A DNA stretch of 64,000 bases from a virus (Duplodnaviria; Caudoviricetes): positions 21,260-85,259 of IMG/VR virus record IMGVR_UViG_3300033171_000001. One strand, written 5' to 3'. The translations under genes were made by a program, and so were the position numbers. This document shows, piece after piece, positions 1 to 64,000 of this stretch; positions within the stretch are counted from its first letter, which is position 1, and the number at the start of each line of letters is the position of its first letter. The notes under the pieces are model-generated. The model was not told where the DNA came from. It did not search any database and worked only from the letters and a program-made list of their open reading frames with translations.

Positions 1-30
1 ACCCGCAAAATGAGTAATCACGCCAAGTCG

Positions 31-150
31 GCCATTATCAGCCGCGCCCTGGCCGGGAAACAGGGCCGGTTTACGCCATTCTCAACGCCATTATCATTGA
101 AAATGAGAACTATTATCAACGGCCCCCCCTGATTTCGATTATCAATATCA
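31..150. repeat. Cluster of ATTATCA-type half-sites, including GCCATT(A/C)TCA x3
   Basis: GCCATTATCA 31-40, GCCATTCTCA 75-84, GCCATTATCA 87-96, TGAGAAC-T-ATTATCA 104-118, ATTATCA 138-144. Confidence 0.6.
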
Positions 151-645
151 CCCCCTCTCGCCAGCTAGTAGGGACATGTCCACACACCGTTCCAATTTTT
201 TTCAAATATTAGGAATCCCTTTGAAGTCTTTCTTTCAATTCATTTCCTATATGTTGAAGTTATTTGGCTTTGGTTTTTTTATTATTATTATTAGGCTCTC
301 TGGTTCCCTGCCTACTACTCTTTGTTATAACCCCAAACACCCACTTCAACACCACCCCTGATATGCCCGAATTTCTCCATATAAGCCTTTCTGGGGCATT
401 TTAAACCGAAATAGGTAGCAGCATCCCATAGAAGGGGTAAAATGGATTCTAGGGTCTTTATTTACTAGTATATACGGCAACCCACACTTTAACCCTTGCT
501 ACCACTGGCTTTGTTTATGTTTGTTTGTTCATTCCGAATTATCTATATACAAATTCCAAATTCTAGAAAGCTGAAAATATCAAACCTCCCAAAACTCCCT
601 ATAGTAAAAATGAATTTTTTATTTTCTATTTTCGTTCAGATTTCC

Positions 646-867
646 TTGTGGCTCTAGGGCTAATTCAGATTTTGATTTAGAATTTGAAAAAAGATTTTAT
701 CATTTTGGTTTGAATTTTTTTGAAAGAAAAAATATTGAAAAGTTAGGAATCCGTTGTGGCAGTAGGGCTAATTCAGATTTTTATCTAATTTCCATTTTTG
801 CCTTTTTCAATTCGCCCATAGTGAAAGTGAATTTCTTGAAATGCGGAAAGTGTTGGGGCTGTAGGGC
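646..867. repeat. Dispersed direct repeat TTG(T/G)GGC-NN-TAGGGC(TAATTCAGATTTT)
   Basis: 28-nt copies at 646-673 and 754-781 (2 mismatches) and a partial copy at 853-867, all in non-coding DNA. Confidence 0.75.
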
Positions 868-902
868 GTATTGGAAATTTGTTGTTTGGGAGTGAAAACC
901 CC

Positions 903-931
903 TTGACAAAGGAGCATTTAAGTGTTATGCT
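903..931 (+). promoter_or_regulatory. Sigma70-type promoter
   Basis: TTGACA(903-908)-17 nt-TATGCT(926-931), upstream of the SD and ATG at 978. Confidence 0.75.
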
Positions 932-977
932 TCTTGTCTGATGGGGATATTTGAATTAACTTGAATAGGAGATAGGA

Positions 978-1535
978 ATGAAGATTCTTGTTGCATGTGA
1001 AGAAAGTCAGGCAGTAACCAAAGAATTTAGAAAGCGCGGGCATGAGGTGTATTCTTGTGATATTGAACCATGTAGTGGCGGTCATCCTGAATGGCATATC
1101 CATGGAGATGTTATTCCTTTGCTTGGAAATAATTGGGATATGATAATTGCGTTTCCTCCTTGCACACATTTAGCTGTTAGCGGAGCCAGGTGGGTTCCTG
1201 AAAAAAGAGCAGATGGAAGGCAACAGGGGGCCATCGAGTTTTTCATGCAAATAGCGAACTGTGCGTGTGAGAAGATTGCCATCGAAAATCCAATAGGAAT
1301 AATGTCAACGGAATGGCGCAAACCGGATCAGATTATTCAGCCTTGGCAATTTGGACATGGGGAGACAAAAGCAACGTGTCTGTGGCTGAAAGGCTTACCT
1401 AAACTTGTGCCGACAGATATTGTTTCTGGAAGAGAAGCGCGAATACACAAAATGCCCCCTTCTGCGGATAGGGCAAAGTTGAGGTCAAAAACATTTCCAG
1501 GAATTGCTGCGGCTATGGCAGAACAATGGGGCTAA
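978..1535 (+). CDS. Short DNA cytosine-5 methyltransferase (phage type)
   Basis: N-terminal SAM-binding strand (ILVACEES), catalytic FPPC, ENP motif; SD GGAG upstream. Confidence 0.8.
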   Translation: MKILVACEESQAVTKEFRKRGHEVYSCDIEPCSGGHPEWHIHGDVIPLLGNNWDMIIAFPPCTHLAVSGARWVPEKRADGRQQGAIEFFMQIANCACEKIAIENPIGIMSTEWRKPDQIIQPWQFGHGETKATCLWLKGLPKLVPTDIVSGREARIHKMPPSADRAKLRSKTFPGIAAAMAEQWG

Positions 1536-1555
1536 AACAGAAAGGAGAATTTGAA

Positions 1556-1660
1556 ATGTTAAATAGAATCAAGAAATTTGTTGTGGAGAAGGGAATTGAC
1601 ATGACGATTGTTTCTTTCATTTTGTTTTTGTTTTTGATTGCTGTTATTGACCTGATGTGA
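1556..1660 (+). CDS. Small membrane peptide (34 aa), below the ORF-track cutoff
   Basis: AGGAG SD, then MLNRIKKFVVEKGIDMTIVSFILFLFLIAVIDLM with a hydrophobic C-terminus. Confidence 0.5.
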   Translation: MLNRIKKFVVEKGIDMTIVSFILFLFLIAVIDLM

Positions 1661-1721
1661 GGGGGGCTATAATTCAAAATGAAAACCAAGTATAGCATAA
1701 ATATAGCAAAGGTAGATTGAG

Positions 1722-2459
1722 ATGAACCTATTCGTGGCAAGTGATTGGCATTGTGAATTTGGAATGGACATTGAAACGCTGATTCCAAAAGATGATAATG
1801 CCTATGATGTTTTTGTGATGGCAGGAGACTTCACCACCTTTGCACACATGGAAGCCGACGTTTCAGAATTGTGCAGTCTGGTGAGCAAACCCATATTATA
1901 TGTTCCCGGAAACCATGAGTTCTACGGAAGCTCGATTGAAAAGACAGAGAAACTTCTTGAATCTCTTGAATCAAAATATAAACACCTTCATGTGCTAAAC
2001 AGAAAAACCATTCGCATTGATGAAATTGATTTTGCCGGATGCGTTGGTTGGATGGACATGAGCTTTGGTGGCTGGTTTCATCAGGTGCAGATCAGCGACT
2101 TCAAGCAAATTGAAAATTGGACCATTGAGAACTGCATTGCACACGGACTTGTGGACAGGCAGTTTCTCATGGGACTCAATGAACACAAAACAAACGTCAT
2201 CATCACACATAATGGATGCACGGAAAAATCAATGGCAAGAAAATATGCGTCCTCTCCTTTGAACTCCTATTTCATCAATGATTATAGAAATATCATTGAG
2301 AGATGTAAACCAAAGACATGGATTCATGGACATACACATACGGCATTTGAATATCAGGTTGGCCGGAACACGCACGTTCATTGCAACCCCCTTGGATATG
2401 TGACCATGGGAGAAGAAAGTGGATATGACAAAAACAAAATAGTGGGAGTGTATAAATAG
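1722..2459 (+). CDS. Calcineurin-like metallophosphoesterase
   Basis: SDWH, AGDF, PGNHE, THN and HGHTH motifs. Confidence 0.85.
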   Translation: MNLFVASDWHCEFGMDIETLIPKDDNAYDVFVMAGDFTTFAHMEADVSELCSLVSKPILYVPGNHEFYGSSIEKTEKLLESLESKYKHLHVLNRKTIRIDEIDFAGCVGWMDMSFGGWFHQVQISDFKQIENWTIENCIAHGLVDRQFLMGLNEHKTNVIITHNGCTEKSMARKYASSPLNSYFINDYRNIIERCKPKTWIHGHTHTAFEYQVGRNTHVHCNPLGYVTMGEESGYDKNKIVGVYK

Positions 2460-3412
2460 TGATGACTTTTCCAAAAGAAGGGATTAATGTTCTAAGTTTG
2501 TTTGATGGAATCAGTTGTGGTCAGGTGGCACTGGAACGAGCCGGAATCAAGGTGAATAAATACTTTGCCAGTGAAGTAGATAAACACGCCATAAAGGTTA
2601 CGTATAAAAATTATCCTGACACGATTCAATTAGGAGATGTTAGAGAAATACAAGGAAAAGATTTGCCAAAGATTGATTTATTGATAGGCGGTTCTCCCTG
2701 TCAAGGATTCTCTTTTGCTGGAAAGCAGTTGAATTTTGACGATCCCCGAAGTCAGTTGTTTTTTGAATATGTCCGATTGAAAGAAGAATGTTGCCCTCGA
2801 TGGTTCCTTCTTGAAAATGTTAACATGAAAAAGGAATGGTTGAAGGTAATAGATGAAAAATTAGGCGTTGTTGGAATTAAAATAAATAGTGCATTGGTAT
2901 CTGCTCAAAATCGAGTTCGCTGGTATTGGTCAAATATTGATTTTGATATACCAGAAGACAAAGGAATACTCTTGAAAGATATAATCGGAAAATATGATGG
3001 CGTATATGTTGTACCAAGAGGAACTAATAAAGGAGGCATTAAGGAATATAAAGGCAAATCCCCTTGTATAACCACTTCTGCTTGGCAACATAATTTTTTT
3101 ATAGTAAATACTGATGACGAATATGTGGATAGGGATAAATCGCACTGTATAGACGCTTCATATTTTAAAGGTGGTAATCTTAATCAATATTTCAATAAGT
3201 CGCGTAGACAATTGGTCTTTGATAAATATGGATGTTCTTTTAGAAAATTTTATGTTAAAGAGTGTGAAGCTCTGCAAACCTTACCTATTGGATACACAGA
3301 AGGTATTTCAGATTCACAGGCGTACAAGGCAATAGGAAACGGATGGACGGTAGATGTTGTTGCTCATATTTTTTCAAAACTAAAGGAAAAGTTAAATGCT
3401 AAAATGGATTGA
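2459..3412 (+). CDS. DNA cytosine-5 methyltransferase
   Basis: SLFDG (motif I), GGSPCQGFS (IV), ENV (VI), QNR (VIII), YKAIGNGW (X). Confidence 0.92.
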   Translation: MMTFPKEGINVLSLFDGISCGQVALERAGIKVNKYFASEVDKHAIKVTYKNYPDTIQLGDVREIQGKDLPKIDLLIGGSPCQGFSFAGKQLNFDDPRSQLFFEYVRLKEECCPRWFLLENVNMKKEWLKVIDEKLGVVGIKINSALVSAQNRVRWYWSNIDFDIPEDKGILLKDIIGKYDGVYVVPRGTNKGGIKEYKGKSPCITTSAWQHNFFIVNTDDEYVDRDKSHCIDASYFKGGNLNQYFNKSRRQLVFDKYGCSFRKFYVKECEALQTLPIGYTEGISDSQAYKAIGNGWTVDVVAHIFSKLKEKLNAKMD

Positions 3413-3617
3413 TGTAGAAGAAGAAAAACCCATTCATTCAGGTGAGTTGATTCTAGGCAAGGGTAGCATATCCAACTCCCTTGTGATGTGCTATTATAGA
3501 GAAACGGTGGATGTGTTTGTGAACGCCTTTGATAAAACACAAATGCTGTCTGTTAAAAAATATGTCTATATGAAAGATGTGTTTGATGAACTAAATGGGA
3601 ATGAGAAGGGAGAATAA
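3396..3617 (+). CDS. Hypothetical protein
   Basis: ORF overlapping the upstream gene end; WIDVEE-type N-terminus common in small phage ORFs. Confidence 0.6.
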   Translation: MLKWIDVEEEKPIHSGELILGKGSISNSLVMCYYRETVDVFVNAFDKTQMLSVKKYVYMKDVFDELNGNEKGE

Positions 3618-3971
3618 GCATGAAAATCTATTTACTGAATGGAGAAACTGGAACATATTCAGATAGAATGGAATGGAATTGTTGTGCATATAATAATAAA
3701 GAGGAAGCAGAAAAAATTCAAAAAGAGTTGACTGCCTTTGAAGATTGGCGGTGGCAGCGTAATCCTAATTGGAAACCATATACGGATGCGCCAAAATATC
3801 CAAATCGTGAAATAGATAAAATTCCTAAAGGAAAGCAGCATTTATCAAAGTATTATTTCGACGGTAAATTTTATACACGCGACAAATGTTATTTTGATGT
3901 TGTGGAAATAGAATTATATTAGTATTAAATATGTGTTTGATGAACTAAATGGGAATGAGAAGGAAGAATAA
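3577..3971. repeat. 41-bp direct repeat (33 bp perfect) flanking ORF 3620-3922
   Basis: ATGTGTTTGATGAACTAAATGGGAATGAGAAGG at 3577-3609 and 3931-3963, each followed by N-AGAATAA. Confidence 0.9.
3620..3922 (+). CDS. Hypothetical protein
   Basis: ORF with SD, bracketed by the direct repeat. Confidence 0.6.
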   Translation: MKIYLLNGETGTYSDRMEWNCCAYNNKEEAEKIQKELTAFEDWRWQRNPNWKPYTDAPKYPNREIDKIPKGKQHLSKYYFDGKFYTRDKCYFDVVEIELY

Positions 3972-3973
3972 AT

Positions 3974-4696
3974 ATGTGGATGCGATTGGAACACGGTGAT
4001 TGCTTGGAGAAGATGAAGGATATTGAAAGCGGCAGTATAGATATGGTTCTCGCTGATCCTCCCTATGGAACAACTGCATGTAAATGGGATACCTGTATTC
4101 CTTTTGGGCCGATGTGGAAAGAATTAAAACGGATAACAAGGAGAAATACCGCCATTGCTTTATTTGGAACAGAACCTTTTAGCAGTTTATTAAGAGTCTC
4201 AAATATAACTGAATATAAATATGATTGGATATGGGAGAAGTCTAAAGCCACTAATTTTTTAAATTCTAAAAAACAACCACTTAGAGCCAAGGAAAATATT
4301 TCTATTTTTTATATAAAACAACCCACATATAATCCACAAAAAACGGCAGGAAATTCCTACAATAAAGGTGTGCGAAAGCAACAAACAGAAAATGATGTAT
4401 ATGGTAAATACGCACAAGTAGAAGTTAAGTCCACAGGAGAGCGTTTACCTAGGGATGTTTTATATTATAAAACAGCGGAATCTGAAGGGAAGATTTTTCA
4501 TAAGACACAAAAACCTGTATCCCTTATGGAGTATATGATTAAGACCTATACAAATGAGGGGGATACTGTTTTGGATTTCACTATGGGAAGCGGGACAACA
4601 GGAGTAGCCTGTAAAAATCTTAATAGAAACTTTATTGGAATTGAATTAGACAAGGATTATTTTGAAATTGCTAAAAAGAGGATTCAAGAAGCATGA
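3974..4696 (+). CDS. DNA N4-cytosine/N6-adenine methyltransferase (beta class)
   Basis: DPPY catalytic motif, HKTQKP, VLDFTMGSGTTG SAM-binding motif at the C-terminus. Confidence 0.92.
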   Translation: MWMRLEHGDCLEKMKDIESGSIDMVLADPPYGTTACKWDTCIPFGPMWKELKRITRRNTAIALFGTEPFSSLLRVSNITEYKYDWIWEKSKATNFLNSKKQPLRAKENISIFYIKQPTYNPQKTAGNSYNKGVRKQQTENDVYGKYAQVEVKSTGERLPRDVLYYKTAESEGKIFHKTQKPVSLMEYMIKTYTNEGDTVLDFTMGSGTTGVACKNLNRNFIGIELDKDYFEIAKKRIQEA

Positions 4697-4977
4697 AGAA
4701 AGATATAAAACAAATAGCCAAAAACTTCTCTGTAACCCTGCCGGATGATTTTGTTGAATCCCAAAATAGTATATTGGATAGCAAAAGAGAACTCCCCTTG
4801 CGGGATGTTCTTAAAAAGATTGCAGACACCATTCCTATTTGGGAATGTATTGAATTGAAAACAATATATATGGAGGGTGGATTAAGAAAAATCAAAACCA
4901 ACACCCGCCTGATTGCCAAAGAACACCATAACAAAGAAACAGATTCCTACCATTGGGAACTTCTTGTTTCTGACTAA
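4693..4977 (+). CDS. Hypothetical protein
   Basis: ORF with ATGA overlap to the upstream gene. Confidence 0.55.
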   Translation: MKKDIKQIAKNFSVTLPDDFVESQNSILDSKRELPLRDVLKKIADTIPIWECIELKTIYMEGGLRKIKTNTRLIAKEHHNKETDSYHWELLVSD

Positions 4978-4983
4978 ATCACA

Positions 4984-5856
4984 ATGAAAGCAGAAAAGTT
5001 AATAGAAAAATACTTCTACCAACAAGAAGAGGATGATACTAATGAAAATCAACCTCAAATATGTTCTGTGAAATGGTGTACCAAAGAGGCGTACCAGAAT
5101 GATTTATGTGAGTCCCATTATAACTACGCTAGAAATGGATTATATTTCAACACAGAACTTCAAGAGAAGAAGTATTTAAAAAAAGCAAAGTCAGGAAACA
5201 AAGGGAAAAAGAACTTCTGCTGCGTCAAGCATTGTTACAAAAGAACAACCAATCCAAATAACCCATATTGCAGACAACACACAAGACAGTTAAAGAAGTA
5301 TGGTTATATTCTTCATCTAGGAGGCAGAAAGCCCTTTGTCACCAAACACACATTCTTTGTTAAATTACATTTTTATTCATTTCAAACAGCAAGTTGGAAC
5401 TACATAGCCGTTGACAAGAAGGATATTTATAGAGTATCATGTCTTAAATTGTTATTTGTAGAAAGCACTAAGAGTTGTATTGTTGTAAATAATGATGGAA
5501 CATATACCAATCTTAAACAATACATATATGGTGACGGAAAGAGTCTACCAATTATTCAGGCAAACGGAGATTGGCATGACTTCACAAGAAAGAATCTTAT
5601 TCAGGTAAGCACAACTGAATATAAATTGTTTAATAAGAAAATAGGAAAATCCGGTATAAAGTGTATATTCCGAAATCCCTACACACAAAGATGGTATTTC
5701 TATTTACGATTAAAAGAGTCAGATATAAGAATATTTGAGAAGTTCAGAACAAAAAGAGAAGCAAAGAGATTCAGGGATAGAATTTTCATAACCCTATTCG
5801 GAAATAAATTTTTAAATCTAATAAGAAAGCAGGAACGAGAATATGGAAGAAATTGA
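4984..5856 (+). CDS. Zinc-finger / degenerate HNH / AP2-like DNA-binding protein
   Basis: Two C-x4-C...C-x2-H modules, IIQANGDWHDFTRKNL resembling HNH (HxNG..DN...NL), then an SG...W...F.T..EA AP2-like tail. Confidence 0.5.
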   Translation: MKAEKLIEKYFYQQEEDDTNENQPQICSVKWCTKEAYQNDLCESHYNYARNGLYFNTELQEKKYLKKAKSGNKGKKNFCCVKHCYKRTTNPNNPYCRQHTRQLKKYGYILHLGGRKPFVTKHTFFVKLHFYSFQTASWNYIAVDKKDIYRVSCLKLLFVESTKSCIVVNNDGTYTNLKQYIYGDGKSLPIIQANGDWHDFTRKNLIQVSTTEYKLFNKKIGKSGIKCIFRNPYTQRWYFYLRLKESDIRIFEKFRTKREAKRFRDRIFITLFGNKFLNLIRKQEREYGRN

Positions 5857-6031
5857 GAAACCAGTCTGCGTGTGGTATAAGCGTCCTATTATTTTAGTAT
5901 TATATATTGTATTATTTATCTGGTCCTGCTTTAGTTATTTTTATGAAACGGTAAGTATGCTTTTATTTGGGGATCTGTCTTTGCTTTCGGATTGTGTTGA
6001 ATATGTAGATGAGGATGATCAGGATGAGTGA
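5843..6031 (+). CDS. Small membrane protein
   Basis: Hydrophobic stretch IILVLYIVLFIWSCF; overlaps both neighbours. Confidence 0.5.
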   Translation: MEEIEKPVCVWYKRPIILVLYIVLFIWSCFSYFYETVSMLLFGDLSLLSDCVEYVDEDDQDE

Positions 6032-6527
6032 TTTGGAAACAGAAAATAGAATGGTCCCTAAGCTGAAAACAACCGATTTACAAAATAATGATCTCGGTAT
6101 TCTGTTTTGGGATGCAACACATAAATGTTTGGAAACCTGTCCAATTTATGGAGATTGCCCCTATGCAGGTATTTCCATGAAGTGCGATTTATGCTATCGT
6201 TTTCTAAATGAGGTAAAAAATGCAACAGTTGCTTCATTGGAAAAGAACAGGGCAAAGGAATATCAAAAGCACCTTCTAGGCACAGGAGTATTTGCTCTCT
6301 GGACACAGTGGCTTCAGTTGGAAATCATTCGCATATCTCTTGAGAATCCTGTTTATACAACACCAAAAGGCGAACCAAAGATTCACCCTGTATATAAGGC
6401 GCAGCGAGAAGTGTTTAGTTCCTTGAAGAATATGTATGAATCAGTGTTTGGAAAAGAAGCCGCACCTAATATTCTCGATGAAATGACAAGTGTAGATAGT
6501 TTGGCAGAAGCATTAAGAGAAGAATAA
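6024..6527 (+). CDS. Putative terminase small subunit
   Basis: Lies upstream of TerL; TPKGEPKIHPVYKAQRE resembles the P27-type TerS HP motif. Confidence 0.5.
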   Translation: MSDLETENRMVPKLKTTDLQNNDLGILFWDATHKCLETCPIYGDCPYAGISMKCDLCYRFLNEVKNATVASLEKNRAKEYQKHLLGTGVFALWTQWLQLEIIRISLENPVYTTPKGEPKIHPVYKAQREVFSSLKNMYESVFGKEAAPNILDEMTSVDSLAEALREE

Positions 6528-6547
6528 TTTAACGTGAGGAAAAAGAA

Positions 6548-6742
6548 ATGAGTAGGCGAGTGGAAATGTCAGAACTCACAGAAATCTATATGGACAAACT
6601 AGGCGAGAGTTTGTTGTCTGATGGGTTTCCAGATGAGTTGGTATTTGAAGATGAATCCGGCGAAGTTGTGAGATATGTATTGGATGATGAAGGATATGGT
6701 TCTTACGGGGGATTGAATTTTGAAGAAACAGATGACTTCTAA
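6548..6742 (+). CDS. Acidic hypothetical protein
   Basis: ORF with AGG SD between TerS and TerL. Confidence 0.5.
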   Translation: MSRRVEMSELTEIYMDKLGESLLSDGFPDELVFEDESGEVVRYVLDDEGYGSYGGLNFEETDDF

Positions 6743-8690
6743 AGAATATGTTGAACAAAGAGAAAAAATAATTTCGCAATTTGAACGAAATGAAATAAAA
6801 GAAGACATATACCACAGAAAACTTCAGGCACTATACGCCAAGCGAATCCCGCTATATAGAAAGGGCGGGGATGGGTTTGTGCTGTGGGCAGAGGAGAATA
6901 TTAAAGTGAACGCTTTTATTCCTGGAACATCCGTACAACGCCCCACCTACCTCGCAGATTTATCCAGAGAACCGGAACCTTCCACCGGAAAATCATGGTG
7001 GAGCTTCTGGTGTTGGCAGAAAGAGATATGCAGGGAAGCCTTAGTATTGGGGGATGACAACAGACTAAAGCATAACCTTGTTATATTTTGCACGGAGCGT
7101 GGTGAAGGTAAATCTTTCATGGCGGTTATGATCTTATTATGGAAGTTCACCGTATTTGCTAACCAAAGAATATTTCTTGCGGCAAACTCTAAAGAACAGT
7201 CGGGGTTTGCGCATCGGGAGGAAATGGATAAGATCATAAGAATTAGTCCAGTTATTCTTGCCCTGCTTGGGGGAGAAAAAAACATACTGTCTAAAGAATT
7301 AGCAATTTATGATAGTAAGGGCCTTAAAATTTCGTTCATTACTACCGTTTCTACATTTACAGGTGTACTTTCCAATGCGACGGGGTTTTCCTTCTCTGAA
7401 TTTTTCCAAGCAAAGCCGGATGCTCCGTTTTTTAACCAAATTTATTCATCCATGCGCAACATGCCTAATGCGCTTGGGGTTATTGATTCCACTGTTTCAA
7501 CAAGGGATCACAAATTATTTAAATTATATCAGCAAGTTCAAGAAGGGGTTAAAGGAAGTGAAAGCTGGTTCTTTTATTACAAGTGCAACCCCACCGCTGA
7601 TGTAAACCTGTATAAATCTCCCGCGAACACCCAAAAACAACTGGATGCTTTCCAGGCGTCAACAGCGGCCAACCCAGTTGAATTTTCAATGTTCTTTAAG
7701 AATACCTGGGAGTCGGCCCAAGCGGGGCTATTTTCAGATATTGACATAGAGGCTACACATTATATTGGTGCAGACGGTAAAATAGGTAATCACGAACAAG
7801 TTATAAATAGATTAGAAATACTCAATAAGCATAAGAAAGATGAACAATATGTTGCGGATAAGGGGTTAAAGTTAAAGCAACGGCCCGAATTACAAGAATT
7901 TGACAAAAAGAGTTTAAATTCTTTTGATAAGTACGTCCCACAGTTAAATGAAGAGGAATTTACTATATCTGCGGAGGTTCTATCTAATTTATCTGATTTA
8001 TTTGATACTGACTGGACAATTGGCGTTGGATTGGATAGAAGTGATCCTTTAGCTATGGCAAGTCGCTCTTCTGCCCAAACAGTCCTTACTTGCGTTGCTA
8101 AGGGTTTACCAGGAAGTAGGAGCAATCCATATTTATATTTAGATACCGGGAATGGAGAACTCTCTTCTCCTGAATACCTACATATTCAATGTGGATTGTA
8201 TATTGCAAAAAGGTCTACTTCTGATGAGCTTCAACAGGTTATTGGGGATTGGCATGATGAGTTTAACGGGGTGGAATCTTTTGCATCAGATAGGTATGGT
8301 GTAAGTGATGTAGTTGGGTGGCTTGTTGCAGAGGGTATTGTTGATAAACCGGAAGTAGTACAATTCTCTACCCAAAAGCAACGAGAGGTTTTCGCTATGT
8401 TGTATAATGTTATTCACTATGGTAGATTTAAAAAACCCAGGATATATATACCGGGGGCTAAAGAAGTAGATATAGTGGTTGAACAATTGAAGGAGTTTAG
8501 TGTCTCATATAATGGTAGGACTGTTAAATACGGCTCGCCGCAGAAAAGCCGACTCAATGGCGTTCAGGACGATGCTGTAGATGCTTTGGCGATGTGTATT
8601 TATGGAATGAGACATTTAGGCATGGACCAATTCAAGGCTATAAAAGTTAAAGATTTCTTTGGGACCTACATTTCACCGAGCAGGTATTAA
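6732..8690 (+). CDS. terL: Terminase large subunit
   Basis: Walker A RGEGKS, AANSKEQS, C-terminal RNase H-like acidic residues (GLDRSD, DRYG, DDAVDALAM); upstream of the portal. Confidence 0.85.
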   Translation: MTSKEYVEQREKIISQFERNEIKEDIYHRKLQALYAKRIPLYRKGGDGFVLWAEENIKVNAFIPGTSVQRPTYLADLSREPEPSTGKSWWSFWCWQKEICREALVLGDDNRLKHNLVIFCTERGEGKSFMAVMILLWKFTVFANQRIFLAANSKEQSGFAHREEMDKIIRISPVILALLGGEKNILSKELAIYDSKGLKISFITTVSTFTGVLSNATGFSFSEFFQAKPDAPFFNQIYSSMRNMPNALGVIDSTVSTRDHKLFKLYQQVQEGVKGSESWFFYYKCNPTADVNLYKSPANTQKQLDAFQASTAANPVEFSMFFKNTWESAQAGLFSDIDIEATHYIGADGKIGNHEQVINRLEILNKHKKDEQYVADKGLKLKQRPELQEFDKKSLNSFDKYVPQLNEEEFTISAEVLSNLSDLFDTDWTIGVGLDRSDPLAMASRSSAQTVLTCVAKGLPGSRSNPYLYLDTGNGELSSPEYLHIQCGLYIAKRSTSDELQQVIGDWHDEFNGVESFASDRYGVSDVVGWLVAEGIVDKPEVVQFSTQKQREVFAMLYNVIHYGRFKKPRIYIPGAKEVDIVVEQLKEFSVSYNGRTVKYGSPQKSRLNGVQDDAVDALAMCIYGMRHLGMDQFKAIKVKDFFGTYISPSRY

Positions 8691-8691
8691 T

Positions 8692-9696
8692 ATGGGACGT
8701 AAAGCTAAAGGCATAGTAAATGATGACGGCCGCACTTGTACTAAGTGTGGCGAATTTAAGGCGTGGAGTGAGTTTAGTATACGTACCATAGGGACACGGG
8801 GGAAACAAAGTAAATGTAAATTATGTGTTAATACGTATTATGAAGAAAATAGAGATGTTATATTAAAGAATAAAAAAGAATATTATGAAGAAAATAAGGA
8901 TACTAGAAAGGAATATAACAAACAATATTATGAAGAAAATCGTGATGCTAAATTAGAATATAACAAACAATATTATGAAGAAAATCGTGATGCTATTTTA
9001 GAATATCAAAAACAATACTATGAAGAAAACAGGGATGCCAGAAAAGAATATGACAAACAATACTATGAAGATAAACGTGATGTTAAATTAGAAAAGCAAA
9101 AACAATATTATGAAGAAAATCGTGACGTTGTATTAGAACAGAAAAAACAATATAGTATCTCCCCTGCTAACTATGGAACATTTAAAAATCAATTAACGCC
9201 TTTAGAGTTCCCAAGAGAATCTAAGGAAGGATATTTAGAAGTTAAATGCGCTACATGCAGGAAATATTTCATTCCAACTAATATACAAGTGCAATGTAGA
9301 ATACAAGCATTAAATGGAAATATAACAGGGGAACACCGCCTCTATTGTTCAGATGCTTGTAAAGAATCCTGCTCTGTCTTTGGTCAAAGAAAATACCCCA
9401 AAGGCTTCAAGAAACCCTCCAACCGGGAATATTCAACTGAATTTCGCAACATGATCCTTGAACGAGATAACTACACCTGTCAAGTATGTAATAATAAATT
9501 TGACAAGAAACATTTGCAAGCACACCATATAACTCCTATTATATGCAGTCCCATGGAACAAGTAGATATAAAAAACGGAATATGTATTTGTAAAGAATGT
9601 CATATAAATCTTCATCTAACACAAGAAGGTATTACTTACGCAGAGTTGATCAAGGCCGGTAAGAGCAAAGAAGATAAAGATGAAAACGAAGATTAA
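8692..9696 (+). CDS. HNH endonuclease, copy 1 (N-terminal Zn finger, 7 x 15-aa repeats, middle Zn finger, HNH)
   Basis: CTKC..CKLC, (YYEENRD...KQ)x7, CATC..CSDAC, CQVC..HH..N..CKECH. Confidence 0.9.
   Translation: MGRKAKGIVNDDGRTCTKCGEFKAWSEFSIRTIGTRGKQSKCKLCVNTYYEENRDVILKNKKEYYEENKDTRKEYNKQYYEENRDAKLEYNKQYYEENRDAILEYQKQYYEENRDARKEYDKQYYEDKRDVKLEKQKQYYEENRDVVLEQKKQYSISPANYGTFKNQLTPLEFPRESKEGYLEVKCATCRKYFIPTNIQVQCRIQALNGNITGEHRLYCSDACKESCSVFGQRKYPKGFKKPSNREYSTEFRNMILERDNYTCQVCNNKFDKKHLQAHHITPIICSPMEQVDIKNGICICKECHINLHLTQEGITYAELIKAGKSKEDKDENED
8836..9150 (+). repeat. 7 tandem 45-bp coding repeats
   Basis: 315 nt = 7x45, each encoding a YYEENRDxxxExxKQ-like unit. Confidence 0.9.
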
Positions 9697-9708
9697 AAGG
9701 AAACTTAA

Positions 9709-10908
9709 ATGAAAAAACACTATGTGGTAGACACAAACGTCCTCATTGATTCCCCTCATGCAATTGAATCTCTCAGAAACGGTAAGGACGGCGGCGATAC
9801 CAATGAGGTTTACCTGCTTGAAACGGTACTTAATGAGGTAGATGGCCTGAAGAGGAAAACCACCCTCAAATCCATAGTTCAAAAAGTAGTAGCAAACCTT
9901 CATTCCCTTGCAGACGAAATAAATTACTTCGAAAATGAAACTGTTTCTACGAATATTTCTGAAAATCCAGATGACAGAATCCTAGCTGGTGTATTAATGG
10001 CCGAAGAGGAGTATGACGCTCCGATGATTCTATTAACCAATGATAGAGTGCTTCAACTAAAAGCTAATTTTCTTGGTATCCAGGTTGAAGAGTTCAAGGA
10101 CAGTATTCCCTTTAATAATGAGGAAGATATTAACACTGGATTTGTTGAGTCAAAAGATGATTTTAAGTACGTTAACACTTTCTGTTTTGATAATGGGATT
10201 CTTCTTTTTAATGGTAAGGATGAAATCAAACCGATTGGATATGAGAATAAAGTATGGGCAACCAAACCTAAACACTATACACAGAACGCCGCATTTGAAC
10301 TTCTCCTGAATGATACTATCGATCTAGTCACGCTTTCCGCTAGTGCCGGTATGGGGAAAACCCACTGTGCGGTTGCTTCGGCTCTTGATGCTGTTCTGCA
10401 AAAGAAGAAGTATGAAAAGATTTATATATTTAAATCAATAGAAGATGTTGGGCCATCTATTGGTTTCCTTCCAGGGACTATGGAAGAGAAAATCGACCCC
10501 TACATGCGCTACATAAAGAGCATGTTCTTTAAACTGCACAATATGAGAAAGGGCAATGGAAAAGTATTTCTTGATGATAAAACATTGAATCCAGAATTTG
10601 TCGAAATCCTTCCTTTGACATATATTAGAGGCATGAACATAGATAACGCCTTTGTGATTATTGATGAAGCACAAAACATATCCCGTCTAAATATGCGATC
10701 CTTGCTTACTCGTATGGGGGATAACGTGAAGTGTGTCGTATGCGGCGACCCTAATCAAGTAGATAATCCTAATCTAAGCAAAGAGAATAACGGCCTCAAT
10801 TGGTGTGTCAAGTTGTTCAGTGGAGCAGATAACTATGGACATATTCAATTAGGCGGCAAGAAAAGTCGTGGACCTATATGTGATTTGGTTCTTGAAAAGA
10901 AATTATAG
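9709..10908 (+). CDS. phoH: PIN-domain PhoH-family ATPase
   Basis: N-terminal VDTNVL..PDD..TND PIN domain; GMGKT Walker A, IGFLPG, IRG, IIDEAQN, GDPNQ. Confidence 0.92.
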   Translation: MKKHYVVDTNVLIDSPHAIESLRNGKDGGDTNEVYLLETVLNEVDGLKRKTTLKSIVQKVVANLHSLADEINYFENETVSTNISENPDDRILAGVLMAEEEYDAPMILLTNDRVLQLKANFLGIQVEEFKDSIPFNNEEDINTGFVESKDDFKYVNTFCFDNGILLFNGKDEIKPIGYENKVWATKPKHYTQNAAFELLLNDTIDLVTLSASAGMGKTHCAVASALDAVLQKKKYEKIYIFKSIEDVGPSIGFLPGTMEEKIDPYMRYIKSMFFKLHNMRKGNGKVFLDDKTLNPEFVEILPLTYIRGMNIDNAFVIIDEAQNISRLNMRSLLTRMGDNVKCVVCGDPNQVDNPNLSKENNGLNWCVKLFSGADNYGHIQLGGKKSRGPICDLVLEKKL

Positions 10909-10924
10909 AAAAATAAGATAAAAC

Positions 10925-10953
10925 TTGACTTTTTGGTTAAAATTTGATATAAT
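10925..10953 (+). promoter_or_regulatory. Sigma70-type promoter for the portal gene
   Basis: TTGACT-17 nt-TATAAT. Confidence 0.8.
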
Positions 10954-11003
10954 TCGTGGAAATTCGCGTTTATATCAAATTTTAACCAAATAAAGGATAA
11001 CCA

Positions 11004-12614
11004 ATGAGCACCCCTAATAAAATGACTGATGAAATGACCTTCGATCAGCGTCTTGAATATCTGAATACGCTTCCAGACGACCAATTAAGCCAATATCAAT
11101 TTGCTTTGGTTCTGAATCCAAGTGACCCTACCACCACAGCTACTTCCATGCGTACATTCGGAACACCTGACTACAGTTCTTATGGAATAAGGGAATTACA
11201 ACAGGAACTTTGGCACGCCTTTCAGACAAACCCACAAATTTCGTCTGCCGTAAGAGACTACGTTGGACGAATGACCGGATATGGGTTTGAAGTTTATTCA
11301 GAGATTCCAGAAATTCAAGAAAAGATTGATGAAATCACGTATGATTATAGAAACCGCCTTCATTCCTTGCTTCCTAAGTACGTAGGCAGGGCGCAGATTG
11401 AGGGGGAGCTATTTCTTGTATTAACTCTTCATAATGACGGATTTGTTGAAATTGATTTTCGTGATCCATCCACTCTTGATGTTATTGGATATGATAATAG
11501 TGGAATTATTTATCATCCAAGAAAACCCGCCATGCCCATTGCCTATCAGTTCAAGTATAGTGGAGATGATCTACAGGACCATTATGAGCAGATTCCTAGT
11601 ATTTACGTAGCAAGGTATCCTGAACTTGTTAATATTCTTAAACAGCATGTTAATTATAATCCTGAATATATCAAAGAAAGTGTTGCCTCTACTAAGAAGT
11701 ATAATTCAGTTGGAGGGTTTAAGCGTTTTGTTGTTCAATGGGATAAGGGATGGATGACTGCTCGTAATATTTCATATATTCGCACGGTCCTCACCTGGGT
11801 GAATCTATACGAACAGTTGAAAACATACGAAATTAACCACAAGAAGAGTTCCGGTGCATATCTTTGGGTTCTTGAGGCAGAAGACATTAAGACGTTTAGA
11901 GCGTGGATGGCTTTGACTGAAGAACAACGTGCTGAAACTGGTATTATGAAGAAGAAAGATGCAGGGGGAACACTTGTTGTTCCTCCTGGCATGAAGTTGA
12001 AGGCTATTAGTCCCACTCTTCCTAAAATATCCGATTCAGATACGGATGTGCTAGATTTTGTAACGTCTGGACTGAACACTACCGAGGACAGTTTGATTGG
12101 AAGAAGCAATCGAAACAAATCCTCCCTTTCACAGACGCACGGAACGCAACGGGATAGAACTTTCGATGAAATAGCTAATTTCGAGCGATTTCTAAAGTTC
12201 GACCTTTGGGGTAATGTGTTTTTCCTTGCTTCGGCTGTATCAGATTTTAAATACGTACATAAAATTAAAAAAGCAGTGGATTTTAATAAAAGTAAGAAAC
12301 CTGTTTTTAAATTCAAATCATTCAATGCGGAAAGACTTATCGGCGTTACCTTCCCGCAATCTCACGCCGCCGGAAATGAGGAGACTGTTCGCGCTCTTCT
12401 TGGAAGCAAGCACGGTCCTGTTACTAAGTCCCTTGGTATTCCTGCAAGCAAGGTTGGAGAACTGCTGGGCTTTGGTGATTATCGTAAGTTGCGGTTACAG
12501 GCGGCAGAAGAGCAGGCGGCGTACCCTGAGCTAACATACGGGATGGACGAGGAAGCCGTTCAGGAGAAAGAGGAGGCTGAGAACTCAGTTACGACTCAAG
12601 AGAACGAGCAATAA
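11004..12614 (+). CDS. Portal protein
   Basis: 536 aa, synteny between TerL and protease/capsid, portal-like GE.FL segment. Confidence 0.7.
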   Translation: MSTPNKMTDEMTFDQRLEYLNTLPDDQLSQYQFALVLNPSDPTTTATSMRTFGTPDYSSYGIRELQQELWHAFQTNPQISSAVRDYVGRMTGYGFEVYSEIPEIQEKIDEITYDYRNRLHSLLPKYVGRAQIEGELFLVLTLHNDGFVEIDFRDPSTLDVIGYDNSGIIYHPRKPAMPIAYQFKYSGDDLQDHYEQIPSIYVARYPELVNILKQHVNYNPEYIKESVASTKKYNSVGGFKRFVVQWDKGWMTARNISYIRTVLTWVNLYEQLKTYEINHKKSSGAYLWVLEAEDIKTFRAWMALTEEQRAETGIMKKKDAGGTLVVPPGMKLKAISPTLPKISDSDTDVLDFVTSGLNTTEDSLIGRSNRNKSSLSQTHGTQRDRTFDEIANFERFLKFDLWGNVFFLASAVSDFKYVHKIKKAVDFNKSKKPVFKFKSFNAERLIGVTFPQSHAAGNEETVRALLGSKHGPVTKSLGIPASKVGELLGFGDYRKLRLQAAEEQAAYPELTYGMDEEAVQEKEEAENSVTTQENEQ

Positions 12615-12641
12615 AAAATTAAAAATAATACAAAATAATGC

Positions 12642-12670
12642 TTGACATTTACTTGCGTTTCTGGTATAAT
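12642..12670 (+). promoter_or_regulatory. Perfect sigma70 consensus promoter for the head genes
   Basis: TTGACA-17 nt-TATAAT preceded by an A-rich UP-like tract. Confidence 0.88.
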
Positions 12671-12710
12671 GCCACAAATGGTATGTGACTCAAAACTAAA
12701 GGATAAACAT

Positions 12711-13898
12711 ATGAGCAAAATTAAAACTAAAATAAAAGATAAAGATAAATTCAAAGCAGTACCTAAGTCTGCTCTATCTTTTGTTACTGCGGATGACGCG
12801 CATTGTTCTTTTGCCGCCGAAGAGGGTAATGAAGATAATTTCAAGATGGTGGGGTATAGCGGCGGTATTATTGCTAACCACTGGTATTGGGGGAATCTCA
12901 TCTTTGATCTCAAGGGGTTTAAATTCAAAGATAAACATCCTATCCTTTGGGCGCATGATGATTGGAATATGGATAATATTCTTGGAGTATCAACTAAGCC
13001 TAAAATAACTGACGAGGGTTTAGTATATACTGATAAAGAAGTTACTTTTGTTGATAATGAAAAGGTATCTCAGTTTAAGGAATATTCTAGAAAGGGAGTT
13101 CCCTTTCAAGCATCTATTCGTGGAAATCCTACTCGTATTGAATATATTGAGGAGGGGGTTTCCGTAGACGTTAATGGGATAAAATTTAATGGACCCGGAC
13201 ATATTTGGCGCGAAACGGAGCTTATGGAATGTTCCGTTTGCCTGTTCGGGGCTGATAACAACACTTCTTCAGCAGTATTTAGTGAGGCGGGTGGAGACAC
13301 GGTTGAATTATCGGCCGATATTTTTATTTCCACTGAGAATGAAAATGACAATCAACAAAAAACGGAGAAAGTTATGGACTACATTACTTTTAAGAAAGAA
13401 CATCCAGAAGAGGCGCAGAAGTTCGCTGAGCGCGTTCTTGAGGATGCTCGGACTAAGTTCGATGCTGAAAAGCGCGATCTTATGAAAGAACATGAGGCTA
13501 AAGTTACTGAGTTCTCTGCCAAGGTAGAAGAACTGGAAGAGAAGGTCAAGGCTTTTGAAAAGGAGCAGGTTCTTGCCGAGGAAAAGGCGCGTAAGGAATT
13601 TGCCGATAAGACTTGGAATGAGAAGTTGAAGGAAGCCGACATTCCTGAGCGTCTACATGAAAAGATTAAGGCTTTTGTTTCCGCTGAAAAGTATGTTGGT
13701 GAGAATGGTTTTGACGAAGAGGCTTTTGTAGCCGCCGTGGATAAGGAAATCGAATTTTGGGCTGAGACTAAGGAAGAGGCTAAGATTCAGGGTTCTGGTA
13801 GTTTTACCAAGAAGCCCGCTGGTGAAAATGAATTTACTGATGCCGCTGCCGAAGCTCTTGCAGAAGAAATGCTTGCGCTGGTTGGCGGGAATAAATAA
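12711..13898 (+). CDS. Prohead protease with C-terminal scaffold region
   Basis: HK97-protease-like PILWAHD, QASI and ECSVCLFGAD segments, then a charged coiled coil; AAGGA SD before ATG 12711. Confidence 0.75.
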   Translation: MSKIKTKIKDKDKFKAVPKSALSFVTADDAHCSFAAEEGNEDNFKMVGYSGGIIANHWYWGNLIFDLKGFKFKDKHPILWAHDDWNMDNILGVSTKPKITDEGLVYTDKEVTFVDNEKVSQFKEYSRKGVPFQASIRGNPTRIEYIEEGVSVDVNGIKFNGPGHIWRETELMECSVCLFGADNNTSSAVFSEAGGDTVELSADIFISTENENDNQQKTEKVMDYITFKKEHPEEAQKFAERVLEDARTKFDAEKRDLMKEHEAKVTEFSAKVEELEEKVKAFEKEQVLAEEKARKEFADKTWNEKLKEADIPERLHEKIKAFVSAEKYVGENGFDEEAFVAAVDKEIEFWAETKEEAKIQGSGSFTKKPAGENEFTDAAAEALAEEMLALVGGNK

Positions 13899-13909
13899 GG
13901 AGTTCCGTT

Positions 13910-14593
13910 ATGGCTATTACCATTCTTGATGTAAATACCTACGGTGACACCCCTCAAATTAATCATGGTGTGCAGTACGACCAGCCACACCTCTATACTG
14001 ATGGGTTCCCGAATGATGCCACTATGTTTGTGTCCCTCAAAATGAAGGCCGGTTTCGGTTATATCGAAGCCGGTACTGTCGTTGCCGAGGATGCTAATGG
14101 GGAATTTGTTCCCTACGTTCCTACTACCTACACTGATAACGTAGCCGTTTCTCCGCTGACTGCTAATGCGGTTTACACTGAGGACACCGTTACTGTTTCT
14201 GAGGCTGAGTCCGGTAAATTTGCAAAGGGTGATCTTCTTATCCTTGCCAATGACGATCCTCTCTATTTTGAAGGCGGCGCAATCACTGACATTACTGTTA
14301 CTGCTGGTGTTGCTACCATTACCTTCACTAATGCTATTGACTCCGCTGAGTACACCACTGCCAAGAACGCCCATGTCTACGTGAAGTCCGGTGCTTCTGG
14401 CAAGTTCTCTACTGCGGTTGCTATTCTTGACAAGCCCGTTGATACTGGTGTTGGTTCTTCTGCTAAGGGCGCACAGGCTTCTGCCATTATTGCCAACGCT
14501 GTTATCTACGCTGCCCCCCTGTTTAATCTTGATGCCGCTGCTCTTGCTTCTCTCGGTGTAGTGAAGTTCGGCAACCGTGCATATATTAAGTAA
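13910..14593 (+). CDS. Head decoration/stabilisation protein
   Basis: Ala/Thr-rich, IEAGTVVA motif, between protease and capsid as for lambda gpD. Confidence 0.6.
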   Translation: MAITILDVNTYGDTPQINHGVQYDQPHLYTDGFPNDATMFVSLKMKAGFGYIEAGTVVAEDANGEFVPYVPTTYTDNVAVSPLTANAVYTEDTVTVSEAESGKFAKGDLLILANDDPLYFEGGAITDITVTAGVATITFTNAIDSAEYTTAKNAHVYVKSGASGKFSTAVAILDKPVDTGVGSSAKGAQASAIIANAVIYAAPLFNLDAAALASLGVVKFGNRAYIK

Positions 14594-14604
14594 AGGAGTC
14601 TACT

Positions 14605-15858
14605 ATGCCTAAAGGTAATGTAATTCCAGAGCTGCATCTTAGCACTCTGAACAAGCTCATTGAGAAGGCGCAAACCCCGCCCTCTATGGTGCTTTCCAAT
14701 AAGTTCCCTGTGTCCAACGCTCTTTCTGATACCATTGAGTGGGAAAGCCGCTATGGTTCCGCTGGCATGATTCCTTTCGTTGCCCGTGGTTCCCGTGGAC
14801 CTTCCTTCGGTGATGATGGTGTTGGCAAGCACTCCATGAAACCCGCTTACTTCGCTCAAAGCAAGTTCTTTGGCGAAGAGTTTCTTAACAACCTCCGCGA
14901 ACCCGGAACTGCACAGGCTAAACGCTCTGGTCAGGCTGAGATTGCGCGGGCCTCTCAGCGTATGCTTTATGGCGTGCGGAAACGGCGCGAGTTCATGTTT
15001 GCCAAGATGCTTTTTGATGGCAGTATGGACTACCACATTAAGGCTACTTCCAAGGCTCCTGAGTTTGCTTCCGTGTCTTGGGGTATACCGACCTCTCATC
15101 AGGTAACTCTCGGTGCTACTGCTCGTTGGTATGGGAGCAGCAGTGAAATAGCTGATCGTGATGTTTTTGGTGATGTTTTCGACGCTAAAAATACAATGCA
15201 GGATTCTCTTGAAATGGAGACTATGGGACTAGAGGCGTATATGAATAGCCGCCTTCTCCAGTCGCTGATTAAGGATTCCGGTATTCGCGATCTTGCGCAG
15301 ACGCAGAATATCTCCGAGGCACAACTGGTGAACAACGCCCCCGGCGCACTTGCTCAGATTCTCGGCTTCGGTTCTGTTAATGTGTATGATGCGGCTTATC
15401 CCGTGTCTTCTCCTCTTGCACAGTCCTACACTTCCGGAACTACTATTTATGTAGTTGACCCGTCCGACTTTGTTGTTGGCGGTGACGTTTGGATTAAGAA
15501 CAGCGTGGACGGCGCAGCCGGTCCTCGTTCCAAGATCACTGCGGTTAACCATGAAACCGGGGCCATCACCCTTTCCGCCGCTCTCACTGGTGCTACTGGT
15601 GTCGCCTTTAAGTCTCAGCTGATGATGCGGAAGTTCTATCTGGACAGCAACAAGATTGTCTTTATGGTTCCCAAGGTTGATGGTCAGCCTGTTGCGGAGA
15701 TGATGCAGGCTCCTCATGGTATTCCTTCTACTTATGGTATACGTATGCGTAGTTTTATTAAGGAAGCCCCTGATGGAGTGGAGTTGTATACGGAAGATTT
15801 ATGTCTTCCTGTGCTGTACTATCCTGCTTCAGTGTACCAGCTTACGGTCGGCCTCTAA
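14605..15858 (+). CDS. Major capsid protein (lambda gpE-like, with an insertion)
   Basis: 417 aa, high-expression codon usage, gpE-like segments (RREFMFAKML, LPVLY). Confidence 0.8.
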   Translation: MPKGNVIPELHLSTLNKLIEKAQTPPSMVLSNKFPVSNALSDTIEWESRYGSAGMIPFVARGSRGPSFGDDGVGKHSMKPAYFAQSKFFGEEFLNNLREPGTAQAKRSGQAEIARASQRMLYGVRKRREFMFAKMLFDGSMDYHIKATSKAPEFASVSWGIPTSHQVTLGATARWYGSSSEIADRDVFGDVFDAKNTMQDSLEMETMGLEAYMNSRLLQSLIKDSGIRDLAQTQNISEAQLVNNAPGALAQILGFGSVNVYDAAYPVSSPLAQSYTSGTTIYVVDPSDFVVGGDVWIKNSVDGAAGPRSKITAVNHETGAITLSAALTGATGVAFKSQLMMRKFYLDSNKIVFMVPKVDGQPVAEMMQAPHGIPSTYGIRMRSFIKEAPDGVELYTEDLCLPVLYYPASVYQLTVGL

Positions 15859-15875
15859 GAGTAATTGAATAACGG

Positions 15876-15905
15876 AGGGAGGGGATTGTGATATATCCCC
15901 TCCCT
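15876..15905 (+). terminator. GC-rich hairpin without a U-tract after the capsid gene
   Basis: AGGGAGGGGAT / ATCCCCTCCCT 11-bp stem, 8-nt loop. Confidence 0.65.
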
Positions 15906-15927
15906 GCTTAAAATAAAAGGAAGCACA

Positions 15928-16272
15928 ATGAAAATTCGAGTAAAAACTACATTGTCCCTACCCACTGGGATTTTTGCTAAAGATGCAATCATAGAAGGGA
16001 AGAAGGATGAGATTGATGAATTTTTGCTTAAGGAAATTGAGATGAAATCAGGAACAGTGGAGGTGCTTGAGGATGATGAAGAAGTTGAAGCCCGTCCTGT
16101 TCTAGATAATAATGACCGTGGTAATAAAGATTCGGATGCTAAGGAAGATGTAACTACGAATACTCCTAATCTTATTGAAGAAGTAGTTGAAGTAAAAGAA
16201 GAAGTAAAAGAAGACCCCGTTCCAACAAAGAAGCCCGCTGCCAAAAAGAAGACTATTCATAAAAAGAGATAA
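15928..16272 (+). CDS. Acidic/Lys-rich hypothetical head-region protein
   Basis: ORF with SD right after the capsid gene. Confidence 0.6.
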   Translation: MKIRVKTTLSLPTGIFAKDAIIEGKKDEIDEFLLKEIEMKSGTVEVLEDDEEVEARPVLDNNDRGNKDSDAKEDVTTNTPNLIEEVVEVKEEVKEDPVPTKKPAAKKKTIHKKR

Positions 16273-16303
16273 CCACATTTAGTAGGTATAGAAGGGAAAA
16301 ACA

Positions 16304-16741
16304 ATGGCACTTACCAAATCAGAGTTATATATTCTCGTAGATGTGGAACTAGGAGAACTTGCGGATAGTCTTACGCAGGAAGAAATCAATCGCGCCATTG
16401 ATAAAGGCATGATTGAACTTGGTTATGATTATCCTGTTGCTGGTTTAAAACAAATGTGGGCAGTGAACAGGTCAAAACGTCATGCTATTGAAATTCTTCT
16501 TCTAACTGCATCAGAGGACTTCAAATTTAATAAACTTGAACTTCAACAGCCTTTTGAACACCTCAAGTATCTTGTTTCCTATTATGATGAGCAGTTCATT
16601 CTTGCTCAGGAATCTCAGCCCGAACTTTTCCCCAATACTGGATTAGGAATTGATCCTGAAACTATGTTTGGGACTTATATCACTAACGGATTTGTTTATG
16701 ATGCTTCTGGCAACGACATAACCTATCTTCAAGAGGATTAG
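16304..16741 (+). CDS. Putative head-tail adaptor
   Basis: Size, helical character and synteny. Confidence 0.45.
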   Translation: MALTKSELYILVDVELGELADSLTQEEINRAIDKGMIELGYDYPVAGLKQMWAVNRSKRHAIEILLLTASEDFKFNKLELQQPFEHLKYLVSYYDEQFILAQESQPELFPNTGLGIDPETMFGTYITNGFVYDASGNDITYLQED

Positions 16742-16743
16742 TT

Positions 16744-17370
16744 ATGAGCAGGGTGGGAGAGAAGGTAAAAAAAGCATATACGAGTAATGGGACAGAAATT
16801 ATTCCACTTAAGGGCGCGACTTTAACAGAGCATCCTAGTGAATACATCCTAACCAAGCTGAGTAATCAGGCGACAAAAGTCTTTATTCAGGAGTTCTATC
16901 TTAAAGGATATTTCCCCTATGACACCGTTCTTGTTAGCGGAGATTATCTTAGAACTGTATATGATAACGAAACATATATGGTAATGAACCTGAATAATGA
17001 GACTTTCAGAAATGAGATTATTCAAAGACACGCAACTTTATACAAGATAAACAATACAGTAAAAGTTCAACGAAAAGTAATGGTTCTCAACCCGTCAACC
17101 TTTGTTGATGAGCCGACATGGGTGGATCAGTATGATTTAGACATTCCTTGTGTTGTTACTAATACTCGCTTTGGTGCTGAGGTTTCTGATTATAACAATA
17201 TCGGTGAAGTTCTTCTTGATGCTCTTTTGGTATATGTATCCAGACATTATGATATTAGAGAATTTGATAGGCTTGTGTTTGGAACAGGTGAGACAATGAT
17301 GGTAGAGAATGTGGATAAGTATAACTATGGTTTTGCTTATGAATTGAAAATGACCCAGGATAACCGTTAA
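16744..17370 (+). CDS. Putative head closure/stopper protein
   Basis: Beta-rich, synteny; internally duplicated character. Confidence 0.4.
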   Translation: MSRVGEKVKKAYTSNGTEIIPLKGATLTEHPSEYILTKLSNQATKVFIQEFYLKGYFPYDTVLVSGDYLRTVYDNETYMVMNLNNETFRNEIIQRHATLYKINNTVKVQRKVMVLNPSTFVDEPTWVDQYDLDIPCVVTNTRFGAEVSDYNNIGEVLLDALLVYVSRHYDIREFDRLVFGTGETMMVENVDKYNYGFAYELKMTQDNR

Positions 17371-17394
17371 ACGAATAGAAAACAGGTAGGAGAC

Positions 17395-17778
17395 ATGAGT
17401 CTAACTATTTATGTAGTGGAACGTGGTGGAGATAAGAATAAGACTTTAGAGAGTGTTGCGGGGCTTAATGCGAAGATAGTGGAGAAATCAAAGAACACCT
17501 CTTGTTCTGGATTTAGTAATTGCGACACTGATTGGTATATGATTCTTTTTACAGATGAACATATTGAACCAATTCTTGTCAAGGCCATTCCAGAGTTCAT
17601 GCAGTCTGATTATGATTATTTCCGAATCTACAGAGTCATGGATACAGGTGAAGATAATAGAAGGTTCTTTGTTAATCCTAGGTTGTTTAGGAAAGATGTT
17701 ATTCTGAATAGACACGGGGAGCCTAGTTCTGAGTATGTAGGAATTGATATACTTGATGGATATATAGTTCATCATTAG
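17395..17778 (+). CDS. Hypothetical protein with a degenerate GT2 glycosyltransferase-like motif
   Basis: DTDWYMILFTDEHI...RLFR resembles the GT2 W..fLDaDE...RLFR segment. Confidence 0.35.
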   Translation: MSLTIYVVERGGDKNKTLESVAGLNAKIVEKSKNTSCSGFSNCDTDWYMILFTDEHIEPILVKAIPEFMQSDYDYFRIYRVMDTGEDNRRFFVNPRLFRKDVILNRHGEPSSEYVGIDILDGYIVHH

Positions 17779-17817
17779 ACTTTTTGTTAAGTATATGAAG
17801 CAAGGATTTAAAGCACA

Positions 17818-18381
17818 ATGACAGTACAAATAAGAATAAGCCCTTCCTTCAAGAAGAAAGTTCTTGAAGTAGCAAAAAGAACAAAGGCTTTATATCCTGA
17901 AGCCAAGTCCAAAGTAGGAGCACGGGGTGAGTTAATAAGGGCGTTATCACACAATTATTTTGTACTACTTAGAAATAACCTAGTTTCACAAAAATATCCA
18001 CAAGCCCCTGCTCCTTACAATCAGGATTATTTGAATTGGAAACTTAGAAATTATGGATTTGCAGACCCTTGGTTTCTTGGTGGTGATCTTTTTAGAAACA
18101 TTGTTATTTATGAACGTGATGGTGGAAGGTCTGTGGGTATTCCTAAAGGAAGACGCGCAGGGGGAAAGAGTTGGTTCTTTGATAAAGGAGATAAATCAAA
18201 GGGATACAATTCGAGAGAAATAACGTATTATGGGTATCTAATTGAAAACGGCTCCCCTGGTGGAAAGATTCCTGCCAGACCTGTATTCGGACCAACTCTT
18301 GCTGATTTTGTAAAGAAAGATGCAGAAGACATAATAAATAAAATGTCAAAAAGAATGTTCTCAAAATGGGAGATACGATGA
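17818..18381 (+). CDS. HK97 gp10-like tail/neck protein
   Basis: GYLIENG...IPARPVFGPT matches the E.G....pARPf..P pattern. Confidence 0.65.
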   Translation: MTVQIRISPSFKKKVLEVAKRTKALYPEAKSKVGARGELIRALSHNYFVLLRNNLVSQKYPQAPAPYNQDYLNWKLRNYGFADPWFLGGDLFRNIVIYERDGGRSVGIPKGRRAGGKSWFFDKGDKSKGYNSREITYYGYLIENGSPGGKIPARPVFGPTLADFVKKDAEDIINKMSKRMFSKWEIR

Positions 18382-18578
18382 GGGTATTTGATATTAGACC
18401 GATTGATGTAGAAATTACAACTATTTTTACATTAACAGAGATGCGGCACTTGCATTACATATTAAAAAGTGCTATAATTAGGGATGATTTTTATGAGGAT
18501 AAAGAAGCACTTACCACATATAAAGGGTTTCTGGAATTGATTGAAACGCTTATAAAAGAAACGGAAGACGGGCAATAA
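18366..18578 (+). CDS. Hypothetical protein
   Basis: ORF overlapping the upstream gene. Confidence 0.5.
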   Translation: MGDTMRVFDIRPIDVEITTIFTLTEMRHLHYILKSAIIRDDFYEDKEALTTYKGFLELIETLIKETEDGQ

Positions 18579-18579
18579 G

Positions 18580-19053
18580 ATGGCATTACCGGAGATCAGT
18601 AAAGAGAAAAACTTTAAAATTTCAATGCGTAAGTATTTATATACTAACGCTAATCTTTACTCTCCTCCCATCTCCCTTCTATTCGACACGGGGATGGAGG
18701 TTCCTATAAATGAGGACTCTCCATCCCCAAGTTGGATGACTATTAATTTTGGCACGTTTATTGTTGGAACATTAAATGAAGCAATGGTGGACATTTATTG
18801 TTGCGCTCGAAATGATACGTCAAGTGATGTGGTGAGTGATCTAAGGGATTTACTTGTAGAGTGGTTCACTGATAGTTCTCAATTTGACTCGGCAAGAAGA
18901 ATCCCAATCTATATAAATTTGAACACTGCTGAAGAAGAAATTGTTGGTTGGATGGTTGCGAGCATTGCTTATCAAAGCCCTTTAATGCTGGCAACTGATG
19001 GAACTAAATACAAGCTCGTTACAATACAACTAAAATGGAGCAGTCAATATTAG
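18580..19053 (+). CDS. Putative tail terminator/completion protein
   Basis: Directly upstream of the tail tube; typical size. Confidence 0.5.
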   Translation: MALPEISKEKNFKISMRKYLYTNANLYSPPISLLFDTGMEVPINEDSPSPSWMTINFGTFIVGTLNEAMVDIYCCARNDTSSDVVSDLRDLLVEWFTDSSQFDSARRIPIYINLNTAEEEIVGWMVASIAYQSPLMLATDGTKYKLVTIQLKWSSQY

Positions 19054-19077
19054 ACTGTTCTAGTTAAAGGAGGCATT

Positions 19078-19974
19078 ATGCCTGGACCACGTACAATCAA
19101 TCCACAGAGGCTCGCCTTGGGCCTTATGGAAGTTAGGGTCGGCGCAAGTGCGGCGAATATTGCCACCACTACTCCGGTTCTTACTACTGCTAATTCCCTT
19201 GGCGCACTCTCTTCCGCGTCTTACAATAACTCAAAAGAGTATTATCAGCATATGAGCGGCTTCCCGATGGTGGAGGACTTTACTACCCCTACACAGGAAA
19301 CCCAAACCATCACATGTGAATTTGATGAGATGACCCCCAAGAACCTCGCACTGCTTCAGGGCATCGACCCGACTGCTGCTGGAAGCTCTTGGGTTGGTGA
19401 AGGTTACACTGTTGTATCGTCTGCATCGGGAACCTACAACACCACTGATGATATTGACGGTGGTGCGGATGCTGAGTCTGATACCTATCGCGTTATCTTC
19501 CTAACCGCAACTACCTATTCCGTTTATTCTGACAAGCGCGGCAAACTCACTGGTGATCAGATTGGTGAAGGGGACACTACTGCGCTGTCTACTTTCACAG
19601 ACGGGACAACTGAATTAGTTGCAATCCCGGCTAACTTCTTTGCTGGCACATGGGCGGCTGATGATGTCTTTACGTTCTACATGGCTAAACAGGGGTACGA
19701 CTCGGCTACTGCCGGGGAGATTAAACTAGGTGAACTGAGTTCTCCTGATTATGTTCGTGTGGAAGGTTACTATGTATTCCCGAATGGTACGAACACGATG
19801 GTTATCATTTTCCCCCGTGCTCAGGTGCGTTCTGAGTCGGCTGAAATTGCGTTTGCTACAGATACCCACGCAACCATCAGCATCACCTTCAACTCTACCC
19901 CTGCGGACTCCTCTGTGACAGGCGGCAATGCTGCTTGGGATGGTCAGTCTCTTGGTAAGATCGTTCTTGCGTAG
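19078..19974 (+). CDS. Major tail (tube) protein
   Basis: Ala/Thr/Gly-rich, high-expression codons, followed by a hairpin and the chaperone/TMP genes. Confidence 0.75.
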   Translation: MPGPRTINPQRLALGLMEVRVGASAANIATTTPVLTTANSLGALSSASYNNSKEYYQHMSGFPMVEDFTTPTQETQTITCEFDEMTPKNLALLQGIDPTAAGSSWVGEGYTVVSSASGTYNTTDDIDGGADAESDTYRVIFLTATTYSVYSDKRGKLTGDQIGEGDTTALSTFTDGTTELVAIPANFFAGTWAADDVFTFYMAKQGYDSATAGEIKLGELSSPDYVRVEGYYVFPNGTNTMVIIFPRAQVRSESAEIAFATDTHATISITFNSTPADSSVTGGNAAWDGQSLGKIVLA

Positions 19975-19981
19975 TTAACTA

Positions 19982-20011
19982 AACAGGGGGATATATTTCA
20001 ATCCCCCTGTT
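19982..20011 (+). terminator. GC-rich hairpin without a U-tract after the tail tube gene
   Basis: AACAGGGGGAT / ATCCCCCTGTT 11-bp stem, 8-nt loop. Confidence 0.65.
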
Positions 20012-20043
20012 ATAAACAAAGAATATAGGAGAAGTATTTAAAA

Positions 20044-20412
20044 ATGTCGAATATAGATGTAGAAACCAGGGAACTTACGGTTGGTATTAAGACGCGGGAG
20101 AGCGTTAAAATTTACCCTTTATCCTTCGCTGCGCAAAAAGAATTTACTAAGCAGATAAGCGAGATGCTTGAAACTTTCGCAAAGAAGGAACAGGATGCCT
20201 CTACTATTGATATTGTAAAGATGATCTTTCAATTAATCGAAGATAATCTTATTAAGATTATGAAGTTGGTTGCGGATTACGATGTTGAACTAAATAATAT
20301 AGATAATAATCAGATTTCGGAATTATGTACTATTATTTTCGAAATGAACTACGAAACACCAGTAAAAAACGTACAAAGCCTCAAGAAAAGAATAAGCGAC
20401 CTCTGGACATAG
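20044..20412 (+). CDS. Tail assembly chaperone (gpG-like)
   Basis: Between tube and TMP; slippery site near the 3' end. Confidence 0.75.
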   Translation: MSNIDVETRELTVGIKTRESVKIYPLSFAAQKEFTKQISEMLETFAKKEQDASTIDIVKMIFQLIEDNLIKIMKLVADYDVELNNIDNNQISELCTIIFEMNYETPVKNVQSLKKRISDLWT

Positions 20413-20735
20413 ATGAGATCATTACTTCGATTCTTGCGGCCTATCCACAAATAACATTATCAAACATTCTCTACGACCCCGTTTACAAAGGCGGCATAAC
20501 GCCCGCACAATTAAACGTACTGTATGAGAAAGCGGCTATAAGGCAACATAACAACTACAGAATACTTGCCTCATTTCAAGGTGTCAAAATTCCTGCAATA
20601 GATGAGATGAAAAAGCCCGAAGATAAATATGCTGATTGGACCGATGAAGAGAAACAGGCTGAAACAGAACGGCAAATGAAACAGTTCGCTAAAGCCTTCG
20701 GACAGGGTAGTATTGAAATAATAAACAAGGATTAA
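20325..20735 (+). CDS. Tail assembly chaperone gpT-like frame (C-terminal part of the G-T fusion)
   Basis: -1 frame relative to 20044, overlapping it across the slippery site. Confidence 0.7.
   Translation: MYYYFRNELRNTSKKRTKPQEKNKRPLDIDEIITSILAAYPQITLSNILYDPVYKGGITPAQLNVLYEKAAIRQHNNYRILASFQGVKIPAIDEMKKPEDKYADWTDEEKQAETERQMKQFAKAFGQGSIEIINKD
20364..20370 (+). promoter_or_regulatory. Programmed -1 frameshift site A_AAA_AAC
   Basis: In-phase X_XXY_YYZ heptamer; the -1 frame stays open to 20735. Confidence 0.75.
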
Positions 20736-20754
20736 CCCCTCGATAGAATAAACG

Positions 20755-20804
20755 ACAAATAGCAAGCGATATATCCGACAAGCGGAGTGTCGCTTGCTAT
20801 TTGT
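20755..20804 (+). terminator. Long hairpin upstream of the tape measure gene
   Basis: ACAAATAGCAAGCGA / TCGCTTGCTATTTGT perfect 15-bp stem with an inner TCCG/CGGA stem. Confidence 0.65.
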
Positions 20805-20833
20805 TTAGTAAGATATAAAAGGAACGTATATTT

Positions 20834-23800
20834 ATGGCTAATCAATATAAGAATGAACTCGCGGTTACTTTCGCAGGTAAGGTTGACGCTTCTTTTAAGA
20901 AGGCTGTTAATGACGTTTCTTCTTCTTTAAAGGGGCTTGCCGGTTCGGGTGGAGGTGGCGGGGCCATTTCTAATGTAGATAAGCAGTCAAAAAGTGCTGC
21001 CAAATCTATGGGCATTTTTTCAGGGGCAACCAATTCAGTAGTGAGTGCTTTTAAAACCCTTGCTAGGTTTGCTGCTGCCGGGGCTATTTTTGGTGGTATA
21101 ACAAAAGCCATAACAAGTTCTGTATCTGCTGTTGTTGAGTACGATCAGGCATTAAAGAATTTACAAGCTATTACTAACTCTTCTAATTTCGAAGTAGAAG
21201 CGTTTGGCCGCAAGATGATAGAGGTATCTAACAATACCAAATTCAGTGCCAACGAAGTTGCTCAAGCAATGGTGTATTTAGGGCAGTCTGGTTTCGCCGC
21301 TAGAGAAGCCTTGGAATCAATTGATGCTATTGCGTCAGTTGCTACCGGTACACTAACAGATTTCGCTCTTACTGCTGATTTATTTACTTCTGCTATTCGG
21401 GCTTTCCAACTAGAGACTGCTGAATCTGCCAGAGTTGCGGATATATTTGCGTCTGCGGTTAATAAATCAAAATTGACTATTCAGGGTATGCGTACCATTT
21501 TTAACTATGTTGGTGCGTCTGCGGCTCAGGCGGGAGTTCAGTTAGAAGAAGTTGCAGCGGCGGCAGGACTACTCGCTAATAATGGTATGCGTTTTAGTAC
21601 GGTTGGTACATCCATGCGTAATGTTATTTCACGCATGATTGCCCCGTCTAAGAAAATGCGGACAGAGCTAGCCTATGCTGGATTGACTATAGATCAAATT
21701 AACCCGCGCATTGTTGGATTTCAGAAGGCAATGCAGAATCTCTCCAAAATACTGGTAGATCAGAAAACGGGTTTAGCCGATGCAGGAAAGGCGTATGAAT
21801 TATTTGGTTTGCGTGGGCAACAGGCGGCTAACGTGTTTGTTCGCACATTTACCTCTGGTGAATACGAACAAATGTTGGATAATATCACAGGAGTGGGCGA
21901 AGCATTTAGGCAGCAGTTGAAACAGCAGGAAGGTCTAGGGGTTAAACTCAAAAACTTAGGTGACAGATTTAAAAACTTAGGTGTTGCTATTGGAGAACTC
22001 GGACTAAAGGGAATAATTGAGGGACTCATTGATTCCCTGTCTAGTTTTGTTCTATGGTTAAGCAAAAGCGTAACATCTTTAACTAAATTTATTAATATAG
22101 CAAAAGCCGCAAAGGGAGATGTTGAAGCACGAACCTCATTAGTTTTAGCTGAAGCAGAGGCGTATAGAGAGGGTTCTGCGGCTCTTGAAAAATATATTCA
22201 GGTTTTAGCTAATATACAAAAATCTGGTGAGAAATCTTTTGATACTCAAAAAGAGATCAATCGTGTATTGGAATTATTACGTGAAAATTATCCAGAACTT
22301 ATTGGAAAAGTAAATGTATATGGACGAGATTTAGAAAAATTAATTCCTATATTACAGAAGTACAATGAAGAATTAAATCAATCAGACCCTAAAGCTATTA
22401 CTAAGGCGATGGCGACTAATAGGGCAGATATTAAAGAAACTGAAAAAGAAGTATCTAAATTAACCAAAAGATATAAGGAATTAACAAGTGGTCTATCCCT
22501 TGCACGAGCGGACTCTGCGAAGAGTTATTTACAAAAAGAACTTGCCGAAACGTCTAAACAATTAACTATTGCTACTGATAGATTAAAAAATCTCACGTAT
22601 GAGCAAAATACCTACATTGCCTCTCTTGCTAAAACGGGAGAGGGAATTACTGACTCCTGGGATATTATTGCGAAGGCTAACGCAAAGGCTATTGAGGAGT
22701 CTGAAAATGCTTTTAAAGCGTGGCGCGATTTATTAGATGATTTAGGTCCGCATTGGCAAGCGGCATGGAAGAAAGTGACCAAAACAGGAAGCGTGACCTT
22801 ACAGGAAGACTTTATACAGGCTGCTAAAGATGCGGCTGCGGCTGCCGAAGAGACGATTACAGCTTTATCTGAGACTCGTCTTTTATCTGCGGATGATAAA
22901 AGCAGTATTCGTTCTACAAAATTTAACGAAGCCTTGGCTAAGTTTTGGAAAGAACAAAACAAAGATGCAGAAAGAGAAAGAGAAAAAGCACAGAGAAGAG
23001 CTAAAGAACTTTTTCAAAAAAACATCAATGCAGAAAAGGCTACATTAGATAAGTCTCTAGCGAATGTTAGACAAACAGAAGCAGAAAAAGAGAAAGCCCT
23101 AACCGCAAGCAATGCCACCAAATTACAGCGTCTACGCGCCCAAGAAGATATAGATAATGCTGAATTTGAAGCCAGGAAGAAATCCGCAAAGAAGATGCTT
23201 GACCTTGCTATTGAATCTGCAAAGGAGCGAGGAGATGAGACGAAGGTAGTAGAAGCTAAATATAGGGCAGATCTAAATGCTCTAATTGTTGAAAATGATA
23301 CAAAGGCTATTGAACGGGAACGTGCTATATTTGAAGAACGTATGGCCAACCCCGAAGACTTTGCAGATGCTTGGGAAAGCGCAATGCGTTCCATTGAGAA
23401 ATCCACCAAGTCTTCTTTCTCCAAAGTAAGAGATTGGATTGTAAATTCTGTAGATGAGTTTGCGGATTCTTCTGCCGATGCTTTCCTTGATTTTGTTGAG
23501 GGGACTAAAAATGCAGGGGAGGCTTTCAGTGAGATGGCCTATTCCATTCTTCGTGACCTGACTAAGATGATTATTAAGCAGCAGATTCTCAATGCTGTTA
23601 TGTCAGGAATGGAGGCCATGTCCGGCATGGGTGGTTTTCTTGGTTCCGTAGGAAGTTTCTTCGCAGGCGCAATGGGGTCAAACCACAGCGGCGGCATGGC
23701 AGGAAAGGCTTCTTCAATCAAGAAGCAACTGGACCCTTCCGCTTTCATCAACGCCCCTCGATTCCACAATGGCGGCGAAGTTCCCGCAGTATTGGAAAAG

Positions 23801-24010
23801 GGGGAAGTGGTACAAACAAGGGAACAGGCGGCACAGTCCAGGGAACCTAGAAATGTCCGGGTGGTTATTGAGAACAAGACAGGAACACAGGTTGGAAACG
23901 CTACCGCAACTTCATCTATAAATATGGGTGAGGAAATAATCAGGATTGTTCTTGATGGCATCGATAGAAATAGAAGCGGCCTGAGAACTAAAGTAGCCTC
24001 TGTGCGTTAG
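20834..24010 (+). CDS. Tape measure protein (TP901-like core)
   Basis: 1058 aa, Ala-rich helical repeats, TKFSANEVAQAMVYLGQSGF, C-terminal NHSGG..RFHNGG.VPAVLEKGE. Confidence 0.9.
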   Translation: MANQYKNELAVTFAGKVDASFKKAVNDVSSSLKGLAGSGGGGGAISNVDKQSKSAAKSMGIFSGATNSVVSAFKTLARFAAAGAIFGGITKAITSSVSAVVEYDQALKNLQAITNSSNFEVEAFGRKMIEVSNNTKFSANEVAQAMVYLGQSGFAAREALESIDAIASVATGTLTDFALTADLFTSAIRAFQLETAESARVADIFASAVNKSKLTIQGMRTIFNYVGASAAQAGVQLEEVAAAAGLLANNGMRFSTVGTSMRNVISRMIAPSKKMRTELAYAGLTIDQINPRIVGFQKAMQNLSKILVDQKTGLADAGKAYELFGLRGQQAANVFVRTFTSGEYEQMLDNITGVGEAFRQQLKQQEGLGVKLKNLGDRFKNLGVAIGELGLKGIIEGLIDSLSSFVLWLSKSVTSLTKFINIAKAAKGDVEARTSLVLAEAEAYREGSAALEKYIQVLANIQKSGEKSFDTQKEINRVLELLRENYPELIGKVNVYGRDLEKLIPILQKYNEELNQSDPKAITKAMATNRADIKETEKEVSKLTKRYKELTSGLSLARADSAKSYLQKELAETSKQLTIATDRLKNLTYEQNTYIASLAKTGEGITDSWDIIAKANAKAIEESENAFKAWRDLLDDLGPHWQAAWKKVTKTGSVTLQEDFIQAAKDAAAAAEETITALSETRLLSADDKSSIRSTKFNEALAKFWKEQNKDAEREREKAQRRAKELFQKNINAEKATLDKSLANVRQTEAEKEKALTASNATKLQRLRAQEDIDNAEFEARKKSAKKMLDLAIESAKERGDETKVVEAKYRADLNALIVENDTKAIERERAIFEERMANPEDFADAWESAMRSIEKSTKSSFSKVRDWIVNSVDEFADSSADAFLDFVEGTKNAGEAFSEMAYSILRDLTKMIIKQQILNAVMSGMEAMSGMGGFLGSVGSFFAGAMGSNHSGGMAGKASSIKKQLDPSAFINAPRFHNGGEVPAVLEKGEVVQTREQAAQSREPRNVRVVIENKTGTQVGNATATSSINMGEEIIRIVLDGIDRNRSGLRTKVASVR

Positions 24011-24034
24011 CATATAAAGAATAAGGAACATACA

Positions 24035-24589
24035 ATGTCATTTAAATTGAAAGACGCCAACAACATCGCCATTGGCCCCGCAGAAATACTAATTGGAGAT
24101 AGTGCTTCCAATTTAGAATTTATAAATCCGGTTCTGAACCAAGATAACTACTTCGGTTATGCAGAGGTCACGAATATCGTTTATAGTACTCAATACAATA
24201 GCAGGACTTATGTTAATACTAATTATGATGCGGAAGACTATAAAGCAGATAGAACCTCCTGCACCATAGAGATGCAGACTGTTGAGTTGAGTAAGGATAT
24301 ATTGAAATTGTTGATAGGTATTGATCCAGCTAGTAATGGTAATATAATTCCAATACACAAGATAGCCGATGTTGACTTTAGACTGGAAATAACCTATAAT
24401 TATCCAAACAAAACAAGGAAATTACAATTGGTGTTTCCGAAGATTAGGATAAGAAGTGGATTGAATTTAAGCCTAACAGGGGATGCTGAAGTTAGTCAGT
24501 CATTATATATGTACGCGCTACCTGTTTATACCGAGCCGTGGGAAAATTACAACTTAGGTATAGTTTACTTAGATGGGTTTGGAGATTAA
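24035..24589 (+). CDS. Tail-tube paralogue (possible tube initiator)
   Basis: IAIGPAEILIGDSASNL and YNYPNKTRKLQLVFPKIRIRS align with LALGLMEVRVGASAANI and YVFPNGTNTMVIIFPRAQVRS of 19078-19974. Confidence 0.6.
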   Translation: MSFKLKDANNIAIGPAEILIGDSASNLEFINPVLNQDNYFGYAEVTNIVYSTQYNSRTYVNTNYDAEDYKADRTSCTIEMQTVELSKDILKLLIGIDPASNGNIIPIHKIADVDFRLEITYNYPNKTRKLQLVFPKIRIRSGLNLSLTGDAEVSQSLYMYALPVYTEPWENYNLGIVYLDGFGD

Positions 24590-24591
24590 AT

Positions 24592-25449
24592 ATGGCAAAG
24601 GCTAAAGGTATAATAAATGAGGAAGGCCGCACATGCACTAAGTGTGGTGAGTTTAAAGCATGGGATGAGTTTAGCAATGGGAAGCAAGGGATTAGGGGGA
24701 AGCGTAGTCAATGTAAAGGGTGTGATAAACAGTATACTAAGAAATACTATGAAGAAAATCATGATGCTAAAAAAGAATACAGTAAACAATACTATGAAGA
24801 AAATCGTGATGTTAAATTAGAAAAGAGAAAACAATATTATGAAGAAAATCGGGATATTGTAATAGAAAAGAGTAAACAATATTATGAAGAAAATCGTGAT
24901 ATTATAGTAGAAAAGAAAAAACAATATAATATTTCTCCTGCTAAATATGAAGTCTATACAGATAAATTAACACCTCTTGAATCTCCAAGAGAGTCTAAAG
25001 AAGGGTATTTAGAAGTAAAATGTGCCACGTGTAAGAAATACTTTATTCCAACTAATCAACAAGTACAGGATAGAATAAGATCATTAAATGGGAATGCAAC
25101 AGGAGAAAGGAGACTCTACTGTTCCGACTCTTGTAAAGAATCCTGTTCTGTATTCGGAAGACGTATATATCCAAAAGGCTTCAAAAAACCTAATAATAGA
25201 GAATATTCAATTGAATTTAGACAAATGATCCTTGAACGTGACAACTACACCTGTCAAGTCTGTAATAACCGATTCGATAAGAAACATCTACAGGCTCACC
25301 ATATAACACCTGTAGTATGCTCGCCAATGGAACAAGTAGACATTGATAATGGCATTTGTGTTTGTAAAGAGTGTCACGTTAATCTACACCTAACACAAGA
25401 GGGAATCACTTATTCTGAATTAGCTAAAGCTGGTAAGGAGAAGGATTAA
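24592..25449 (+). CDS. HNH endonuclease, copy 2 (4 x 15-aa repeats)
   Basis: Same architecture as copy 1 with high identity; repeats at 24745-24924. Confidence 0.9.
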   Translation: MAKAKGIINEEGRTCTKCGEFKAWDEFSNGKQGIRGKRSQCKGCDKQYTKKYYEENHDAKKEYSKQYYEENRDVKLEKRKQYYEENRDIVIEKSKQYYEENRDIIVEKKKQYNISPAKYEVYTDKLTPLESPRESKEGYLEVKCATCKKYFIPTNQQVQDRIRSLNGNATGERRLYCSDSCKESCSVFGRRIYPKGFKKPNNREYSIEFRQMILERDNYTCQVCNNRFDKKHLQAHHITPVVCSPMEQVDIDNGICVCKECHVNLHLTQEGITYSELAKAGKEKD

Positions 25450-25452
25450 TAT

Positions 25453-25782
25453 ATGAATACTTTCCCAAATATTACACCAACTACTATTACTGAATCCCTT
25501 GTGAAGGCACAAACACGGACACCGTTCTCAGACGGCTCCGTGCAATCGCGGGTTCGCCATACACGGGGCAGATCGAAGTGGCAATTGGATTTTACAACAC
25601 TAAATGTATCCGAAATAAATGAAATAAAGACATTCTTTTATGCTAATCAGGGGGACTTGTTCTACTGGACGCACCCCATGACATTAGTTCAATACGAAGC
25701 GAGATTTAGTGAGAATGAAATTCAAGTAGAATATCAGTCCCCGACTAATTGTTCAACCACCGTTCAAATAGAGGAATCATAA
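25453..25782 (+). CDS. Distal tail / lambda gpM-like protein
   Basis: 109 aa; FFYANQGDLFYWTHP resembles gpM; first gene of the M-L-K-J order. Confidence 0.65.
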   Translation: MNTFPNITPTTITESLVKAQTRTPFSDGSVQSRVRHTRGRSKWQLDFTTLNVSEINEIKTFFYANQGDLFYWTHPMTLVQYEARFSENEIQVEYQSPTNCSTTVQIEES

Positions 25783-25783
25783 A

Positions 25784-26425
25784 ATGCCTTCCAACGTTAT
25801 TTTATCTTCCGAGATCATCCAACAAAAGAACGATTTAGGCTCAACAGATTCGTTTCTCGTCCTCCTTGAGATTACCATTCCGGACGTAACCGAACCTATT
25901 AGAGTTGTTTCAAATACAGAAGATATAACTTGGAATGGTCATTCTTGGATTGCCTTCCCTTTCGAGATGGAAGAAATTTCTGAGCAGTCGCAAGGGGAAA
26001 TTCCTAGAGTTGAGTTAAGAATCCCCAATGTAGATAGAACCGTTGAAGGTTATCTACAGGAATATGATGCTTATGTCAAGAGAAATGGTCCTGCTGATAT
26101 AACTGTTGGGATATATGTGGTGTCTACTGCAACCCTAGATGACCCTACTCCGGTTGTTTACCATGAATACATTCTGGTTCAACCAACCTCTACTCACGAT
26201 TATATCACCTTCACTCTTGGTGCGCCTAATCCATATAGAAAGAGATTTCCTTTAAATAGAATATTGAAGAACAACTGTAGATATAAGTTCAAACAGGAAA
26301 GATGTGGATATACGGGAACGGCAACTTCTTGTAACAAAACTCTAGTTAGATGTAGGGAACTAAACAACTCTACTCGATATGGCGGGTTCCCCGGTGTTGG
26401 TCGAGGAGGGTTATCCCTTGTATAA
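25784..26425 (+). CDS. Lambda gpL-like tail tip protein
   Basis: WIAFPFE, and a C-terminal 4-Cys cluster (C..CGY..C..C..RYGGFPG). Confidence 0.8.
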   Translation: MPSNVILSSEIIQQKNDLGSTDSFLVLLEITIPDVTEPIRVVSNTEDITWNGHSWIAFPFEMEEISEQSQGEIPRVELRIPNVDRTVEGYLQEYDAYVKRNGPADITVGIYVVSTATLDDPTPVVYHEYILVQPTSTHDYITFTLGAPNPYRKRFPLNRILKNNCRYKFKQERCGYTGTATSCNKTLVRCRELNNSTRYGGFPGVGRGGLSLV

Positions 26426-26858
26426 AGGTAAACACAAACTCGTTGAATACGTGTCCAAAGCGATGAGAACTCCTTTTGTTGATAGAGGAAGGGAATTGGG
26501 AAAGGGTTTTGATTGTTGGGGGCTTGTCCATTCAATTTCTAATGAAGTGTTTGGAAATGCTATACCTGATTTCACAATTGGTTCTGAAGATAAGAATAGA
26601 ATATATATGCAGTTTCTTGAACGGACCAAAGAAGAGTTTTACAGAATAGAAGAGTCCCGAATAAGAGAGGGAGATTTGGTTGCGATAAACATGATACTCT
26701 CTGCCCCGAATTTAGTACAACACTTTGGTATATTTATAAACAAGAACACATTCATTCACACCCTTAAAAAAGCCGGACCTCAACTAACAAAGATAACTGA
26801 CATTTCCTACAAAAATAGAATAAGGGGATACTACAGGTGGAACGGAAACAAAATCTAG
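26418..26858 (+). CDS. NlpC/P60 tail tip peptidase (gpK-like)
   Basis: GFDCWGLV and QHFGIF..FIH; TTG start after GAGGAGG. Confidence 0.8.
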   Translation: MYKGKHKLVEYVSKAMRTPFVDRGRELGKGFDCWGLVHSISNEVFGNAIPDFTIGSEDKNRIYMQFLERTKEEFYRIEESRIREGDLVAINMILSAPNLVQHFGIFINKNTFIHTLKKAGPQLTKITDISYKNRIRGYYRWNGNKI

Positions 26859-29800
26859 ATACAGTTAAAGATAGTTCAAGTGCAAGAAACAAAGTCAAAG
26901 TTACTTGCATTGAGAATATATTTGATCCCCACAATAGCCAAAAGATAAAGGAGTTTGAACCAGGAAAGTCTATTGGTGAATTGGTTTGGAATTTCAATCC
27001 TGTTCTGCCTTCAGAAATGGAAATTGTTGTTTCTGTTGATGGTGTTGTTTTAGAATCAGATTGTGATGTAAAAACAGTTGTGCCAAAGAAGGGTTCATCT
27101 GTTGTATTTTCTGTTGTGCCTAAAGGCGGCGGTGGTGGAGGAAAGAACCCTCTAGCGATGGTTGCTATGCTTGCCGTTAGTATTATTGCCCCACAATTTG
27201 CTCCTGCTTGGGGCGCTACCTTCAGCACGCTTTATAGCACTATGGGGGTAGGTCTTCCGGCGGCATATACATTAGCTAATGTGATTACGGCTGCCGCGCC
27301 GATGATGCTTACCGCAGTAGGAGGTTTGCTAGTTAATTCTATATTTGGTGGCGCATCTTTACCTGATGCGGGTGGCCCCTCAATGGAAAATATATCCTCC
27401 ACACCAACTTACGGATGGGAACGCGATCCCAACCCACAAGAACAAGGTATAGTTGTTCCTGTATTATACGGTAGACATAGGGTAACCCCGCCTATTATTA
27501 ACTCCTTCATTACAAACAAAGATAATAATCAAATTTATAATGCTCTTTATTGTGTAGCCGATCATCCTGTTGATTTTATCGGCAACGAATATATCAATGA
27601 TAATCCTATTTATAATTACAATGAAGTAACTGTTTCAAAACGGTATGGTGGATTAAATCAAGGAATCATTCCTGCCTTTTCAGATGTTATATCAGATAAG
27701 GCCGTTGGATTTAAATTAACTACTGATTGGTCGCAAACTGAAACTTCTGGAAATGCTGTAGAGGGACTAGGTGTTGGTATTGTTATCCCTGGATTATACT
27801 ACGCCAATAATAGGGGAGGGCTTGATGCGCAAACAGTAACTTTAAACATCCAGTATAGGAAAAAAGATACCGTTGAATGGTTTTCCTTTAAAGAACCAAG
27901 GGACACTTATACTGAACGGATATTGAACAAAGCAAGATGGTCGGCTGGATATTACTACGAAGATAAGTGGGTTGAATTAGAGGCGGGGAGTACCGATGTT
28001 GATGAGCATGTAGAGGGGGAAAGGTATACTTCCGAGATAGGAATTAGTTATTGGCGGTATATCTCATATGTAAAAATAGTAAAGGGTAAACTAACCTCCG
28101 AATCACAACTAAAAGTTTATATAAAAACTTCTGCTATTACGGACGCATTGACTATAACCGGGGCTACCCAAGAAGAAATACGTAGAAATTTCGTCGTATA
28201 TAATATTCCTGCTGGACAATACGAAGTTCGGGCTAGGCTTGCGGAGGAGTTGGAAACAGGGACGCGGTATAGAAACGATACGTATTTTTCAACCATACAA
28301 GAAATAATCTATGATGACTTCACCTATCCTGGTACTTCATTATTTGGTTTAGAAGCCCTTGCTACAGATCAGCTTCAAGGCTCCGCTCCCACTGTTACCC
28401 TAGAAGTTGAGCGTACTTATGTTGATGTTTGGACCGGAAGTGAATATGAACAAAAGCCCGCAAATAACCCTGCGTGGGCTTGTTATGATATTCTCCATAA
28501 TCCTATTTACGGAGCGGGAGAACCGGCCTCTAGATTTATATTAGAGGATTTTGAGGAATGGGCCGATTATTGCGAAGAACAAGGATATTTTGTTAATATT
28601 TATATGGATGCAGCATCTAATACTCGTAGTATTCTTGATACTATTTCTTTGCTTGGAAACGGTGCTGTAGTTCACAAGGGGGCTAAGTATGGCATAATTA
28701 TTGATAAGGCCGAGCCTATTGCGGTTCAGCATTTCATGTACACCAAGGGGAATATGATCGAGAACACGTATTCCAACTCTTTTATTGACACAACTGAGAG
28801 AGCCAATGCTATTGAAGTTACTTATTTTGATAAAAATCTACAATATTCTAGGCAGATAATTGAGATTTATCAAGATGGTTACGACACGGAACAAACTACC
28901 ATCAATAAGACCAGCGTAACGCTTCTTGGTTGTACTGATAGAAACCAGGCAATCATGTTTGGTAAGCAATCTCTTCTTAGAAATAGATACTTAACGCAAA
29001 CTATTTCTTTTGAAGCCGGAGTTGATTCTATAGCTTGTTTTCCTGGTCAGGTTATTGAGGTCTCACATGATGTTCCGCAGTGGGGACTTTCTTCAGGAAG
29101 GCTATTAGGTAGTGAAACCAATACTGCTGTTCTCCCTGAAGAAGTAACTATGATTCCCGGTGAGTCTTACGCTATTCAGGTAAAGAAAAACGTAGATGAC
29201 ACAGTAGAGACAAAAGAAGTAATTCCGGTGAGTGTTGAGACTACTACGGATACTTTAAACTTAGTATCTGCGTGGGATGTACAACCGGAAAAGAATGATC
29301 TGTACGCCTTTGGTAAACTACATAATATAACAAAAAAATTCAGGGTTCTGTCTATAACCAGAGCCAACGATACTTTACAAAGAAAGATAACCGCTATCGA
29401 ATATATTCCAGAAATTTATAGCGGAGCTTTAGAACACCTTGATGAGATTATATTAGGGGAATCCAGTTTTGTAAATGATCTTCAAGCAAGAGAAGCATGG
29501 GTGTTTGCTAATGATGGAACAGGTAAGTCGGTAATTGATATAACGTGGGCAGGCAAGTCTTTCTCTTGGAATGTGTTTTTAAAGAAAAACACTACTCCCT
29601 GGGAAGTTGTTGGTACTTCTAACAAACCGTCCTTTAGAATTGATAGATCGTTTGTTGTAGGGGAAACATACCAAATATCTGTTAGTCCGTATAATTCTCC
29701 TGATTTAGATAAAACAAAAAGCATAACTATATTGGGAAAGGACGCCCCCCCTTCTAACGTATCTAATTTCAATACGGCAATAAAAGGTGTGCAGTTTATA

Positions 29801-30796
29801 CTAACATGGGATCACATTCCAGACATAGACTTATTAGATTATACAATTGTTGAAGGCATAGATTATAATAGAGGAAACATAATTGCATCTGGTATAACTG
29901 AAAATGAATTTAGATGGTCTCCTTCTGTATCTGGTACATATACCTTTTGGATTAAAGCACGGGATAGAACCTTTAACGAAAGTCTGTCGGCAACATCTAC
30001 GACTGGAACTCTTGATTTGGGAGATTCTTTAAATGTTATTGTTCAAAGGGAAGAAATACCGGATAACGTAGCAACGGCAGACTTATACAATCTTTGGTAT
30101 GACTCTGTAAATGAAGTTGTTTCATGGGTTCCTTGTTTAACTTTTGATGAACTATCGTCGTTGACGTTTGAAGATGAACCAATAGTTAGTTATCTTGCAT
30201 TTGATTTTAATAATGGAACTTACACAACAGATAGCATAGATTTAGGAGTAGTTAATCCTTTTACGCTCAGAATTAGAGTTGAAAAAGATGCTATTCTGAT
30301 TGACCCCTCGTTTGATGATTTTATTTACGGACGAACTTTTAGAACATTTCCATTGGATACGTTTGCGAATGTATCCTCACTTGCGAAATATAAAGTGTGG
30401 TATAGATACTCGGATGACAATAGCGTTTATTCAGATTGGATTGAATATACAAATATAGTTAATCTAAATACGCGGTACATACAAGTAAAAGCAGAGACAG
30501 ATATTAGTATCAAATCAACAAACTTTGATTTTACGTCGATACAAACAATACTGGATGTTGACGATAAGATTAAAAAAGTGTATAATCAGACAATATCCAG
30601 TACCGGGACAGAGTTTTTATTAAGTTCTATTCCTATTACTATTTTAAATTCATACAATGTAGGTGTTACGGTCTTAGGCAGCGGAGTTGCTTCTCATACG
30701 GTAGATATTCAATCAGATAGATTTACGGTATATATTTACGATGCTGCTGGTAATGGAATAGAAAGAACGGTAAATTTAGAAATATCAGGTTTTTAA
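26837..30796 (+). CDS. Central tail fibre / tip attachment protein (gpI-gpJ-like fusion)
   Basis: N-terminal gpI-like PKGGGGG plus hydrophobic segment, VPVLYG, NPAWACYD, FEAG..PGQVIEV, Fn3 region PPSNV. Confidence 0.85.
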   Translation: MERKQNLDTVKDSSSARNKVKVTCIENIFDPHNSQKIKEFEPGKSIGELVWNFNPVLPSEMEIVVSVDGVVLESDCDVKTVVPKKGSSVVFSVVPKGGGGGGKNPLAMVAMLAVSIIAPQFAPAWGATFSTLYSTMGVGLPAAYTLANVITAAAPMMLTAVGGLLVNSIFGGASLPDAGGPSMENISSTPTYGWERDPNPQEQGIVVPVLYGRHRVTPPIINSFITNKDNNQIYNALYCVADHPVDFIGNEYINDNPIYNYNEVTVSKRYGGLNQGIIPAFSDVISDKAVGFKLTTDWSQTETSGNAVEGLGVGIVIPGLYYANNRGGLDAQTVTLNIQYRKKDTVEWFSFKEPRDTYTERILNKARWSAGYYYEDKWVELEAGSTDVDEHVEGERYTSEIGISYWRYISYVKIVKGKLTSESQLKVYIKTSAITDALTITGATQEEIRRNFVVYNIPAGQYEVRARLAEELETGTRYRNDTYFSTIQEIIYDDFTYPGTSLFGLEALATDQLQGSAPTVTLEVERTYVDVWTGSEYEQKPANNPAWACYDILHNPIYGAGEPASRFILEDFEEWADYCEEQGYFVNIYMDAASNTRSILDTISLLGNGAVVHKGAKYGIIIDKAEPIAVQHFMYTKGNMIENTYSNSFIDTTERANAIEVTYFDKNLQYSRQIIEIYQDGYDTEQTTINKTSVTLLGCTDRNQAIMFGKQSLLRNRYLTQTISFEAGVDSIACFPGQVIEVSHDVPQWGLSSGRLLGSETNTAVLPEEVTMIPGESYAIQVKKNVDDTVETKEVIPVSVETTTDTLNLVSAWDVQPEKNDLYAFGKLHNITKKFRVLSITRANDTLQRKITAIEYIPEIYSGALEHLDEIILGESSFVNDLQAREAWVFANDGTGKSVIDITWAGKSFSWNVFLKKNTTPWEVVGTSNKPSFRIDRSFVVGETYQISVSPYNSPDLDKTKSITILGKDAPPSNVSNFNTAIKGVQFILTWDHIPDIDLLDYTIVEGIDYNRGNIIASGITENEFRWSPSVSGTYTFWIKARDRTFNESLSATSTTGTLDLGDSLNVIVQREEIPDNVATADLYNLWYDSVNEVVSWVPCLTFDELSSLTFEDEPIVSYLAFDFNNGTYTTDSIDLGVVNPFTLRIRVEKDAILIDPSFDDFIYGRTFRTFPLDTFANVSSLAKYKVWYRYSDDNSVYSDWIEYTNIVNLNTRYIQVKAETDISIKSTNFDFTSIQTILDVDDKIKKVYNQTISSTGTEFLLSSIPITILNSYNVGVTVLGSGVASHTVDIQSDRFTVYIYDAAGNGIERTVNLEISGF

Positions 30797-30812
30797 CGGA
30801 GGATTATATAAA

Positions 30813-32051
30813 ATGTCTCAAGTATTTACAGACATTCTGACAACCACTACGATGGGAACATTTCCGGGGTTGTTAAATGCAAACATGGACGCCATACGCT
30901 CTCAGTGGAGTGGTACATCGGCCCCAGGGAATCCGGTTATCGGGCAACCTTTTTATAATACAACAAACGACGCCATAACTGTTTGGGATGGAACATCGTG
31001 GAATGATATTGCATCAACGTCCCCGTCTCTATTGGCATTAACTGCTGAAATTGTTGCTGCCAGAGGAAGTGCCGCCACTCTTAACGCTAGGCTTAGTGTT
31101 GCTTTAAATGATGACGGCACGTTGAAGGGGGACGCCCCTGTTGGTGATTGGTGGATGACAGAGGCAGATGCGGTTTCTTTTGTTGATGCCGCTTCTTTTA
31201 CTGTTGAAGGAGATAAGACTGCCATTTATTTAGCAGATAGAGCCGTTTGGTTAGATCAAACAACCAATGCGTATGGTTATGTCGTGTCGTCTTCGTATAA
31301 CGCGGGGTCGGACTTAACGACTGTGGTTGTTTCTGATGTTACGGTAGATAGTGGGTTAACTGCTGTTGAATATGGGCAACCTCCCTTATCAGCTCCTAAT
31401 AGACTTAAAGAAGAAGATATCGGCGTGACTGTACAGCCTTATGGTGCTGATACAGTTGTTGCTCCGGGAGGCGTTCTCCCCACCTTGGACGGATCACAGT
31501 TGACCGGCCTTGACGCAGACGCAACTGTTTACGACAACACCACTAGCGGACTGATAGCGACCGACGTACAAGCTGCCATAGATGAAGTCGCGGGGGGCAG
31601 CGGGAGTAACGTCGTGCAGCAAAAGTTCATCGTTGACAACACGAAAGCGTCCACCTCTTCGGATGCGTATGTGTCAACCGGAGTGACTTTTTCGCTCGAC
31701 AATGATCTTTCTAACGCGGCAAACAAAGTTCGCATTCGTGTTTTTGCACACGGTGGGGGGGACTCGGTCAACATCCGACAAGAGGTTTCAATCTACGACG
31801 GGTCTGCGTATCTACACGGCGTGGAAACTTGTCTGGCAAGTGCCTTTATCGGAGGATCCTCCAGTACGGGTGCGCAACGCGGATTATTTACGGCAACCAT
31901 GGTTGCGGAAGATATTCCGGGAACGGTGACGCCTAAAACTTATGATATACATCATAAGTCCCCTGTCTCTGGTACTGTGACTTTCGGACGCAATCATAAC
32001 AACGATGCCACGGCCCCGACAGTAATAATCATCGAGGAGATTGCAGTATGA
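30813..32051 (+). CDS. Tail fibre / receptor-binding protein
   Basis: Follows the J-like gene; LPTLDGSQLTGL junction motif; GC-rich C-terminal domain. Confidence 0.75.
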   Translation: MSQVFTDILTTTTMGTFPGLLNANMDAIRSQWSGTSAPGNPVIGQPFYNTTNDAITVWDGTSWNDIASTSPSLLALTAEIVAARGSAATLNARLSVALNDDGTLKGDAPVGDWWMTEADAVSFVDAASFTVEGDKTAIYLADRAVWLDQTTNAYGYVVSSSYNAGSDLTTVVVSDVTVDSGLTAVEYGQPPLSAPNRLKEEDIGVTVQPYGADTVVAPGGVLPTLDGSQLTGLDADATVYDNTTSGLIATDVQAAIDEVAGGSGSNVVQQKFIVDNTKASTSSDAYVSTGVTFSLDNDLSNAANKVRIRVFAHGGGDSVNIRQEVSIYDGSAYLHGVETCLASAFIGGSSSTGAQRGLFTATMVAEDIPGTVTPKTYDIHHKSPVSGTVTFGRNHNNDATAPTVIIIEEIAV

Positions 32052-32395
32052 CAATAGAATGGGCACTACAACAACTGACCCCTGGCGCGGCGTGGTCTAT
32101 CATCGATGATCAACTGGTTTGGCATGATAAAAACATACCGCAGCCCACTCAGGCCGAAATTGACTCAAAGGTTTCAGAGTACGACACCATCATACAAAAA
32201 GAATCGGTCCGCGCCGAACGTGACCGGCGTATCGAGGCAATCATGTGGCGCGTCGAGAGGTATGAATCCGAGGTACGGCAGGGCATTACACCAATGGATG
32301 ATATTGCGGCTCTTGATGCCTACATACAAGCTCTTCGGGACGTGCCGTTACAAGAAGGTTTCCCCGAAGAGGTATTCTGGCCGATAGAACCTTAA
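32048..32395 (+). CDS. Tail fibre assembly chaperone
   Basis: W......P....I, then VRAERD..I, YIQALRDVPLQEGFPEEVFWP (Tfa-like). Confidence 0.75.
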   Translation: MTIEWALQQLTPGAAWSIIDDQLVWHDKNIPQPTQAEIDSKVSEYDTIIQKESVRAERDRRIEAIMWRVERYESEVRQGITPMDDIAALDAYIQALRDVPLQEGFPEEVFWPIEP

Positions 32396-32408
32396 TAGGA
32401 ACTGTATT

Positions 32409-32711
32409 GTGTCTAATAAAGTATTAAATAAAGTAATAGAAACATTATCCAAAATGTTTAAAGACGATTTAGGTAAACTATCGCAGATGCGTATTTTAAG
32501 CGCGTTTGCGATAGTGGTTCCTATCTTAGTCTGGACCGTTTATGTATTTGTAAATGGGTGGCAAGATTTTAACGAATCCTTTGCATTCCTTATTTTAGGT
32601 GCTTTAGGTAGTAAGGCCGCACAAAAATGGGCAGAAAGTAAGAATAGTAGTACGAAATCCAATACCGAAGTTCCCCCTGAACTTAATGCCCCATCTGATA
32701 AAAAGGAATAA
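32409..32711 (+). CDS. Holin
   Basis: Two hydrophobic segments, KLSQMR..S motif, charged tail; first gene of the lysis cassette. Confidence 0.6.
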   Translation: MSNKVLNKVIETLSKMFKDDLGKLSQMRILSAFAIVVPILVWTVYVFVNGWQDFNESFAFLILGALGSKAAQKWAESKNSSTKSNTEVPPELNAPSDKKE

Positions 32712-32716
32712 TATTT

Positions 32717-33136
32717 ATGTTTATTTTTTCAGCGTTCCTTTCATTTTTTGGGGGCAAGAAGCAAGGTGTAATTGTTATTCTACTAGGGATTGTTATTGCT
32801 TCCCTAGGCGTTCTCTATATGTGGGAAAAGACTTCTCATAGTAATACGAAAGTAGAACTTGCTAACAAAGTATCAGAACTATCTACTATAAAAAATATGA
32901 ATAAACAACTAGAACAGGATCAGGAAACAAAACAACTTGTTATTGATGGACTACAAAACCAAGTTGTTTCATATAAAAAAGACTTTGAAGAATATAGAAA
33001 GCAATATGATAAAATGCTTGAGATTTGCGAGAATACAAAAGAGATAGATAAAGAAGATTCTAAACTGAAAGTATTAGATGAGAAGTCAAATGAAGAATAT
33101 GTTAAAGCAATCAATTCTGTTCTTGGTTTTAACTAG
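32717..33136 (+). CDS. i-spanin (Rz-like)
   Basis: N-terminal TM helix followed by a periplasmic coiled coil. Confidence 0.7.
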   Translation: MFIFSAFLSFFGGKKQGVIVILLGIVIASLGVLYMWEKTSHSNTKVELANKVSELSTIKNMNKQLEQDQETKQLVIDGLQNQVVSYKKDFEEYRKQYDKMLEICENTKEIDKEDSKLKVLDEKSNEEYVKAINSVLGFN

Positions 33137-33407
33137 CCTACTCTTTATTAATGGGTGTTGGCCTAAAATAGTAGAACACACTATTACAGTAACTAGAGTT
33201 CCGGAACGAGTTGAGCCGCCCACTGATCCCAAGTATATCGAGTTGCCAGAAGATTCTCATTTAGGTTCAAAGAAATCTGCAATGATTATATGGAAGAATT
33301 TTCTTGAAGCGGAGAGGGCAAGAAAAGAAGCAAAAGCCGCCTTCTTTGCATATGATTCTCAAGTTAAAAAATTGATAGAAAAGGAAAATCATAACGATGA
33401 AAACTAA
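33099..33407 (+). CDS. o-spanin (Rz1-like lipoprotein)
   Basis: Signal peptide with lipobox-like LLFINGC, Pro-rich mature part, overlaps the i-spanin end. Confidence 0.7.
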   Translation: MLKQSILFLVLTSLLFINGCWPKIVEHTITVTRVPERVEPPTDPKYIELPEDSHLGSKKSAMIIWKNFLEAERARKEAKAAFFAYDSQVKKLIEKENHNDEN

Positions 33408-33825
33408 ACATTTCAATATAAAAGAATTAGTTAATCCGAATATTTATAAAAGATATGGGAACTCCTCGTGGAAATTCCTCAATCCTCTTATTTTGAACGT
33501 TATTGACACACTTAGGGAAGGTATGGGTTCTCCGATTATTATCAATAATTGGCAATGGGGCGGCAATTATCAGGATAGTGGTATGCGAGAAGTAGATTCT
33601 TCCATAGGAGCATTATATTCTATGCACAAGTTTGGTTGTGCGATGGATTTAAAATTCCCCGATTCCTCTGTTGATGTAGTTTACGATTACATTCTTGATA
33701 ATGAAGAATATTGGTATAGTATTGGTGTTAGGCGTTTGGAAAATATCAAACATACACCTACTTGGTTGCATATAGATTGCGCTAATACTCATATAGAAAA
33801 CAAAATCCACATATTCAATGTTTAA
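33397..33825 (+). CDS. Endolysin, peptidase M15-like
   Basis: R.......SMHKFGCAMD and WLHID Zn-ligand motifs. Confidence 0.85.
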   Translation: MKTKHFNIKELVNPNIYKRYGNSSWKFLNPLILNVIDTLREGMGSPIIINNWQWGGNYQDSGMREVDSSIGALYSMHKFGCAMDLKFPDSSVDVVYDYILDNEEYWYSIGVRRLENIKHTPTWLHIDCANTHIENKIHIFNV

Positions 33826-33850
33826 CAGATGTGGTAAAGGTAGGTGCGAC

Positions 33851-34042
33851 ATGGACCCTTTTGATATGTTAAAGGATAGTTTTGATAAACTATCTGAAAA
33901 GGTTTATACGTTGGTTGAAGATATTTCGGGAATAAAAGCGCAGCAAAAAATAATGTGGGCAGTGCTGATGCTTTTTATATCTGGGTCCGTTGGAACCTTT
34001 TTCTTCATCATTCATACGTTGATAAAGACTCACATGGGGTAG
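33851..34042 (+). CDS. Small coiled-coil plus TM protein (possible second holin or antiholin)
   Basis: N-terminal coiled coil and a C-terminal hydrophobic helix. Confidence 0.5.
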   Translation: MDPFDMLKDSFDKLSEKVYTLVEDISGIKAQQKIMWAVLMLFISGSVGTFFFIIHTLIKTHMG

Positions 34043-34047
34043 TTTAT

Positions 34048-34743
34048 ATGTTCGGCATATTCATTGACACAAAAAATAATTTGAAAAAGACCGCTGTTGA
34101 AATTGAAGAGGTAAGGCGTAATTTTGATCTTGCATTTAGTGAAGCAAAAAAACAGCGAGATGAACTTATAGCAACACAGAGTAGATTAGAGCAGGTCAAT
34201 GAAGAACTACTTCATGTAAATGAGATTCTTGCTTCAAATAACAAACTTATCGCAGACATGACACACGCTGCCGGTGGGTTAATTTGTAGAAAGGATAGTG
34301 AAGGAAGGTTTCTATTTGTAAATGAGTATCAATGTGTTCATTTCTTTCGTATGCCTAAAACCTGTATGCCAGATATTTTAGGCAAGACGGATATAGATAT
34401 AATAAATGAATATATAGAGACTACGGGCAAACAACACTCCTTTGGAGATATATGTATGTCTTCGGATGAGCATTGTAAAAAACAAAAGAAAAGATGCTTG
34501 TATGTTGAATTTGGAAACATAGATGGACAGCTTGTAATTCTTAAAATGATAAAGACCCCAATATTTAGGCCAGACGGACAAGACGATGGAGTTGTTTGTT
34601 TTGGTTGGGATATATCTGCTTTGTGCAACGGACTCATGGATGAATTGAACAAAGGAATATCTGAGGGAACGGTTGAGATTATTGATAAGTATGTGTATTG
34701 GATTAAAGATGAACATACTTGCAATCTACCTATTATAGTATAA
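34048..34743 (+). CDS. Coiled-coil plus PAS/PAC domain protein, no output domain
   Basis: GLICRKDSEGRFLFVN...ILGKTD..I...KTPIFRPDG..DGVVCFGWDIS is a PAS_4/PAC pattern; 9 Cys. Confidence 0.8.
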   Translation: MFGIFIDTKNNLKKTAVEIEEVRRNFDLAFSEAKKQRDELIATQSRLEQVNEELLHVNEILASNNKLIADMTHAAGGLICRKDSEGRFLFVNEYQCVHFFRMPKTCMPDILGKTDIDIINEYIETTGKQHSFGDICMSSDEHCKKQKKRCLYVEFGNIDGQLVILKMIKTPIFRPDGQDDGVVCFGWDISALCNGLMDELNKGISEGTVEIIDKYVYWIKDEHTCNLPIIV

Positions 34744-34884
34744 CAAAAAAGGTAATCTACGCCTATGTATTTAAACATATCTACAGAAACCGTTAAGATA
34801 TTCTGTTAAGATATTACTCCTTACAAATACCTGATATGATATAATGTTAATAAGAAAAGCAACCACCTAAAATGGAGAAATAAA

Positions 34885-35217
34885 ATGTCTAATTTTACTG
34901 TATATAGAGACACAGATGGTACCCTGACCTTTGAGGTTAGAAATACTGCTGGTTCTTTGATTGATTTATCTACGGCCACCGTAAAGATGGTAATTGGAAC
35001 TACTGCATATGCGTTTGTGGCAGTAAAGGACGGTGCGGGGCAAGATGGGACCGGAGATACTAATGCTTCTGTTATTTTTACTAACGACGATGCTATTTGG
35101 GGTACGTTGACAGGAGACACCTATACATACCAATTAAATGTTACCGATGTTGCTTCTAAGGTTACTATCCCGGTAGAAGGGCGACTAACCATCAAGAAGC
35201 AGATACCGCAATCCTAA
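34885..35217 (+). CDS. Ig-like / BppU-N-like virion accessory protein
   Basis: YRDTDGTL.FEV..IDLSTATV...G.YTYQL.V..T...G.L.I pattern. Confidence 0.5.
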   Translation: MSNFTVYRDTDGTLTFEVRNTAGSLIDLSTATVKMVIGTTAYAFVAVKDGAGQDGTGDTNASVIFTNDDAIWGTLTGDTYTYQLNVTDVASKVTIPVEGRLTIKKQIPQS

Positions 35218-35231
35218 TTATTGAACAATAA

Positions 35232-35259
35232 AAAGCCCCTCTCAAAAGAAAGGGGCTTT
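35232..35259. terminator. Bidirectional rho-independent terminator
   Basis: AAAGCCCCT/AGGGGCTTT stem flanked by A and T tracts at the junction of the converging blocks. Confidence 0.85.
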
Positions 35260-35264
35260 GTTTT

Positions 35265-35401
35265 TGGGCGGCTCCGCCGAGGACTTGAACCGCCGCACAT
35301 CGTCCTTGATGTCTAAAATACAAGGCTCATAGATGCGTTTTCTACACGCCTTCGGGCTTGCAAACCGTTCAGCGATATGTCCTCACCACCGGGAGCCGCC
35401 C
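35265..35401 (-). ncRNA. tRNA-like structured RNA candidate
   Basis: 10-bp terminal inverted repeat, 3' end GGAGCCGC-CCA, GGTTCAAGTCC T-loop motif, CGG-T-TTGCAAG-C-CCG anticodon-like arm, internal hairpins. Confidence 0.5.
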
Positions 35402-35411
35402 CACAATAAAA

Positions 35412-35597
35412 TTATTCGCCTTTAATTTTTGTCGAAACCTTGTCGATGTCGCATATCATTTCTACAGAGATAACAACGTCATCGGCGCAGTCGGCGGCGT
35501 CACGAATATCCACCGCAACGACATGAATCGTGTTAACTTCGCCTGAGGGACGCTTGCTTTTTACGCAATAGATTTGACCTTTTTCCATCTTTCTCAC
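35412..35597 (-). CDS. Hypothetical protein
   Basis: ORF with GAGG SD in the GC-rich patch. Confidence 0.5.
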   Translation of the reverse strand: MRKMEKGQIYCVKSKRPSGEVNTIHVVAVDIRDAADCADDVVISVEMICDIDKVSTKIKGE

Positions 35598-35608
35598 CTC
35601 ATGTTTCC

Positions 35609-36040
35609 CTATTTGTCATCATTCTGGCCGGTGGCCGCTTGCATCTGCCGATAGTAGTCCATGGCAACGGACTCATCGGCGTAGAATGACCGCAAGTTGG
35701 TGTGGAGCATTGCAGCCGCCTTCCTGAGGAATCCGCACTTCTTCTTGTCGGTGTTGAAGGCGGTGGCCCCGCCTGGCGCGGTCGCACTGGTGGACAGGAT
35801 GACCACCTGATCGTAGCCGTACTTTTCGGCAATGCGCTTGGCCTCGGAGATGGGGATTTCTTGCGCCAGCTCCTTTTCTAGGGCGACTCGGTTAGTTGTC
35901 TTCATATCGTCAAACGGACTGTACTCCTCGTAGCCATACCGCAGTATTTTTCCGATTGCCTGTTGAGCTTCGCCAAGCTCTTCAAGCATCAGGGCCAGTC
36001 TCTCATGTTCAGCTGGTGTCGGTTGATTAAAACCACTCAT
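35609..36040 (-). CDS. MazG-like N-terminal half fused to an unrelated domain
   Basis: LALMLEELGEAQQAIGKILRYG..EKELA lacks the usual following DV; continues as IPISEAKRIAEKYGYDQVVIL. Confidence 0.45.
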   Translation of the reverse strand: MSGFNQPTPAEHERLALMLEELGEAQQAIGKILRYGYEEYSPFDDMKTTNRVALEKELAQEIPISEAKRIAEKYGYDQVVILSTSATAPGGATAFNTDKKKCGFLRKAAAMLHTNLRSFYADESVAMDYYRQMQAATGQNDDK

Positions 36041-36080
36041 ATTGTCTCCTTTATTAATTTATTAAGATAGCGCATAGTAT

Positions 36081-36662
36081 TTACTTTTTCCATTTATTAT
36101 ACTCTACATACCAACTATTTACATCAAGCAATGACTCCTTATCGCACAATTTTGGATTTTTGTCAAGGAATTTCTTCAGAAATCCACAAGTCTTCTCTTT
36201 GCAATTCCTATGTTCAATACAGTTAGGAACCATTCTGAAGGCTAGATCATAATCCACCCGTTGCATTTGAATCTTTAACTGCTCGATAACTTCAGTTGTT
36301 TCTTTTGACGCCTTCCTACACAACCGTTTCCTTGCTACGTTTATTAGTGCTTCCGCATTAGCAATGAAGTCCATATCTACAGGAGTGTTTCTATCTGCAT
36401 TTTCCCCTCCTCTATCTTCTCTGTTGGACTTCACGAAAGGAACAATAGTGACATGCCGTACTAGATGAGTTGCAACAAATGTAGGAATGTTAGTCATGGA
36501 CACATAGAATATCTGCGTTCTCATTGGGGAGTGCATACATTGATAAATCTTGTCCAATGAGATGTTTGAGTCTTTGTTGATGGTTGTGGAACAGGCTCTT
36601 TTTACCAACTCCGGGGAAGTTAGCTTTTCAACAGATATTGTGAAGGTTCTATTCACTTTCAT
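36081..36662 (-). CDS. thyX: FAD-dependent thymidylate synthase-like protein
   Basis: HSPMR, VATHLVRH....SNREDR, ANAEALINVARKRLC..AS.ET, VPNC. Confidence 0.75.
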   Translation of the reverse strand: MKVNRTFTISVEKLTSPELVKRACSTTINKDSNISLDKIYQCMHSPMRTQIFYVSMTNIPTFVATHLVRHVTIVPFVKSNREDRGGENADRNTPVDMDFIANAEALINVARKRLCRKASKETTEVIEQLKIQMQRVDYDLAFRMVPNCIEHRNCKEKTCGFLKKFLDKNPKLCDKESLLDVNSWYVEYNKWKK

Positions 36663-36990
36663 TTTCCTTCTTTATTATATAAGATTTACCAAAAAAAGTA
36701 TGCCGCTTAAAAACATCTTCTTTTTTATGTTCAGCAAAAGAGTTAAATCGTTTACGCAATCTATACCCAACGATATACCTAAATACTATAAACGGAAAAT
36801 ATCCTAATGTATAATAAAGTATCAATAAAATAAAACAAAAAAGATAACCGAAAACGGACATTAAGGTATTGATTAAACATTTAATTTCGTCGTAGAACTC
36901 CCTCGGCAATTTTCTTGTCAGTGTATTTATGTGCTTGGTTTTATACTTAGCATACTCTTGTATATCAAAATAATAATTTGATTTTGTCAT
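36649..36990 (-). CDS. Hypothetical membrane protein
   Basis: Central hydrophobic segment; overlaps the thyX start. Confidence 0.5.
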   Translation of the reverse strand: MTKSNYYFDIQEYAKYKTKHINTLTRKLPREFYDEIKCLINTLMSVFGYLFCFILLILYYTLGYFPFIVFRYIVGYRLRKRFNSFAEHKKEDVFKRHTFFGKSYIIKKENESE

Positions 36991-36993
36991 GAA

Positions 36994-37224
36994 TTACCAC
37001 CAATATTTATAGTCGTTCTTAATAGGAAGCGGGTCTTTACCTTCCCTGACCATTTGCTTTGCCCTACGCCTATCCATCCTTCGACGCATCTCTTTGTATT
37101 GCCTATAACTCTCTGAATCTGAAAGAGTGCTTCCATCCCTTCCATCACCAACTCCACCAAATAAGGTGAAGTCTTTGTTCCTAAAAGTCTTTCCCATAGT
37201 AGTATCCTGTTTAGAGTTATTCAC
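36994..37224 (-). CDS. Small basic hypothetical protein
   Basis: Arg/Lys-rich ORF; the true start may be the internal MGKTFRN. Confidence 0.5.
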   Translation of the reverse strand: MNNSKQDTTMGKTFRNKDFTLFGGVGDGRDGSTLSDSESYRQYKEMRRRMDRRRAKQMVREGKDPLPIKNDYKYWW

Positions 37225-37255
37225 AACAAGGGGAGAGAAATCCCTCCCCTTGTTG
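37223..37255 (-). terminator. Hairpin downstream of nrdJ
   Basis: ACAACAAGGG / CCCTTGTTGT 10-bp stem. Confidence 0.55.
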
Positions 37256-37260
37256 TTTAC

Positions 37261-40200
37261 TTACATTTCACATTTATCACCCGTACAATTAAATTCCCTA
37301 CTACCTTCTGTTTTATCTTCATTTTCAAAAACACTTAGTTGTAGAAAATCCATTACAGGTAGATTTTTACTCAATTCAATAAACTCTTCTTCTGTACATT
37401 CCGTATAAGGGGCGAGTGGATAAACTCCCCCATCATAAGGAAGAAAACTAATACCACTAACATAATTCCAATGTTCATACACCCAAGAACCAACCTTGAG
37501 CCATTCATTTTCTTTTACATAAACAGTAATAGAGGGTTTATGTTCACACCAATATTTCTGAAGCATTAACCAGTATTCCAATTGTTCCAGAGCGTCTACA
37601 TCTTGACGCATAACCGCACTTTCCGGTGATTTTATTGGAAATGGAAATACTGCTGTGGAACACCCCTCCCTAGTCTGCCCAACCTCGGGTTCCCATTTCA
37701 TACCAATGGAGTTGAGGTACTTAAATACAGGATCACCAGTGGATACTCGCACTCTCCGAACATAGTACGGACTAAATCGCGGGTGTAGTCCGCTTGCAGA
37801 ATCAACTAATTGCGATACTGTTCCGCTGGGCTTGGTACAGGTAATTGCTGCTGGCATATTGATATGAAGGGCTTTAGACCATTCCTCTGCGGTTTCAATA
37901 GCAGTTTCCTTCATCTCTGTCAACCATGCTTTGGCTTTTTTAGACACTTTTCCAAGGATCGGATGATCCCGTAGTCCAGTTAAACTAACACCGAGTAGGC
38001 GTTCATCTTCTGTATTGTTTTTCCAAGATCGGGAAAGGAAACCAAAATCAGTAAGAGTGGATTGTAAACAACCCAATACCGTTGCGTATCTTACTTTTTG
38101 CCTAAGAGTTTGTTTAGTATCTTCTGGACGAATAACTACTTCTGTTAGATTGCAAAAAGAATTGGGACGAAGAATAATCTCAGCACAGGGGTTTACCCCC
38201 CAGGGGTATCCAGTTTCCCTTCGTCCGGTTTGAGAAACGATAAATTCCATAGACTCTCTATTAATAATACCCCGCTCACCACTTCCACTACGAGCTAATA
38301 CCAACCAATCTTCCATGAACTGAGTAGCATCCGGTTTTTCAGTGTAAACAATGGAGTTATTAGCAAGCATACGTTGTGGGTTAGTATTCCAAAATTCCCC
38401 GTCCTTGGCATGTGCCATTCTGTCATCTGAACGATTTGAAAGAGAAATACAGGCTGAATTATGTACAATATATCCGTTTGCATTGAATGCGTTAATTTCG
38501 TCAACTTCAATATCATAGGTGTCTACATATCGTCCATCTTCGATAGATACTACCATATCAGGCATAAGCGAGGTATTCTTTATGAAACCCCTATCAATTG
38601 CAGTGTCCATTGTAATGAAACCGTCTCGTTTCCATCCAGTAGGGTATCCACACCACGCAGAAGGAATTTTGTAATCAAATGGACCCCCTGATACTGTGAT
38701 ACAATCTGCTTTTCCACTTACACTAAACGGTTTAATATGTTCGATCCACTTTCTCTTGTTTGTCATTCCCGTAACAAAAATTGAATACGCGTCAGAGTAT
38801 CCTTCTCGTTTAATAGTGTCTACGCGACTTCCGATTCCTAATGATGTTAATGCCAATACTGTATCATTTTTTAGTTGATTGTATATCGTATTAACCTGTT
38901 CACACACCGAATCTGCCCTGCCTCTCCCATCTGCATCAAACAAGCCCGCTAAGAAGGCTGATCGAACGGGTTTAGTCGCATTTAATATATATTGGGGTAT
39001 ATATAATTCTGAACTATTTTTCAAATTATGTGACATCCATTGCGATATAGATACGGAGTTCAATCTCAATCGTAGGCAATCCCCATGTCCTTGACTTACC
39101 TTACTATCAATACCAAAATATTCATAAGCAATATTTTTACATTTAGTAAGGACTTCTTTTTGTAGGGTGTGTTGGGTTATTTCTATACCTTTCGGGGATA
39201 TATGTCCATTTCCTACAATTACACCAAACAAATACGCCACATCTTCATTAATATATGCAGGAAATGTCAGTTGCTTTGAATTAAAGTGATTAGAATTAGT
39301 AAACTCCGGTAGGGGGATTAATTCGGAACCCTCATACCCATTAGTATCCCATACTAACATATCCCCTACACAAACATCCTTAGCCTGTTTGTAGGTAATA
39401 TCTATTGTATTTTTTTCGAAAACCGCAACCCTATGATTAAGGGTACACTCCAGTTCACTAAATCGGGTTTTAAACAACAACGTTTTTTGTTTGCCGGAAA
39501 AAACCTTACCCTTAATTGGATATGTCTTACCTGCATACAATACCTTATCAGTATCTTCAAGGCTGTGCATACTTTTAATACCATTATTTGTCATTATAGG
39601 CGTGTCAAATGGTAAACACCTACGAACACCCCCTACAACAACAATAGCAGCCACCTTACACATAATATCGTGACACTCAATCGAAGATAGTTTTCTACCT
39701 TGAGCGTTTTTAAAAAGCTGCGTTGTGAATTTAATTAGATCATCTAAAGGCTCTGGTCCACTGGCTCTTCCACCAAATGTTTTAAGAATAGAACCCTTGG
39801 GACGAATTTTAGATAGATCGTATTTAGGAATCTCGCCTTTATATAAATGCCGCAAATACCGGTAGAATCCGTCTGCCCACCCTTTTTTTGAATCGGAAAA
39901 CTCAACCACATCTACTACTTCTTTTAACTGAGGCACTTCCGGTAATTTGTTAACCTCTTGTCTTTCAACAGAAAAACCAACGCCTGTCCCGTTCATTAAA
40001 ATATATAGACATTCTGCAAATGCTTTTATGTTATTAACTGCTAAATAGGAACAGTTATATCCTGCAATATTTTCCCTGTCCAGTGCGGGTCCAGCCGCCC
40101 ATAATGCCCGCATAGAAGGCATTACGTCTAAATTAATAATCGAAGTAATAGCAGAGTTAAATTCTGCTTCTTTCTCCGATGGTACTCTGGAAATAAAAAA

Positions 40201-40314
40201 GTCTTTATACCTATTAACAGTTTCTTTCCATGTCTCTCTGCATTTTTCTTTCTCTTTCCATCGACTATAGGTTCTAGTATAAATAAATTCTTGGTAACTG
40301 GTTGGAAAATCCAT
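37261..40314 (-). CDS. nrdJ: Class II (B12-dependent) ribonucleotide reductase, RTPR type, with an intein
   Basis: PSMRALW, YNCSY, GTGVGFSV, GGVRR/SA, NPCAEI..CNLTE, TCTKPSGTVS, terminal CTGDKCE. Confidence 0.92.
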   Translation of the reverse strand: MDFPTSYQEFIYTRTYSRWKEKEKCRETWKETVNRYKDFFISRVPSEKEAEFNSAITSIINLDVMPSMRALWAAGPALDRENIAGYNCSYLAVNNIKAFAECLYILMNGTGVGFSVERQEVNKLPEVPQLKEVVDVVEFSDSKKGWADGFYRYLRHLYKGEIPKYDLSKIRPKGSILKTFGGRASGPEPLDDLIKFTTQLFKNAQGRKLSSIECHDIMCKVAAIVVVGGVRRCLPFDTPIMTNNGIKSMHSLEDTDKVLYAGKTYPIKGKVFSGKQKTLLFKTRFSELECTLNHRVAVFEKNTIDITYKQAKDVCVGDMLVWDTNGYEGSELIPLPEFTNSNHFNSKQLTFPAYINEDVAYLFGVIVGNGHISPKGIEITQHTLQKEVLTKCKNIAYEYFGIDSKVSQGHGDCLRLRLNSVSISQWMSHNLKNSSELYIPQYILNATKPVRSAFLAGLFDADGRGRADSVCEQVNTIYNQLKNDTVLALTSLGIGSRVDTIKREGYSDAYSIFVTGMTNKRKWIEHIKPFSVSGKADCITVSGGPFDYKIPSAWCGYPTGWKRDGFITMDTAIDRGFIKNTSLMPDMVVSIEDGRYVDTYDIEVDEINAFNANGYIVHNSACISLSNRSDDRMAHAKDGEFWNTNPQRMLANNSIVYTEKPDATQFMEDWLVLARSGSGERGIINRESMEFIVSQTGRRETGYPWGVNPCAEIILRPNSFCNLTEVVIRPEDTKQTLRQKVRYATVLGCLQSTLTDFGFLSRSWKNNTEDERLLGVSLTGLRDHPILGKVSKKAKAWLTEMKETAIETAEEWSKALHINMPAAITCTKPSGTVSQLVDSASGLHPRFSPYYVRRVRVSTGDPVFKYLNSIGMKWEPEVGQTREGCSTAVFPFPIKSPESAVMRQDVDALEQLEYWLMLQKYWCEHKPSITVYVKENEWLKVGSWVYEHWNYVSGISFLPYDGGVYPLAPYTECTEEEFIELSKNLPVMDFLQLSVFENEDKTEGSREFNCTGDKCEM
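38458..39618 (-). mobile_element. Intein with LAGLIDADG homing endonuclease (387 aa)
   Basis: Starts CLPFDT after GGVRR, ends YIVHN before Ser; AYLFGVIVGNG and AFLAGLFDADG motifs; YDIEV block F. Confidence 0.93.
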
Positions 40315-40319
40315 TAGAA

Positions 40320-40413
40320 CTCCTTGCTGTGAATATGGGATTGAAGATTAAATTGGGAGCACCGGCGAACGGGAAAAGCCCATTCCAAACCGATGCTCCC
40401 TAGACCAAAGGAG
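40320..40413 (-). promoter_or_regulatory. Structured 5' leader of nrdJ
   Basis: 11-bp stem 40355-40365/40390-40400 enclosing a 7-bp stem; CTCCTT at the transcript 5' end is complementary to SD AAGGAG. Confidence 0.55.
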
Positions 40414-40429
40414 GGGCATGACAAATAAC

Positions 40430-40458
40430 ATTATAGCAAAAGCAAACCAAAATGTCAA
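40430..40458 (-). promoter_or_regulatory. Perfect sigma70 consensus promoter for nrdJ
   Basis: Minus strand TTGACA-17 nt-TATAAT. Confidence 0.88.
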
Positions 40459-40476
40459 GTGTTTTTTGAGTTAAAT

Positions 40477-40968
40477 TTAATCCATAATATCCGTGCTGCC
40501 GAAACCGCCCCTATCCTCATTATCCAAAGTATCTACTTCAATTATATAGGTTTCTTTCATAGGTTCCATAATGCGAAATTGACAAATCCTATCTCCGTGT
40601 TTGATGGTTCCTGGTTTGAGACTATAACAAGGAAACCACCAAACATCTCCATCCCCGTTGTAGGAAGAATCAATAATACCCATGCTGTTGGTTTGAATAA
40701 GTCCGTATTTCTTGAAGGTTGAAGAACGGGGAACAACGTGTGCTTCCATTCCATTCAGGTCTACGGAGATTCCGAGGCCGATCATCATTTCTGTATTATT
40801 AGGGTAGCAAACAGTAGCCCCTTCCCACAAAGTGTTTTCTATCCATTCCCCGTCTTTTGCCCTAATCTTAATCTTATCCGATACCCTAAGATCAATCCAA
40901 TCCCCTACAACAATCTTTTCAATCCTAGGAAGTTCCTTGTCGTGATATTTTATTTTAATTTTATGCAT
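40477..40968 (-). CDS. dut: Trimeric dUTPase
   Basis: DWIDL, PRSS, NSMGIIDSSYNG, GDRICQ, RGGFGST. Confidence 0.92.
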   Translation of the reverse strand: MHKIKIKYHDKELPRIEKIVVGDWIDLRVSDKIKIRAKDGEWIENTLWEGATVCYPNNTEMMIGLGISVDLNGMEAHVVPRSSTFKKYGLIQTNSMGIIDSSYNGDGDVWWFPCYSLKPGTIKHGDRICQFRIMEPMKETYIIEVDTLDNEDRGGFGSTDIMD

Positions 40969-41039
40969 ACTTACTTTACCTTAGATATAAAATCTTTAAG
41001 TAGTTCTGCACCATCAGAAATCCTCTGCTCTTGAGGAAT

Positions 41040-41516
41040 CTAGCGTGCGCTTTTGTAGTCATCTACCATTTTAGTAATATAATCTCTTGATCCCATTACA
41101 TTATTTTTAAATACGTAATCCAAACATTTAACAAACTTATGTACTTCCATATCCATTATGTCGTCTGCACTATCAATTCCTGTTTTCGGAAATTCTCCAC
41201 TAATTCTTTTCTCCTCAAGATAGATAACCGCCGCTGCACTATATACCATAACATCTAGAAGTTCATTGATTGCATTGTCATAGCTGTACTTCTCAAGTAG
41301 TACCGGCACTTCCATCATCTTCTTCTCTGCCTGTCCAGTGAGATAACCAAGCCCCTGCCTTCGCGCAATCTCAAGAATAGGTTGTTTTACAAATGGAGTA
41401 TTTCCTTCAGGATTATGTCGTTCCCTACCTTTTCCTTCAGTAACCCGCGCAAATGCTTTTTGAAAAACCATATCAAGTTCTTCAAATCCATCGTCTACAA
41501 ACACACCGTCGTGCAT
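41040..41516 (-). CDS. Helical phage protein (GKGRERH / GQAEKK / ELLD motifs)
   Basis: Motif-like conserved-looking segments; function unassigned. Confidence 0.5.
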   Translation of the reverse strand: MHDGVFVDDGFEELDMVFQKAFARVTEGKGRERHNPEGNTPFVKQPILEIARRQGLGYLTGQAEKKMMEVPVLLEKYSYDNAINELLDVMVYSAAAVIYLEEKRISGEFPKTGIDSADDIMDMEVHKFVKCLDYVFKNNVMGSRDYITKMVDDYKSAR

Positions 41517-41518
41517 AG

Positions 41519-41746
41519 CTACTCCTCCACAATCTTGGCTTTACCATTAATGAATTTAGACCACAATTCAGGACTCACGTTAAGAGGAACCAAAATCTCT
41601 CGCAGAACACATCCTTGAACAAAGTCCCAATTTTCAATTTTATATTTATAACGATCATCCGTAGTACAACCGTCTTTGAAAAACTTTGTTACGGCATAGT
41701 AATCATCGGTCAATCCGCGCCCAATCTTACAAGTCTTTTCCTTCAT
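41519..41746 (-). CDS. Hypothetical protein
   Basis: Tightly packed ORF with SD. Confidence 0.55.
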   Translation of the reverse strand: MKEKTCKIGRGLTDDYYAVTKFFKDGCTTDDRYKYKIENWDFVQGCVLREILVPLNVSPELWSKFINGKAKIVEE

Positions 41747-41748
41747 AT

Positions 41749-42648
41749 CTATTCCTCAATGAAAAGTTTAATGTTCTTTTTAATCACATCATATAACGCA
41801 TCTAGTGCCATGAATCGTTGTGAAATCTCCTCCTGCTTCTCATCTACATCAACTTCCATTGCTTCGTCTTCATACGCAAAAATTGAATAAAAACTCTTTA
41901 GTTTGAATGAAGCATCAAAAGATTTGAATGTGAGTGTAGCTTCCTTGAAAGTGTAACCCTTATCCAGCAGAGAAACCACTTGCTCCTTTTCTTCCGCATC
42001 TACAAAACTAACCTTACCTACTTGGTTAATATCTGTCATCTTGATATTATCATCCACCACCAGATCATATTCTTCATGCTTTTTTTCGTAAATAGATTCA
42101 ATGAAGAAATGAATGTCGTCTTCTACAAGCTGATCATTGAATGAAGAAATAATAATGGATTCATCGAGACAACCACTCATAAGATTAAACTCTTTTTCAG
42201 AACAAGACGAGAAGTACCCGTATCCATCATTAAAATTAAAATAAACGTCAAAGTAATTCGGGACCGCCAGAACTTCTTTAAGAAGTCGATTCTTAATTGC
42301 CGACTTCAGTTCCTTCTTGGTATCCTTGCTTGGAATGTACGTATCAACTTCCCCGTATTCATTCACAGTAGACTTCTGTTCAACCAACTTACGTAGAGCC
42401 TGTTCATATTCTTTCTTTAACACCTTACCAGGAACAGAACGTTTATCAATACGAAACTTAACAGCTACGATCTCCTTACCATTCACATAGGTTTTCCTGC
42501 ACGGACTTGGGGAATTTTCCTTGGTTTCATAATCAACAAACCCCCATGAAAGTTCTGCTCCATCGGTGGAGAAGAAGTGAGGAAGTTCATTTAGATCAAT
42601 ATCTTCGTTGACTGAAAACCGAATCACATTACTCTTCTTGCCAAACAT
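41749..42648 (-). CDS. rdgC: RdgC-like protein
   Basis: SWGFV, FRIDKRSVPGKVLK, KKELK..IK..LL..VL pattern. Confidence 0.7.
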   Translation of the reverse strand: MFGKKSNVIRFSVNEDIDLNELPHFFSTDGAELSWGFVDYETKENSPSPCRKTYVNGKEIVAVKFRIDKRSVPGKVLKKEYEQALRKLVEQKSTVNEYGEVDTYIPSKDTKKELKSAIKNRLLKEVLAVPNYFDVYFNFNDGYGYFSSCSEKEFNLMSGCLDESIIISSFNDQLVEDDIHFFIESIYEKKHEEYDLVVDDNIKMTDINQVGKVSFVDAEEKEQVVSLLDKGYTFKEATLTFKSFDASFKLKSFYSIFAYEDEAMEVDVDEKQEEISQRFMALDALYDVIKKNIKLFIEE

Positions 42649-42866
42649 TAAATCTTCCCCTTATACTTTACATAATTGTTAGTGTCCTTTGTACGGGCAT
42701 CGACATCTTCCTTTAGCAGCAGACGGCACCCGGAACAAATACTTGTATAATAATACCTAGAATCCTTTCCTTCAACATAATAGTGCGGACCGGAAATAAA
42801 AATAAAATCATGATGTCCAAAAAGACATTTAATTTTTTGAATAAAATTTTTAATCATTTCCAACAC
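42648..42866 (-). CDS. Hypothetical Cys/His protein
   Basis: CLFGHH...CSGC. Confidence 0.55.
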   Translation of the reverse strand: MLEMIKNFIQKIKCLFGHHDFIFISGPHYYVEGKDSRYYYTSICSGCRLLLKEDVDARTKDTNNYVKYKGKI

Positions 42867-43069
42867 AAACTATCCTTTCCAGATTTAATAAAATCAAGAA
42901 GTTTACTTTGACAAGTTATACATAATTCTACTGTCTCATGACCATCGTATTCTTCATTTTTATGCTCATCGAGTGCTTTTTTCCCATTAAACAGCCGTAC
43001 AGAATGTCTATACTGAGATACCGGCGTATGACAAATATCACAGTAATACTGAGTAATTTGTTGCCTCAC
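42854..43069 (-). CDS. Small zinc-finger protein
   Basis: CDIC...LCITC. Confidence 0.6.
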   Translation of the reverse strand: MRQQITQYYCDICHTPVSQYRHSVRLFNGKKALDEHKNEEYDGHETVELCITCQSKLLDFIKSGKDSLCWK

Positions 43070-43650
43070 ATCAATCTCCCGTTTTCAATTACAAAGTTTT
43101 TATCGCTCTGGTCCATAAACTCATTTAGGTGGCTTACGCAAATAAACTGAATATCCAATTTATCTGACAGCATCTTAACCATCTCAACCGCCCTTGGCAC
43201 GAGTTCCCTGGAAAGATAGCGCATAGGCTCGTCAAAGATCATCACGCCCCTATTCTTATTGAGATTCCAAAAGCTGATTCTAAGAGCAAGAGAAGTAATG
43301 TCTAAAAGCCCGCCACCACTACTCACTACAGGCTTGAGTTTTTCATTGTTCTTAATATACCAGAAGTCACATTCAGTCTTTCCCCTCTTCTCAACGAACT
43401 CAACCTTGAACTCAATGTCTTCTTCAAACACCGACAAAATGGCCGTGGTGACAAGGGAAGAAATATGATATTCAAGTTGCTGCTGCGTTTGCTTGCCTAC
43501 ATCTTGAATGATTGTTCTGGCTTTTAGGGCCGCTTCGTATGTTTCTTTCAATTCACACAACTGGTCAGAGATTTGCTTGATTTGTTTGTCAAGCATGTTT
43601 TTCTCTGCTTTGTGTGTGAGAATGATTTCTTTGATTTTAGAGAGGTTCAT
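43066..43650 (-). CDS. sbcC: SbcC/Rad50-like ATPase, C-terminal half
   Basis: SSGGG signature, IFDEP Walker B, VSH H-loop; no Walker A. Confidence 0.8.
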   Translation of the reverse strand: MNLSKIKEIILTHKAEKNMLDKQIKQISDQLCELKETYEAALKARTIIQDVGKQTQQQLEYHISSLVTTAILSVFEEDIEFKVEFVEKRGKTECDFWYIKNNEKLKPVVSSGGGLLDITSLALRISFWNLNKNRGVMIFDEPMRYLSRELVPRAVEMVKMLSDKLDIQFICVSHLNEFMDQSDKNFVIENGRLM

Positions 43651-43652
43651 TT

Positions 43653-43892
43653 TTACACCGGAAGAATTTCACGAAGTTCTTCCATTTGCTTATTGATAGC
43701 TTCTTCCAACTTTTCCTTTTCTTCCTGCATTTCTTGAAGTTTCTTCTTTGCCTCCCTGATAGAACCAATTTCAAATTTTTCAGAAAGTTGTTTCATCAGA
43801 CTCTCCTTCTCTCCCTCAAGCCTAGCTCGTTTGTTTTCATTCTCCTTAATCATGTTGGAAATTGAATCGAGTTCTTTAATAATATCCTGCAT
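43653..43892 (-). CDS. Coiled-coil protein
   Basis: Heptad-rich; directly upstream of the SbcC C-half. Confidence 0.6.
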   Translation of the reverse strand: MQDIIKELDSISNMIKENENKRARLEGEKESLMKQLSEKFEIGSIREAKKKLQEMQEEKEKLEEAINKQMEELREILPV

Positions 43893-43905
43893 TTATTTCT
43901 CCTCT

Positions 43906-44808
43906 TTATTCAACACAAATTTGAATTATTTCTTTAACCTTTTCATCTGCCCCAACCACAGAAGGACTATGCCACAGGTTGGATAAAAAGTCAAGAGAAA
44001 TGTTTTCCTGGTTTCCAAATCCTTCAACAAAAGAGGCAATCTTCATGTCAATCTCTTTTTTGTTATCGTGGGCCTCCTTGTTTATGACCAAAGAAGCATC
44101 TGTGATAGGAACCGGAATCTCTTCAACTTCCCTTGTGTCAGAATCAAAAATGTAGATATACGGTTCGTGGTCAAATTGATCTACAGAACTTCTACAAACG
44201 GAACCGCAGTTATATAACCTACGACTTCCTGTGCGGTAAGATTCCTTGAACCGCTTGTGGTTGTGGCCGGAAAAAACCAACTGAAAACCATAGTCCTTCA
44301 GAAAATCCTTTGCTGTATGCCATCGTTCTTTCGTATCAAAATGCAAGGGCTTCTCACTAATACCCGTATGAATGATAAGAACATTAAATTTATCCTTGAT
44401 AGGTTCAGGAATAGGCTCTTGATAATGAACAAAGTGAAAAACACAATTTGAATCAATTGGCGGTTCTGTCTTGATAAATCCAGCTTTCTTCAACACACCA
44501 AAAACAGAATTGTTTGATAGAACAGAATGAAAAGAACTATCATGATTGCCTATCACTGAATAAAACGGAATATTGGCAATGTATGTTTTCAGCGGTTTGA
44601 ATAGATCAACGGTTTCGCTAATGAAATGCAGGGGAAACTGCGCCTTGTCCAGAAAATCCCCAACAGATATAATTCTTTCAATCATGTTATCAACACAATA
44701 ATTGAAAATCCACTCTAGTTTCTTTTTTTGTGCTTCCGGATAATTATCCAATCTACAAACCGGAATGTGATTTGTTAAATGGAAATCCCCGATGATGCAG
44801 TATTTCAC
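43906..44808 (-). CDS. sbcD: SbcD/Mre11-like nuclease
   Basis: GDFH, VGDFLD, GNHD, HTG, SGHNH, NCGS motifs next to the SbcC parts. Confidence 0.85.
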   Translation of the reverse strand: MKYCIIGDFHLTNHIPVCRLDNYPEAQKKKLEWIFNYCVDNMIERIISVGDFLDKAQFPLHFISETVDLFKPLKTYIANIPFYSVIGNHDSSFHSVLSNNSVFGVLKKAGFIKTEPPIDSNCVFHFVHYQEPIPEPIKDKFNVLIIHTGISEKPLHFDTKERWHTAKDFLKDYGFQLVFSGHNHKRFKESYRTGSRRLYNCGSVCRSSVDQFDHEPYIYIFDSDTREVEEIPVPITDASLVINKEAHDNKKEIDMKIASFVEGFGNQENISLDFLSNLWHSPSVVGADEKVKEIIQICVE

Positions 44809-44823
44809 TACTTTCCCTCCTTT

Positions 44824-45318
44824 TTACTGCCGTAAATAAATAAGTTTACCAGTTATCTTATTTTCTTTAATTGCTTTTTCAATATATAAAGTATCTTCAC
44901 CAGAATAGGACACCAAACAAGAGGGGGCGTTTGCAGTATTTCCAGTTTTACCATTTATGTCACAGAATTTAAGCCGTCCCTTAAAAAAGAAAATACTATC
45001 CGCTTTGTCCCATATTTGAGCATGAAATCCCTTGGTCTCTGTTCTGCAAAAAATAAGAGCAATCCCTCTTCCATGTTGTGCCAATTTTTCTAACCAAGTG
45101 AACGTATGTTTGCCGTATGGAGGGTTACACCATACTCGACCGTACCACTCTTTAACTAACCCATCATCTTCAATTGTATAATGCGTCCGAGCAGTAGACC
45201 ATGGCCGCGTAATAGGAGAACAGGGGTCTAAGTCAAATGGACCAAGCGCATCGGTTATATATCTAGGAGTCAACCATTCATCTTTATTTAATGTATTTGT
45301 ATTAAAATTATTACTCAT
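44824..45318 (-). CDS. Phage DNA N6-adenine methyltransferase (short Dam-like)
   Basis: DEWLTP, FDLDPC, DDGL..W...VWCNPPYG, RTET. Confidence 0.88.
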   Translation of the reverse strand: MSNNFNTNTLNKDEWLTPRYITDALGPFDLDPCSPITRPWSTARTHYTIEDDGLVKEWYGRVWCNPPYGKHTFTWLEKLAQHGRGIALIFCRTETKGFHAQIWDKADSIFFFKGRLKFCDINGKTGNTANAPSCLVSYSGEDTLYIEKAIKENKITGKLIYLRQ

Positions 45319-45332
45319 ATTTTAATGCTCCT

Positions 45333-46619
45333 TTAATTATCCTTAATTTTAGAGACAAACTCCGCAATATACCCATCTTCTGGATGAAACACAATTGCAG
45401 TGGAAGCACGGATTCCTTTTGTATATCCCTTGGAGAAGTGCCAGAAGTCCGTAGAAGACATGGATTCAAGAATACGCACAACCACTCCATTGAACGTATC
45501 ACCTGAAACGTATTTTGTCAACTTCTTTTTGTGATAATGCCCAAGGTGAATTTCATGAAAATCGCACTGGCTCCACATATCCTTAGCTTCCCTAGCCATG
45601 AGTAGCGGCAAGGAATCAAACCTCTCCTCAGAACCATGTGTCAGGCCAATAAGGGTCTTTTCATATTTATAATACTTACGAAGCATAGGGGAATTATCAA
45701 TATGAATGTTCTCATTGTTTCTATAATAAGCATTTAGAAATTCACCTAGATAAAAACACGAAGCGCGATCATGGTTGCCTGGAACAACAATAACATCCAC
45801 TTCAGCAACCTTTGAACACATATCAATAACTTCAATGAGGGTTTCGCTCACTACACGAAAAACCTTAGTCCACCGGCTGTCCCCGTCTTGCGGCGTCCCT
45901 GCGGTGGTCATGTTTCCTGCACCATCGGCGTTGAAAAGATCATTACCAATAGGCATCATAATCCGTTCAATGTTTAGATAGCATGTCTTGTTAAGCAAAT
46001 CCTTTACTGCGCCAATATATCTTTCCTTGGCAATCTTAATGTCATAGGATTCCCCGGTTTCCATTGCCCAGGCCAGCTTCCCGAAGTGACTATCGAGTAT
46101 AGCCAATTCCAGCAACATGCCGCCGCTAATTGGAGTCCTGGTGAACTTAGGGACGACAGGGGATTTAGCAGCCATCAACTCATAATGTGCCTTGATAGAA
46201 TTAAATGTTAGATCAGGAATAACTTTCTTGAACAGAACCTTTCTTTGTGTATTAGTTGCATGTTCAACTTCTCCATCTTCATTCTTGAAAGGGGTTGTCC
46301 ATTCATTATGAGAAATAGACTCTACCTTCCATTGCGTCTTATCTAATCCGTATTGTTCATAGATTGCGTCAAGGGTGTCCTCACTGTTCACACCTACACA
46401 AAAAGAATCACCTGTCGTATCTCTGGAAATGTCTCTGTTGGAATTATTCGTATTCTTGTTATCGGAATTGGTTTCTCCGTTCTGCTCCATATAAGTTGAC
46501 AGATAACGTCTAACTGTGGTTCTCGGGATTCCCAACGCTCTAGCCACGCCAGCCTGAGTTCCAATTTCTTTGTATTTTTCATGTATTTTCTTTAATAGCT
46601 TAGTATCCATCAACAACAT
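45333..46619 (-). CDS. HTH plus calcineurin-like metallophosphoesterase
   Basis: N-terminal HTH (TQAGVARALGIPRTTVRRYL); DSHFG, GNDLF, PGNHD, THG, GHYH. Confidence 0.8.
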   Translation of the reverse strand: MLLMDTKLLKKIHEKYKEIGTQAGVARALGIPRTTVRRYLSTYMEQNGETNSDNKNTNNSNRDISRDTTGDSFCVGVNSEDTLDAIYEQYGLDKTQWKVESISHNEWTTPFKNEDGEVEHATNTQRKVLFKKVIPDLTFNSIKAHYELMAAKSPVVPKFTRTPISGGMLLELAILDSHFGKLAWAMETGESYDIKIAKERYIGAVKDLLNKTCYLNIERIMMPIGNDLFNADGAGNMTTAGTPQDGDSRWTKVFRVVSETLIEVIDMCSKVAEVDVIVVPGNHDRASCFYLGEFLNAYYRNNENIHIDNSPMLRKYYKYEKTLIGLTHGSEERFDSLPLLMAREAKDMWSQCDFHEIHLGHYHKKKLTKYVSGDTFNGVVVRILESMSSTDFWHFSKGYTKGIRASTAIVFHPEDGYIAEFVSKIKDN

Positions 46620-47809
46620 CCTTCTTCAAAAGGTTTTTCACAGAGTGGACAAATCTTCAATTCATCCTTGATTTGCTTCTCTTTCGCTCGATGTTTATCA
46701 ATTACTGCCATGATCTTATTAGCCGCCTCATTAAGCTCTCGCTCCTTCCTGAGTGTACTATCCAACCAATTGATTTGCTCCTGCCTTTCCTTGAACTCAT
46801 CTATTTGTTCTCCTAGTGTTTTATAAAGAGGAGCGCAGGATAGGTATGTTTCTGTATTGCTGAACGCATTATTTACTCGTTCATGTTCAGATAGCAGTCT
46901 TGAAAGATTAAATTCATTCTCCCCAATCATATTATAGTCCTTAATAAGTTGTTTGATTTGTTTAATACCATCTTGACAATCTGGAATAGGTAATTCCTTC
47001 ATGGCATCCCTGTTTTTTATAAACCCATCAATAATAGATTCTATATCTCGACTATATCTGTTTATCTCAATATAGTCATTTATTGATTTCTTGATCTTAT
47101 CAACAATAGAAGAATCAATATAAAACAACTTATTTAACTGTTCATCAATATCATTAACTCTAGTGATGGTTGACTGCACTTTTTCAAGAATAATAATTGT
47201 GGATTCAAGGGAGGTATTTGCTTCCTCGGCTTTGTTGTAAAGAGTTTCGGCCTTCTCTACCCAAGAATAATTATCAATATCTCTTTTCTTCTCTTTGATT
47301 GCTTCTTCTTTGTCAACACACTCATTTCTGTTCTTGTTGACAATTTGCCCGCTCTTGGAAAGGGCTTCATCAATAATGCTCAAACCAACCTGTTCATTTA
47401 GAGTCCTAGCCACCTCTCCTGCGGATTCCTGAAGAAGATAGAACTGATTGAACTGAGTCTGTATATTGATGCTAGAAACGTCTGTGAGAGCCGCGACAAT
47501 CTCTGGAACACCTGCCCCAAGGGCAGTGAGAATTTCCCCGTTACAATCGTATTGGTTGATCTTGTTGTCTCTCTTTCTTTCCAGATAAGAGTCATCATCG
47601 AAAACAACCTTGACAATGGTTGCTCCCCTAGAACCGTGTTTTCTAAAAGAGAATCCTTGAGGCTGATTAAAAAGACACCAATTGAGTGCCTTGATAATCG
47701 AACTCTTGCCGTTGTTTGAAGCACCGCTGATAACATTCAACCCCTTGTCCAGTTCAAGGAAGGTCTTCGTGTGGGCTTCAAAATTTTGAATGAAAATTGA
47801 TTTAATCAT
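46610..47809 (-). CDS. sbcC: SbcC/Rad50-like ATPase, N-terminal half with zinc hook
   Basis: NFEAH, GASNNGKSS Walker A, QTQ Q-loop, coiled coil, C-terminal CPLC. Confidence 0.85.
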   Translation of the reverse strand: MIKSIFIQNFEAHTKTFLELDKGLNVISGASNNGKSSIIKALNWCLFNQPQGFSFRKHGSRGATIVKVVFDDDSYLERKRDNKINQYDCNGEILTALGAGVPEIVAALTDVSSINIQTQFNQFYLLQESAGEVARTLNEQVGLSIIDEALSKSGQIVNKNRNECVDKEEAIKEKKRDIDNYSWVEKAETLYNKAEEANTSLESTIIILEKVQSTITRVNDIDEQLNKLFYIDSSIVDKIKKSINDYIEINRYSRDIESIIDGFIKNRDAMKELPIPDCQDGIKQIKQLIKDYNMIGENEFNLSRLLSEHERVNNAFSNTETYLSCAPLYKTLGEQIDEFKERQEQINWLDSTLRKERELNEAANKIMAVIDKHRAKEKQIKDELKICPLCEKPFEEGCC

Positions 47810-48023
47810 CTTCCAAAGGAGCCTCTATTTTATTGAGAACATTAAGGGCGTTTTCTTTAGTGGGAGGAATAGAATCAATCTCCTTGATGATGTTTTGTGA
47901 AGAAGCAGGATTTTTATTTACAAGAAGGTTTAGTTTAGTTACACACTTATCTGCAAAATCATTATATTCCTGCTCACTATCCCAACCGAACTCTTTTATA
48001 TCCTGCATTAGTTCTCCACACAT
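47802..48023 (-). CDS. Hypothetical protein
   Basis: Overlapping ORF in the operon. Confidence 0.5.
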   Translation of the reverse strand: MCGELMQDIKEFGWDSEQEYNDFADKCVTKLNLLVNKNPASSQNIIKEIDSIPPTKENALNVLNKIEAPLEDD

Positions 48024-48379
48024 TCACGAATATAGTTAATGACTTGTTCAGCCTTATAAGATTCTGGACCAAACGTATCTCGAATATACCCTTCTTTCTT
48101 GATAACAATTACATTGGTGCTACCACAGGGGAAAAAGGCAACGACAACTCCTTCATTATAGACAACAAACACCCTATCATCTTCAACTTCAGATTTTTCA
48201 TCCTTATCAACCGTCTTTACCTGCATATCTCCATAAAAACCAGTAAGCCAGCAAAGAATAACCTCTTGGGTAGTTGAGAGTTTAATGGTGGGAAGAAGAG
48301 AACGCTCCGCCGCCGCTTCAACTCTTGCCTGTGCCTCCGGGGACATTTTTTCTCGTAATTCATCAAACTTTTTAGTCAT
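48008..48379 (-). CDS. Hypothetical protein with an antitoxin-like N-terminal segment
   Basis: MTKKFDELREKMSPEAQARVEAAA; no HTH follows. Confidence 0.5.
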   Translation of the reverse strand: MTKKFDELREKMSPEAQARVEAAAERSLLPTIKLSTTQEVILCWLTGFYGDMQVKTVDKDEKSEVEDDRVFVVYNEGVVVAFFPCGSTNVIVIKKEGYIRDTFGPESYKAEQVINYIRECVEN

Positions 48380-48390
48380 ATTTTCCTCTT

Positions 48391-48579
48391 TTACTTAGTA
48401 TTAAACAACACAAAGAGTAAATCAATTATTTTCCAAACAGCAAACGGAAAGCTGATTATACTTACCCAAAATAAAAAAATTTCCACTTTGTATAAACCGC
48501 CCATAGCCATCCCAACGCCCCTCATAATTCTTCTCCTAATAAATAAATGAAATGATTCTAGGGTGAAGCAGAGAACCAT
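48391..48579 (-). CDS. Small membrane protein
   Basis: Hydrophobic C-terminal half. Confidence 0.45.
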   Translation of the reverse strand: MVLCFTLESFHLFIRRRIMRGVGMAMGGLYKVEIFLFWVSIISFPFAVWKIIDLLFVLFNTK

Positions 48580-49765
48580 CTGCGTTTAATGTATCGTTAT
48601 AAATCAATCCGAGCTTCTTTGGAGGCTTCTTCAGATACTTTCGTCTATCTTTCTGCAACCATTTTCCCTTTGCCAATTTTGATATTCTAAATTCCCGTCC
48701 TTCATGTTCGCATTTAAAATAAATTAATTTCCCCCTTTCTTTTGGATCAAGAGATTCTTTCACAAATAAAACAGGAACCTCAACATAATTAAATCTTCTT
48801 ATCTCACAAAATTCCCTGGAGGCTTCACAAACATAGTGACTACTTCTTTGCTTCAGCGTAAACCCAGATTGCTCCTCTGTTTCCTGCTCCATGAACAACT
48901 TCACCATATCGGATTCTGATTCAATTGTCAAGGGTTTTGAGAATTTAACGTGATCTGTTTCTTCAATTTCTGAAAGAATCTGTAATCTCTCCTGCACTTT
49001 AAAATTCAAAGATGGTATATCTGAAACAAAGTATTCTCCATTTTCCGTAACAACCCCGTCCAATTCAACAATAGCTTTTGGATTTGAATATTTTAAATAA
49101 TCCCTTATTCGTGAGCAGTAAGCATCAACTTCATTATACAAGGGGTGTTCATTTATTCTCACCAATCTATCTGCCGTATTACGATGATAAAACCCATCTC
49201 TGTACTTATATCGATCACCTACCATTCTAGGTTGAATATAGGACTGCTTCCAGCCATTAGAACGTCTTAGATACACAATAAGATTTGTATCAATAAAGTT
49301 TTCTTCCGGCCAACATCTAACTACATAACCAGGAATCATTAATTGATGCGTGAATGAGGTTTGCGTCAATTCATTTACAAAAGGTGCGCCTATACTGCAC
49401 TTCAACTTCTTTGTTATGATTCTGTTAACAACATCAACTGTCTCCTTACTAGAAGAAGCAAGGGCGGTTAATGTTTCTCTGTGGTTCTTTGGAATTGTGT
49501 CATAGTCCGTCAATAAATAAAGAAAATCAAACAACTCAACATGATCACTACACGAGGCGGGATTTGGGATATATTCAATAGGCGCAACATGAAAAACCAA
49601 TGATGGATTTGTTGCATAGGTCAACGTCATATAAAATGGTCTTCCTATTGACTCAAGAAATCTCTCTGCCAATGCCATTTTCTTTTTATGAGTTGTTGCG
49701 TGAGACAACTCTTGAAGGGCATTATAGACGGCGAGTAAAGTCATTCTCGAAATCTCCTTTAGCAT
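48536..49765 (-). CDS. ATP-dependent DNA ligase homologue with degenerate active site
   Basis: T4-ligase-like N-domain (IITKKLKCSIG), ELDG motif III and OB-fold tail, but motif I reads IQPRMVGDR (no KxDG). Confidence 0.6.
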   Translation of the reverse strand: MLKEISRMTLLAVYNALQELSHATTHKKKMALAERFLESIGRPFYMTLTYATNPSLVFHVAPIEYIPNPASCSDHVELFDFLYLLTDYDTIPKNHRETLTALASSSKETVDVVNRIITKKLKCSIGAPFVNELTQTSFTHQLMIPGYVVRCWPEENFIDTNLIVYLRRSNGWKQSYIQPRMVGDRYKYRDGFYHRNTADRLVRINEHPLYNEVDAYCSRIRDYLKYSNPKAIVELDGVVTENGEYFVSDIPSLNFKVQERLQILSEIEETDHVKFSKPLTIESESDMVKLFMEQETEEQSGFTLKQRSSHYVCEASREFCEIRRFNYVEVPVLFVKESLDPKERGKLIYFKCEHEGREFRISKLAKGKWLQKDRRKYLKKPPKKLGLIYNDTLNADGSLLHPRIISFIY

Positions 49766-50027
49766 AACGCATAACTAGGGACACACAACTAGGGTTATTA
49801 CTAAATTTACATAAATCACCGGAATATTTACAAATACTAATATAATCCTTTCCAAGCTCATCCCATTTAACAAATTTAAAAACACAGGCATGCTCAAATT
49901 TTCGAATAATCTCTTTAAGCTGCTGCCTTTCTTTCGTTAGAGTCTGGCAATCCTGATACATAGAAGGAGTAGAGAGTGAACACCTGTCACATGTTTTATC
50001 GTTGTTGAATTTCCCAAGGCAGGACAT
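49722..50027 (-). CDS. Cys-rich hypothetical protein
   Basis: ORF with 8 Cys. Confidence 0.5.
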   Translation of the reverse strand: MSCLGKFNNDKTCDRCSLSTPSMYQDCQTLTKERQQLKEIIRKFEHACVFKFVKWDELGKDYISICKYSGDLCKFSNNPSCVSLVMRYAKGDFENDFTRRL

Positions 50028-50035
50028 ATTGACTC

Positions 50036-50230
50036 CTAATAATAAACGTGAGTAGAAACTTCATTGCTGATATTAATCACAAGTTCCTTTGCTTTAAGAG
50101 AGAGGCTAGACCAATTGCTAGTAGGATTCTGAACAAAGTCTAGCAACGACATGAAGGTTTCAAACTCTTCAGCGGTTTCAAAAGTAATAGTAACGGGATT
50201 GAAACTAAGATCGTCCTGATAAATTTTCAT
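50036..50230 (-). CDS. Hypothetical protein
   Basis: ORF with GGAG SD. Confidence 0.55.
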   Translation of the reverse strand: MKIYQDDLSFNPVTITFETAEEFETFMSLLDFVQNPTSNWSSLSLKAKELVINISNEVSTHVYY

Positions 50231-50239
50231 TTAGTTCTC

Positions 50240-50602
50240 CTAAACACGTACAATTCGTACTTTAAGATTATTTTTATTAGCTAAATCAATCATGTTATGC
50301 GTACCCTTACTTTTACCGTCCCAAAAAGCAACTAAGTGGGTAGCGTACTGCGCCATTTCTGAATTTCGCCTATACCCCGCCGATTTTCCGTATTTATCCC
50401 AATCCGCTGGAAATATTTTTAATTTTAGACCACGCTCCTTAGCATAGCACTCTCCTAAATAATCGGCTCCTCTAGCACCTCCTGAGACTATACTTACATC
50501 TTCATTATTTAAATAAAACAAACGAAATATTTTATCTAATTTTTCTTTAGCAAGGGTGTAATCTGTAAAATCCCTAGACCCCGCAATAATAACGGATACC
50601 AT
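50240..50602 (-). CDS. SLOG/YspA-like protein (DUF2493-like)
   Basis: IAGSRDF, VSGGARGAD, PADW..YGKSAG.RRN..M, AFWDGKSKGT. Confidence 0.85.
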   Translation of the reverse strand: MVSVIIAGSRDFTDYTLAKEKLDKIFRLFYLNNEDVSIVSGGARGADYLGECYAKERGLKLKIFPADWDKYGKSAGYRRNSEMAQYATHLVAFWDGKSKGTHNMIDLANKNNLKVRIVRV

Positions 50603-51253
50603 TTACTTCTCCAACTTAAGGTTGTTGTTTTTAATTATCTTTTCCCTGAGTTCCATTTCATACTTATTTGATGGTGAATTATTAACAACCATCATCGCAA
50701 TAGAACCAATAACAAAAGCGTCACAATCATCAGAAGAATACCAAAATTCAGGACCATATCCCCATCTTTTGTGAACGCCCGCCATAACTTCTTTCTTAGT
50801 TGCATTACCGCTTCCTGTAGCTACTTTTTTAACGCTCACCGGGGCAACAGTTATTAAATTTGAAAAGTCAATAAAGTGTTCTTTCCAGAGCCTATATAAA
50901 CATACCCCCGACTGCTCAGCAAGCCTAGATAGACTGGAACCACCAAAAGCATAGGACTCCTTGCAAATCCATTTAATATCTTCCCTGTATGGTTCCGTAT
51001 ATTTAAGAATGTTTTCGGATACGAAGTGAAATTTCTCAGTGTCATTATAGAAAATTCTGTAGTCCTCTTCTTTAACCCCTACATTATACATTCCTTTATA
51101 TTTCTTTTTTGTAGCCTTCTTTAGAGGAATGACATGGTGTTCAAGAAGTTTCTCATTATCAACATCAAATATACACAGGCCGGTACAGGCGATGGATAGG
51201 TCTAGTGCGAGTAGGATTCCTTTATTGTTATTCATAGCGTTTTTTCCTAACAA
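50603..51253 (-). CDS. RuvC-like Holliday junction resolvase
   Basis: LALDLS..TG, KESY, VKK.ATG.GNA.K, DD.DA. Confidence 0.8.
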   Translation of the reverse strand: MLGKNAMNNNKGILLALDLSIACTGLCIFDVDNEKLLEHHVIPLKKATKKKYKGMYNVGVKEEDYRIFYNDTEKFHFVSENILKYTEPYREDIKWICKESYAFGGSSLSRLAEQSGVCLYRLWKEHFIDFSNLITVAPVSVKKVATGSGNATKKEVMAGVHKRWGYGPEFWYSSDDCDAFVIGSIAMMVVNNSPSNKYEMELREKIIKNNNLKLEK

Positions 51254-52301
51254 CTTTATTATCCATCTTATTTACCATGTCATTCCACGCCACCTCTACC
51301 ATTTTAGCAAAATCTGACTCCTTGTTGTTTTCCTCAATAAATGTGATCAAAGAGTCCTTGGTCCCCTTAAAGCCCCATTCTTGAATGACATAAGAACGCT
51401 TCTCTTTTTGAATAGCGTCTATTGAATCCAGAAAATCGATGCTCGATACAACATCATCAATGCCATATTCAGGACGCACAAACAATTTCAGTTTGCTGCT
51501 ACGACCATTAATTCTATTTTTCGCAATATCAAAATTCACCCAATGACCATTCCGAATAACAACATTACCGAACTTTTCTTTCTCCGTTGCGCCTTTGTCC
51601 AACCAAAACATGACGTGAGTATAATAGTCAAGGGCAGTGCCCCCTGCTCTTCGTCTTTTATCCTCAAACATGGTTGCGTTCATCTTATCTTTAGTTTGGC
51701 TTAGATTAATGATGATTGACCCGGTTTTAGCAATATCGGATACCATATTTCGGCATAACTCATGCCCAAATGCGGCCCTACGAGGAAAATCTTGGTATTT
51801 AAATTCTTTATCTGAATTATAAGCATCTTGAATATCTTTACGCCTAGTACGATCAGCCGCACACATTAATCCGTCATAAGAATCAATTACATAGATGAAT
51901 TTTTTACCCTTATCAGTCATCTCCGTTAGTTTTGTGAAAAATCCTTCCATGGAATTGTCTATGGTTTTTATGATTCGTTTGTCTAACTTTTTACCGAAAT
52001 ATTTTACTACGTCGAACAGCGATCCATTCTCCGTGTCCTGCATATGAAGTTCATATTCATCGAAGTTAGGGTTACTTGCCGCCTCTGCAAGCATAGACAT
52101 GGCTAGTAAAGACTTACCAGCATGACTATATCCCGCAGGATTAACAATCATCCCTGGTTTAATTCCACCATCCGCTTTACCGGACAACGCAACATTTAAT
52201 AGCGTACAACTAGTGGATAGGTAAAATCCGTGATCCTTTTCACATTCCTCTTCTTGATTTAACACTTCTGCTACTTCTTCTTTAATTGTTTTTTTTGCCA
52301 T
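51228..52301 (-). CDS. recA: RecA/UvsX-like recombinase
   Basis: LNVALSG, G..HAGKS Walker A, DTE, VIDS, SQ.K, AGGTAL.Y, KNRING, GIDD. Confidence 0.88.
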   Translation of the reverse strand: MAKKTIKEEVAEVLNQEEECEKDHGFYLSTSCTLLNVALSGKADGGIKPGMIVNPAGYSHAGKSLLAMSMLAEAASNPNFDEYELHMQDTENGSLFDVVKYFGKKLDKRIIKTIDNSMEGFFTKLTEMTDKGKKFIYVIDSYDGLMCAADRTRRKDIQDAYNSDKEFKYQDFPRRAAFGHELCRNMVSDIAKTGSIIINLSQTKDKMNATMFEDKRRRAGGTALDYYTHVMFWLDKGATEKEKFGNVVIRNGHWVNFDIAKNRINGRSSKLKLFVRPEYGIDDVVSSIDFLDSIDAIQKEKRSYVIQEWGFKGTKDSLITFIEENNKESDFAKMVEVAWNDMVNKMDNKVVRKKRYE

Positions 52302-52315
52302 ACCTAAGTTTCCTC

Positions 52316-53196
52316 TTAATCTTTGTTTTCATCTTTATCTTCGTTGTTGCTTTTACCGACTCTACTTAACTCTGCGTAAGTTATTCCTTCTTGTGTTAGG
52401 TGGAGGTTGATGTGACACTCTTTACATACACAAATTCCATTTTCAATATCTACTTGTTCCATTGGACTACATACAACAGGAGTTATATGGTGTGCTTGTA
52501 GGTGCTTCTTGTCAAAGGATTCACTGCATACTTGACAGGTGTAGTTGTCACGTTCAAGGATCATAGCTCTAAATTCTGGTTGGTACTCTCTGTTTGAAGG
52601 TTTTTTGAATCCCTTGGGGTATTTACTTTTTTATAGACAGAACAGGATTCTTTGCAAGCATTGGAACAGTAGAGTCTGTTTTCTCTTTTATTTTCTTTTA
52701 ACGCCTTTATTCTATTTTGTACTTGTTGATTAGTAGGAGTAAAATACTCTCTGCAAGTAGCACATCTTACTTCTAAATAACCATCTACTGTTTCTCTAGG
52801 AGATTCAAAAGGTGTTAGTTGGTCTTTATATATTTCGTATTTAGCGGGCGAAGTTTTATATTGTTTTTGATATTCTGCTATAACATCACGATTATCTTCG
52901 CGATACTGTCTTTGATATTCTAATTTAGCATCACGATTTTCTTCGTAATATCGTCTTTGTTGTTCTAATTTAACATCACGATTTTCTTCGTAATACTGTC
53001 TTTGATATTCTGTTATAACATCACAATTTTCTTCACGATATTTCTTACTATTCTGCTTAGCACACATTTTACATTTATTCTGCTTCCCTCTTGTTCCACT
53101 CTTACTATTACTAAACTCACTCCACACCTTAAATTCACCGCACTTAATACAAGTACGTCCCTCCTCGTTTATTATACCTTTAGCTTTGCGTCCCAT
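52316..53196 (-). pseudogene. HNH endonuclease, copy 3, split by a single-base frameshift
   Basis: ORFs 52561-53196 and 52316-52564 join into one paralogue by a -1 shift at the A6 run (T6 at 52627-52632 on +); 4 repeats at 52861-53040. Confidence 0.85.
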
Positions 53197-53204
53197 AACA
53201 AACT

Positions 53205-53420
53205 TTAAGTATTATTTTTAAATATACTGATATGAAAGTTGTAGTCCACCGTCTCCGCATCCCCAACATCTGTTCCAAAGGTTATTACTCCGGTTTTGAA
53301 GGAAAGGTACACATAAGGCACAATATCTCCTACCATAAAAGAACCAATTGGCTCTTCCAAAGTAACGTTATAAAAAAACACCCCGTCTTTCTCGGCTTCC
53401 ATCTTTGTATAACTAAACAT
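53205..53420 (-). CDS. Hypothetical protein
   Basis: ORF with GGGGAG SD. Confidence 0.55.
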   Translation of the reverse strand: MFSYTKMEAEKDGVFFYNVTLEEPIGSFMVGDIVPYVYLSFKTGVITFGTDVGDAETVDYNFHISIFKNNT

Positions 53421-53471
53421 AGCTCCCCTAAAGCCCCCTCCACCATTCTTAGTAGAGAGGGCTGTTAACCA

Positions 53472-54623
53472 CTACTTATTCAGTGCAAACTCAAGCACAG
53501 CGACCTTAAAATCTTCCAGGCTATCGAACTCATCGGCAAATACATCGATCTCATTTTCTTCGCAGTATGCATCAACATCTTCCATCGTGGCCAGGGCGTT
53601 AATCTTCTGTACCACAGGATTTTCATCGCCTTTGGAAGCACGGGACCGAGAACGGGAGGGCTTTTCAACCGTCTTCTCTTCCTTCTCTTCCTTCTTCTCT
53701 ACCTCAAAAGGAACAGAATCGTCATCATCTTCTTCAGGACGCATACGCTTACCAAATGCGTCATCAAGCTGCTCATCCGTGGATTCCTTGCTGGCAGGGG
53801 TAGTCACCATAGAACCTTCCATCATTTCCTTAATCTCGTCATAAGAAGCGATATTGAATACCCACTTACCAAGAGGCTTCACCATTTCAAGTTCTTCATC
53901 AGAAACTTGATATGCTTCCATTGTGCCATCTTCAAGAGGAAGTTCCCGGTCAAGAAGTCCCACGATCTTGAAATCAGGAGCAGACTGCTGTCCCTTCTTA
54001 CGTGCCTCTTCATCCACAATCCACTCATAGTTAATAATACGCCCATCGTCAGCGTCCATATAGAAGATCGGCTCTCCACGACGATCCTTTGCGTAGGCAT
54101 CAATGTTCTCTTCAATATAGAACGTAGCCATGTCGAAGTATTGAACACCCTTGTCAGAGGATTCCTTATCCTTCCTATCCACAACAGAATAAAGCGCACG
54201 AGCCTTCGGCTGAAGCGGCTTTACCACGTTGGTATAATATTCCTTGTTCTCCTTGCTACCCTTTTCACCAGGGAAGTTGAACCGAACCTCATCATAGGCA
54301 TCACAAATAGGGCACCTTTCACCAAAACACCTCGGGCAAACAATAGTCTCCCGGTTAGGTCCGACATTCACATGCTGTTTATAAATCAGTCGCCAATTGG
54401 GTTCCCCCTTCCGAAGATTAGCAAAATTCTCCTCCGACATAAACGGAATCATGTCGATGAAGTTCTGCCCATTACGATTCATATACATAGGTAGTACAGC
54501 AAACTCTTCACTCCACTTATTACGCTTTGCTCCCGCTTGATCAGAAGCCGCCGCCTCAACCGCAGCCTTGTCTTTCTCAGGGTCAAAACCAGCAAACATA
54601 TTCCGACGATTAATCCTACTCAT
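53472..54623 (-). CDS. Single-stranded DNA-binding protein (gp32-like)
   Basis: HVNVG..CPRC..RCPIC Zn motif, aromatic OB core, long acidic C-terminus. Confidence 0.7.
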   Translation of the reverse strand: MSRINRRNMFAGFDPEKDKAAVEAAASDQAGAKRNKWSEEFAVLPMYMNRNGQNFIDMIPFMSEENFANLRKGEPNWRLIYKQHVNVGPNRETIVCPRCFGERCPICDAYDEVRFNFPGEKGSKENKEYYTNVVKPLQPKARALYSVVDRKDKESSDKGVQYFDMATFYIEENIDAYAKDRRGEPIFYMDADDGRIINYEWIVDEEARKKGQQSAPDFKIVGLLDRELPLEDGTMEAYQVSDEELEMVKPLGKWVFNIASYDEIKEMMEGSMVTTPASKESTDEQLDDAFGKRMRPEEDDDDSVPFEVEKKEEKEEKTVEKPSRSRSRASKGDENPVVQKINALATMEDVDAYCEENEIDVFADEFDSLEDFKVAVLEFALNK

Positions 54624-54641
54624 AATTCTAATTCTCCCTTT

Positions 54642-54929
54642 CTATTCTTTTTCTGCAACACTGTTTAACATATCAAAATACTGTTCCACATAACCAACTG
54701 TAGGAAACCAAAAATCACAATTCAAACAATCATTACACGGCACTTCTCCTGAATCCCTGTTACGTTTAGTGTTCTTATATTCATTCACACAACCATCACA
54801 AGTGGCATCCAAATTAATGGCCTTATTAGCAAACACAGGAAGCAAGGAACCGTAGTTATAAGGATCGTCCTCTTGCGCTATGATTGATAGAAATGTCTCA
54901 TAAAACTCAATTTTCTCTAAATCAGTCAT
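54642..54929 (-). CDS. Hypothetical Cys-rich protein
   Basis: CDGC..CNDC..C; start assigned at MTDLEK. Confidence 0.5.
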   Translation of the reverse strand: MTDLEKIEFYETFLSIIAQEDDPYNYGSLLPVFANKAINLDATCDGCVNEYKNTKRNRDSGEVPCNDCLNCDFWFPTVGYVEQYFDMLNSVAEKE

Positions 54930-55380
54930 TTTTGCTTCTACGCCTCTGCATTGTTTTATGTAGTTGAGTCTGTGTTTCTTCCAGGGGAACATCTGACCAA
55001 TACTGCGAAAGAAAAAGAGAAACCATGTTACCGAGAGCGGAACGCTTGGCTTGAAGTGAATTTAACGTGGCTGAATTATAACTGACTTCCTCGTTAATGT
55101 CAAGCAATTTCTCGGATAACTTTTGATATTCCTCATTTGTCTTGATAAACGCATCCGTCTGAGCAACCGTGGGAGCCTTGTCAAAACCAAGTTCTTGCCA
55201 ATTCTTGCTTACATTCAAGGTCAACCGGGCAACCAAGGTTTCAAGTGCCAGTTTAGCCCTGTCACGCTTTGATACGGCCTTTGTGTGTCGCTCCCCATAC
55301 TCCTGAAGGTCGGCAGCTACTGTTTGCAATTCCTCATCCAATTTGAACTTGTTAATATGAAGTTTTTCAACAAGACTCAT
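54922..55380 (-). CDS. UvsY-like recombination mediator
   Basis: Helical LDEEL...PT......I...Y...LQAK..L pattern, adjacent to SSB and RecA. Confidence 0.55.
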   Translation of the reverse strand: MSLVEKLHINKFKLDEELQTVAADLQEYGERHTKAVSKRDRAKLALETLVARLTLNVSKNWQELGFDKAPTVAQTDAFIKTNEEYQKLSEKLLDINEEVSYNSATLNSLQAKRSALGNMVSLFLSQYWSDVPLEETQTQLHKTMQRRRSKND

Positions 55381-55731
55381 TTAATTCTCCTTCGTATTCG
55401 GTTCAAGATAAATAATATTCTTTCCTTGCTTTGTTGCTGAAAGAATCTCCCTGGCAACTCCCCTGGATTCCTTCCAACCACCCAGACAAAGAACCCAAAG
55501 TTCATCACAAACATCAAGAAACTTCAAATCTCGGTCAAGCCAAAAATCAGCATCCGTTTGAAACTCATGCGGCATCCAATCCGCAATAGGGTGGGAGTGT
55601 GTGATAGGGCTGAATACATTATAGCCATCCATCATTAATTCTGCCGTGACTCGTGTGACTTCCGCGTAGCGGTAAACCATAATTTCCGGTGATTCGTGTG
55701 TGTAGGGACAGGCCAAATAAATTGTTTTCAT
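55381..55731 (-). CDS. DUF1937 / nucleoside deoxyribosyltransferase-like fold protein
   Basis: IYLACPY, VFSPITHSHP, W...D..FL..CDELWVL..GW.ES.GV..E. Confidence 0.75.
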   Translation of the reverse strand: MKTIYLACPYTHESPEIMVYRYAEVTRVTAELMMDGYNVFSPITHSHPIADWMPHEFQTDADFWLDRDLKFLDVCDELWVLCLGGWKESRGVAREILSATKQGKNIIYLEPNTKEN

Positions 55732-55919
55732 TATTCTTCTCCTTTAACTTTAATTTCAGTTACACTTAGAAGTCCTTCATCTAATATTTCCGATAGAGCC
55801 ATTCCTGTTTCACATTTCCAATCTACATTCTCAATATCGTTATAGGCAAGTTCTTCTGTTTCATACAATTCATAAAAACCCATATTAAATTCACATTCAA
55901 CTTTAAATACAGTTTTCAT
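55731..55919 (-). CDS. Hypothetical protein
   Basis: Coupled small ORF. Confidence 0.5.
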   Translation of the reverse strand: MKTVFKVECEFNMGFYELYETEELAYNDIENVDWKCETGMALSEILDEGLLSVTEIKVKGEE

Positions 55920-55940
55920 TTTTACTTCCTTTACTTCTTT

Positions 55941-58568
55941 TTATTGTTTAGGTTTCCAAATTCCATTCTCATCTTTAACCCACTCTACCAAATCATACCA
56001 AGACTGATTAGGTTCTGGACTCATTTCAACTTCCACTGCCAGCTTCTTTTTTAGAAATGGAAACTGCTGAAACGTCCAATCAGTCATACCATATTCCACA
56101 AGATTTAAAAAGTCCTGCACCTCATTTTTGTGAATAGATGCTCCATTACTATCATGTACCTGTAGCATCAACCGGGACTTCATTTTTTGTTTTCTTGCTT
56201 CTTCATTGATATAACAAGCAGAAGTAAGCAAACAAAAAGCTCCCGCATTTTGAGAAGGTGTGTTGAGACATTTATTTTTGCTCATCAACCCTCTGCGCCT
56301 ATAACCAGAAGGAGTCTCAACATAACCATTCTTCAAATAAACATCCAATGTGTCTGTTTGATATTGCCTCCACACATGAAATTTATCCCAATACTCTGCC
56401 TCCTTGCGTTCCCAATAATTGATAAAATCTCTTTCAGACTTTATTCCGTTTATTCTCAAATGCTCTTCAAGCGTTATCCCATCTCCTGTCAAAACCTCTT
56501 CGTTCATCAACCATTCCCAAGTCTTCTTCGCACATGCCCAATAATTTGAACCGTAGGCTTGTGCAAAGGATATGCCTGATTTGGAAAAGTTTCTGATCTT
56601 CTTTGCTACCTGATCTGGATGAAAGTCAAACCAGAATTGCGTGAACTCACTGTGACAATCAACTCCAGGTGTATTTAACATTTCAAGGAAAACAGGATCG
56701 TTGCAAATAAATGCCAGCAACCATAATTCCAAAGCTGAATAATCAATCTCTGCAAAATGACAATCCTTATCCGCAATAATTCCTCTTCTGATAATCTTCT
56801 TTTGAAACTCGTCGTGCTTGCTGACATTTTGAAGATTAGGACTATTGCAGGAGGTTCGCATGGTTTTAAGCATCACCATGAAAGACGGATGCACTCTGCC
56901 GTTTACCGCATAGGTTTCAAACTGTGATATATATGTATTTATTACTTTATCAATTTTACGAAGTTCCAACAGTTTATCTGCACACGCTCCTTTCAATTCG
57001 TGCATAGACTCTTTATCAACAGAAGCCATTCCTCCCTTAGTTTCTTTGACAACTTCATGATTTCCGTGGTCAAAGAAAAGAAGCCTCAGATCAGGAGATG
57101 ATCCATAATTCGGCAGCCGTCCTTCTTTTTCAACAAACACCTTAACCTCTTTGGTGTTATTGAGTTCTTCTAGAATTAAATCATACTGTTCCTGAAGCTC
57201 TTTCTTTGCCTTGGAAAAATAATCAAGATCAACTCTAACTCCTTCAGCATGATACCGTGCCATTTCCTTGGCTACTTTGTTATACCAGAAAACCGCCTCT
57301 CTTGGTTTGAACTTTCTTTTTGAATCACAATGAAAGTATTTATATTGTTCTGCAAAAAGATAGGCATTAAGCAAGGAATCAAGTCCGTTGTAAAGAAGAA
57401 GTTTAGAAAGAGGAAATTCGTGAATATAGTTTAACCCATTCTCCTGCTTACGCTCAAAATACATCTTTGCTTCTGCGCCATACCCCAACTCACCTTCATA
57501 CATCAAAGCAAGATGTTTTAAACCTCTAGTGCCAGGAGTACAGTTTATTTGATTCTGAACCACCATGGAATCCCAATAAATCCCCTTAGTGTCGGTTTCA
57601 AAACCAACCAATTCCCAACTATATTCCAAATTTAGATTATGTGCTATCTTGTTTATCTTTTCATTGGAAAGATAGTTAATCCACAGTTTCTTAATATGTT
57701 CCTGCTGCTCTGCTGTGAAATGGTTTAATCTTTGATAAGGAAGTGCGTAGGCTTTTTGTTCTTTTCTTTTATAGTTGCTAATATCATAAATAGGAGCAAA
57801 AGAAATAGATTCAATACGGGAACCTTCAATAAAAATATCGGTTCCGGTTCCTTCATAGTCATGTACGCACCATTCAGGACAAGTATTGTTTAGATGTTCC
57901 AGAGCTGAAACCACTTCTTCATAGTTATAAAGACAAATTACTTTATCTCTATGCTTTATTCTTTCTTTGATAGGTTTATCATAATTTTTAGCAATCTCTG
58001 CAATATCCTTTCTCCAAAGAGCCATCCAAAACATATCATCACTGTTTTGAAGAGCCGCAACGGGGTGGTGTATTGCGATAACATTGCAGTTATATTCGTA
58101 ACAAGGAATAAGAAAATCCCGAAATGTCTCAACACTTATTCCGGTTATTTGTTCTTTTCCTCTCTTCTCACCAAATACAGAATAAATAGCAGTCGAGCCT
58201 AAACAGACTATAAGAGTAGGTTTTAGTCGTTTGACTAATTTCTTAACTCGATTTCGACATTTATCTACATTCTTTTTTAGTTTCTGAGAATCGGTTTCCT
58301 TTCCGTAACACCCAATAGCACTCGTTACCCAACAATCATTAAATAGATCAATCCCTACTGCTTCCAGTTCCCCTGCAAATAGTTGTGTTGCTTCTCCCGC
58401 ATGTAGATTACTTACCCTGTCTTGTTGGGCATTAGGGGCTTTTGATAGAATTAGAATTCTCTTATTCCCTTTGCCAAATACTCCCATTTGCGGGGTACCG
58501 GCTTCTTTGTAAAGGCCGCAATTTCCGCAATCTGGTTTGGTGCTTTCTATAGCCGAGAAAAAACCCAT
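55941..58568 (-). CDS. polA: Family A DNA polymerase with an N-terminal uracil-DNA-glycosylase-like domain and 3'-5' exonuclease
   Basis: CGNC..C..C..HP UDG4-like domain; DYEGT/HN/DSM/YNGLD exo motifs; RTSCNSPNLQN, DYSALE, R...K..F...YG, QVHD. Confidence 0.9.
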   Translation of the reverse strand: MGFFSAIESTKPDCGNCGLYKEAGTPQMGVFGKGNKRILILSKAPNAQQDRVSNLHAGEATQLFAGELEAVGIDLFNDCWVTSAIGCYGKETDSQKLKKNVDKCRNRVKKLVKRLKPTLIVCLGSTAIYSVFGEKRGKEQITGISVETFRDFLIPCYEYNCNVIAIHHPVAALQNSDDMFWMALWRKDIAEIAKNYDKPIKERIKHRDKVICLYNYEEVVSALEHLNNTCPEWCVHDYEGTGTDIFIEGSRIESISFAPIYDISNYKRKEQKAYALPYQRLNHFTAEQQEHIKKLWINYLSNEKINKIAHNLNLEYSWELVGFETDTKGIYWDSMVVQNQINCTPGTRGLKHLALMYEGELGYGAEAKMYFERKQENGLNYIHEFPLSKLLLYNGLDSLLNAYLFAEQYKYFHCDSKRKFKPREAVFWYNKVAKEMARYHAEGVRVDLDYFSKAKKELQEQYDLILEELNNTKEVKVFVEKEGRLPNYGSSPDLRLLFFDHGNHEVVKETKGGMASVDKESMHELKGACADKLLELRKIDKVINTYISQFETYAVNGRVHPSFMVMLKTMRTSCNSPNLQNVSKHDEFQKKIIRRGIIADKDCHFAEIDYSALELWLLAFICNDPVFLEMLNTPGVDCHSEFTQFWFDFHPDQVAKKIRNFSKSGISFAQAYGSNYWACAKKTWEWLMNEEVLTGDGITLEEHLRINGIKSERDFINYWERKEAEYWDKFHVWRQYQTDTLDVYLKNGYVETPSGYRRRGLMSKNKCLNTPSQNAGAFCLLTSACYINEEARKQKMKSRLMLQVHDSNGASIHKNEVQDFLNLVEYGMTDWTFQQFPFLKKKLAVEVEMSPEPNQSWYDLVEWVKDENGIWKPKQ

Positions 58569-58577
58569 ACCTGTCCT

Positions 58578-58895
58578 TTAATCTTCTTTGTCGATATTGT
58601 TGTTGTCTTCGTTTGTGCTGTTACCGACCTTGATCAACTCTGCGTAAGTAATACCTTCTTGATTTAAATGAATATTGATATGACATTCCTTGCAAACACA
58701 AATACCGTTTTCAATATCTACTTGTTCCATTGGACTGCATACACAAATTCCATTTTCAGTGTCTACCTGTTCCCTTGGACTGCATACAACAGGAGTTATG
58801 TGATGAGCTTGCGGGTGTTTCTTGTCAAAGGTTTCACCACACTTAGTACAAGTGCGACCCTCCTCGTTTACTATACCTTTAATTTTACGTCCCAT
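58578..58895 (-). CDS. HNH endonuclease, copy 4 (internally deleted mini-form with a 15-aa duplication)
   Basis: MGRKIKGIVNEEGRTCTKCGE joined directly to TFDKKH..HH..(VCSPxEQVDxENGIC)x2..CKECH. Confidence 0.85.
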   Translation of the reverse strand: MGRKIKGIVNEEGRTCTKCGETFDKKHPQAHHITPVVCSPREQVDTENGICVCSPMEQVDIENGICVCKECHINIHLNQEGITYAELIKVGNSTNEDNNNIDKED

Positions 58896-58897
58896 GG

Positions 58898-59125
58898 CTA
58901 CTCCTTTGGACAATCCGGCATCTTTGCAGACTTGTTTCCTGTCAGCGCCTTCTCTGCATATACAGCAAATTTCTTATATAAACTATAATGTTTATCACTT
59001 TGCTCTGCTAAAGCCCTCAGTTTTGATCGTTCAGACATTCCAAGTTTGAAATAATAATGATCATCCGACATTTGATAAAACCAGTCGTGCTTTTTCAGCA
59101 ATTCATAATATTCTTTTAGAGTCAT
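58898..59125 (-). CDS. Hypothetical protein
   Basis: LKKHDWFYQMSDD phage-type motif. Confidence 0.6.
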   Translation of the reverse strand: MTLKEYYELLKKHDWFYQMSDDHYYFKLGMSERSKLRALAEQSDKHYSLYKKFAVYAEKALTGNKSAKMPDCPKE

Positions 59126-59409
59126 TTCTTCAACCCCATATTCTTTCTAACATTTTCATATCCTTCAATTAGAATAATCTGAACAGCGTGCTTATATGAA
59201 CATCTATGGAACTCCATGATCTTATCTATCACTTCTTTATCAAACACGTTCTTGTCTTTAGGAACAAAGAAGTCCGACCATTGTACTTTATCCGAAACAA
59301 GCCCAATAATTTTTGATCGCAACTGATTCAGTCGTTGAACCAATTTGAAATGCTTTTTGGATAGTACACCTAGGCGGCGTTGGTAGAAATTCATTCCACC
59401 CGCTCCCAT
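59122..59409 (-). CDS. Hypothetical protein
   Basis: Coupled ORF. Confidence 0.5.
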   Translation of the reverse strand: MGAGGMNFYQRRLGVLSKKHFKLVQRLNQLRSKIIGLVSDKVQWSDFFVPKDKNVFDKEVIDKIMEFHRCSYKHAVQIILIEGYENVRKNMGLKK

Positions 59410-59627
59410 CCCTTACGCATATAATGATTTTCCAGAATACTAGGGGCAGCAAACGCATAAATAACATTAGACAATCCCCAGGTAAGAACAGCAAGAAAGA
59501 ATGAAATCAAAGCATGATGAAATACCCCTCTAAAAAGGAAATAGATCGGACCAAACAAAGCAGTCCAGAGAATACAGAAATTGGAAACCTCTTCCATGTA
59601 ACTATTTTGTGGATTCTTAAATCGCAT
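59391..59627 (-). CDS. Small membrane protein (DUF2628-like)
   Basis: LWTALFGPIYFLFRG..two TM helices..Y.RKGW; GGAGG SD before ATG 59627. Confidence 0.6.
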   Translation of the reverse strand: MRFKNPQNSYMEEVSNFCILWTALFGPIYFLFRGVFHHALISFFLAVLTWGLSNVIYAFAAPSILENHYMRKGWERVE

Positions 59628-59967
59628 TTTCAGCCTCCCAATTGCTAAACGGAACTCTGCAACCTCCACATATATTATCCTCATAGGGAAAATAATGATG
59701 GCAAGTTTCACAACCAACAGGGAAAATATCGAGGTCAATCAAAGCTTCATATTCTTCTTCAGTCAAAGGAGGTTCTTCTTCAATAATCTCAACAGGAACA
59801 GGAAGACTGGCCCATGTTTGCTTACCCCCGTTATCATAAAAAGTTGTTTCCATTTCAACACTATCCGTATCAATATATTCAGAAATATCTTCTCCACGAA
59901 AAAAAACTTTTACACAATCATCTATTTTCAATCCAGTGGTTGATTTTAATACTTGAATTTGAAACAT
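59617..59967 (-). CDS. Acidic hypothetical protein with a C-terminal Cys cluster
   Basis: CETC..CGGC. Confidence 0.5.
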   Translation of the reverse strand: MFQIQVLKSTTGLKIDDCVKVFFRGEDISEYIDTDSVEMETTFYDNGGKQTWASLPVPVEIIEEEPPLTEEEYEALIDLDIFPVGCETCHHYFPYEDNICGGCRVPFSNWEAENAI

Positions 59968-59972
59968 CTTTC

Positions 59973-60869
59973 CTACCTCTTAAATTTGGGGGTTACATTT
60001 ATCTTAGTCATAAGTTCCGTGCACATTCCCACAAAAGGAATTACCTTATCAACCGCAGCCCCATTCATACCATACCATTCAGCGGTTGTCAAGCAAATTT
60101 CAAAGTTTTTCTTCTCTTCCGCATATTCCATAATGAGGAATCTGTAGAACTTCTCAAAATCATTACACTTCTCGGCAAACTTAAAAATAGAAACCAAATC
60201 ACCATTTTCAATATGCTCAACAAGAATCCTGGAATCCTCCTGAAACTCATTCATGTTCTTGACCACAAGAGTTCCAGAATGAGAACAATATTCCAACATA
60301 TTGATACATGAACGAATATCTGGATATGTATATTCTACAACTTCTCTAATATTGGTTAAGTCATATTCAATCTTTTCCTTATCCAGAATATCCTTACAAA
60401 GTCCAATAACCTTTCTCTTAGGAAACTGCTCAAACTTCAAAGAGATACACCGGCTCTTTATAGGATCGGTGAACTTGTGAATGTTATTTCCAGTGAATAT
60501 GAACCGGCATGTTTTATGAAACTGCTCAATGGTGTTCTTGAGCGCATCTTGAGCGTCTGGTGTGAGGCCATCCGCTTCATCAATAAAAACAACATTTAGA
60601 TTCTTGCTTAGAGAGGAGGCAAAATCAGCCACCTTTCCGCGCATAGTGTCAATTCCCCTGTCTTTTGAACTGCCGTTGAGTTCAAGCACCGTTGAGGGAA
60701 TTTGAGAGGTTAGAATTTTTGCTATGGTTGTTTTTCCAGAACCGGCCTTTCCTGTGAGAAGAAGATTGGGAATATCCTGTTTCTCAATGCAAGAATCAAG
60801 AAAGTCCTTTGTCTCTTTCTCCAGGGAGAGTTCATCTAGCGTCTTTGGTCGGTAGGTGCTGAACCACAT
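59973..60869 (-). CDS. Clamp loader AAA+ subunit (RFC/gp44-like)
   Basis: W..YRPKTL, GKAGSGKTT, ELNGS, DEAD.LT..AQ.AL, SRC, PDIR. Confidence 0.9.
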   Translation of the reverse strand: MWFSTYRPKTLDELSLEKETKDFLDSCIEKQDIPNLLLTGKAGSGKTTIAKILTSQIPSTVLELNGSSKDRGIDTMRGKVADFASSLSKNLNVVFIDEADGLTPDAQDALKNTIEQFHKTCRFIFTGNNIHKFTDPIKSRCISLKFEQFPKRKVIGLCKDILDKEKIEYDLTNIREVVEYTYPDIRSCINMLEYCSHSGTLVVKNMNEFQEDSRILVEHIENGDLVSIFKFAEKCNDFEKFYRFLIMEYAEEKKNFEICLTTAEWYGMNGAAVDKVIPFVGMCTELMTKINVTPKFKR

Positions 60870-60879
60870 TTATAAAATC

Positions 60880-61080
60880 CTAAAATTCAACTTCAGTCAA
60901 AGTCATAGCACAATCACACTTAGGACAATAAATGTCCTCACAAAAATCAGTCATCTTTCCACAAAATACAGCTTGGGAAATATCTCCTTCGTAATCCATA
61001 TCCGCACAATCAAACTCATGCCCGCAGTTAGGACATTCAACATCAAAGGAATACTTTACAGAAACAGTTACTTCGTTCAC
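60880..61080 (-). CDS. Small zinc-ribbon protein
   Basis: CPNC...CPKC. Confidence 0.65.
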   Translation of the reverse strand: MNEVTVSVKYSFDVECPNCGHEFDCADMDYEGDISQAVFCGKMTDFCEDIYCPKCDCAMTLTEVEF

Positions 61081-61085
61081 CTATT

Positions 61086-61748
61086 TTACCTCACATCCGC
61101 TTGAATTGCATAATAAATATCAGAAGACGCCACAAGAATAGAATCCGTAATGGTATCCGAGAACTTGATAATAGCCTCTTGTTCTTTCTTCAAAACATCG
61201 GACAACGTAGCCTTCTTGACACTGATTTCCTGTCCTTCATCAAGCCCGGTTTCAATGTCAAATCGAATAATATTTCCCGTATCATCACCAGAAGAAATGC
61301 CCTTCCAATCAAAATTAACCAATTCACTCTCGCTGACAGAAAGAAGGTTCTGTAAATATCCTTTATCCTCCTTGGTGATATAACAACGCTTATCAAATTC
61401 TCCCGGCATCGCAAAAATATCCACACTGAGTTCCGGCCTAGACGCTACATACTGCGGATTGATGGGCTTGTAGTTAAGAGAGCCTTTTCCTTTCAGCATC
61501 ATGCGGTCTGTCACAATTACATCAATCTCTTCCTGATTTTTAAGAAAGGAAAGCAGAGACTTCAAATGAACTCCAATGGGCACTTCCTGATTCCAATCCT
61601 CGTCATATACGCCAAGAATAAGAAGATCACCGTCCCTAGCTACAATTGAAAGGTTCCCCTCCCTCTCTTCAAACACAACGGTTTCAATCCGCTGTGTGAA
61701 ATGGAACTTGGTAAGGAACTGATTAAAGGCTTGCGCGTCAATTTTCAT
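61086..61748 (-). CDS. Putative sliding clamp
   Basis: 220 aa, alternating alpha/beta pattern, two genes upstream of the clamp loader. Confidence 0.45.
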   Translation of the reverse strand: MKIDAQAFNQFLTKFHFTQRIETVVFEEREGNLSIVARDGDLLILGVYDEDWNQEVPIGVHLKSLLSFLKNQEEIDVIVTDRMMLKGKGSLNYKPINPQYVASRPELSVDIFAMPGEFDKRCYITKEDKGYLQNLLSVSESELVNFDWKGISSGDDTGNIIRFDIETGLDEGQEISVKKATLSDVLKKEQEAIIKFSDTITDSILVASSDIYYAIQADVR

Positions 61749-62651
61749 CTATATTTCTCCCTTCATAAGTTGTTGCTTGTACCATTCAGGAAATCCGTTT
61801 GTGGCAACTCTGTTCAAATCCTTACCATAGATATTCCAAAGGGCTTCCTTGATATTTTCCTTCTCTTCTTCTTCAATGTCTCGTTGAATTTCTTTAATAA
61901 GATTACCAATATCTTTCGGGGATTGTTCGAGTGTTCCATTTTCCTTTAGATGTTGCACCGCCTTATCCCATCGGGCAGGGGTTTTATACTGTTCACAGAA
62001 AGTTTCCCATTTACCCTTTCCGGTATTCTCCTTTTTCCAATTTTTATTATGAACTTCCTTGAACTTTTCTGAAACGTATTTACCACACATGATTGGGAAA
62101 TATTGACCGCCAATCATATAGTCCTTTTCATAGTTCTTAACAACCACCCCCTCTATTTCCACAACTCCAAGGAAAGATTGCCTCGTAAGAAGATCATTTA
62201 TCACATCTGGCGTGGCTTTTCCTCTGTAAATAAGCGGAACCACCTCTAAATCAAGAATATTTGCCCACAATACAAGTTCATCGTAATCAGAAACAAAACA
62301 ATCTTCTTTAATCATACCAAAAAGGGAAATAAAATTCTTAGGTGTCCTGTCATAGCAAAGAGTGTTATGTTTTGGTTTCTGAAGATACTCCCCGTAAAAC
62401 TGAATATTATCAGGAAGTTTGTCCTTTATTGATTTAATATACTCTACACCTTTAGCAAACATTTTCTCTGGTGCGTCCAATTCCATAATCTTACCCTTAG
62501 AACGACACATCAACTTTCCATTGATCTTTCCAAATGAGAATTGAGAACCATCCACTTTTTCCGTGATTTCAACTTCATTTTCAAAAATATCCTTCACCCA
62601 AGGTTGTCCCAATGCCCACAATTTAGGAAAAGATTTAAAATCCATCATCAA
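61749..62651 (-). CDS. RNA ligase (Rnl2-like nucleotidyltransferase)
   Basis: TEKVDGSQF, YGEY, EGVVVK, KYVSEKFKE. Confidence 0.8.
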   Translation of the reverse strand: MMMDFKSFPKLWALGQPWVKDIFENEVEITEKVDGSQFSFGKINGKLMCRSKGKIMELDAPEKMFAKGVEYIKSIKDKLPDNIQFYGEYLQKPKHNTLCYDRTPKNFISLFGMIKEDCFVSDYDELVLWANILDLEVVPLIYRGKATPDVINDLLTRQSFLGVVEIEGVVVKNYEKDYMIGGQYFPIMCGKYVSEKFKEVHNKNWKKENTGKGKWETFCEQYKTPARWDKAVQHLKENGTLEQSPKDIGNLIKEIQRDIEEEEKENIKEALWNIYGKDLNRVATNGFPEWYKQQLMKGEI

Positions 62652-63192
62652 CCTCTCCTATATACTTTTTATACTTATCCATAAAGTCTTTTCGTGTGCC
62701 TCTTCCTAGATTGGTATTATATATGGATTTCCACACCAAACTCAAATCATCTATACCACAACCTTCCGAAATAGTCAAGCACTTTCCGTGTGTTCGATCA
62801 ATATAATACACCATCGCCAACAAAATCTGATATTCAATTATATAGTTACTCTGCTTTATTCCGTGCTTTTTAACGTATTTATCTATAAAGGATTTAATCG
62901 TCGGGTATCTTGGAAGAATCCTTTTATGAATATCTTTATGTGTTAGTCTATTTATTTGGTATATTCCAATATCGTACTTCCCATCACCTAGGTTATTCCC
63001 CATATCGGATTCAACTGCGGCTGTACCAATAATAAGATCAACAAATCGTTCATTAAGCGGAATATCCGCCAAGATCAGCATCATTTCAACTCGCTGCCGT
63101 AACCACATAGCGTCCACTTGCTTCTCTTTAAAGTGATGCGTGGTGGGCAGAAATAGTTGGGCTGTGATTAAAAATGTAAGGAATGTATTCAT
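62635..63192 (-). CDS. Lysozyme/transglycosylase-like protein with an N-terminal signal-like segment
   Basis: TAAVESDMG...GIYQI lysozyme-superfamily pattern. Confidence 0.5.
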   Translation of the reverse strand: MNTFLTFLITAQLFLPTTHHFKEKQVDAMWLRQRVEMMLILADIPLNERFVDLIIGTAAVESDMGNNLGDGKYDIGIYQINRLTHKDIHKRILPRYPTIKSFIDKYVKKHGIKQSNYIIEYQILLAMVYYIDRTHGKCLTISEGCGIDDLSLVWKSIYNTNLGRGTRKDFMDKYKKYIGEVDDGF

Positions 63193-63194
63193 GT

Positions 63195-63401
63195 TTATTC
63201 TTTACATTTTTTAACAACGCACCTAGCATCATACAACCACTCCGGGGCAATGAACATCTCATCCGGTAATTCCTTCGCTTCCCAATATTCTTCCCAAAGT
63301 TTATCAATATTCATAAAAATTCTCCTTTTGGTTCCACTTGACCTACCTTCTACTCCATTCTCTCCTGAAAGTAAAGAATTATTTTTACCAACGACTATCA
63401 A
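63195..63401 (-). CDS. Hypothetical protein (start uncertain)
   Basis: Fills the gap between neighbours; may start at the internal MNIDK. Confidence 0.4.
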   Translation of the reverse strand: MIVVGKNNSLLSGENGVEGRSSGTKRRIFMNIDKLWEEYWEAKELPDEMFIAPEWLYDARCVVKKCKE

Positions 63402-63897
63402 TCGTATGTTTTCCGAAATAAGGACTACTCTTACAATATTTATTATAATTATTACTAGGTTCGTTATTAAGAAGCCACTCGGCTACTAGCGATTTATAAA
63501 AATAACGCCCTCCATAAAAAACATAACAACGATCCAATTCAACAAGGGTTGAACATCCTGTTGATACTAGCAAATCCAGGTATTCGCTAGGAACGCCATC
63601 CCACCATTGACCATAGGCTTTTTCAAACGTCCCATCTACCATGGGAATCGTAAACTCTCTGCCAGCAAAAGCATAAAACCCTTTGCTCGGTGGAATATAC
63701 TGATAAAAACTAAAAAATCCAGAATCTTCAGCAATCAACCAATTCTCTTTACGTTCGTATTTAAATATAGGGCTTCTATTAATCACAATAAAAACTTGAG
63801 TATAATATTTATTTTTGTGTAATATTACATCTTGTATTTGTATGGTATTCATATCATCCTCTCTTATATACTGTAAAATTTTATTTCCTTCCGTCAT
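63385..63897 (-). CDS. Hypothetical protein
   Basis: 170-aa aromatic-rich ORF. Confidence 0.6.
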   Translation of the reverse strand: MTEGNKILQYIREDDMNTIQIQDVILHKNKYYTQVFIVINRSPIFKYERKENWLIAEDSGFFSFYQYIPPSKGFYAFAGREFTIPMVDGTFEKAYGQWWDGVPSEYLDLLVSTGCSTLVELDRCYVFYGGRYFYKSLVAEWLLNNEPSNNYNKYCKSSPYFGKHTIDSRW

Positions 63898-64000
63898 CTT
63901 TTTTCTTTCCTGTCTCCAAATCAGAGAATCGAGAGATATATGCGTCTAAACAGAACTGCCCGTGATCAAGTAATTGCGTGATATAAACGAATTCTTTAGT

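Follow-up and report, generated by a model that had tools for sequence, protein, structure and literature searches.

Free-standing HNH homing genes of phages lie between conserved genes, are patchily distributed among relatives, occur as several paralogues per genome and leave decayed copies behind, as do the genes described here (review PMC2988022). T4 mob genes and I-HmuI-type enzymes combine an HNH domain with modular, repeat-like DNA-targeting regions, which our proteins putatively have as well. The variable region of our proteins is different, however: it comprises a CxxC..CxxC ribbon, an array of 15-residue helical units and a middle module rich in Cys, and Pfam finds in the window proteins neither NUMOD3 (PF07460, at E ≤ 0.1) nor any other NUMOD.

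Length-dependent geometry is known from two other systems. In the Type I HsdS of EcoR124I/II, the number of helical TAEL repeats sets the half-site spacing, and the linker of I-TevI is a distance determinant. In both, the gap between two DNA contacts depends on the number of repeats or the length of the linker, which unequal crossing-over can alter; both differ from the present proteins in family and fold, and it is for those systems that the spacing effect is known. In VASP, 15-residue repeats give right-handed coiled coils.

I-TevIII, the HNH homing enzyme from the nrdB intron of phage RB3, makes a double-strand break as a dimer (PMC1865063). It resembles the present proteins in joining an HNH domain to a Zn-finger part, and is a precedent for a non-catalytic part that oligomerises (PMC1865063). 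It differs in being intron-encoded and, in a comparison made by description and not by sequence, in that no helical repeat array is described for it. The closest solved HNH domain is that of the terminase-side Zn-ribbon HNH nicking enzymes of phage gamma and GVE2, which share the pairing of Zn ribbon and HNH (PMC3592412, PDB 5h0m/5h0o). Those enzymes are about 120–130 aa long, lack both the array and the middle module and stay conserved next to terminase, whereas the terL site considered here is empty in relatives. A minimal HNH of 76 aa is active (PMC3592412), which is relevant to the 105-aa copy 4 below.

Four related HNH loci in one phage genome

The window, the whole stretch of DNA analysed here, comprises 64,000 nt (positions 21,260–85,259 of IMG/VR record IMGVR_UViG_3300033171_000001; Duplodnaviria; Caudoviricetes). 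An earlier note had placed a four-member HNH family in it, starting at 8692 (+), 24592 (+), 53196 (−) and 58895 (−). Open reading frames begin at each of these positions, and all four share the N-terminus M[GA][RK]xKGI.N..GRTC.KCGE and the HNH C-terminus. The neighbours are also as it described them: terL for copy 1, the tail module for copy 2, a UvsX/RecA-like recombinase for copy 3 and DNA polymerase for copy 4. The four loci thus stand; of the genes, however, just the first two are intact, with copy 3 split and copy 4 reduced to a remnant. No further member was found in a search of the whole 85,259-bp record. The features discussed are as follows.

8692-9696, + strand: copy 1, intact HNH gene, 334 aa (ORF)
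8830-9144, + strand: copy 1 array, seven 45-bp / 15-aa units with the consensus KQYYEENRDxxLExx (unit listing)
8911-8955, + strand: 45 nt missing in the 6-unit allele, placement within units 3/4 ambiguous (comparison with contig L009)
12615-12641, no strand: empty site between a 536-aa gene and the next gene; stop-ridden HNH remnants lie here in relatives G001 and G002
15859-15927, no strand: empty site after the major capsid gene; a family member lies here in relatives G001, G002 and L020
24592-25449, + strand: copy 2, intact HNH gene, 285 aa (ORF)
24739-24918, + strand: copy 2 array, four 15-aa units (unit listing)
53196-52561, − strand: copy 3, N-terminal fragment, 211 aa (ORF)
52867-53046, − strand: copy 3 array, four units
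52627-52632, − strand: A6 run of copy 3, one base short relative to copies 1 and 2 (1-nt gap in the DNA alignment)
52564-52316, − strand: copy 3, HNH fragment, 82 aa (ORF)
58895-58578, − strand: copy 4, mini-HNH remnant, 105 aa (ORF)
58691-58788, − strand: diverged 45-bp tandem duplication within the HNH motif of copy 4 (Tandem Repeats Finder, 2.2 copies, 86% matches; translation)

Copy 1 is flanked by terL (6720-8690) and a PIN-PhoH gene (9709-10908), copy 2 by genes for a 184-aa tail-module protein and a 109-aa minor tail protein. The unit counts claimed earlier, 7, 4, 4 and 0, agree with Tandem Repeats Finder, which gives 7.1 copies at 8836-9153, 4.1 at 24743-24927, 3.9 at 52858-53034 and none in copy 4; the last, though, is not a full-length member with zero repeats. 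In the copy 1 array the program also reports a 135-bp super-period of three units. In a tree of the family, window copies 1–3 are each other's nearest kin (89/89). A protein search of the cultured-phage collection returned no full-length match to the window proteins, only partial ones to the N-terminal module or the HNH domain, and a DNA search of cultured phages with copy 1 gave zero matches.

Domain organisation and predicted nuclease activity

The intact protein is built of a basic CxxC..CxxC Zn ribbon, then a rod-like α-helical array made up of 15-residue units, a middle module that is basic and rich in Cys, and lastly a ββα-Me HNH nuclease, four parts in all. In the window proteins the ribbon and the middle module are basic (net +5 to +8) and the array is neutral to acidic, with a net charge of −4 in copy 1. 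Ribbon and middle module may both bind DNA, with the HNH domain cutting adjacent to the middle module.

The PF01844 profile covers the catalytic motif of copy 2 (25.0 bits) and of the copy 3 fragment (28.3 bits) above its 21.4-bit cutoff, and copy 1 falls slightly under it (20.0 bits). A profile built on the family matches the GVE2 HNH (5h0m) with an E value of 6.8e-7. Aligned by VIA-align, the catalytic fold superposes on 5h0o_A with Z 8.2 and an rmsd of 3.8 Å over 85 residues, and on McrA (6ghc) with Z 7.5; the Foldseek match of the HNH domain is weak (E 2.6e-3). The AF2 model of copy 2 has a pLDDT of 85.6. All elements of the active site, namely the catalytic His-His, Asp/Asn and distal His together with two CxxC knuckles, are present in copies 1–3. 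Across 40 relatives C221, C224, H236, H237, D250, C258 and H266 are invariant, and C261 and H262 are conserved in at least 90%. Clear PDB matches by Foldseek and VIA-align are limited to this domain: the middle module has none by either program, and the Zn ribbon weakly matches Hpy99I (Z 5.2) in the PDB structure search. It is highly probable that the window family represents HNH homing genes, with nuclease activity predicted for their products.

The 15-residue array

AF2, which readily assigns high confidence to long helices, predicts a long, nearly continuous helix for the array (pLDDT 92–98, about 98 in copy 1), with breaks only at some Asn; one continuous stretch spans 44 residues. The earlier note took the repeat for a charged helix and proposed a check for a single α-helix. 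The model agrees with a long helix, but not with that type: array position 3 is aromatic in 95% and position 11 aliphatic in 86%, and a conserved seam of this kind sets the array apart from a classic single α-helix, which is a helix without a hydrophobic seam. The accompanying length arithmetic of 1.5 Å per residue is reasonable for the modelled long helix, provided that the rod is straight.

Positions 3, 7, 11 and 14, which are conserved, follow one another at intervals of 4-4-3-4, the 3.75-residue (15/4) periodicity of right-handed coiled coils. Positions 1, 4 and 8 form a basic flank and positions 5, 6, 9 and 13 an acidic back, while variability is concentrated at positions 10, 12, 14 and 15. 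A structure search with the array yields generic long coiled-coil helices only, and these weakly (Z 5–6, very large rmsd).

The repeat occurs well beyond this genome, as a module of the whole family that is common in virus nucleases. Zn ribbon plus array is present in 8,909 cluster representatives, where its fusion partner is an HNH, GIY-YIG or endonuclease VII domain, and the order ribbon–array–nuclease holds in 24/25 HNH relatives. Mycobacterium phage Wheeler gp74 ('endonuclease VII') and Corynebacterium phage PSonyx gp78 ('HNH endonuclease') likewise begin with the same ribbon, followed by 15-residue units of the Y..ENxEK type; their C-terminal domains are unlike those of the window proteins. 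Most arrays of the family are basic (median +1.5 per unit), which fits DNA contact as well as a connector. Three GIY-YIG relatives lack a Zn ribbon and have the array as their only non-catalytic part, so that in these proteins the array must itself bind something. Where the array is terminal, as in some GIY-YIG relatives, it has no further domain to hold apart, and acting purely as a linker can therefore not be its general role. Finally, relatives that share only the middle module and HNH core carry NUMOD3 (PF07460) repeats at the position of the array.

Two alleles of copy 1

The suggestion that repeat number can change proved correct. Contig L009 differs from the window over about 7 kb by 45 nt alone, one whole unit of the copy 1 array. 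Altogether, 5 contigs have the 6-unit and 6 contigs the 7-unit allele. Units 3 and 4, where the missing 45 nt are placed, are the most alike of all adjacent units in copy 1 (41/45 nt). Assembly collapse may produce a difference of this kind, but each allele was assembled independently in several samples. Array length thus shifts by whole units, via slippage or unequal recombination.

Copy 1 directly follows terL, and phage HNH genes often adjoin terminase genes (PMC3592412). It could accordingly be a terminase-associated packaging HNH, of the HK97 gp74 or phage gamma type, and no selfish gene. We regard this as extremely unlikely. An enzyme of the HK97 gp74 type should keep its place by the terminase, but relatives G001 and G002, whose terL is 68% identical, have no HNH gene here, with terL and PhoH 12 nt apart. 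Copy 1 is, moreover, paralogous to copies in the tail and replication modules.

Split copy 3 and remnant copy 4

Copy 3 had been counted as one gene. Instead, loss of one base in an A-run splits it into frames of 211 and 82 aa. The 211-aa fragment contains the Zn ribbon, four units and the middle Zn module, and runs on through 23 out-of-frame codons; the 82-aa fragment keeps every catalytic and Zn residue. The downstream ATG overlaps the upstream stop (ATGA). Sequencing error is ruled out as the cause: 19 independent contigs from JGI, ENA and Logan assemblies agree, and the sequence of copy 3, split included, is 100% identical on all of them.

Whether copy 3 is nonetheless expressed deserves consideration. 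Ribosomes could shift by −1 at the A-run, or the enzyme could come in two pieces, a 211-aa binder and an 82-aa HNH made through ATGA stop-start coupling. A −1 shift at the A6 run would restore the family sequence ...YKKSKYPKGFKKPSNREY..., the downstream catalytic residues are all kept, the upstream stop overlaps a conserved Met codon, and the split arrangement is fixed in 19/19 contigs. Against this, the zero frame at the A-run reads tat aaa aaa gta, with no in-frame X XXY YYZ heptamer, and the RNA that follows lacks structure (MFE −5.5 kcal/mol, z +0.97); a programmed −1 frameshift is unsupported, with neither slippery heptamer in frame nor stimulatory structure. The 100% identity of all contigs gives no evidence for selection, and the copy at the same site in G001 is a single ORF. 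Expression by either route appears very unlikely.

In copy 4, a deletion fuses the first CxxC knuckle to ..FDKKH.QAHH.. of the HNH motif, with GTGAA microhomology at the junction (alignment A1). What is missing is the latter half of the Zn ribbon, together with the array and the entire middle Zn module. The 45-bp duplication within its HNH motif (VCSPREQVDTENGIC / VCSPMEQVDIENGIC) differs from the 45-bp array unit of copies 1–3. The catalytic and Zn residues of the HNH are retained, but a 15-aa insertion separates HH from N. The sequence is identical in 9 further contigs.

Empty sites in relatives

The terL|PhoH site is empty in G001 and G002 (12-nt gap), as is the tail site of copy 2 (15-nt gap). 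The recombinase site is empty in G002 and holds a divergent member in G001. Conversely, the window is empty after the major capsid gene and between the 536-aa gene and its neighbour, where relatives carry a family member or its remnants. A further member, in L021, is located between the two halves of a SNF2 helicase. Window copies 1–3 group together in the tree, whereas copies that share a site in the relatives are not sisters. Related genomes therefore differ by presence and absence at the same locus, and this pattern is that of free-standing homing endonuclease genes. Together with the decayed remnants and the kinship of copies 1–3, empty sites and members elsewhere support the earlier idea of a selfish HNH family that has spread within the genome beside conserved genes.

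Discussion

What the array does can be read in several ways. The earlier note saw in it an adjustable ruler: a rigid monomeric helix would set the distance from the ribbon anchor to the cut, and slippage of units would move the cut or retarget the enzyme. The long modelled helix, the location of the array between ribbon and nuclease core in 24/25 HNH relatives, the whole-unit polymorphism of copy 1 and the precedents of the EcoR124I/II HsdS repeats and the I-TevI linker all agree with this. Yet the array does not lie between recognition and cleavage, as the note had it; it separates the N-terminal ribbon from a second basic Zn module beside the nuclease, so that recognition probably does not rest with the far end alone. 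The conserved Tyr/Asn/Ile seam is unlike a single α-helix, and the array is terminal in some GIY-YIG proteins. One unit of about 22 Å corresponds to 6.6 bp and would change the DNA face too, but both copy 1 alleles persist: the coexistence of 6 and 7 units at one site is hard to reconcile with a rigid, geometry-fixing spacer. The ruler is partly plausible only, and quite unlikely. Alternatively, the array could be a right-handed (15/4) coiled-coil stalk that dimerises the enzyme and pairs two HNH sites for a double-strand break, its length being loosely constrained. The periodicity of positions 3, 7, 11 and 14, the basic flank and acidic back, the weak structural hits to long coiled-coil helices alone and the 15-residue repeats of VASP point this way; so does I-TevIII, an HNH enzyme that, as a dimer formed via its DNA-binding domain, cleaves both strands (PMC1865063). 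That Tyr, Asn and Lys-Glu are strictly conserved over thousands of proteins would be unusual in a plain coiled coil, however, and DSSP breaks at Asn suggest helix caps, which leaves dimerisation by such a stalk rather unlikely.

Equally, each unit might contact DNA in the manner of NUMOD3, with unit number setting the length of the footprint and positions 10, 12, 14 and 15 tuning specificity. NUMOD3 repeats do occupy the array position in relatives with the same middle + HNH core; the array is the sole other domain of some GIY-YIG proteins; it is mostly basic in the family (median +1.5 per unit); like NUMODs, it occurs across HNH, GIY-YIG and endonuclease VII proteins; and its variability is focused on just those four positions. 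The window arrays, however, are neutral to acidic (net −4 in copy 1), acidic residues are conserved at positions 9 and 13, and the AF2 rod looks straight, with no superhelix that would track a groove, and we find this reading doubtful on balance. A bolder version, decidedly unlikely, makes the array a new modular nucleic-acid-targeting repeat: unit number and positions 10, 12, 14 and 15 would jointly set the length, spacing or sequence of the target, and 45-bp slippage would give selfish nucleases from several catalytic families a quick way to change target. That the array is an extended connector or stalk, and no base-reading element, we hold to be about evenly balanced.

Overall, the best explanation, and a reasonably probable one, is that these are free-standing HNH homing-endonuclease genes at intergenic sites by conserved phage genes, with the array as an extended helical connector. 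Such a connector would add about 22 Å per unit if fully helical; it would hold the Zn ribbon some way off and could pair with another copy. The loci may then represent stages of invasion and decay: copies 1 and 2 intact, copy 3 recently frameshifted and copy 4 cut down to a mini-HNH.

Homing endonucleases serve as models for how selfish genes spread and supply parts for genome editing. The window holds a compact natural series, with 7-, 6- and 4-unit versions, a frameshifted copy, a minimal HNH and relatives with empty target sites, so that the role of a repeat module which is very common, yet unstudied, can be put to a direct test. If repeat number sets neither spacing nor footprint, this would be an ordinary multi-copy HNH family; if it does set one of them, it would be a simple, evolvable way of retuning nuclease targeting.

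HNH paralogues in the window and their condition

ORF listing confirmed four HNH paralogues, at the positions and beside the kinds of neighbour (terL, tail module, recombinase and DNA polymerase genes) that an earlier note had described:

8692-9696 (+): copy 1, ORF of 334 aa; neighbours large terminase and PIN-PhoH
24592-25449 (+): copy 2, ORF of 285 aa; neighbours tape measure, minor tail, tail-L and NlpC/P60 genes
starts 53196 (-): copy 3, two ORFs of 211 aa and 82 aa; neighbour UvsX/RecA-like recombinase
starts 58895 (-): copy 4, ORF of 105 aa; neighbour family A DNA polymerase

The window covers bases 21260-85259 of an 85,259-bp virus record, and a six-frame search of that whole record found no fifth copy. 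The gene that immediately follows the copy 1 insertion encodes a PhoH-like ATPase with an N-terminal PIN domain (PF13638 + PF02562; 9709-10908, +). In the 875-aa DNA polymerase (55941-58568, -), DNA_pol_A is preceded by a fused N-terminal domain resembling uracil-DNA glycosylase (PF03167).

The C-terminal ~80 residues of the family proteins are assigned, by sequence and structural modelling, to an HNH domain: the window proteins have Pfam matches to HNH, the family profile matches the GVE2 HNH (E 6.8e-7), the domain matches 5h0o structurally (Z 8.2), and its Cys, His and Asp columns are invariant among aligned relatives. The tandem 45-bp (15-aa) units of the array, counted earlier as 7, 4, 4 and 0, came to 7.1, 4.1 and 3.9 in copies 1-3 with Tandem Repeats Finder; copy 4 has no such array and holds an unrelated 45-bp duplication. 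All four belong to the family, but copy 3 is split and copy 4 is a remnant.

In copy 3, DNA alignment with copies 1 and 2 shows an A-run that is one base short; a -1 shift there restores the family sequence YPKGFKKPSNREY..MILERD, and the zero-frame stop overlaps a conserved Met codon (ATGA). Nineteen contigs, drawn from JGI, ENA and Logan assemblies, carry this sequence with 100% identity, which rules out a read error. An in-frame slippery heptamer was looked for at the A-run and is absent, and the downstream RNA shows no structure (z +0.97); on these grounds we read copy 3 as probably a pseudogene of recent origin, with an enzyme made in two pieces or by recoding as a minor alternative.

In copy 4, identical in nine further contigs, the first CxxC knuckle is fused straight to ..FDKKH.QAHH.. 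at GTGAA microhomology, and a diverged 15-residue duplication lies between HH and N of the HNH motif. Since a 76-aa minimal HNH domain nicks DNA (PMC3592412), residual activity is possible.

Mobility among related viruses

The window was compared with G001 (70.7 kb) and G002 (83.9 kb, complete, with terminal repeats), the records of two related viruses. Both share its gene order, with protein identities of about 60-75%. Occupancy differs from site to site.

Occupancy of insertion sites in the window and its relatives.
terL-PhoH: copy 1 in the window; empty in G001 and G002 (12-nt spacer)
tail: copy 2 in the window; empty in G001 and G002 (15-nt spacer)
recombinase: copy 3 in the window; in G001, a very divergent member that has two Zn ribbons; empty in G002
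after capsid: empty in the window; filled in G001, G002 and another contig, L020
between a 536-aa gene and the next: 27-nt gap in the window; stop-ridden remnants in G001 and G002
polA-adjacent: member with four tandem Zn ribbons in G002

In a tree of the core region, copies 1-3 group with two metagenome sequences (89/89) and same-site copies of the relatives are not sisters, which fits a family that has both multiplied inside this genome and entered the same sites more than once. The empty and filled sites, the remnants and the clustering of copies 1-3 thus bear out the earlier idea of a selfish endonuclease spreading within one genome. Judged by sequence comparison, the family is mobile across the three genomes, and patchy sites with such a tree are typical of free-standing homing endonuclease genes; the same pattern argues against copy 1 being a packaging gene. 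Large phages commonly carry HNH homing genes in several copies. We consider the HNH assignment and mobility well supported.

In another phage contig (L021:2517-5558) a helicase is split around a member of the family: the 321-aa P0010 has the gene for a SNF2 N-terminal half on one side and a Helicase_C gene on the other. The window polymerase is 34% identical to its G001 counterpart versus 76% to that of G002, which suggests replacement in one lineage. A small-gene block (32409-34042, +) has 75-95% protein identity to G001/G002 versus ~60-70% for most other genes; it may have been exchanged recently or be under strong constraint.

Structure and length variation of the array

A full-protein search gave 197 matches, ordered as Zn ribbon, variable array, Cys-rich middle module, YPKGFK linker and HNH; some relatives retain only the middle and HNH core, with NUMOD3 repeats upstream. 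The window unit reads K-Q-Y-Y-E-E-N-R-D-x-x-L-E-x-x. Across 910 units, with Asn at position 7 fixed as extraction anchor, position 1 is 87% basic, 3 is 95% aromatic, 8 is 85% basic, 9 is 86% acidic and 11 is 86% aliphatic; 10, 12, 14 and 15 vary. The 4-4-3-4 spacing of positions 3, 7, 11 and 14 gives a seam of 15/4 periodicity, the kind found in right-handed coiled coils, flanked by basic residues and backed by acidic ones. Ribbon (net +5 to +7) and middle module (+8) are positively charged in the window proteins, where the array is neutral or acidic; family-wide, arrays are mostly basic (median +1.5 per unit).

AlphaFold models run with family alignments (pLDDT 85.6 for copy 2; 93 for copy 1, of which the N-terminal 170 residues were modelled) are helical throughout the array. 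The single alpha-helix proposed earlier holds only as a long predicted helix: DSSP breaks it only at some Asn, one stretch of 44 residues is unbroken, and the array looks rod-like yet is not a single alpha-helix free of a seam.

Copy 1 exists as a 319-aa, six-unit allele (five contigs) and a 334-aa, seven-unit allele (six contigs), a clean 45-nt indel being the sole difference across ~7 kb. It falls at units 3/4, the most alike adjacent pair (41/45 nt). The array also has a 135-bp, three-unit super-period in which units 2 and 5 pair, and unit 6 most resembles unit 2 of copy 2. The alleles and super-period indicate growth and shrinkage by whole units, in line with the earlier note's idea of a linker length open to slippage, and the survey it proposed found 2 to 12 units among relatives.

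Zn ribbons number 0 to 11 in these relatives. Two members (G002:C1:1-1113, -; G001:C1:24504-25547, +) have few helical units but 4 and 2 tandem ribbons, and an N-terminal trade-off between the two appears to exist. P0123, a 769-aa metagenome protein with 11 tandem CxxC..CxxC ribbons and neither helical units nor a Pfam domain, is an extreme ribbon array.

Spread and possible role of the array

Ribbon and array alone retrieved 8,909 cluster representatives (E <= 1e-3). Among the best 149, Pfam domains were HNH (30), HNH_5 (24), HNH_4 (7), GIY-YIG (7), HTH_3 (3) and Endonuclease VII (1). PHROGs and BFVD agree with this wide spread, giant viruses included; gp74 of Mycobacterium phage Wheeler and gp78 of Corynebacterium phage PSonyx are examples from cultured phages. 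The ribbon-array-nuclease order occurs in 24 of 25 HNH relatives. Three GIY-YIG proteins lack the ribbon and consist of a nuclease and an array of 7-10 units at the end of the protein, so that there the array cannot space two domains and must bind DNA, itself or a partner.

We rank first an extended connector or stalk, possibly paired as a coiled coil; an enzyme that works as a dimer is known in I-TevIII (PMC1865063), a precedent for such pairing. Direct contact of the array with DNA ranks second. Last comes the adjustable ruler of the earlier note, in which unit number would set the distance from recognition to cut and slippage would retarget cutting: a second basic module, a candidate DNA binder, adjoins the nuclease, six- and seven-unit alleles both persist at one site, and the GIY-YIG arrays are terminal.

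A literature search found no paper on the 15-residue array, though one may exist. The interest lies in a very common, apparently uncharacterised array and in its variation by whole units where the background is clonal; the window copies are a ready-made natural series for experiments on it.

What the first reader, a model, noticed from the sequence alone, without database searches (positions are those of the whole stretch)
33851..34743. Stand-alone Cys-rich PAS sensor encoded in the lysis cassette
Seen: holin, i-spanin, o-spanin and endolysin are followed with 5-25 nt spacing by a small coiled-coil/TM protein and a 231-aa protein made of an N-terminal coiled coil plus one PAS/PAC domain with 9 Cys and several His, and no kinase, cyclase or DNA-binding output. 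Established: PAS domains sense redox, O2, light or small ligands through heme, flavin or Fe-S (for example NreB binds an O2-labile 4Fe-4S cluster) and signal through coiled coils. Inference: a two-gene environmental switch in which the sensor binds the small TM protein or holin to tune lysis timing to host redox/energy state. Alternatively it is a decoy that poisons host PAS-kinase dimers.
Basis: partly seen in the sequence, partly recalled or inferred. Interest (0 to 1): 0.8.

Follow-up and report, generated by a model that had tools for sequence, protein, structure and literature searches.

The report
Membrane-tethered PAS sensor pair in phage
An uncultured phage carries, at the end of its host-bursting genes, a conserved two-gene unit (a tiny membrane protein plus a coiled-coil PAS sensor protein with invariant cysteines) that probably lets the phage couple a late membrane event, most likely lysis, to a chemical or redox signal inside the cell; nothing like it has been studied experimentally.

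Summary
After a holin-like gene, an overlapping spanin-like pair and an M15 endolysin come a 63-aa tail-anchored membrane protein (33851-34042) and a 231-aa protein (34048-34743) with a roughly 75-residue heptad coiled coil, one PAS domain, a 40-aa C-terminal extension and no output domain. The PAS fold is confirmed by AlphaFold2 and Foldseek; the nearest solved structures are the VqmA quorum-sensing receptors, including phage VP882's.

New here:
- The small membrane gene sits directly upstream of the PAS gene in 16 of 16 stand-alone loci. Other relatives fuse transmembrane segments to the PAS protein instead.
- The coiled coil varies in length in steps of seven residues.
- Only C96, C106, C193 and C225, plus pocket residues H130, C136 and K169, are conserved, not all nine Cys.
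- The pair is next to holin, endolysin or spanin genes in 6 of 12 diverged lineages, with different lysis families. It sits in packaging, head or tail modules in five; one is unclear.

A lysis-timing role is therefore plausible but not obligatory. Binding to the membrane protein, the cofactor and any effect on lysis are untested. The Fe-S, heme and decoy ideas have no specific support. This scan already noted the same family on another genome (e1-3507133), and similar PAS-in-lysis-cassette cases.

The parts
32409..32711 (+). Holin-like 100-aa protein with two hydrophobic segments and a charged C-terminal tail
   Evidence: ORF and sequence. No Pfam or PHROG match. Called from architecture and position; conserved in L007-L009.
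32717..33136 (+). i-spanin-like protein (N-terminal TM plus coiled coil)
   Evidence: Weak Rz-like spanin hits, phrog_214 and phrog_739, E 0.003-0.005. TM at residues 14-38 in the L007/L008 orthologues.
33078..33407 (+). o-spanin-like lipoprotein gene overlapping the end of the i-spanin gene
   Evidence: 59-nt overlap and the lipobox-like LFINGC. phrog_9385 Rz-like spanin, E 0.05.
33397..33825 (+). Endolysin, M15-type peptidase
   Evidence: phrog_894 endolysin, E 2.6e-21. Peptidase_M15_4 below threshold.
33851..34042 (+). Small tail-anchored membrane protein: N-terminal DPFDMLKD motif and helix, one C-terminal TM at about residues 33-58
   Evidence: A homologue lies directly upstream of the PAS gene in 16 of 16 loci. 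No family assignment.
34048..34743 (+). 231-aa coiled-coil PAS protein with no output domain
34048..34275 (+). N-terminal heptad coiled coil (residues 1-76), the likely output and docking end
   Evidence: Modelled helices 2-47 and 57-74. Continuous a/d heptad pattern. The K34-to-K82 spacing is 48, 41, 34 or 27 residues in 20 of 24 relatives.
34276..34617 (+). PAS core (residues 77-190) with conserved pocket residues K82, D83, C96, H130, C136, D140, E154, K169
   Evidence: pLDDT about 90. Foldseek top hits are the VqmA PAS domains. Conservation. Mapping to the VqmA DPO pocket.
34618..34740 (+). C-terminal extension (helix plus beta-hairpin) carrying C193 and the near-invariant C225
   Evidence: Found mostly in the short proteins (44 of 69 against 15 of 63 long ones).
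34885..35217 (+). Downstream 110-aa gene of unknown function (phrog_1084); whether it belongs to the unit is uncertain
   Evidence: phrog_1084, E 2.2e-5. The same family directly follows the PAS gene in L029, E 1e-18.
35232..35259 (.). Bidirectional terminator-like hairpin that closes the + strand late block

Best explanation
The two genes form one self-contained unit that is expressed late.

Proposed mechanism:
1. The 63-aa protein inserts in the inner membrane by its C-terminal helix and leaves a conserved acidic helix (DPFDMLKD...) in the cytoplasm.
2. The 231-aa protein dimerises through a long heptad coiled coil. The N-terminal tip of that coiled coil docks on the small protein, which holds a cytoplasmic PAS domain at a fixed register below the membrane.
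3. The PAS pocket is lined by invariant K82/D83, D140, E154 and K169 and by H130/C136. It binds a small ligand, or reacts through a metal or thiol centre (C96, C106, C193, C225).
4. The change is passed along the coiled coil to the membrane partner.
5. In this phage the partner sits in the holin, spanin and endolysin operon, so the most likely output is the timing of holin triggering, acting like an antiholin or a holin co-factor.

Shown: gene order, the PAS fold, the conserved pairing, the heptad-periodic linker, the conserved residues, the fused-TM relatives and the enrichment next to lysis genes.

Inferred: that the two proteins bind, what is sensed, and that lysis is the output.
For: - PAS fold: core pLDDT about 90. 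Foldseek gives 118 PDB matches at E<=1e-3; all those listed are PAS/LOV domains, headed by phage and Vibrio VqmA. phmmer finds 983 relatives, including PAS sensor kinases. An ESM Atlas viral cluster of 233-aa PAS_4 proteins matches at TM 0.60.
- Pairing: a homologous small protein, with a D-x-F/L-D-x-L motif and a C-terminal hydrophobic helix, lies directly upstream in 16 of 16 stand-alone loci. In 14 of them the two genes overlap or lie at most 14 nt apart, although the PAS proteins are only 23-47% identical between lineages.
- Membrane link: at least 12 of 94 short or mid-length relatives carry N-terminal TM segments fused to the coiled-coil PAS part, and these loci have no separate small partner.
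- Signalling-type coiled coil: the linker differs by 0, 7, 14 or 21 residues in 20 of 24 members.
- Ligand pocket: the profile alignment to VqmA puts family-invariant K169, D140 and E154 on VqmA K101, D71 and D85, and puts C136 on F67. F67 and K101 are essential for DPO binding (bioRxiv 10.1101/2019.12.19.881847).
- Lysis linkage in six lineages below 48% identity:
  - this window and its relatives L001, L002, L007-L009;
  - L005, directly after a holin (PF16083; phrog_785, E 2e-13);
  - L006, after an endolysin (phrog_894) and a holin (phrog_3427, E 8e-31);
  - L011, overlapping a phrog_199 holin-like gene and close to a GH108 gene;
  - L014, after an M15_3 endolysin;
  - L016, before a TM protein, an Rz-like spanin (E 4e-14) and a lysozyme.
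- No terminator separates the pair from the endolysin.
Against: - In 5 of 12 lineages the pair is not next to recognisable lysis genes, and L028 is ambiguous. The five are:
  - L004 and L015, before terminase genes;
  - L012, between portal and MuF genes;
  - L013, between coat and adaptor genes;
  - L029, between a 1238-aa protein and tail fibre genes.
- No family assignment links either protein to known holins or antiholins.
- Homology of the small protein to XhlA/SPP1 gp24.1 failed a profile-profile test, probability 2.4%.
- No cultured phage carries the family, so there is no experimental anchor.
- The window already has a holin-like gene, so the pair is not needed for a minimal lysis system.
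Confidence: 0.4

Rival explanations
1. The pair is a mobile, moron-like accessory cassette for a late membrane function other than lysis. Examples would be superinfection exclusion, control of a host membrane process, or sensing that feeds into assembly. Lysis cassettes are simply a tolerated insertion site.
For: The pair keeps its internal organisation while its surroundings change completely: terminase, portal, capsid, tail and lysis contexts. It is absent from cultured phages, which suits an accessory role. The window has a complete holin, spanin and endolysin set without it.
Against: Six of 12 diverged lineages place it within one or two genes of a holin, endolysin or spanin of different families. 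If about 10% of positions qualify by chance (my assumption), six or more of 12 has a binomial probability near 5e-4. Position before the terminase genes is also where lambdoid phages keep their lysis genes (my own knowledge).
Confidence: 0.3
2. One reading: the PAS domain is an NreB-like Fe-S, or a heme, oxygen or redox sensor.
For: Four cysteines (C96, C106, C193, C225) are present together in 27 of 33 aligned rows, five of which repeat another row, so 23 of 28 distinct phage-type members. C96 and C225 are nearly invariant, and H130 and C136 line the pocket. A four-Cys set could hold an Fe-S cluster.
Against: There is no CxxC pair as in NreB (recalled from memory) and no CxxCH motif. The four Cys are 10, 87 and 32 residues apart. 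C193 and C225 lie in a C-terminal extension found mostly in the short proteins, which looks more like a structural Zn staple. C80, C143, C150 and C184 are not conserved, and two lineages have only 5 Cys. The closest structures (VqmA) bind an organic ligand without a metal.
Confidence: 0.15
3. The small membrane protein is itself a second holin component of the XhlA/SPP1 gp24.1 kind (cytoplasmic coiled coil plus C-terminal TM, lethal only together with the main holin). The PAS protein is its dedicated cytoplasmic inhibitor or activator. This is a sharper version of the best explanation.
For: The architecture is the same as XhlA and gp24.1, which have a C-terminal TM and cooperate with a two-TM holin (PMC6316719; PMC5589764). 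There are weak leads: 5 of 11 partners hit phrog_1193 'hemolysin' (best E 0.001), 2 of 11 hit Pfam XhlA at E 0.013, and an XhlA-named cluster ranks 13th among the nearest ESM Atlas clusters by features.
Against: Profile-profile comparison with an XhlA/gp24.1 alignment gives 2.4% probability. All sequence hits are below the family cut-offs and could reflect coiled-coil and TM composition. XhlA is known from Gram-positive hosts, whereas this phage has spanin-like genes.
Confidence: 0.2
4. The protein is a decoy that forms dead heterodimers with host PAS sensor kinases.
For: It has a PAS domain and a coiled coil without an output domain. Its core shares a sequence signature with PAS domains of long sensor kinases.
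Against: The best cellular matches are only 25-32% identical and are scattered over unrelated phyla. The obligatory membrane partner, the fused-TM variants and the phage-specific Cys-bearing C-terminal extension are not explained by mimicry.
Confidence: 0.05

Closest known systems
VqmA quorum-sensing receptors (Vibrio cholerae VqmA, PDB 6ide/6ugl/6kju; vibriophage VP882 VqmA_Phage, PDB 7dwm)
   Same: They are the best structural matches of the PAS core (Foldseek E 9e-7 to 3.5e-5) and the best, though not significant, PDB sequence-profile match (E 0.07). They share the KD / AN / G-TD / D / KTP / GT motif positions. The Lys that hydrogen-bonds DPO (K101) aligns with invariant K169. VqmA_Phage is a phage-encoded PAS receptor tied to host killing.
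   Different: VqmA has a C-terminal helix-turn-helix DNA-binding domain and no N-terminal coiled coil or membrane partner. Here F67 and F99 are replaced by C136 and M167, identity is only 16-19%, and the protein adds a Cys-bearing C-terminal extension. VqmA_Phage acts on transcription of the lysis-lysogeny switch, not inside the lysis operon.
Antiholin and lysis-inhibition systems (lambda S107, T4 RI/RIII with holin T, P1 LydB)
   Same: They are small accessory proteins encoded with or near the lysis genes that change when the holin triggers. T4 RIII is cytoplasmic and acts on the holin's cytoplasmic end (my own knowledge).
   Different: None contains a PAS domain or any recognised ligand-binding sensor fold. 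No sequence or fold similarity was found here. Function here is inferred from gene context only.
XhlA (PBSX) / SPP1 gp24.1 tail-anchored holin partners
   Same: The small partner has the same architecture: a cytoplasmic helical N-terminus, a single C-terminal TM helix and a place in the lysis operon. XhlA and gp24.1 act together with a two-TM holin (PMC6316719, PMC5589764).
   Different: Homology is not supported (hhalign 2.4%; Pfam XhlA E 0.013, below the cut-off). XhlA proteins have no PAS partner.
NreB and other cofactor-bearing cytoplasmic PAS sensors (NifL FAD-PAS, FixL/DosP heme-PAS, WalK Zn-PAS)
   Same: They share the PAS fold (2gj3 NifL, 9cmf DosP and the 9a5d WalK model appear among the Foldseek matches). 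Conserved Cys and His could carry a metal centre.
   Different: All of these are domains of kinases or regulators with an output domain. Their cofactor-binding motifs are not present here.

Membership tests
PAS domain superfamily | Five-stranded antiparallel beta-sheet flanked by the C-alpha to F-alpha helices | tested here: met
   The AF2 model has strands 78-82, 88-91, 150-158, 161-173 and 179-188 and helices 93-99, 107-110, 115-126 and 132-146, at pLDDT about 90. Foldseek gives 118 PDB matches at E<=1e-3; all those listed are PAS/LOV domains.
PAS domain superfamily | Pfam PAS-clan model above its gathering score | tested here: not met
   PAS_4 scores 19.9 bits against a cut-off of 23.1 for this protein. 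Relatives do pass: P0009 carries PF08448, and 85-89% of members of the nearest ESM Atlas clusters carry PAS_4.
VqmA family | C-terminal LuxR-type helix-turn-helix DNA-binding domain | tested here: not met
   Only 40 residues follow the PAS core, modelled as one helix and a beta-hairpin. There is no DNA-binding family hit.
VqmA family | DPO-binding residues F67, F99 and K101 | tested here: not met
   K101 aligns with K169 and is kept, but F67 aligns with C136 and F99 with M167.
NreB-type Fe-S PAS sensor | Four clustered Cys ligands (two CxxC pairs, as I recall for NreB) that bind a 4Fe-4S cluster | tested here: not met
   There is no CxxC in the sequence. The conserved Cys are at 96, 106, 193 and 225. 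Cluster binding itself cannot be tested with these tools.
c-type heme PAS | CxxCH motif | tested here: not met
   The motif is absent.
XhlA (PF10779), for the small partner | Match to the family profile | tested here: not met
   Pfam best E 0.013 in 2 of 11 members. No match in the phage's own record at E<=1. hhalign against an XhlA/gp24.1 alignment gives 2.4% probability.
Holin (for the small partner) | Small membrane protein of the lysis cassette that forms lethal membrane lesions | not testable with these tools
   One C-terminal TM and the position in the lysis operon are seen. Only weak holin-family hits, E 0.03-0.08, in a few members.
Antiholin / lysis regulator | Changes holin triggering time through direct binding | not testable with these tools
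   Only gene context is available.

The most novel reading that the evidence does not exclude
Phages of several unrelated lineages use a dedicated sensor to gate or delay holin triggering according to an intracellular metabolite, metal or redox signal. The sensor is a PAS domain held under the membrane by a heptad-registered coiled coil and a tail-anchored partner. This would be a ligand-controlled lysis clock, a mode of lysis control not described for any studied phage.
Probability: 0.35. Interest if true: 0.8.

Novelty: new variant of a known kind. Interest (0 to 1): 0.6.

Why it matters
Lysis timing sets phage burst size and fitness. The known controls are holin dual starts, antiholins and T4-type lysis inhibition, and none uses a classical ligand-binding sensor domain. 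A PAS sensor wired to a membrane partner in the lysis operon would mean that phages read the host's internal chemical or redox state when deciding when to burst.

The family is common in metagenomic phages: viral ESM Atlas clusters of 159 and 119 members. It is absent from cultured phages, so it is an open and testable problem. The pair is small, 0.9 kb, and could be tested directly in a heterologous lysis assay. The conserved VqmA-like pocket also offers a route to an unknown ligand.

Tried and rejected
- **Complex prediction.** The PAS protein (alignment A2) with the small partner (A3) gave no verdict: ipSAE 0.02-0.03 against a mark of 0.32, and controls were not run. This is no evidence either way.
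- **XhlA homology of the small partner.** The leads were weak PHROG, Pfam and language-model hits. hhalign against SPP1 gp24.1 alone gave 3.3% and against a six-member XhlA alignment gave 2.4%. Homology is rejected; only the shared architecture is kept.
- **Cultured phages.** tblastn of P0001, P0014 and P0162, and megablast of 8 kb of the window, against 50,697 phage records gave no match.
- **Host from prophage relatives.** A genome-contig scan found only cellular PAS domains at 25-32% identity. The host remains unknown.
- **PDB sequence-profile searches.** Only coiled-coil noise for A1. For A2 the best hit was VqmA at E 0.07, which is not significant on its own.
- **Searches with the wide alignments.** A2 was too diverse for the search for related loci. 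A5 and A6 each gave one new locus. Word-index searches with A2 and A3 added little.
- **PHROGs for the PAS family.** No family for any of the 24 members.
- **Literature.** A search for PAS domain, holin, phage and lysis found no relevant paper.
Full report
**Observation**

The window is part of an 85-kb IMG/VR virus record. On the + strand, a GpJ-like tail protein (26837-30796), a tail fibre and a tail-fibre assembly chaperone (PF16778) come first. They are followed by:
- a 100-aa holin-like protein with two hydrophobic segments (32409-32711; no family match);
- an N-terminal-TM, coiled-coil protein with weak Rz-like spanin hits (32717-33136);
- an overlapping lipoprotein-like gene (33078-33407);
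- an M15-type endolysin (33397-33825; phrog_894, E 2.6e-21).

Twenty-five nucleotides later a 63-aa gene starts behind a GGTAGGTG Shine-Dalgarno sequence (33851-34042). Five nucleotides after its stop comes a 231-aa gene (34048-34743). No terminator-like site separates these genes from the endolysin. A bidirectional hairpin at 35232-35259 closes the block. The 231-aa protein has 9 Cys and 6 His.

**Is it a PAS protein?**

Pfam PAS_4 falls just below its cut-off (19.9 against 23.1 bits), so sequence models alone do not settle the question. Three other results do:
- An AlphaFold2 model built on eight homologues gives a canonical PAS core, residues 77-190 at pLDDT about 90, with the expected order of strands and helices.
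- Foldseek returns 118 PDB matches at E<=1e-3. All those listed are PAS/LOV domains.
- An exhaustive phmmer search finds 983 relatives at E<=1e-3. Long ones carry PAS, GAF, HisKA and HATPase domains.

The nearest ESM Atlas clusters are 233- and 234-aa 'PAS fold' proteins, one of them entirely viral with 159 members, at TM 0.60 over residues 49-222. No output domain follows. The last 40 residues form one helix and a beta-hairpin.

**Closest structures and the pocket**

The best structural matches are the PAS domains of phage VP882 VqmA (7dwm) and Vibrio cholerae VqmA (6ide, 6ugl, 6kju), at E 9e-7 to 3.5e-5. A sequence profile of 24 family members also ranks 7dwm first in the PDB. At E 0.07 that is not significant on its own, but the motifs line up: KD, AN, G-TD, D, KTP and GT.

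In that alignment the invariant residues K169, D140 and E154 fall on VqmA K101, D71 and D85, and C136 falls on F67. In VqmA, F67 and K101 are essential for binding the autoinducer DPO, and D71 and D85 were among the binding-site residues chosen for mutagenesis (bioRxiv 10.1101/2019.12.19.881847). The residues that define this family therefore sit in the ligand pocket, and the pocket is chemically different from VqmA's (Cys and Met in place of the two Phe).

Across 157 representatives the signature is W80, K82, D83, N92, C96, G112, D115, H130, G133, C136, D140, E154, G156, K169, P171 and G181. PAS domains inside long sensor kinases share it.

**The cysteines**

Not all nine Cys matter. In 33 aligned phage-type rows, of which five repeat another row (28 distinct):
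- C96 and C225 are each present in 32;
- C106 is present in 31;
- C193 is present in 28;
- all four occur together in 27.

H130 and C136 are each present in 27. C80, C143, C150 and C184 vary, and two lineages have only five Cys. C106, C193 and C225 are largely confined to the short stand-alone proteins, and the C-terminal extension that carries C193 and C225 is found mostly in them.

There is no CxxC pair and no CxxCH. A four-Cys set could hold Zn, stapling the C-terminal extension to the core, or an Fe-S cluster. The sequence cannot tell which, and I could not measure distances in the model.

**The coiled coil**

Residues 5-75 show a continuous a/d heptad pattern. Among 24 diverged members the distance from the conserved N-terminal Lys (K34) to the first PAS Lys (K82) is 48, 41, 34 or 27 residues in 20 cases. 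Length changes in whole heptads keep the register between the N-terminal tip and the PAS core. This is what one expects of a coiled coil that carries a signal, and it points to the N-terminal tip as the output end.

**The partner**

A homologous small gene lies directly upstream of the PAS gene in all 16 stand-alone loci examined: the window, L001-L004, L006-L009, L012-L016, L028 and L029. Two of these genes had not been called by the source annotation.

The small proteins share an N-terminal D-[PA]-[FL]-D-x-L motif, a helical stretch and a C-terminal hydrophobic helix. That helix passes a Kyte-Doolittle threshold of 1.6 in 13 of 16. In 14 of 16 loci the two genes overlap or lie at most 14 nt apart. 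The PAS proteins of the different lineages are only 23-47% identical.

Other relatives have no small partner. They carry one to three N-terminal TM segments fused to the coiled-coil PAS part: P0016, P0019/P0162, P0020 and at least nine more among 94 short or mid-length representatives. Taken together, the PAS domain is meant to hang below the membrane from its coiled coil.

Direct binding of the two proteins is inferred, not shown. The one complex-prediction job gave no verdict.

**What the partner is**

It has no significant family match. The leads to XhlA-type 'hemolysin' or holin partners are weak:
- phrog_1193 in 5 of 11 members, best E 0.001;
- Pfam XhlA in 2 of 11, E 0.013;
- one XhlA-named cluster, ranked 13th among the nearest ESM Atlas clusters by features.

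I built an XhlA/SPP1 gp24.1 alignment from annotated Bacillus phages. The profile-profile comparison gave 2.4% probability. Only the architecture is shared. XhlA and gp24.1 have a C-terminal TM helix and kill only together with a two-TM holin (PMC6316719, PMC5589764).

**Linkage to lysis genes**

I looked at 12 lineages, all below 48% PAS identity to each other. Six have the pair, or the fused form, within one or two genes of lysis genes, and the lysis families differ:
- the window type, with an M15/phrog_894 endolysin and spanin-like genes;
- L005, 10 nt after a Phage_holin_3_3/phrog_785 holin;
- L006, after a phrog_894 endolysin and a GTA_holin_3TM/phrog_3427 holin;
- L011, a 287-kb contig, overlapping a phrog_199 holin-like gene with a GH108 gene nearby;
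- L014, after a Peptidase_M15_3 gene;
- L016, before a TM protein, an Rz-like spanin (phrog_8971, E 4e-14) and a Phage_lysozyme gene.

The other six do not:
- L004 and L015 lie before terminase genes;
- L012 lies between portal and MuF genes;
- L013 lies between the coat protein and a head-tail adaptor gene;
- L029 lies between a 1238-aa protein and tail fibre genes;
- L028 lies after a tail fibre gene and before proteins of unknown function, so it is ambiguous.

If about one position in ten of a phage genome qualified by chance (my assumption), six or more of twelve would have a probability near 5e-4. The association is real but not obligatory. All contexts are late-gene regions. The pair behaves like a portable two-gene cassette that prefers lysis operons.

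**Reading**

The best-supported picture is a membrane-tethered PAS sensor whose output is its membrane partner. In this phage the most likely process controlled is holin triggering (confidence about 0.4). The rivals are:
- A late membrane function unrelated to lysis (0.3).
- A sharper version of the main reading, in which the small protein is a second holin component (0.2). It overlaps the main reading.
It has no specific motif support but is not excluded by the four conserved Cys.
- The decoy idea (0.05). It is unsupported: the nearest cellular PAS domains are 25-32% identical and come from unrelated phyla, and mimicry does not explain the membrane partner.

**Novelty**

No cultured phage in the INPHARED collection has a relative. 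A full-text search found no paper linking PAS domains to phage lysis cassettes. The components are known kinds: PAS with a signalling coiled coil, tail-anchored lysis proteins, and antiholin-type regulators. The combination is new.

The scan itself has met this before. Note e1-3507133 describes the same family on another genome and reaches a similar reading. Many other notes describe PAS proteins in phage lysis cassettes. I treated those as leads only.

- the 16 of 16 pairing;
- the heptad-step linker;
- the reduction of nine Cys to a conserved four plus two;
- the mapping onto the VqmA pocket;
- the negative XhlA homology test;
- the finding that half of the lineages are not lysis-linked.

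Noticed in passing
window 37261-40314 (-): A ribonucleotide reductase gene (RNR_Alpha, RNR barrel and B12-dependent insertion domain hits) is interrupted by an intein with a LAGLIDADG/Hom_end homing endonuclease, at about residues 280-620 of the 1017-aa product.
   Followed up: partly
window 34885-35217 (+) and L029 4647-5009: A phrog_1084 protein of unknown function directly follows the PAS gene, both here (E 2.2e-5) and in the unrelated lineage L029 (E 1e-18), where tail fibre genes come next. It may be a third travelling gene or a tail-module remnant.
   Followed up: partly
L007/L008 4789-4986; L009 4781-4993; window 33818 vs 33851: The small membrane gene often has two in-frame starts a few codons apart (MIMDPLD..., MREKRPMDPFD...), which recalls holin/antiholin dual-start motifs. 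In the window the upstream ATG at 33818 has no Shine-Dalgarno sequence.
   Followed up: no
L003 1993-2328: In the L003 relative the endolysin position is held by a 111-aa protein with an HExxH-like motif (HERVH) and no PHROG match. It is followed by two small N-terminal-TM proteins that share a GGDAVSGD-like C-terminal motif. This may be an unusual lysis set.
   Followed up: no
window 14001-16000: A patch of raised G+C: 0.49, against 0.34-0.43 in every other 2-kb bin.
   Followed up: no
window 36081-36662 (-): A 193-aa protein with only a sub-threshold partial match to ThyX (Thy1, 22.7 bits against 24.8) lies next to the RNR gene.
   Followed up: no
L028 4680-5848: Downstream of the PAS gene in L028 lie a phrog_1501 protein with a YkuD-like H..G...GC motif (seen by eye) and a 229-aa protein with an N-terminal TM and a lipobox-like LLMLSAC. 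These may be unrecognised lysis genes.
   Followed up: partly

Follow-up and report, generated by a model that had tools for sequence, protein, structure and literature searches.

Is the GC-rich, tRNA-like segment that ends just ahead of a terminator in the phage analysed here a tRNA, an RNA imitating one, or what a tRNA gene has become? The segment lies in a 64,000-nt stretch (hereafter the window), part of an 85-kb IMG/VR virus record of a siphovirus-type phage whose gene set includes a gpJ-like tail protein, a class II ribonucleotide reductase with an intein and a MazG-like gene. A sequence-only reading had described the segment as a structured RNA ending in CCA, close to but distinct from a canonical tRNA. 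We compared it with its sole homologue found, in a prophage of Pseudodesulfovibrio profundus that is also present in IMG/VR (L020), and with a partial variant from a landfill metagenome. The comparison leads us to favour, on balance, the view that the window copy is a tRNA-derived, non-decoding relic reshaped into a closed 3'-UTR rod at the end of an operon. We are fairly confident that it is not a tRNA, a tmRNA, a Y RNA or an att site.

Position and predicted fold of the window copy

The features of the locus, in order of transcription, are as follows.

35605-35616, minus strand: upstream mosaic junction AAATAGGGAA around the stop codon of the MazG-like gene, where homology to the prophage cassette begins and MazG homology of the type found in contig L002 ends (alignments)
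35412-35588, minus strand: 58-aa ORF with a GAGGTG Shine-Dalgarno site, travelling with the RNA and belonging to no known family (gene call, searches)
35265-35402, minus strand: the whole non-coding element, very probably tRNA-derived (sequence, fold, prophage alignment)
35392-35401, minus strand: 5' strand of the 10-bp closing helix, corresponding to a tRNA acceptor 5' strand GGGGCGG plus CUCC, the D-stem 5' strand of the prophage copy (sequence, repeats, fold)
35379-35384, minus strand: GAGGAC, partner of GUCCUC (35284-35279) in the rod; at 35380 the window has A, the prophage and the landfill variant G (fold, alignment)
35353-35367, minus strand: hairpin 1, CGG / UUUGCAAGC / CCG, anticodon-arm-like; loop letters 35361 and 35358 vary in the landfill contig (host comparison, variant)
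35322-35352, minus strand: hairpin 2, AAGGC ... GCCUU with an inner stem, the sole internal helix predicted in both copies (fold)
35278-35294, minus strand: T-arm-like segment GGCGG-UUCAAGU-CCUCG, with a canonical loop and 3 of 5 stem pairs, predicted to be absorbed into the rod (motif, fold, matches to host T-arms)
35279, minus strand: last base common with the prophage, the homology breakpoint, in the 3' strand of the T-stem (alignment)
35257-35275, minus strand: replacement 3' arm GGAGCCGCCCAAAAACAAA, complementary at 16 of 19 positions to the 5' flank plus acceptor strand (35392-35410); the prophage has CCGCUCC-CCA there (alignment, repeats)
35232-35259, minus strand: bidirectional intrinsic terminator, a 12-pair stem followed by a T run (terminator prediction)

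The position just before a terminator, as first described, was confirmed. The stop codon of the 58-aa ORF lies 10 nt upstream of the element, the terminator (35259-35232) begins 5 nt after its 3' end, and no sigma-70-like promoter was found upstream of it on the minus strand. On the simplest reading, the element would therefore form the 3' UTR of the nucleotide-metabolism operon and be co-transcribed with it by read-through. The ribonucleotide reductase gene of this phage (37261-40314, minus strand), of the B12-dependent class II, is split by an intein carrying a LAGLIDADG homing endonuclease domain.

The closing stem proposed at first proved real. The strands GGGCGGCTCC (35401-35392) and GGAGCCGCCC (35275-35266) form ten perfect pairs on the minus strand, and the helix extends to a 19-nt inverted repeat of 84% (16/19) between 35392-35410 and 35257-35275. 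The window contains as many as 56 pairs of perfect inverted repeats of at least 10 bp at distances of up to 160 nt, so that the closing stem alone is not significant. The CCA placed after the stem is found only if the helix is cut to 8 bp; otherwise two C residues are paired and the helix is followed by AAAA. A second tRNA-like feature, the T-loop motif GGTTCAAGTCC at 35291-35281, is the sole GGTTCRANNCC match in the 64-kb window (0.91 expected on both strands), and it agrees with the consensus G53-U54-U55-C56-R57-A58...C61.

The predicted minimum free energy of the window RNA was -62.9 kcal/mol, against -47.0 +/- 4.0 kcal/mol for 200 dinucleotide shuffles (z = -4.0). The predicted structure is a rod-like multibranch fold, with pair probabilities of about 1.0 for the closing helix, for GAGGA/UCCUC and for AUCGCUG/CGGCGGU. 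This corresponds to the rod with GAGGAC/GTCCTC that had been offered as an alternative fold, whereas the cloverleaf preferred at the time is not the predicted structure. The T-loop with an imperfect T-stem was thus correctly recognized as a motif, but its stem has a pair probability of 0.0, and forcing the T-arm costs +6.5 kcal/mol. The proposed long D-like arm has a probability close to 0; one of the D-arm pairs is C·A, and the 5' strand is predicted to be occupied by the closing helix. Among the hairpins assigned to an expanded variable region, CCTTG/CAAGG competes with the better supported AAGGC/GCCTT (pair probability 0.7-0.99), while GCGT/ACGC is destroyed in the homologue by a 1-nt deletion and a G>T change.

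The geometry of the window copy departs from that of a tRNA in other respects as well. Instead of a 7-bp acceptor stem stacked on a 5-bp T-stem, a 10-bp helix stands apart from the T-like hairpin. Where a tRNA has a 7-nt anticodon loop on a stem of 5 bp, the central stem here surrounds 62-75 nt, and hairpin 1 has 3 pairs and a loop of 8-9 nt. The pairs of the closing helix are all Watson-Crick, and no G3·U70 pair is present. No complementarity of the RNA to the phage genome was detected above chance.

Searches with dedicated programs gave a consistent result. ARAGORN detected neither a tRNA nor a tmRNA in the window, and none of the 4227 Rfam covariance models matched the element at its gathering score, in agreement with the statement that this is not a canonical tRNA. 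At E values up to 10, Rfam returned only chance matches driven by the terminator, and tRNA (RF00005) was not among them. A tmRNA search with ARAGORN -m down to a 50-60% threshold, together with Rfam, yielded nothing; no tag-peptide reading frame is conserved across both copies, since a 1-nt indel between them shifts every frame. The self-cleaving ribozyme, riboswitch, intron and Y-RNA models of Rfam gave no match. The Ro60/TROVE domain (PF05731) is absent from the 85-kb record, which is about 88% complete and in which the control domains were matched, and no gene for a CCA-adding enzyme was found in the phage genome. When ARAGORN was run with introns allowed, it produced 523 calls in 85 kb at a 70% threshold and about one call per 7-28 kb at 90%. 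Calls obtained with such settings are noise and were not considered as evidence. In a deletion scan of the window copy, default ARAGORN called a tRNA in none of 1,053 variants.

The only tRNA that ARAGORN finds in this phage is located about 10.9 kb before the start of the window (G000:C1:10270-10362, minus strand). It is 93 nt long, with anticodon UAU (Ile), a long variable arm, a C1-G72 pair, C73 and an encoded CCA, and this body is unusual for an AUA decoder. This tRNA is directly followed, still outside the window, by another GC-rich, RNA-like element, which is multi-branched and closed by a helix of 12 bp (G000:C1 ~10145-10265, minus strand). In sequence it is unlike the element analysed here, scoring 20 in an alignment where shuffles average 21.5.

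The prophage homologue and the shared cassette

DNA homology between the window and the prophage is limited to positions 35616-35279 (338 bp, 93.8% identity), both flanks being unrelated. The shared stretch contains the Shine-Dalgarno site, the 58-aa ORF and the RNA up to ...TCCTC, just after the T-loop. In the prophage, the RNA (L020 6186-6319) is separated from the gene for a tyrosine integrase (7774-8814) by 1.45 kb and four genes, and the cassette sits between two genes. Two phages related to the prophage have only a 27-nt spacer before the downstream gene, and their homology to the prophage starts at ACTCAGCA. These empty sites indicate that the prophage ORF and the whole RNA, including CCGCUCC-CCA, form an inserted cassette of about 340-350 bp. 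The boundary ACTCAGCA..AGGAG, which precedes small Cys-rich ORFs, is conserved in four phages (L020:6322-6344, L061:4981-5000, L062:1660-1679 and L002:~3405-3425). It marks the cassette ends and looks like a recombination linker that includes a ribosome-binding site.

A search of 5.8 billion proteins identified a single relative of the 58-aa ORF, in P. profundus. The product of the ORF belongs to no Pfam or PHROG family, has no informative Atlas neighbour and was modelled by AlphaFold with a pLDDT of 50. The two copies of the ORF differ by seven non-synonymous and two synonymous changes, and between window and prophage the RNA has diverged as fast as the adjoining ORF. Eighteen sludge metagenome contigs carry the ORF; the ten examined have an identical copy of the RNA.

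Other searches did not extend this family. Exact-pattern scans of IMG/VR found no copy beyond the prophage homologue. Those of the GTDB genomes gave three matches, none fitting the model beyond the seed word (one, on inspection, was inside a 965-aa ORF), and a pattern scan of JGI metagenomes gave seven, none of which fitted our covariance model R1. No homologue was added by BLAST against the INPHARED phages, nor by BLAST against 401 Desulfovibrionaceae genomes, where only chance matches in coding DNA were obtained. Model R1 likewise found no further homologue in the phage itself and related loci or in 42 Pseudodesulfovibrio genomes, its one match there being within an ORF.

In the window, the element belongs to a GC-rich island (~34900-36040) with 45-61% GC, against 33-38% in the rest of the genome. 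The island has at least two sources, the 3' part of the MazG-like gene resembling IMG/VR contig L002 (84.6% identity over 267 bp with the MazG-like gene of this third phage) and the ORF-RNA cassette resembling the P. profundus prophage. The island is therefore a mosaic, its two parts of different kin being joined at the short shared sequence AAATAGGGAA. In L002, the same slot after the MazG-like gene is taken by a different element (L002:3288-3412), also GC-rich, about 125 nt long and paired at its ends. It contains a hairpin reminiscent of a T-arm, CCGGG-UGGGGAA-UCCGG, does not exceed shuffles in fold stability (z = -0.5) and does not match model R1. A 'tRNA-like' call that ARAGORN made on it came from the relaxed settings and is void.

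The minimum free energy fold of the prophage copy is a cloverleaf, with probabilities of 0.8 for the T-arm and 0.87 for the central stem. The acceptor stem consists of 7 bp (GGGGCGG/CCGCUCC) with a G3·U70 pair and is stacked on the T-arm GGUGG-UUCAAAU-CCUCC. The D-stem, CCC/GGG, is a short hairpin of 3 bp whose loop GGUGGUGA contains GG. The central stem CAUAUCG/CGAUGUG encloses two hairpins, and CCA follows the acceptor strand directly, with no discriminator base. Position 8 is C, where tRNAs have U8, and the T-stem has a U·U mismatch. This fold is not more stable than shuffles (z = -0.8).

The unaltered prophage copy was not called by default ARAGORN and did not match Rfam RF00005, even at E values up to 10. 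ARAGORN with introns at the 90% threshold, a noisy setting, drew it as a tRNA with a 62-nt insert. When exactly 62 nt were removed, at any of six adjacent positions of the anticodon loop, default ARAGORN called a 71-nt tRNA, whereas no other deletion of 50-75 nt led to a call. In a control deletion scan of random 140-nt genomic segments, a call was obtained in 7 of 10,320 cases. BLAST of the RNA against the 4.2-Mb host genome identified T-arms as the best non-self matches, that of tRNA-Tyr (19/20) being followed by those of Ser, Gln and Pro; host tRNAs share no more than the T-arm with the element. The deletion test, the rarity of control calls and the T-arm matches together give good support to a tRNA ancestry, and we are fairly confident that the element descends from a tRNA-like gene with an insertion. 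The relation to tRNA first proposed for the window copy is thus borne out through its homologue, a tRNA body with a 62-nt insert.

The identity first given to the anticodon-like arm, that of tRNA-Cys (GCA), was not supported. The loop of hairpin 1, UUUGCAA, is part of an arm most like that of host tRNA-Ala(UGC), with 17 of 20 positions alike, and two of its letters vary in the landfill contig. Since 96 of 1000 shuffles reach the same score, the likeness to tRNA-Ala(UGC) is not significant and serves as a lead only, although it would fit the Ala-type acceptor.

Proposed remodelling of the 3' end and competing explanations

The two copies part just after TCCTC, where the prophage continues with C-CCGCUCC-CCA and the window with GGC-GGAGCCGCCC-AAAAACAAA. 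The new 3' arm looks like the 5' flank and acceptor strand of the element itself, copied in inverted orientation, and a template switch at a quasi-palindrome is its likely origin. Because this arm also pairs with CUCC, which belongs to the D-stem in the prophage, the cloverleaf is lost in the window copy.

Mapping of four public DNA runs to the window provided one landfill metagenome contig of the same phage lineage, with a depth of 3.8. It differs from the window at 35358, 35361 and 35380. All three changes are within its 102 nt of RNA, while its 128 nt of ORF are unaltered; two of them convert the loop of hairpin 1 from UUUGCAA to UUUACAC in this single contig. The A at 35380 of the window is probably derived, as the landfill variant and the prophage both have G. 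It turns a G·U pair of the rod helix into A-U and breaks the D-stem. The two full copies and the one partial variant offer 7 to 10 differences. Covariation in homologues had been suggested as a check; among the seven RNA differences between the full copies we found no compensatory pair, and with so few copies no fold is backed by covariation.

We propose the following course of events. The ancestor, still visible in the prophage, would have been a tRNA-shaped gene with a 7-bp acceptor stem containing G3·U70, a 3-bp D-stem, GG in the D-loop, a canonical T-loop, an encoded CCA and a 62-nt two-hairpin insert in the anticodon loop. It would have travelled with the 58-aa ORF between phage genes as a cassette of about 340 bp. 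Upon entry into the AT-rich siphovirus, the last ~12 nt (the 3' acceptor strand and CCA) may have been lost and replaced, likely by template switching, with the apparent inverted copy of the 5' flank and acceptor strand. The transcript would then close by the 10-bp helix into the rod-like multibranch fold directly ahead of the terminator, a form for which neither charging nor decoding should be possible. Its present role, if any, may be that of a stable 3' end structure shielding the operon transcript from 3' exonucleases. That the prophage type is ancestral is inferred from its likeness to a tRNA and not from a rooted tree.

Two observations run against a simple relic. The regained perfect 10-bp closure could reflect selection for a closed RNA, that is, for function, and the fact that the cassette has recently reached two phages with no other relationship suggests some benefit. 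The different predicted folds of the two copies fit a relic, but could also mean that the thermodynamic model missed a shared tertiary fold.

The most serious competitor of the relic reading is a working tRNA mimic, or a small RNA built on a tRNA scaffold, whose tRNA-like ends would provide RNase P and 3' processing as well as stability. Its active part would be the 62-nt insert with the anticodon-like loop, acting for example as a decoy for anticodon nucleases or as a sponge for a tRNA-binding factor, and the prophage copy might even be alanylated through G3·U70. The intact tRNA body of the prophage, with this pair and an encoded CCA, speaks in its favour, as do the closure of the ends in both copies despite different 3' strands and the recent movement of the cassette. 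The resemblance of hairpin 1 to an anticodon arm points the same way, but it is matched by 96 of 1000 shuffles, and the arm has only 3 stem pairs and a loop of 8-9 nt. Similarly, two of the three landfill differences fall in a 7-nt loop and none in the ORF, but they come from one contig of low depth. RNA and ORF diverge at the same pace, the prophage fold does not exceed shuffles in stability, and the phage lacks a partner gene such as Ro/TROVE or that of a CCA-adding enzyme. The window copy fails every test of tRNA geometry, and its T-arm is predicted not to form. We consider a working mimic rather unlikely. A stronger form of the same idea is more doubtful still: ORF and RNA would constitute a mobile cassette with a natural tRNA-scaffolded effector, its anticodon-like loop switching from UGC to UAC between strains as a decoy against anticodon nucleases or other tRNA-targeting defences, and the window variant would have regained its closure by selection.

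The possibility of a remodelled att-site relic had also been raised. A remodelled relic comes close to our conclusion, but the att site does not. In this explanation the element would be the leftover of site-specific integration into a tRNA gene, with a meaning at the DNA level only. Some integrases use the region 3' of the T-loop, which is where the homology breaks, and the prophage encodes a tyrosine integrase. However, the element is 1.45 kb and four genes away from the integrase and not at the prophage end, it carries both acceptor strands and not just a 3' part, its likeness to host tRNAs is limited to the T-arm, and it lies inside a cassette for which related phages have clean empty sites. 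Fragments of tRNA genes left by integration are common in prokaryotic genomes (PMC9897764), and this general frequency is in favour of the explanation, but the details of the locus make it very unlikely.

It appears slightly less probable again that the element is an inverted repeat, GC-rich by virtue of lying in an acquired island, that arose by chance and means nothing at the RNA level. The 56 inverted repeats of 10 bp or more in the window, the high GC content of the island, which favours pairing, and the lack of covariation are as expected for such a repeat. It is disfavoured by the stability of the window fold relative to dinucleotide shuffles (z = -4.0), by the T-loop motif inside the element and by the homologue, which passes the deletion-scan test for a tRNA at a control rate of about 7 in 10,000.

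Least probable of all is an intron-containing tRNA, spliced to a working 71-nt tRNA in the prophage and present in the window as its pseudogene: although removal of exactly 62 nt restores a tRNA for default ARAGORN, the introns of bacterial tRNAs belong to group I and measure some 200 nt or more, far above these 62 nt with their two simple hairpins, Rfam gave no match to an intron or ribozyme family, no bulge-helix-bulge motif was seen by eye, the ambiguous junction (anticodon GAG, GAA or AAG) is at odds with the Ala-type acceptor, U8 is replaced by C and the T-stem contains a U·U mismatch.

Relation to known RNAs

Compared with a canonical tRNA (a class II-like body with an Ala-type acceptor), the prophage copy is alike in the stacking of the acceptor on a 5-bp T-stem, the UUCAAAU T-loop, the D-stem, G3·U70 and CCA. 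It differs by the 62-nt insert in the anticodon loop, C8, the T-stem mismatch and the missing discriminator. The window copy retains the 5' strand, the D-loop letters and the T-loop, but the 10-bp closing helix takes the place of the tRNA 3' strand.

Phage T4 produces stable small RNAs (species 1 and 2) of about 120-140 nt, of unknown function, that are tied to tRNA genes and their processing. The element is of similar size and also phage-encoded, but the T4 RNAs belong to a tRNA cluster and it does not. A tmRNA resembles the prophage copy in its paired GGGGC...GCUCC ends, its G3·U70 pair, its T-arm and the long helix in place of the anticodon stem. However, tmRNAs have 230 nt or more, against 134-138 nt here, and the element has no tag frame and no tmRNA match in ARAGORN or Rfam; the window copy is also without G3·U70. 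The bacterial Y RNA YrlA is a non-coding RNA with a T-arm-like module that occurs in some phages too (PMC7824862). Its paired ends form a Ro-binding stem and not an acceptor stem, whereas this phage has no TROVE/Ro gene and its element no Rfam Y-RNA match.

Non-canonical tRNAs and tRNA fragments in mobile elements are already known (PMC9897764, PMC7609411). Like the tRNA fragments and pseudo-tRNAs described (PMC9897764), the element is non-canonical, occurs in a mobile-element context, is missed or mislabelled by gene finders and is most likely non-decoding. Those fragments are partial 3' or 5' duplicates at att sites, whereas the element has both ends, an internal insertion and an ORF-linked position in an intergenic cassette. 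The same architecture, with a structured insert replacing the anticodon loop, has been engineered in tRNA scaffolds expressed in E. coli (PMC3753655); these are a laboratory design, while the element is known from its sequence. Our literature search turned up neither a phage tRNA body that has a non-intron insert of 62 nt and is linked to an ORF, nor a case in which an inverted copy of its 5' end had made such a body into a rod.

Genes for tRNAs and odd tRNA-like sequences are numerous in phages, and a link is now being drawn between them and the evasion of tRNA-cutting host defences. Among such sequences, a tRNA body whose anticodon loop holds a structured insert of 62 nt, and which is passed together with a small ORF between unrelated phages, is of an unusual form. 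The locus also carries a warning, namely that a T-loop motif and a closing stem do not make a tRNA. Overall, we regard the element as a modest curiosity and not as a new class of RNA. Should its RNA prove to be processed and stable, the element would represent in nature what the tRNA scaffold is in the laboratory, and it would be a decoy candidate. Should it be no more than a relic, which we judge more likely for the window copy, it would show how a tRNA gene can decay and be reshaped, by inverted duplication, into a 3' hairpin.
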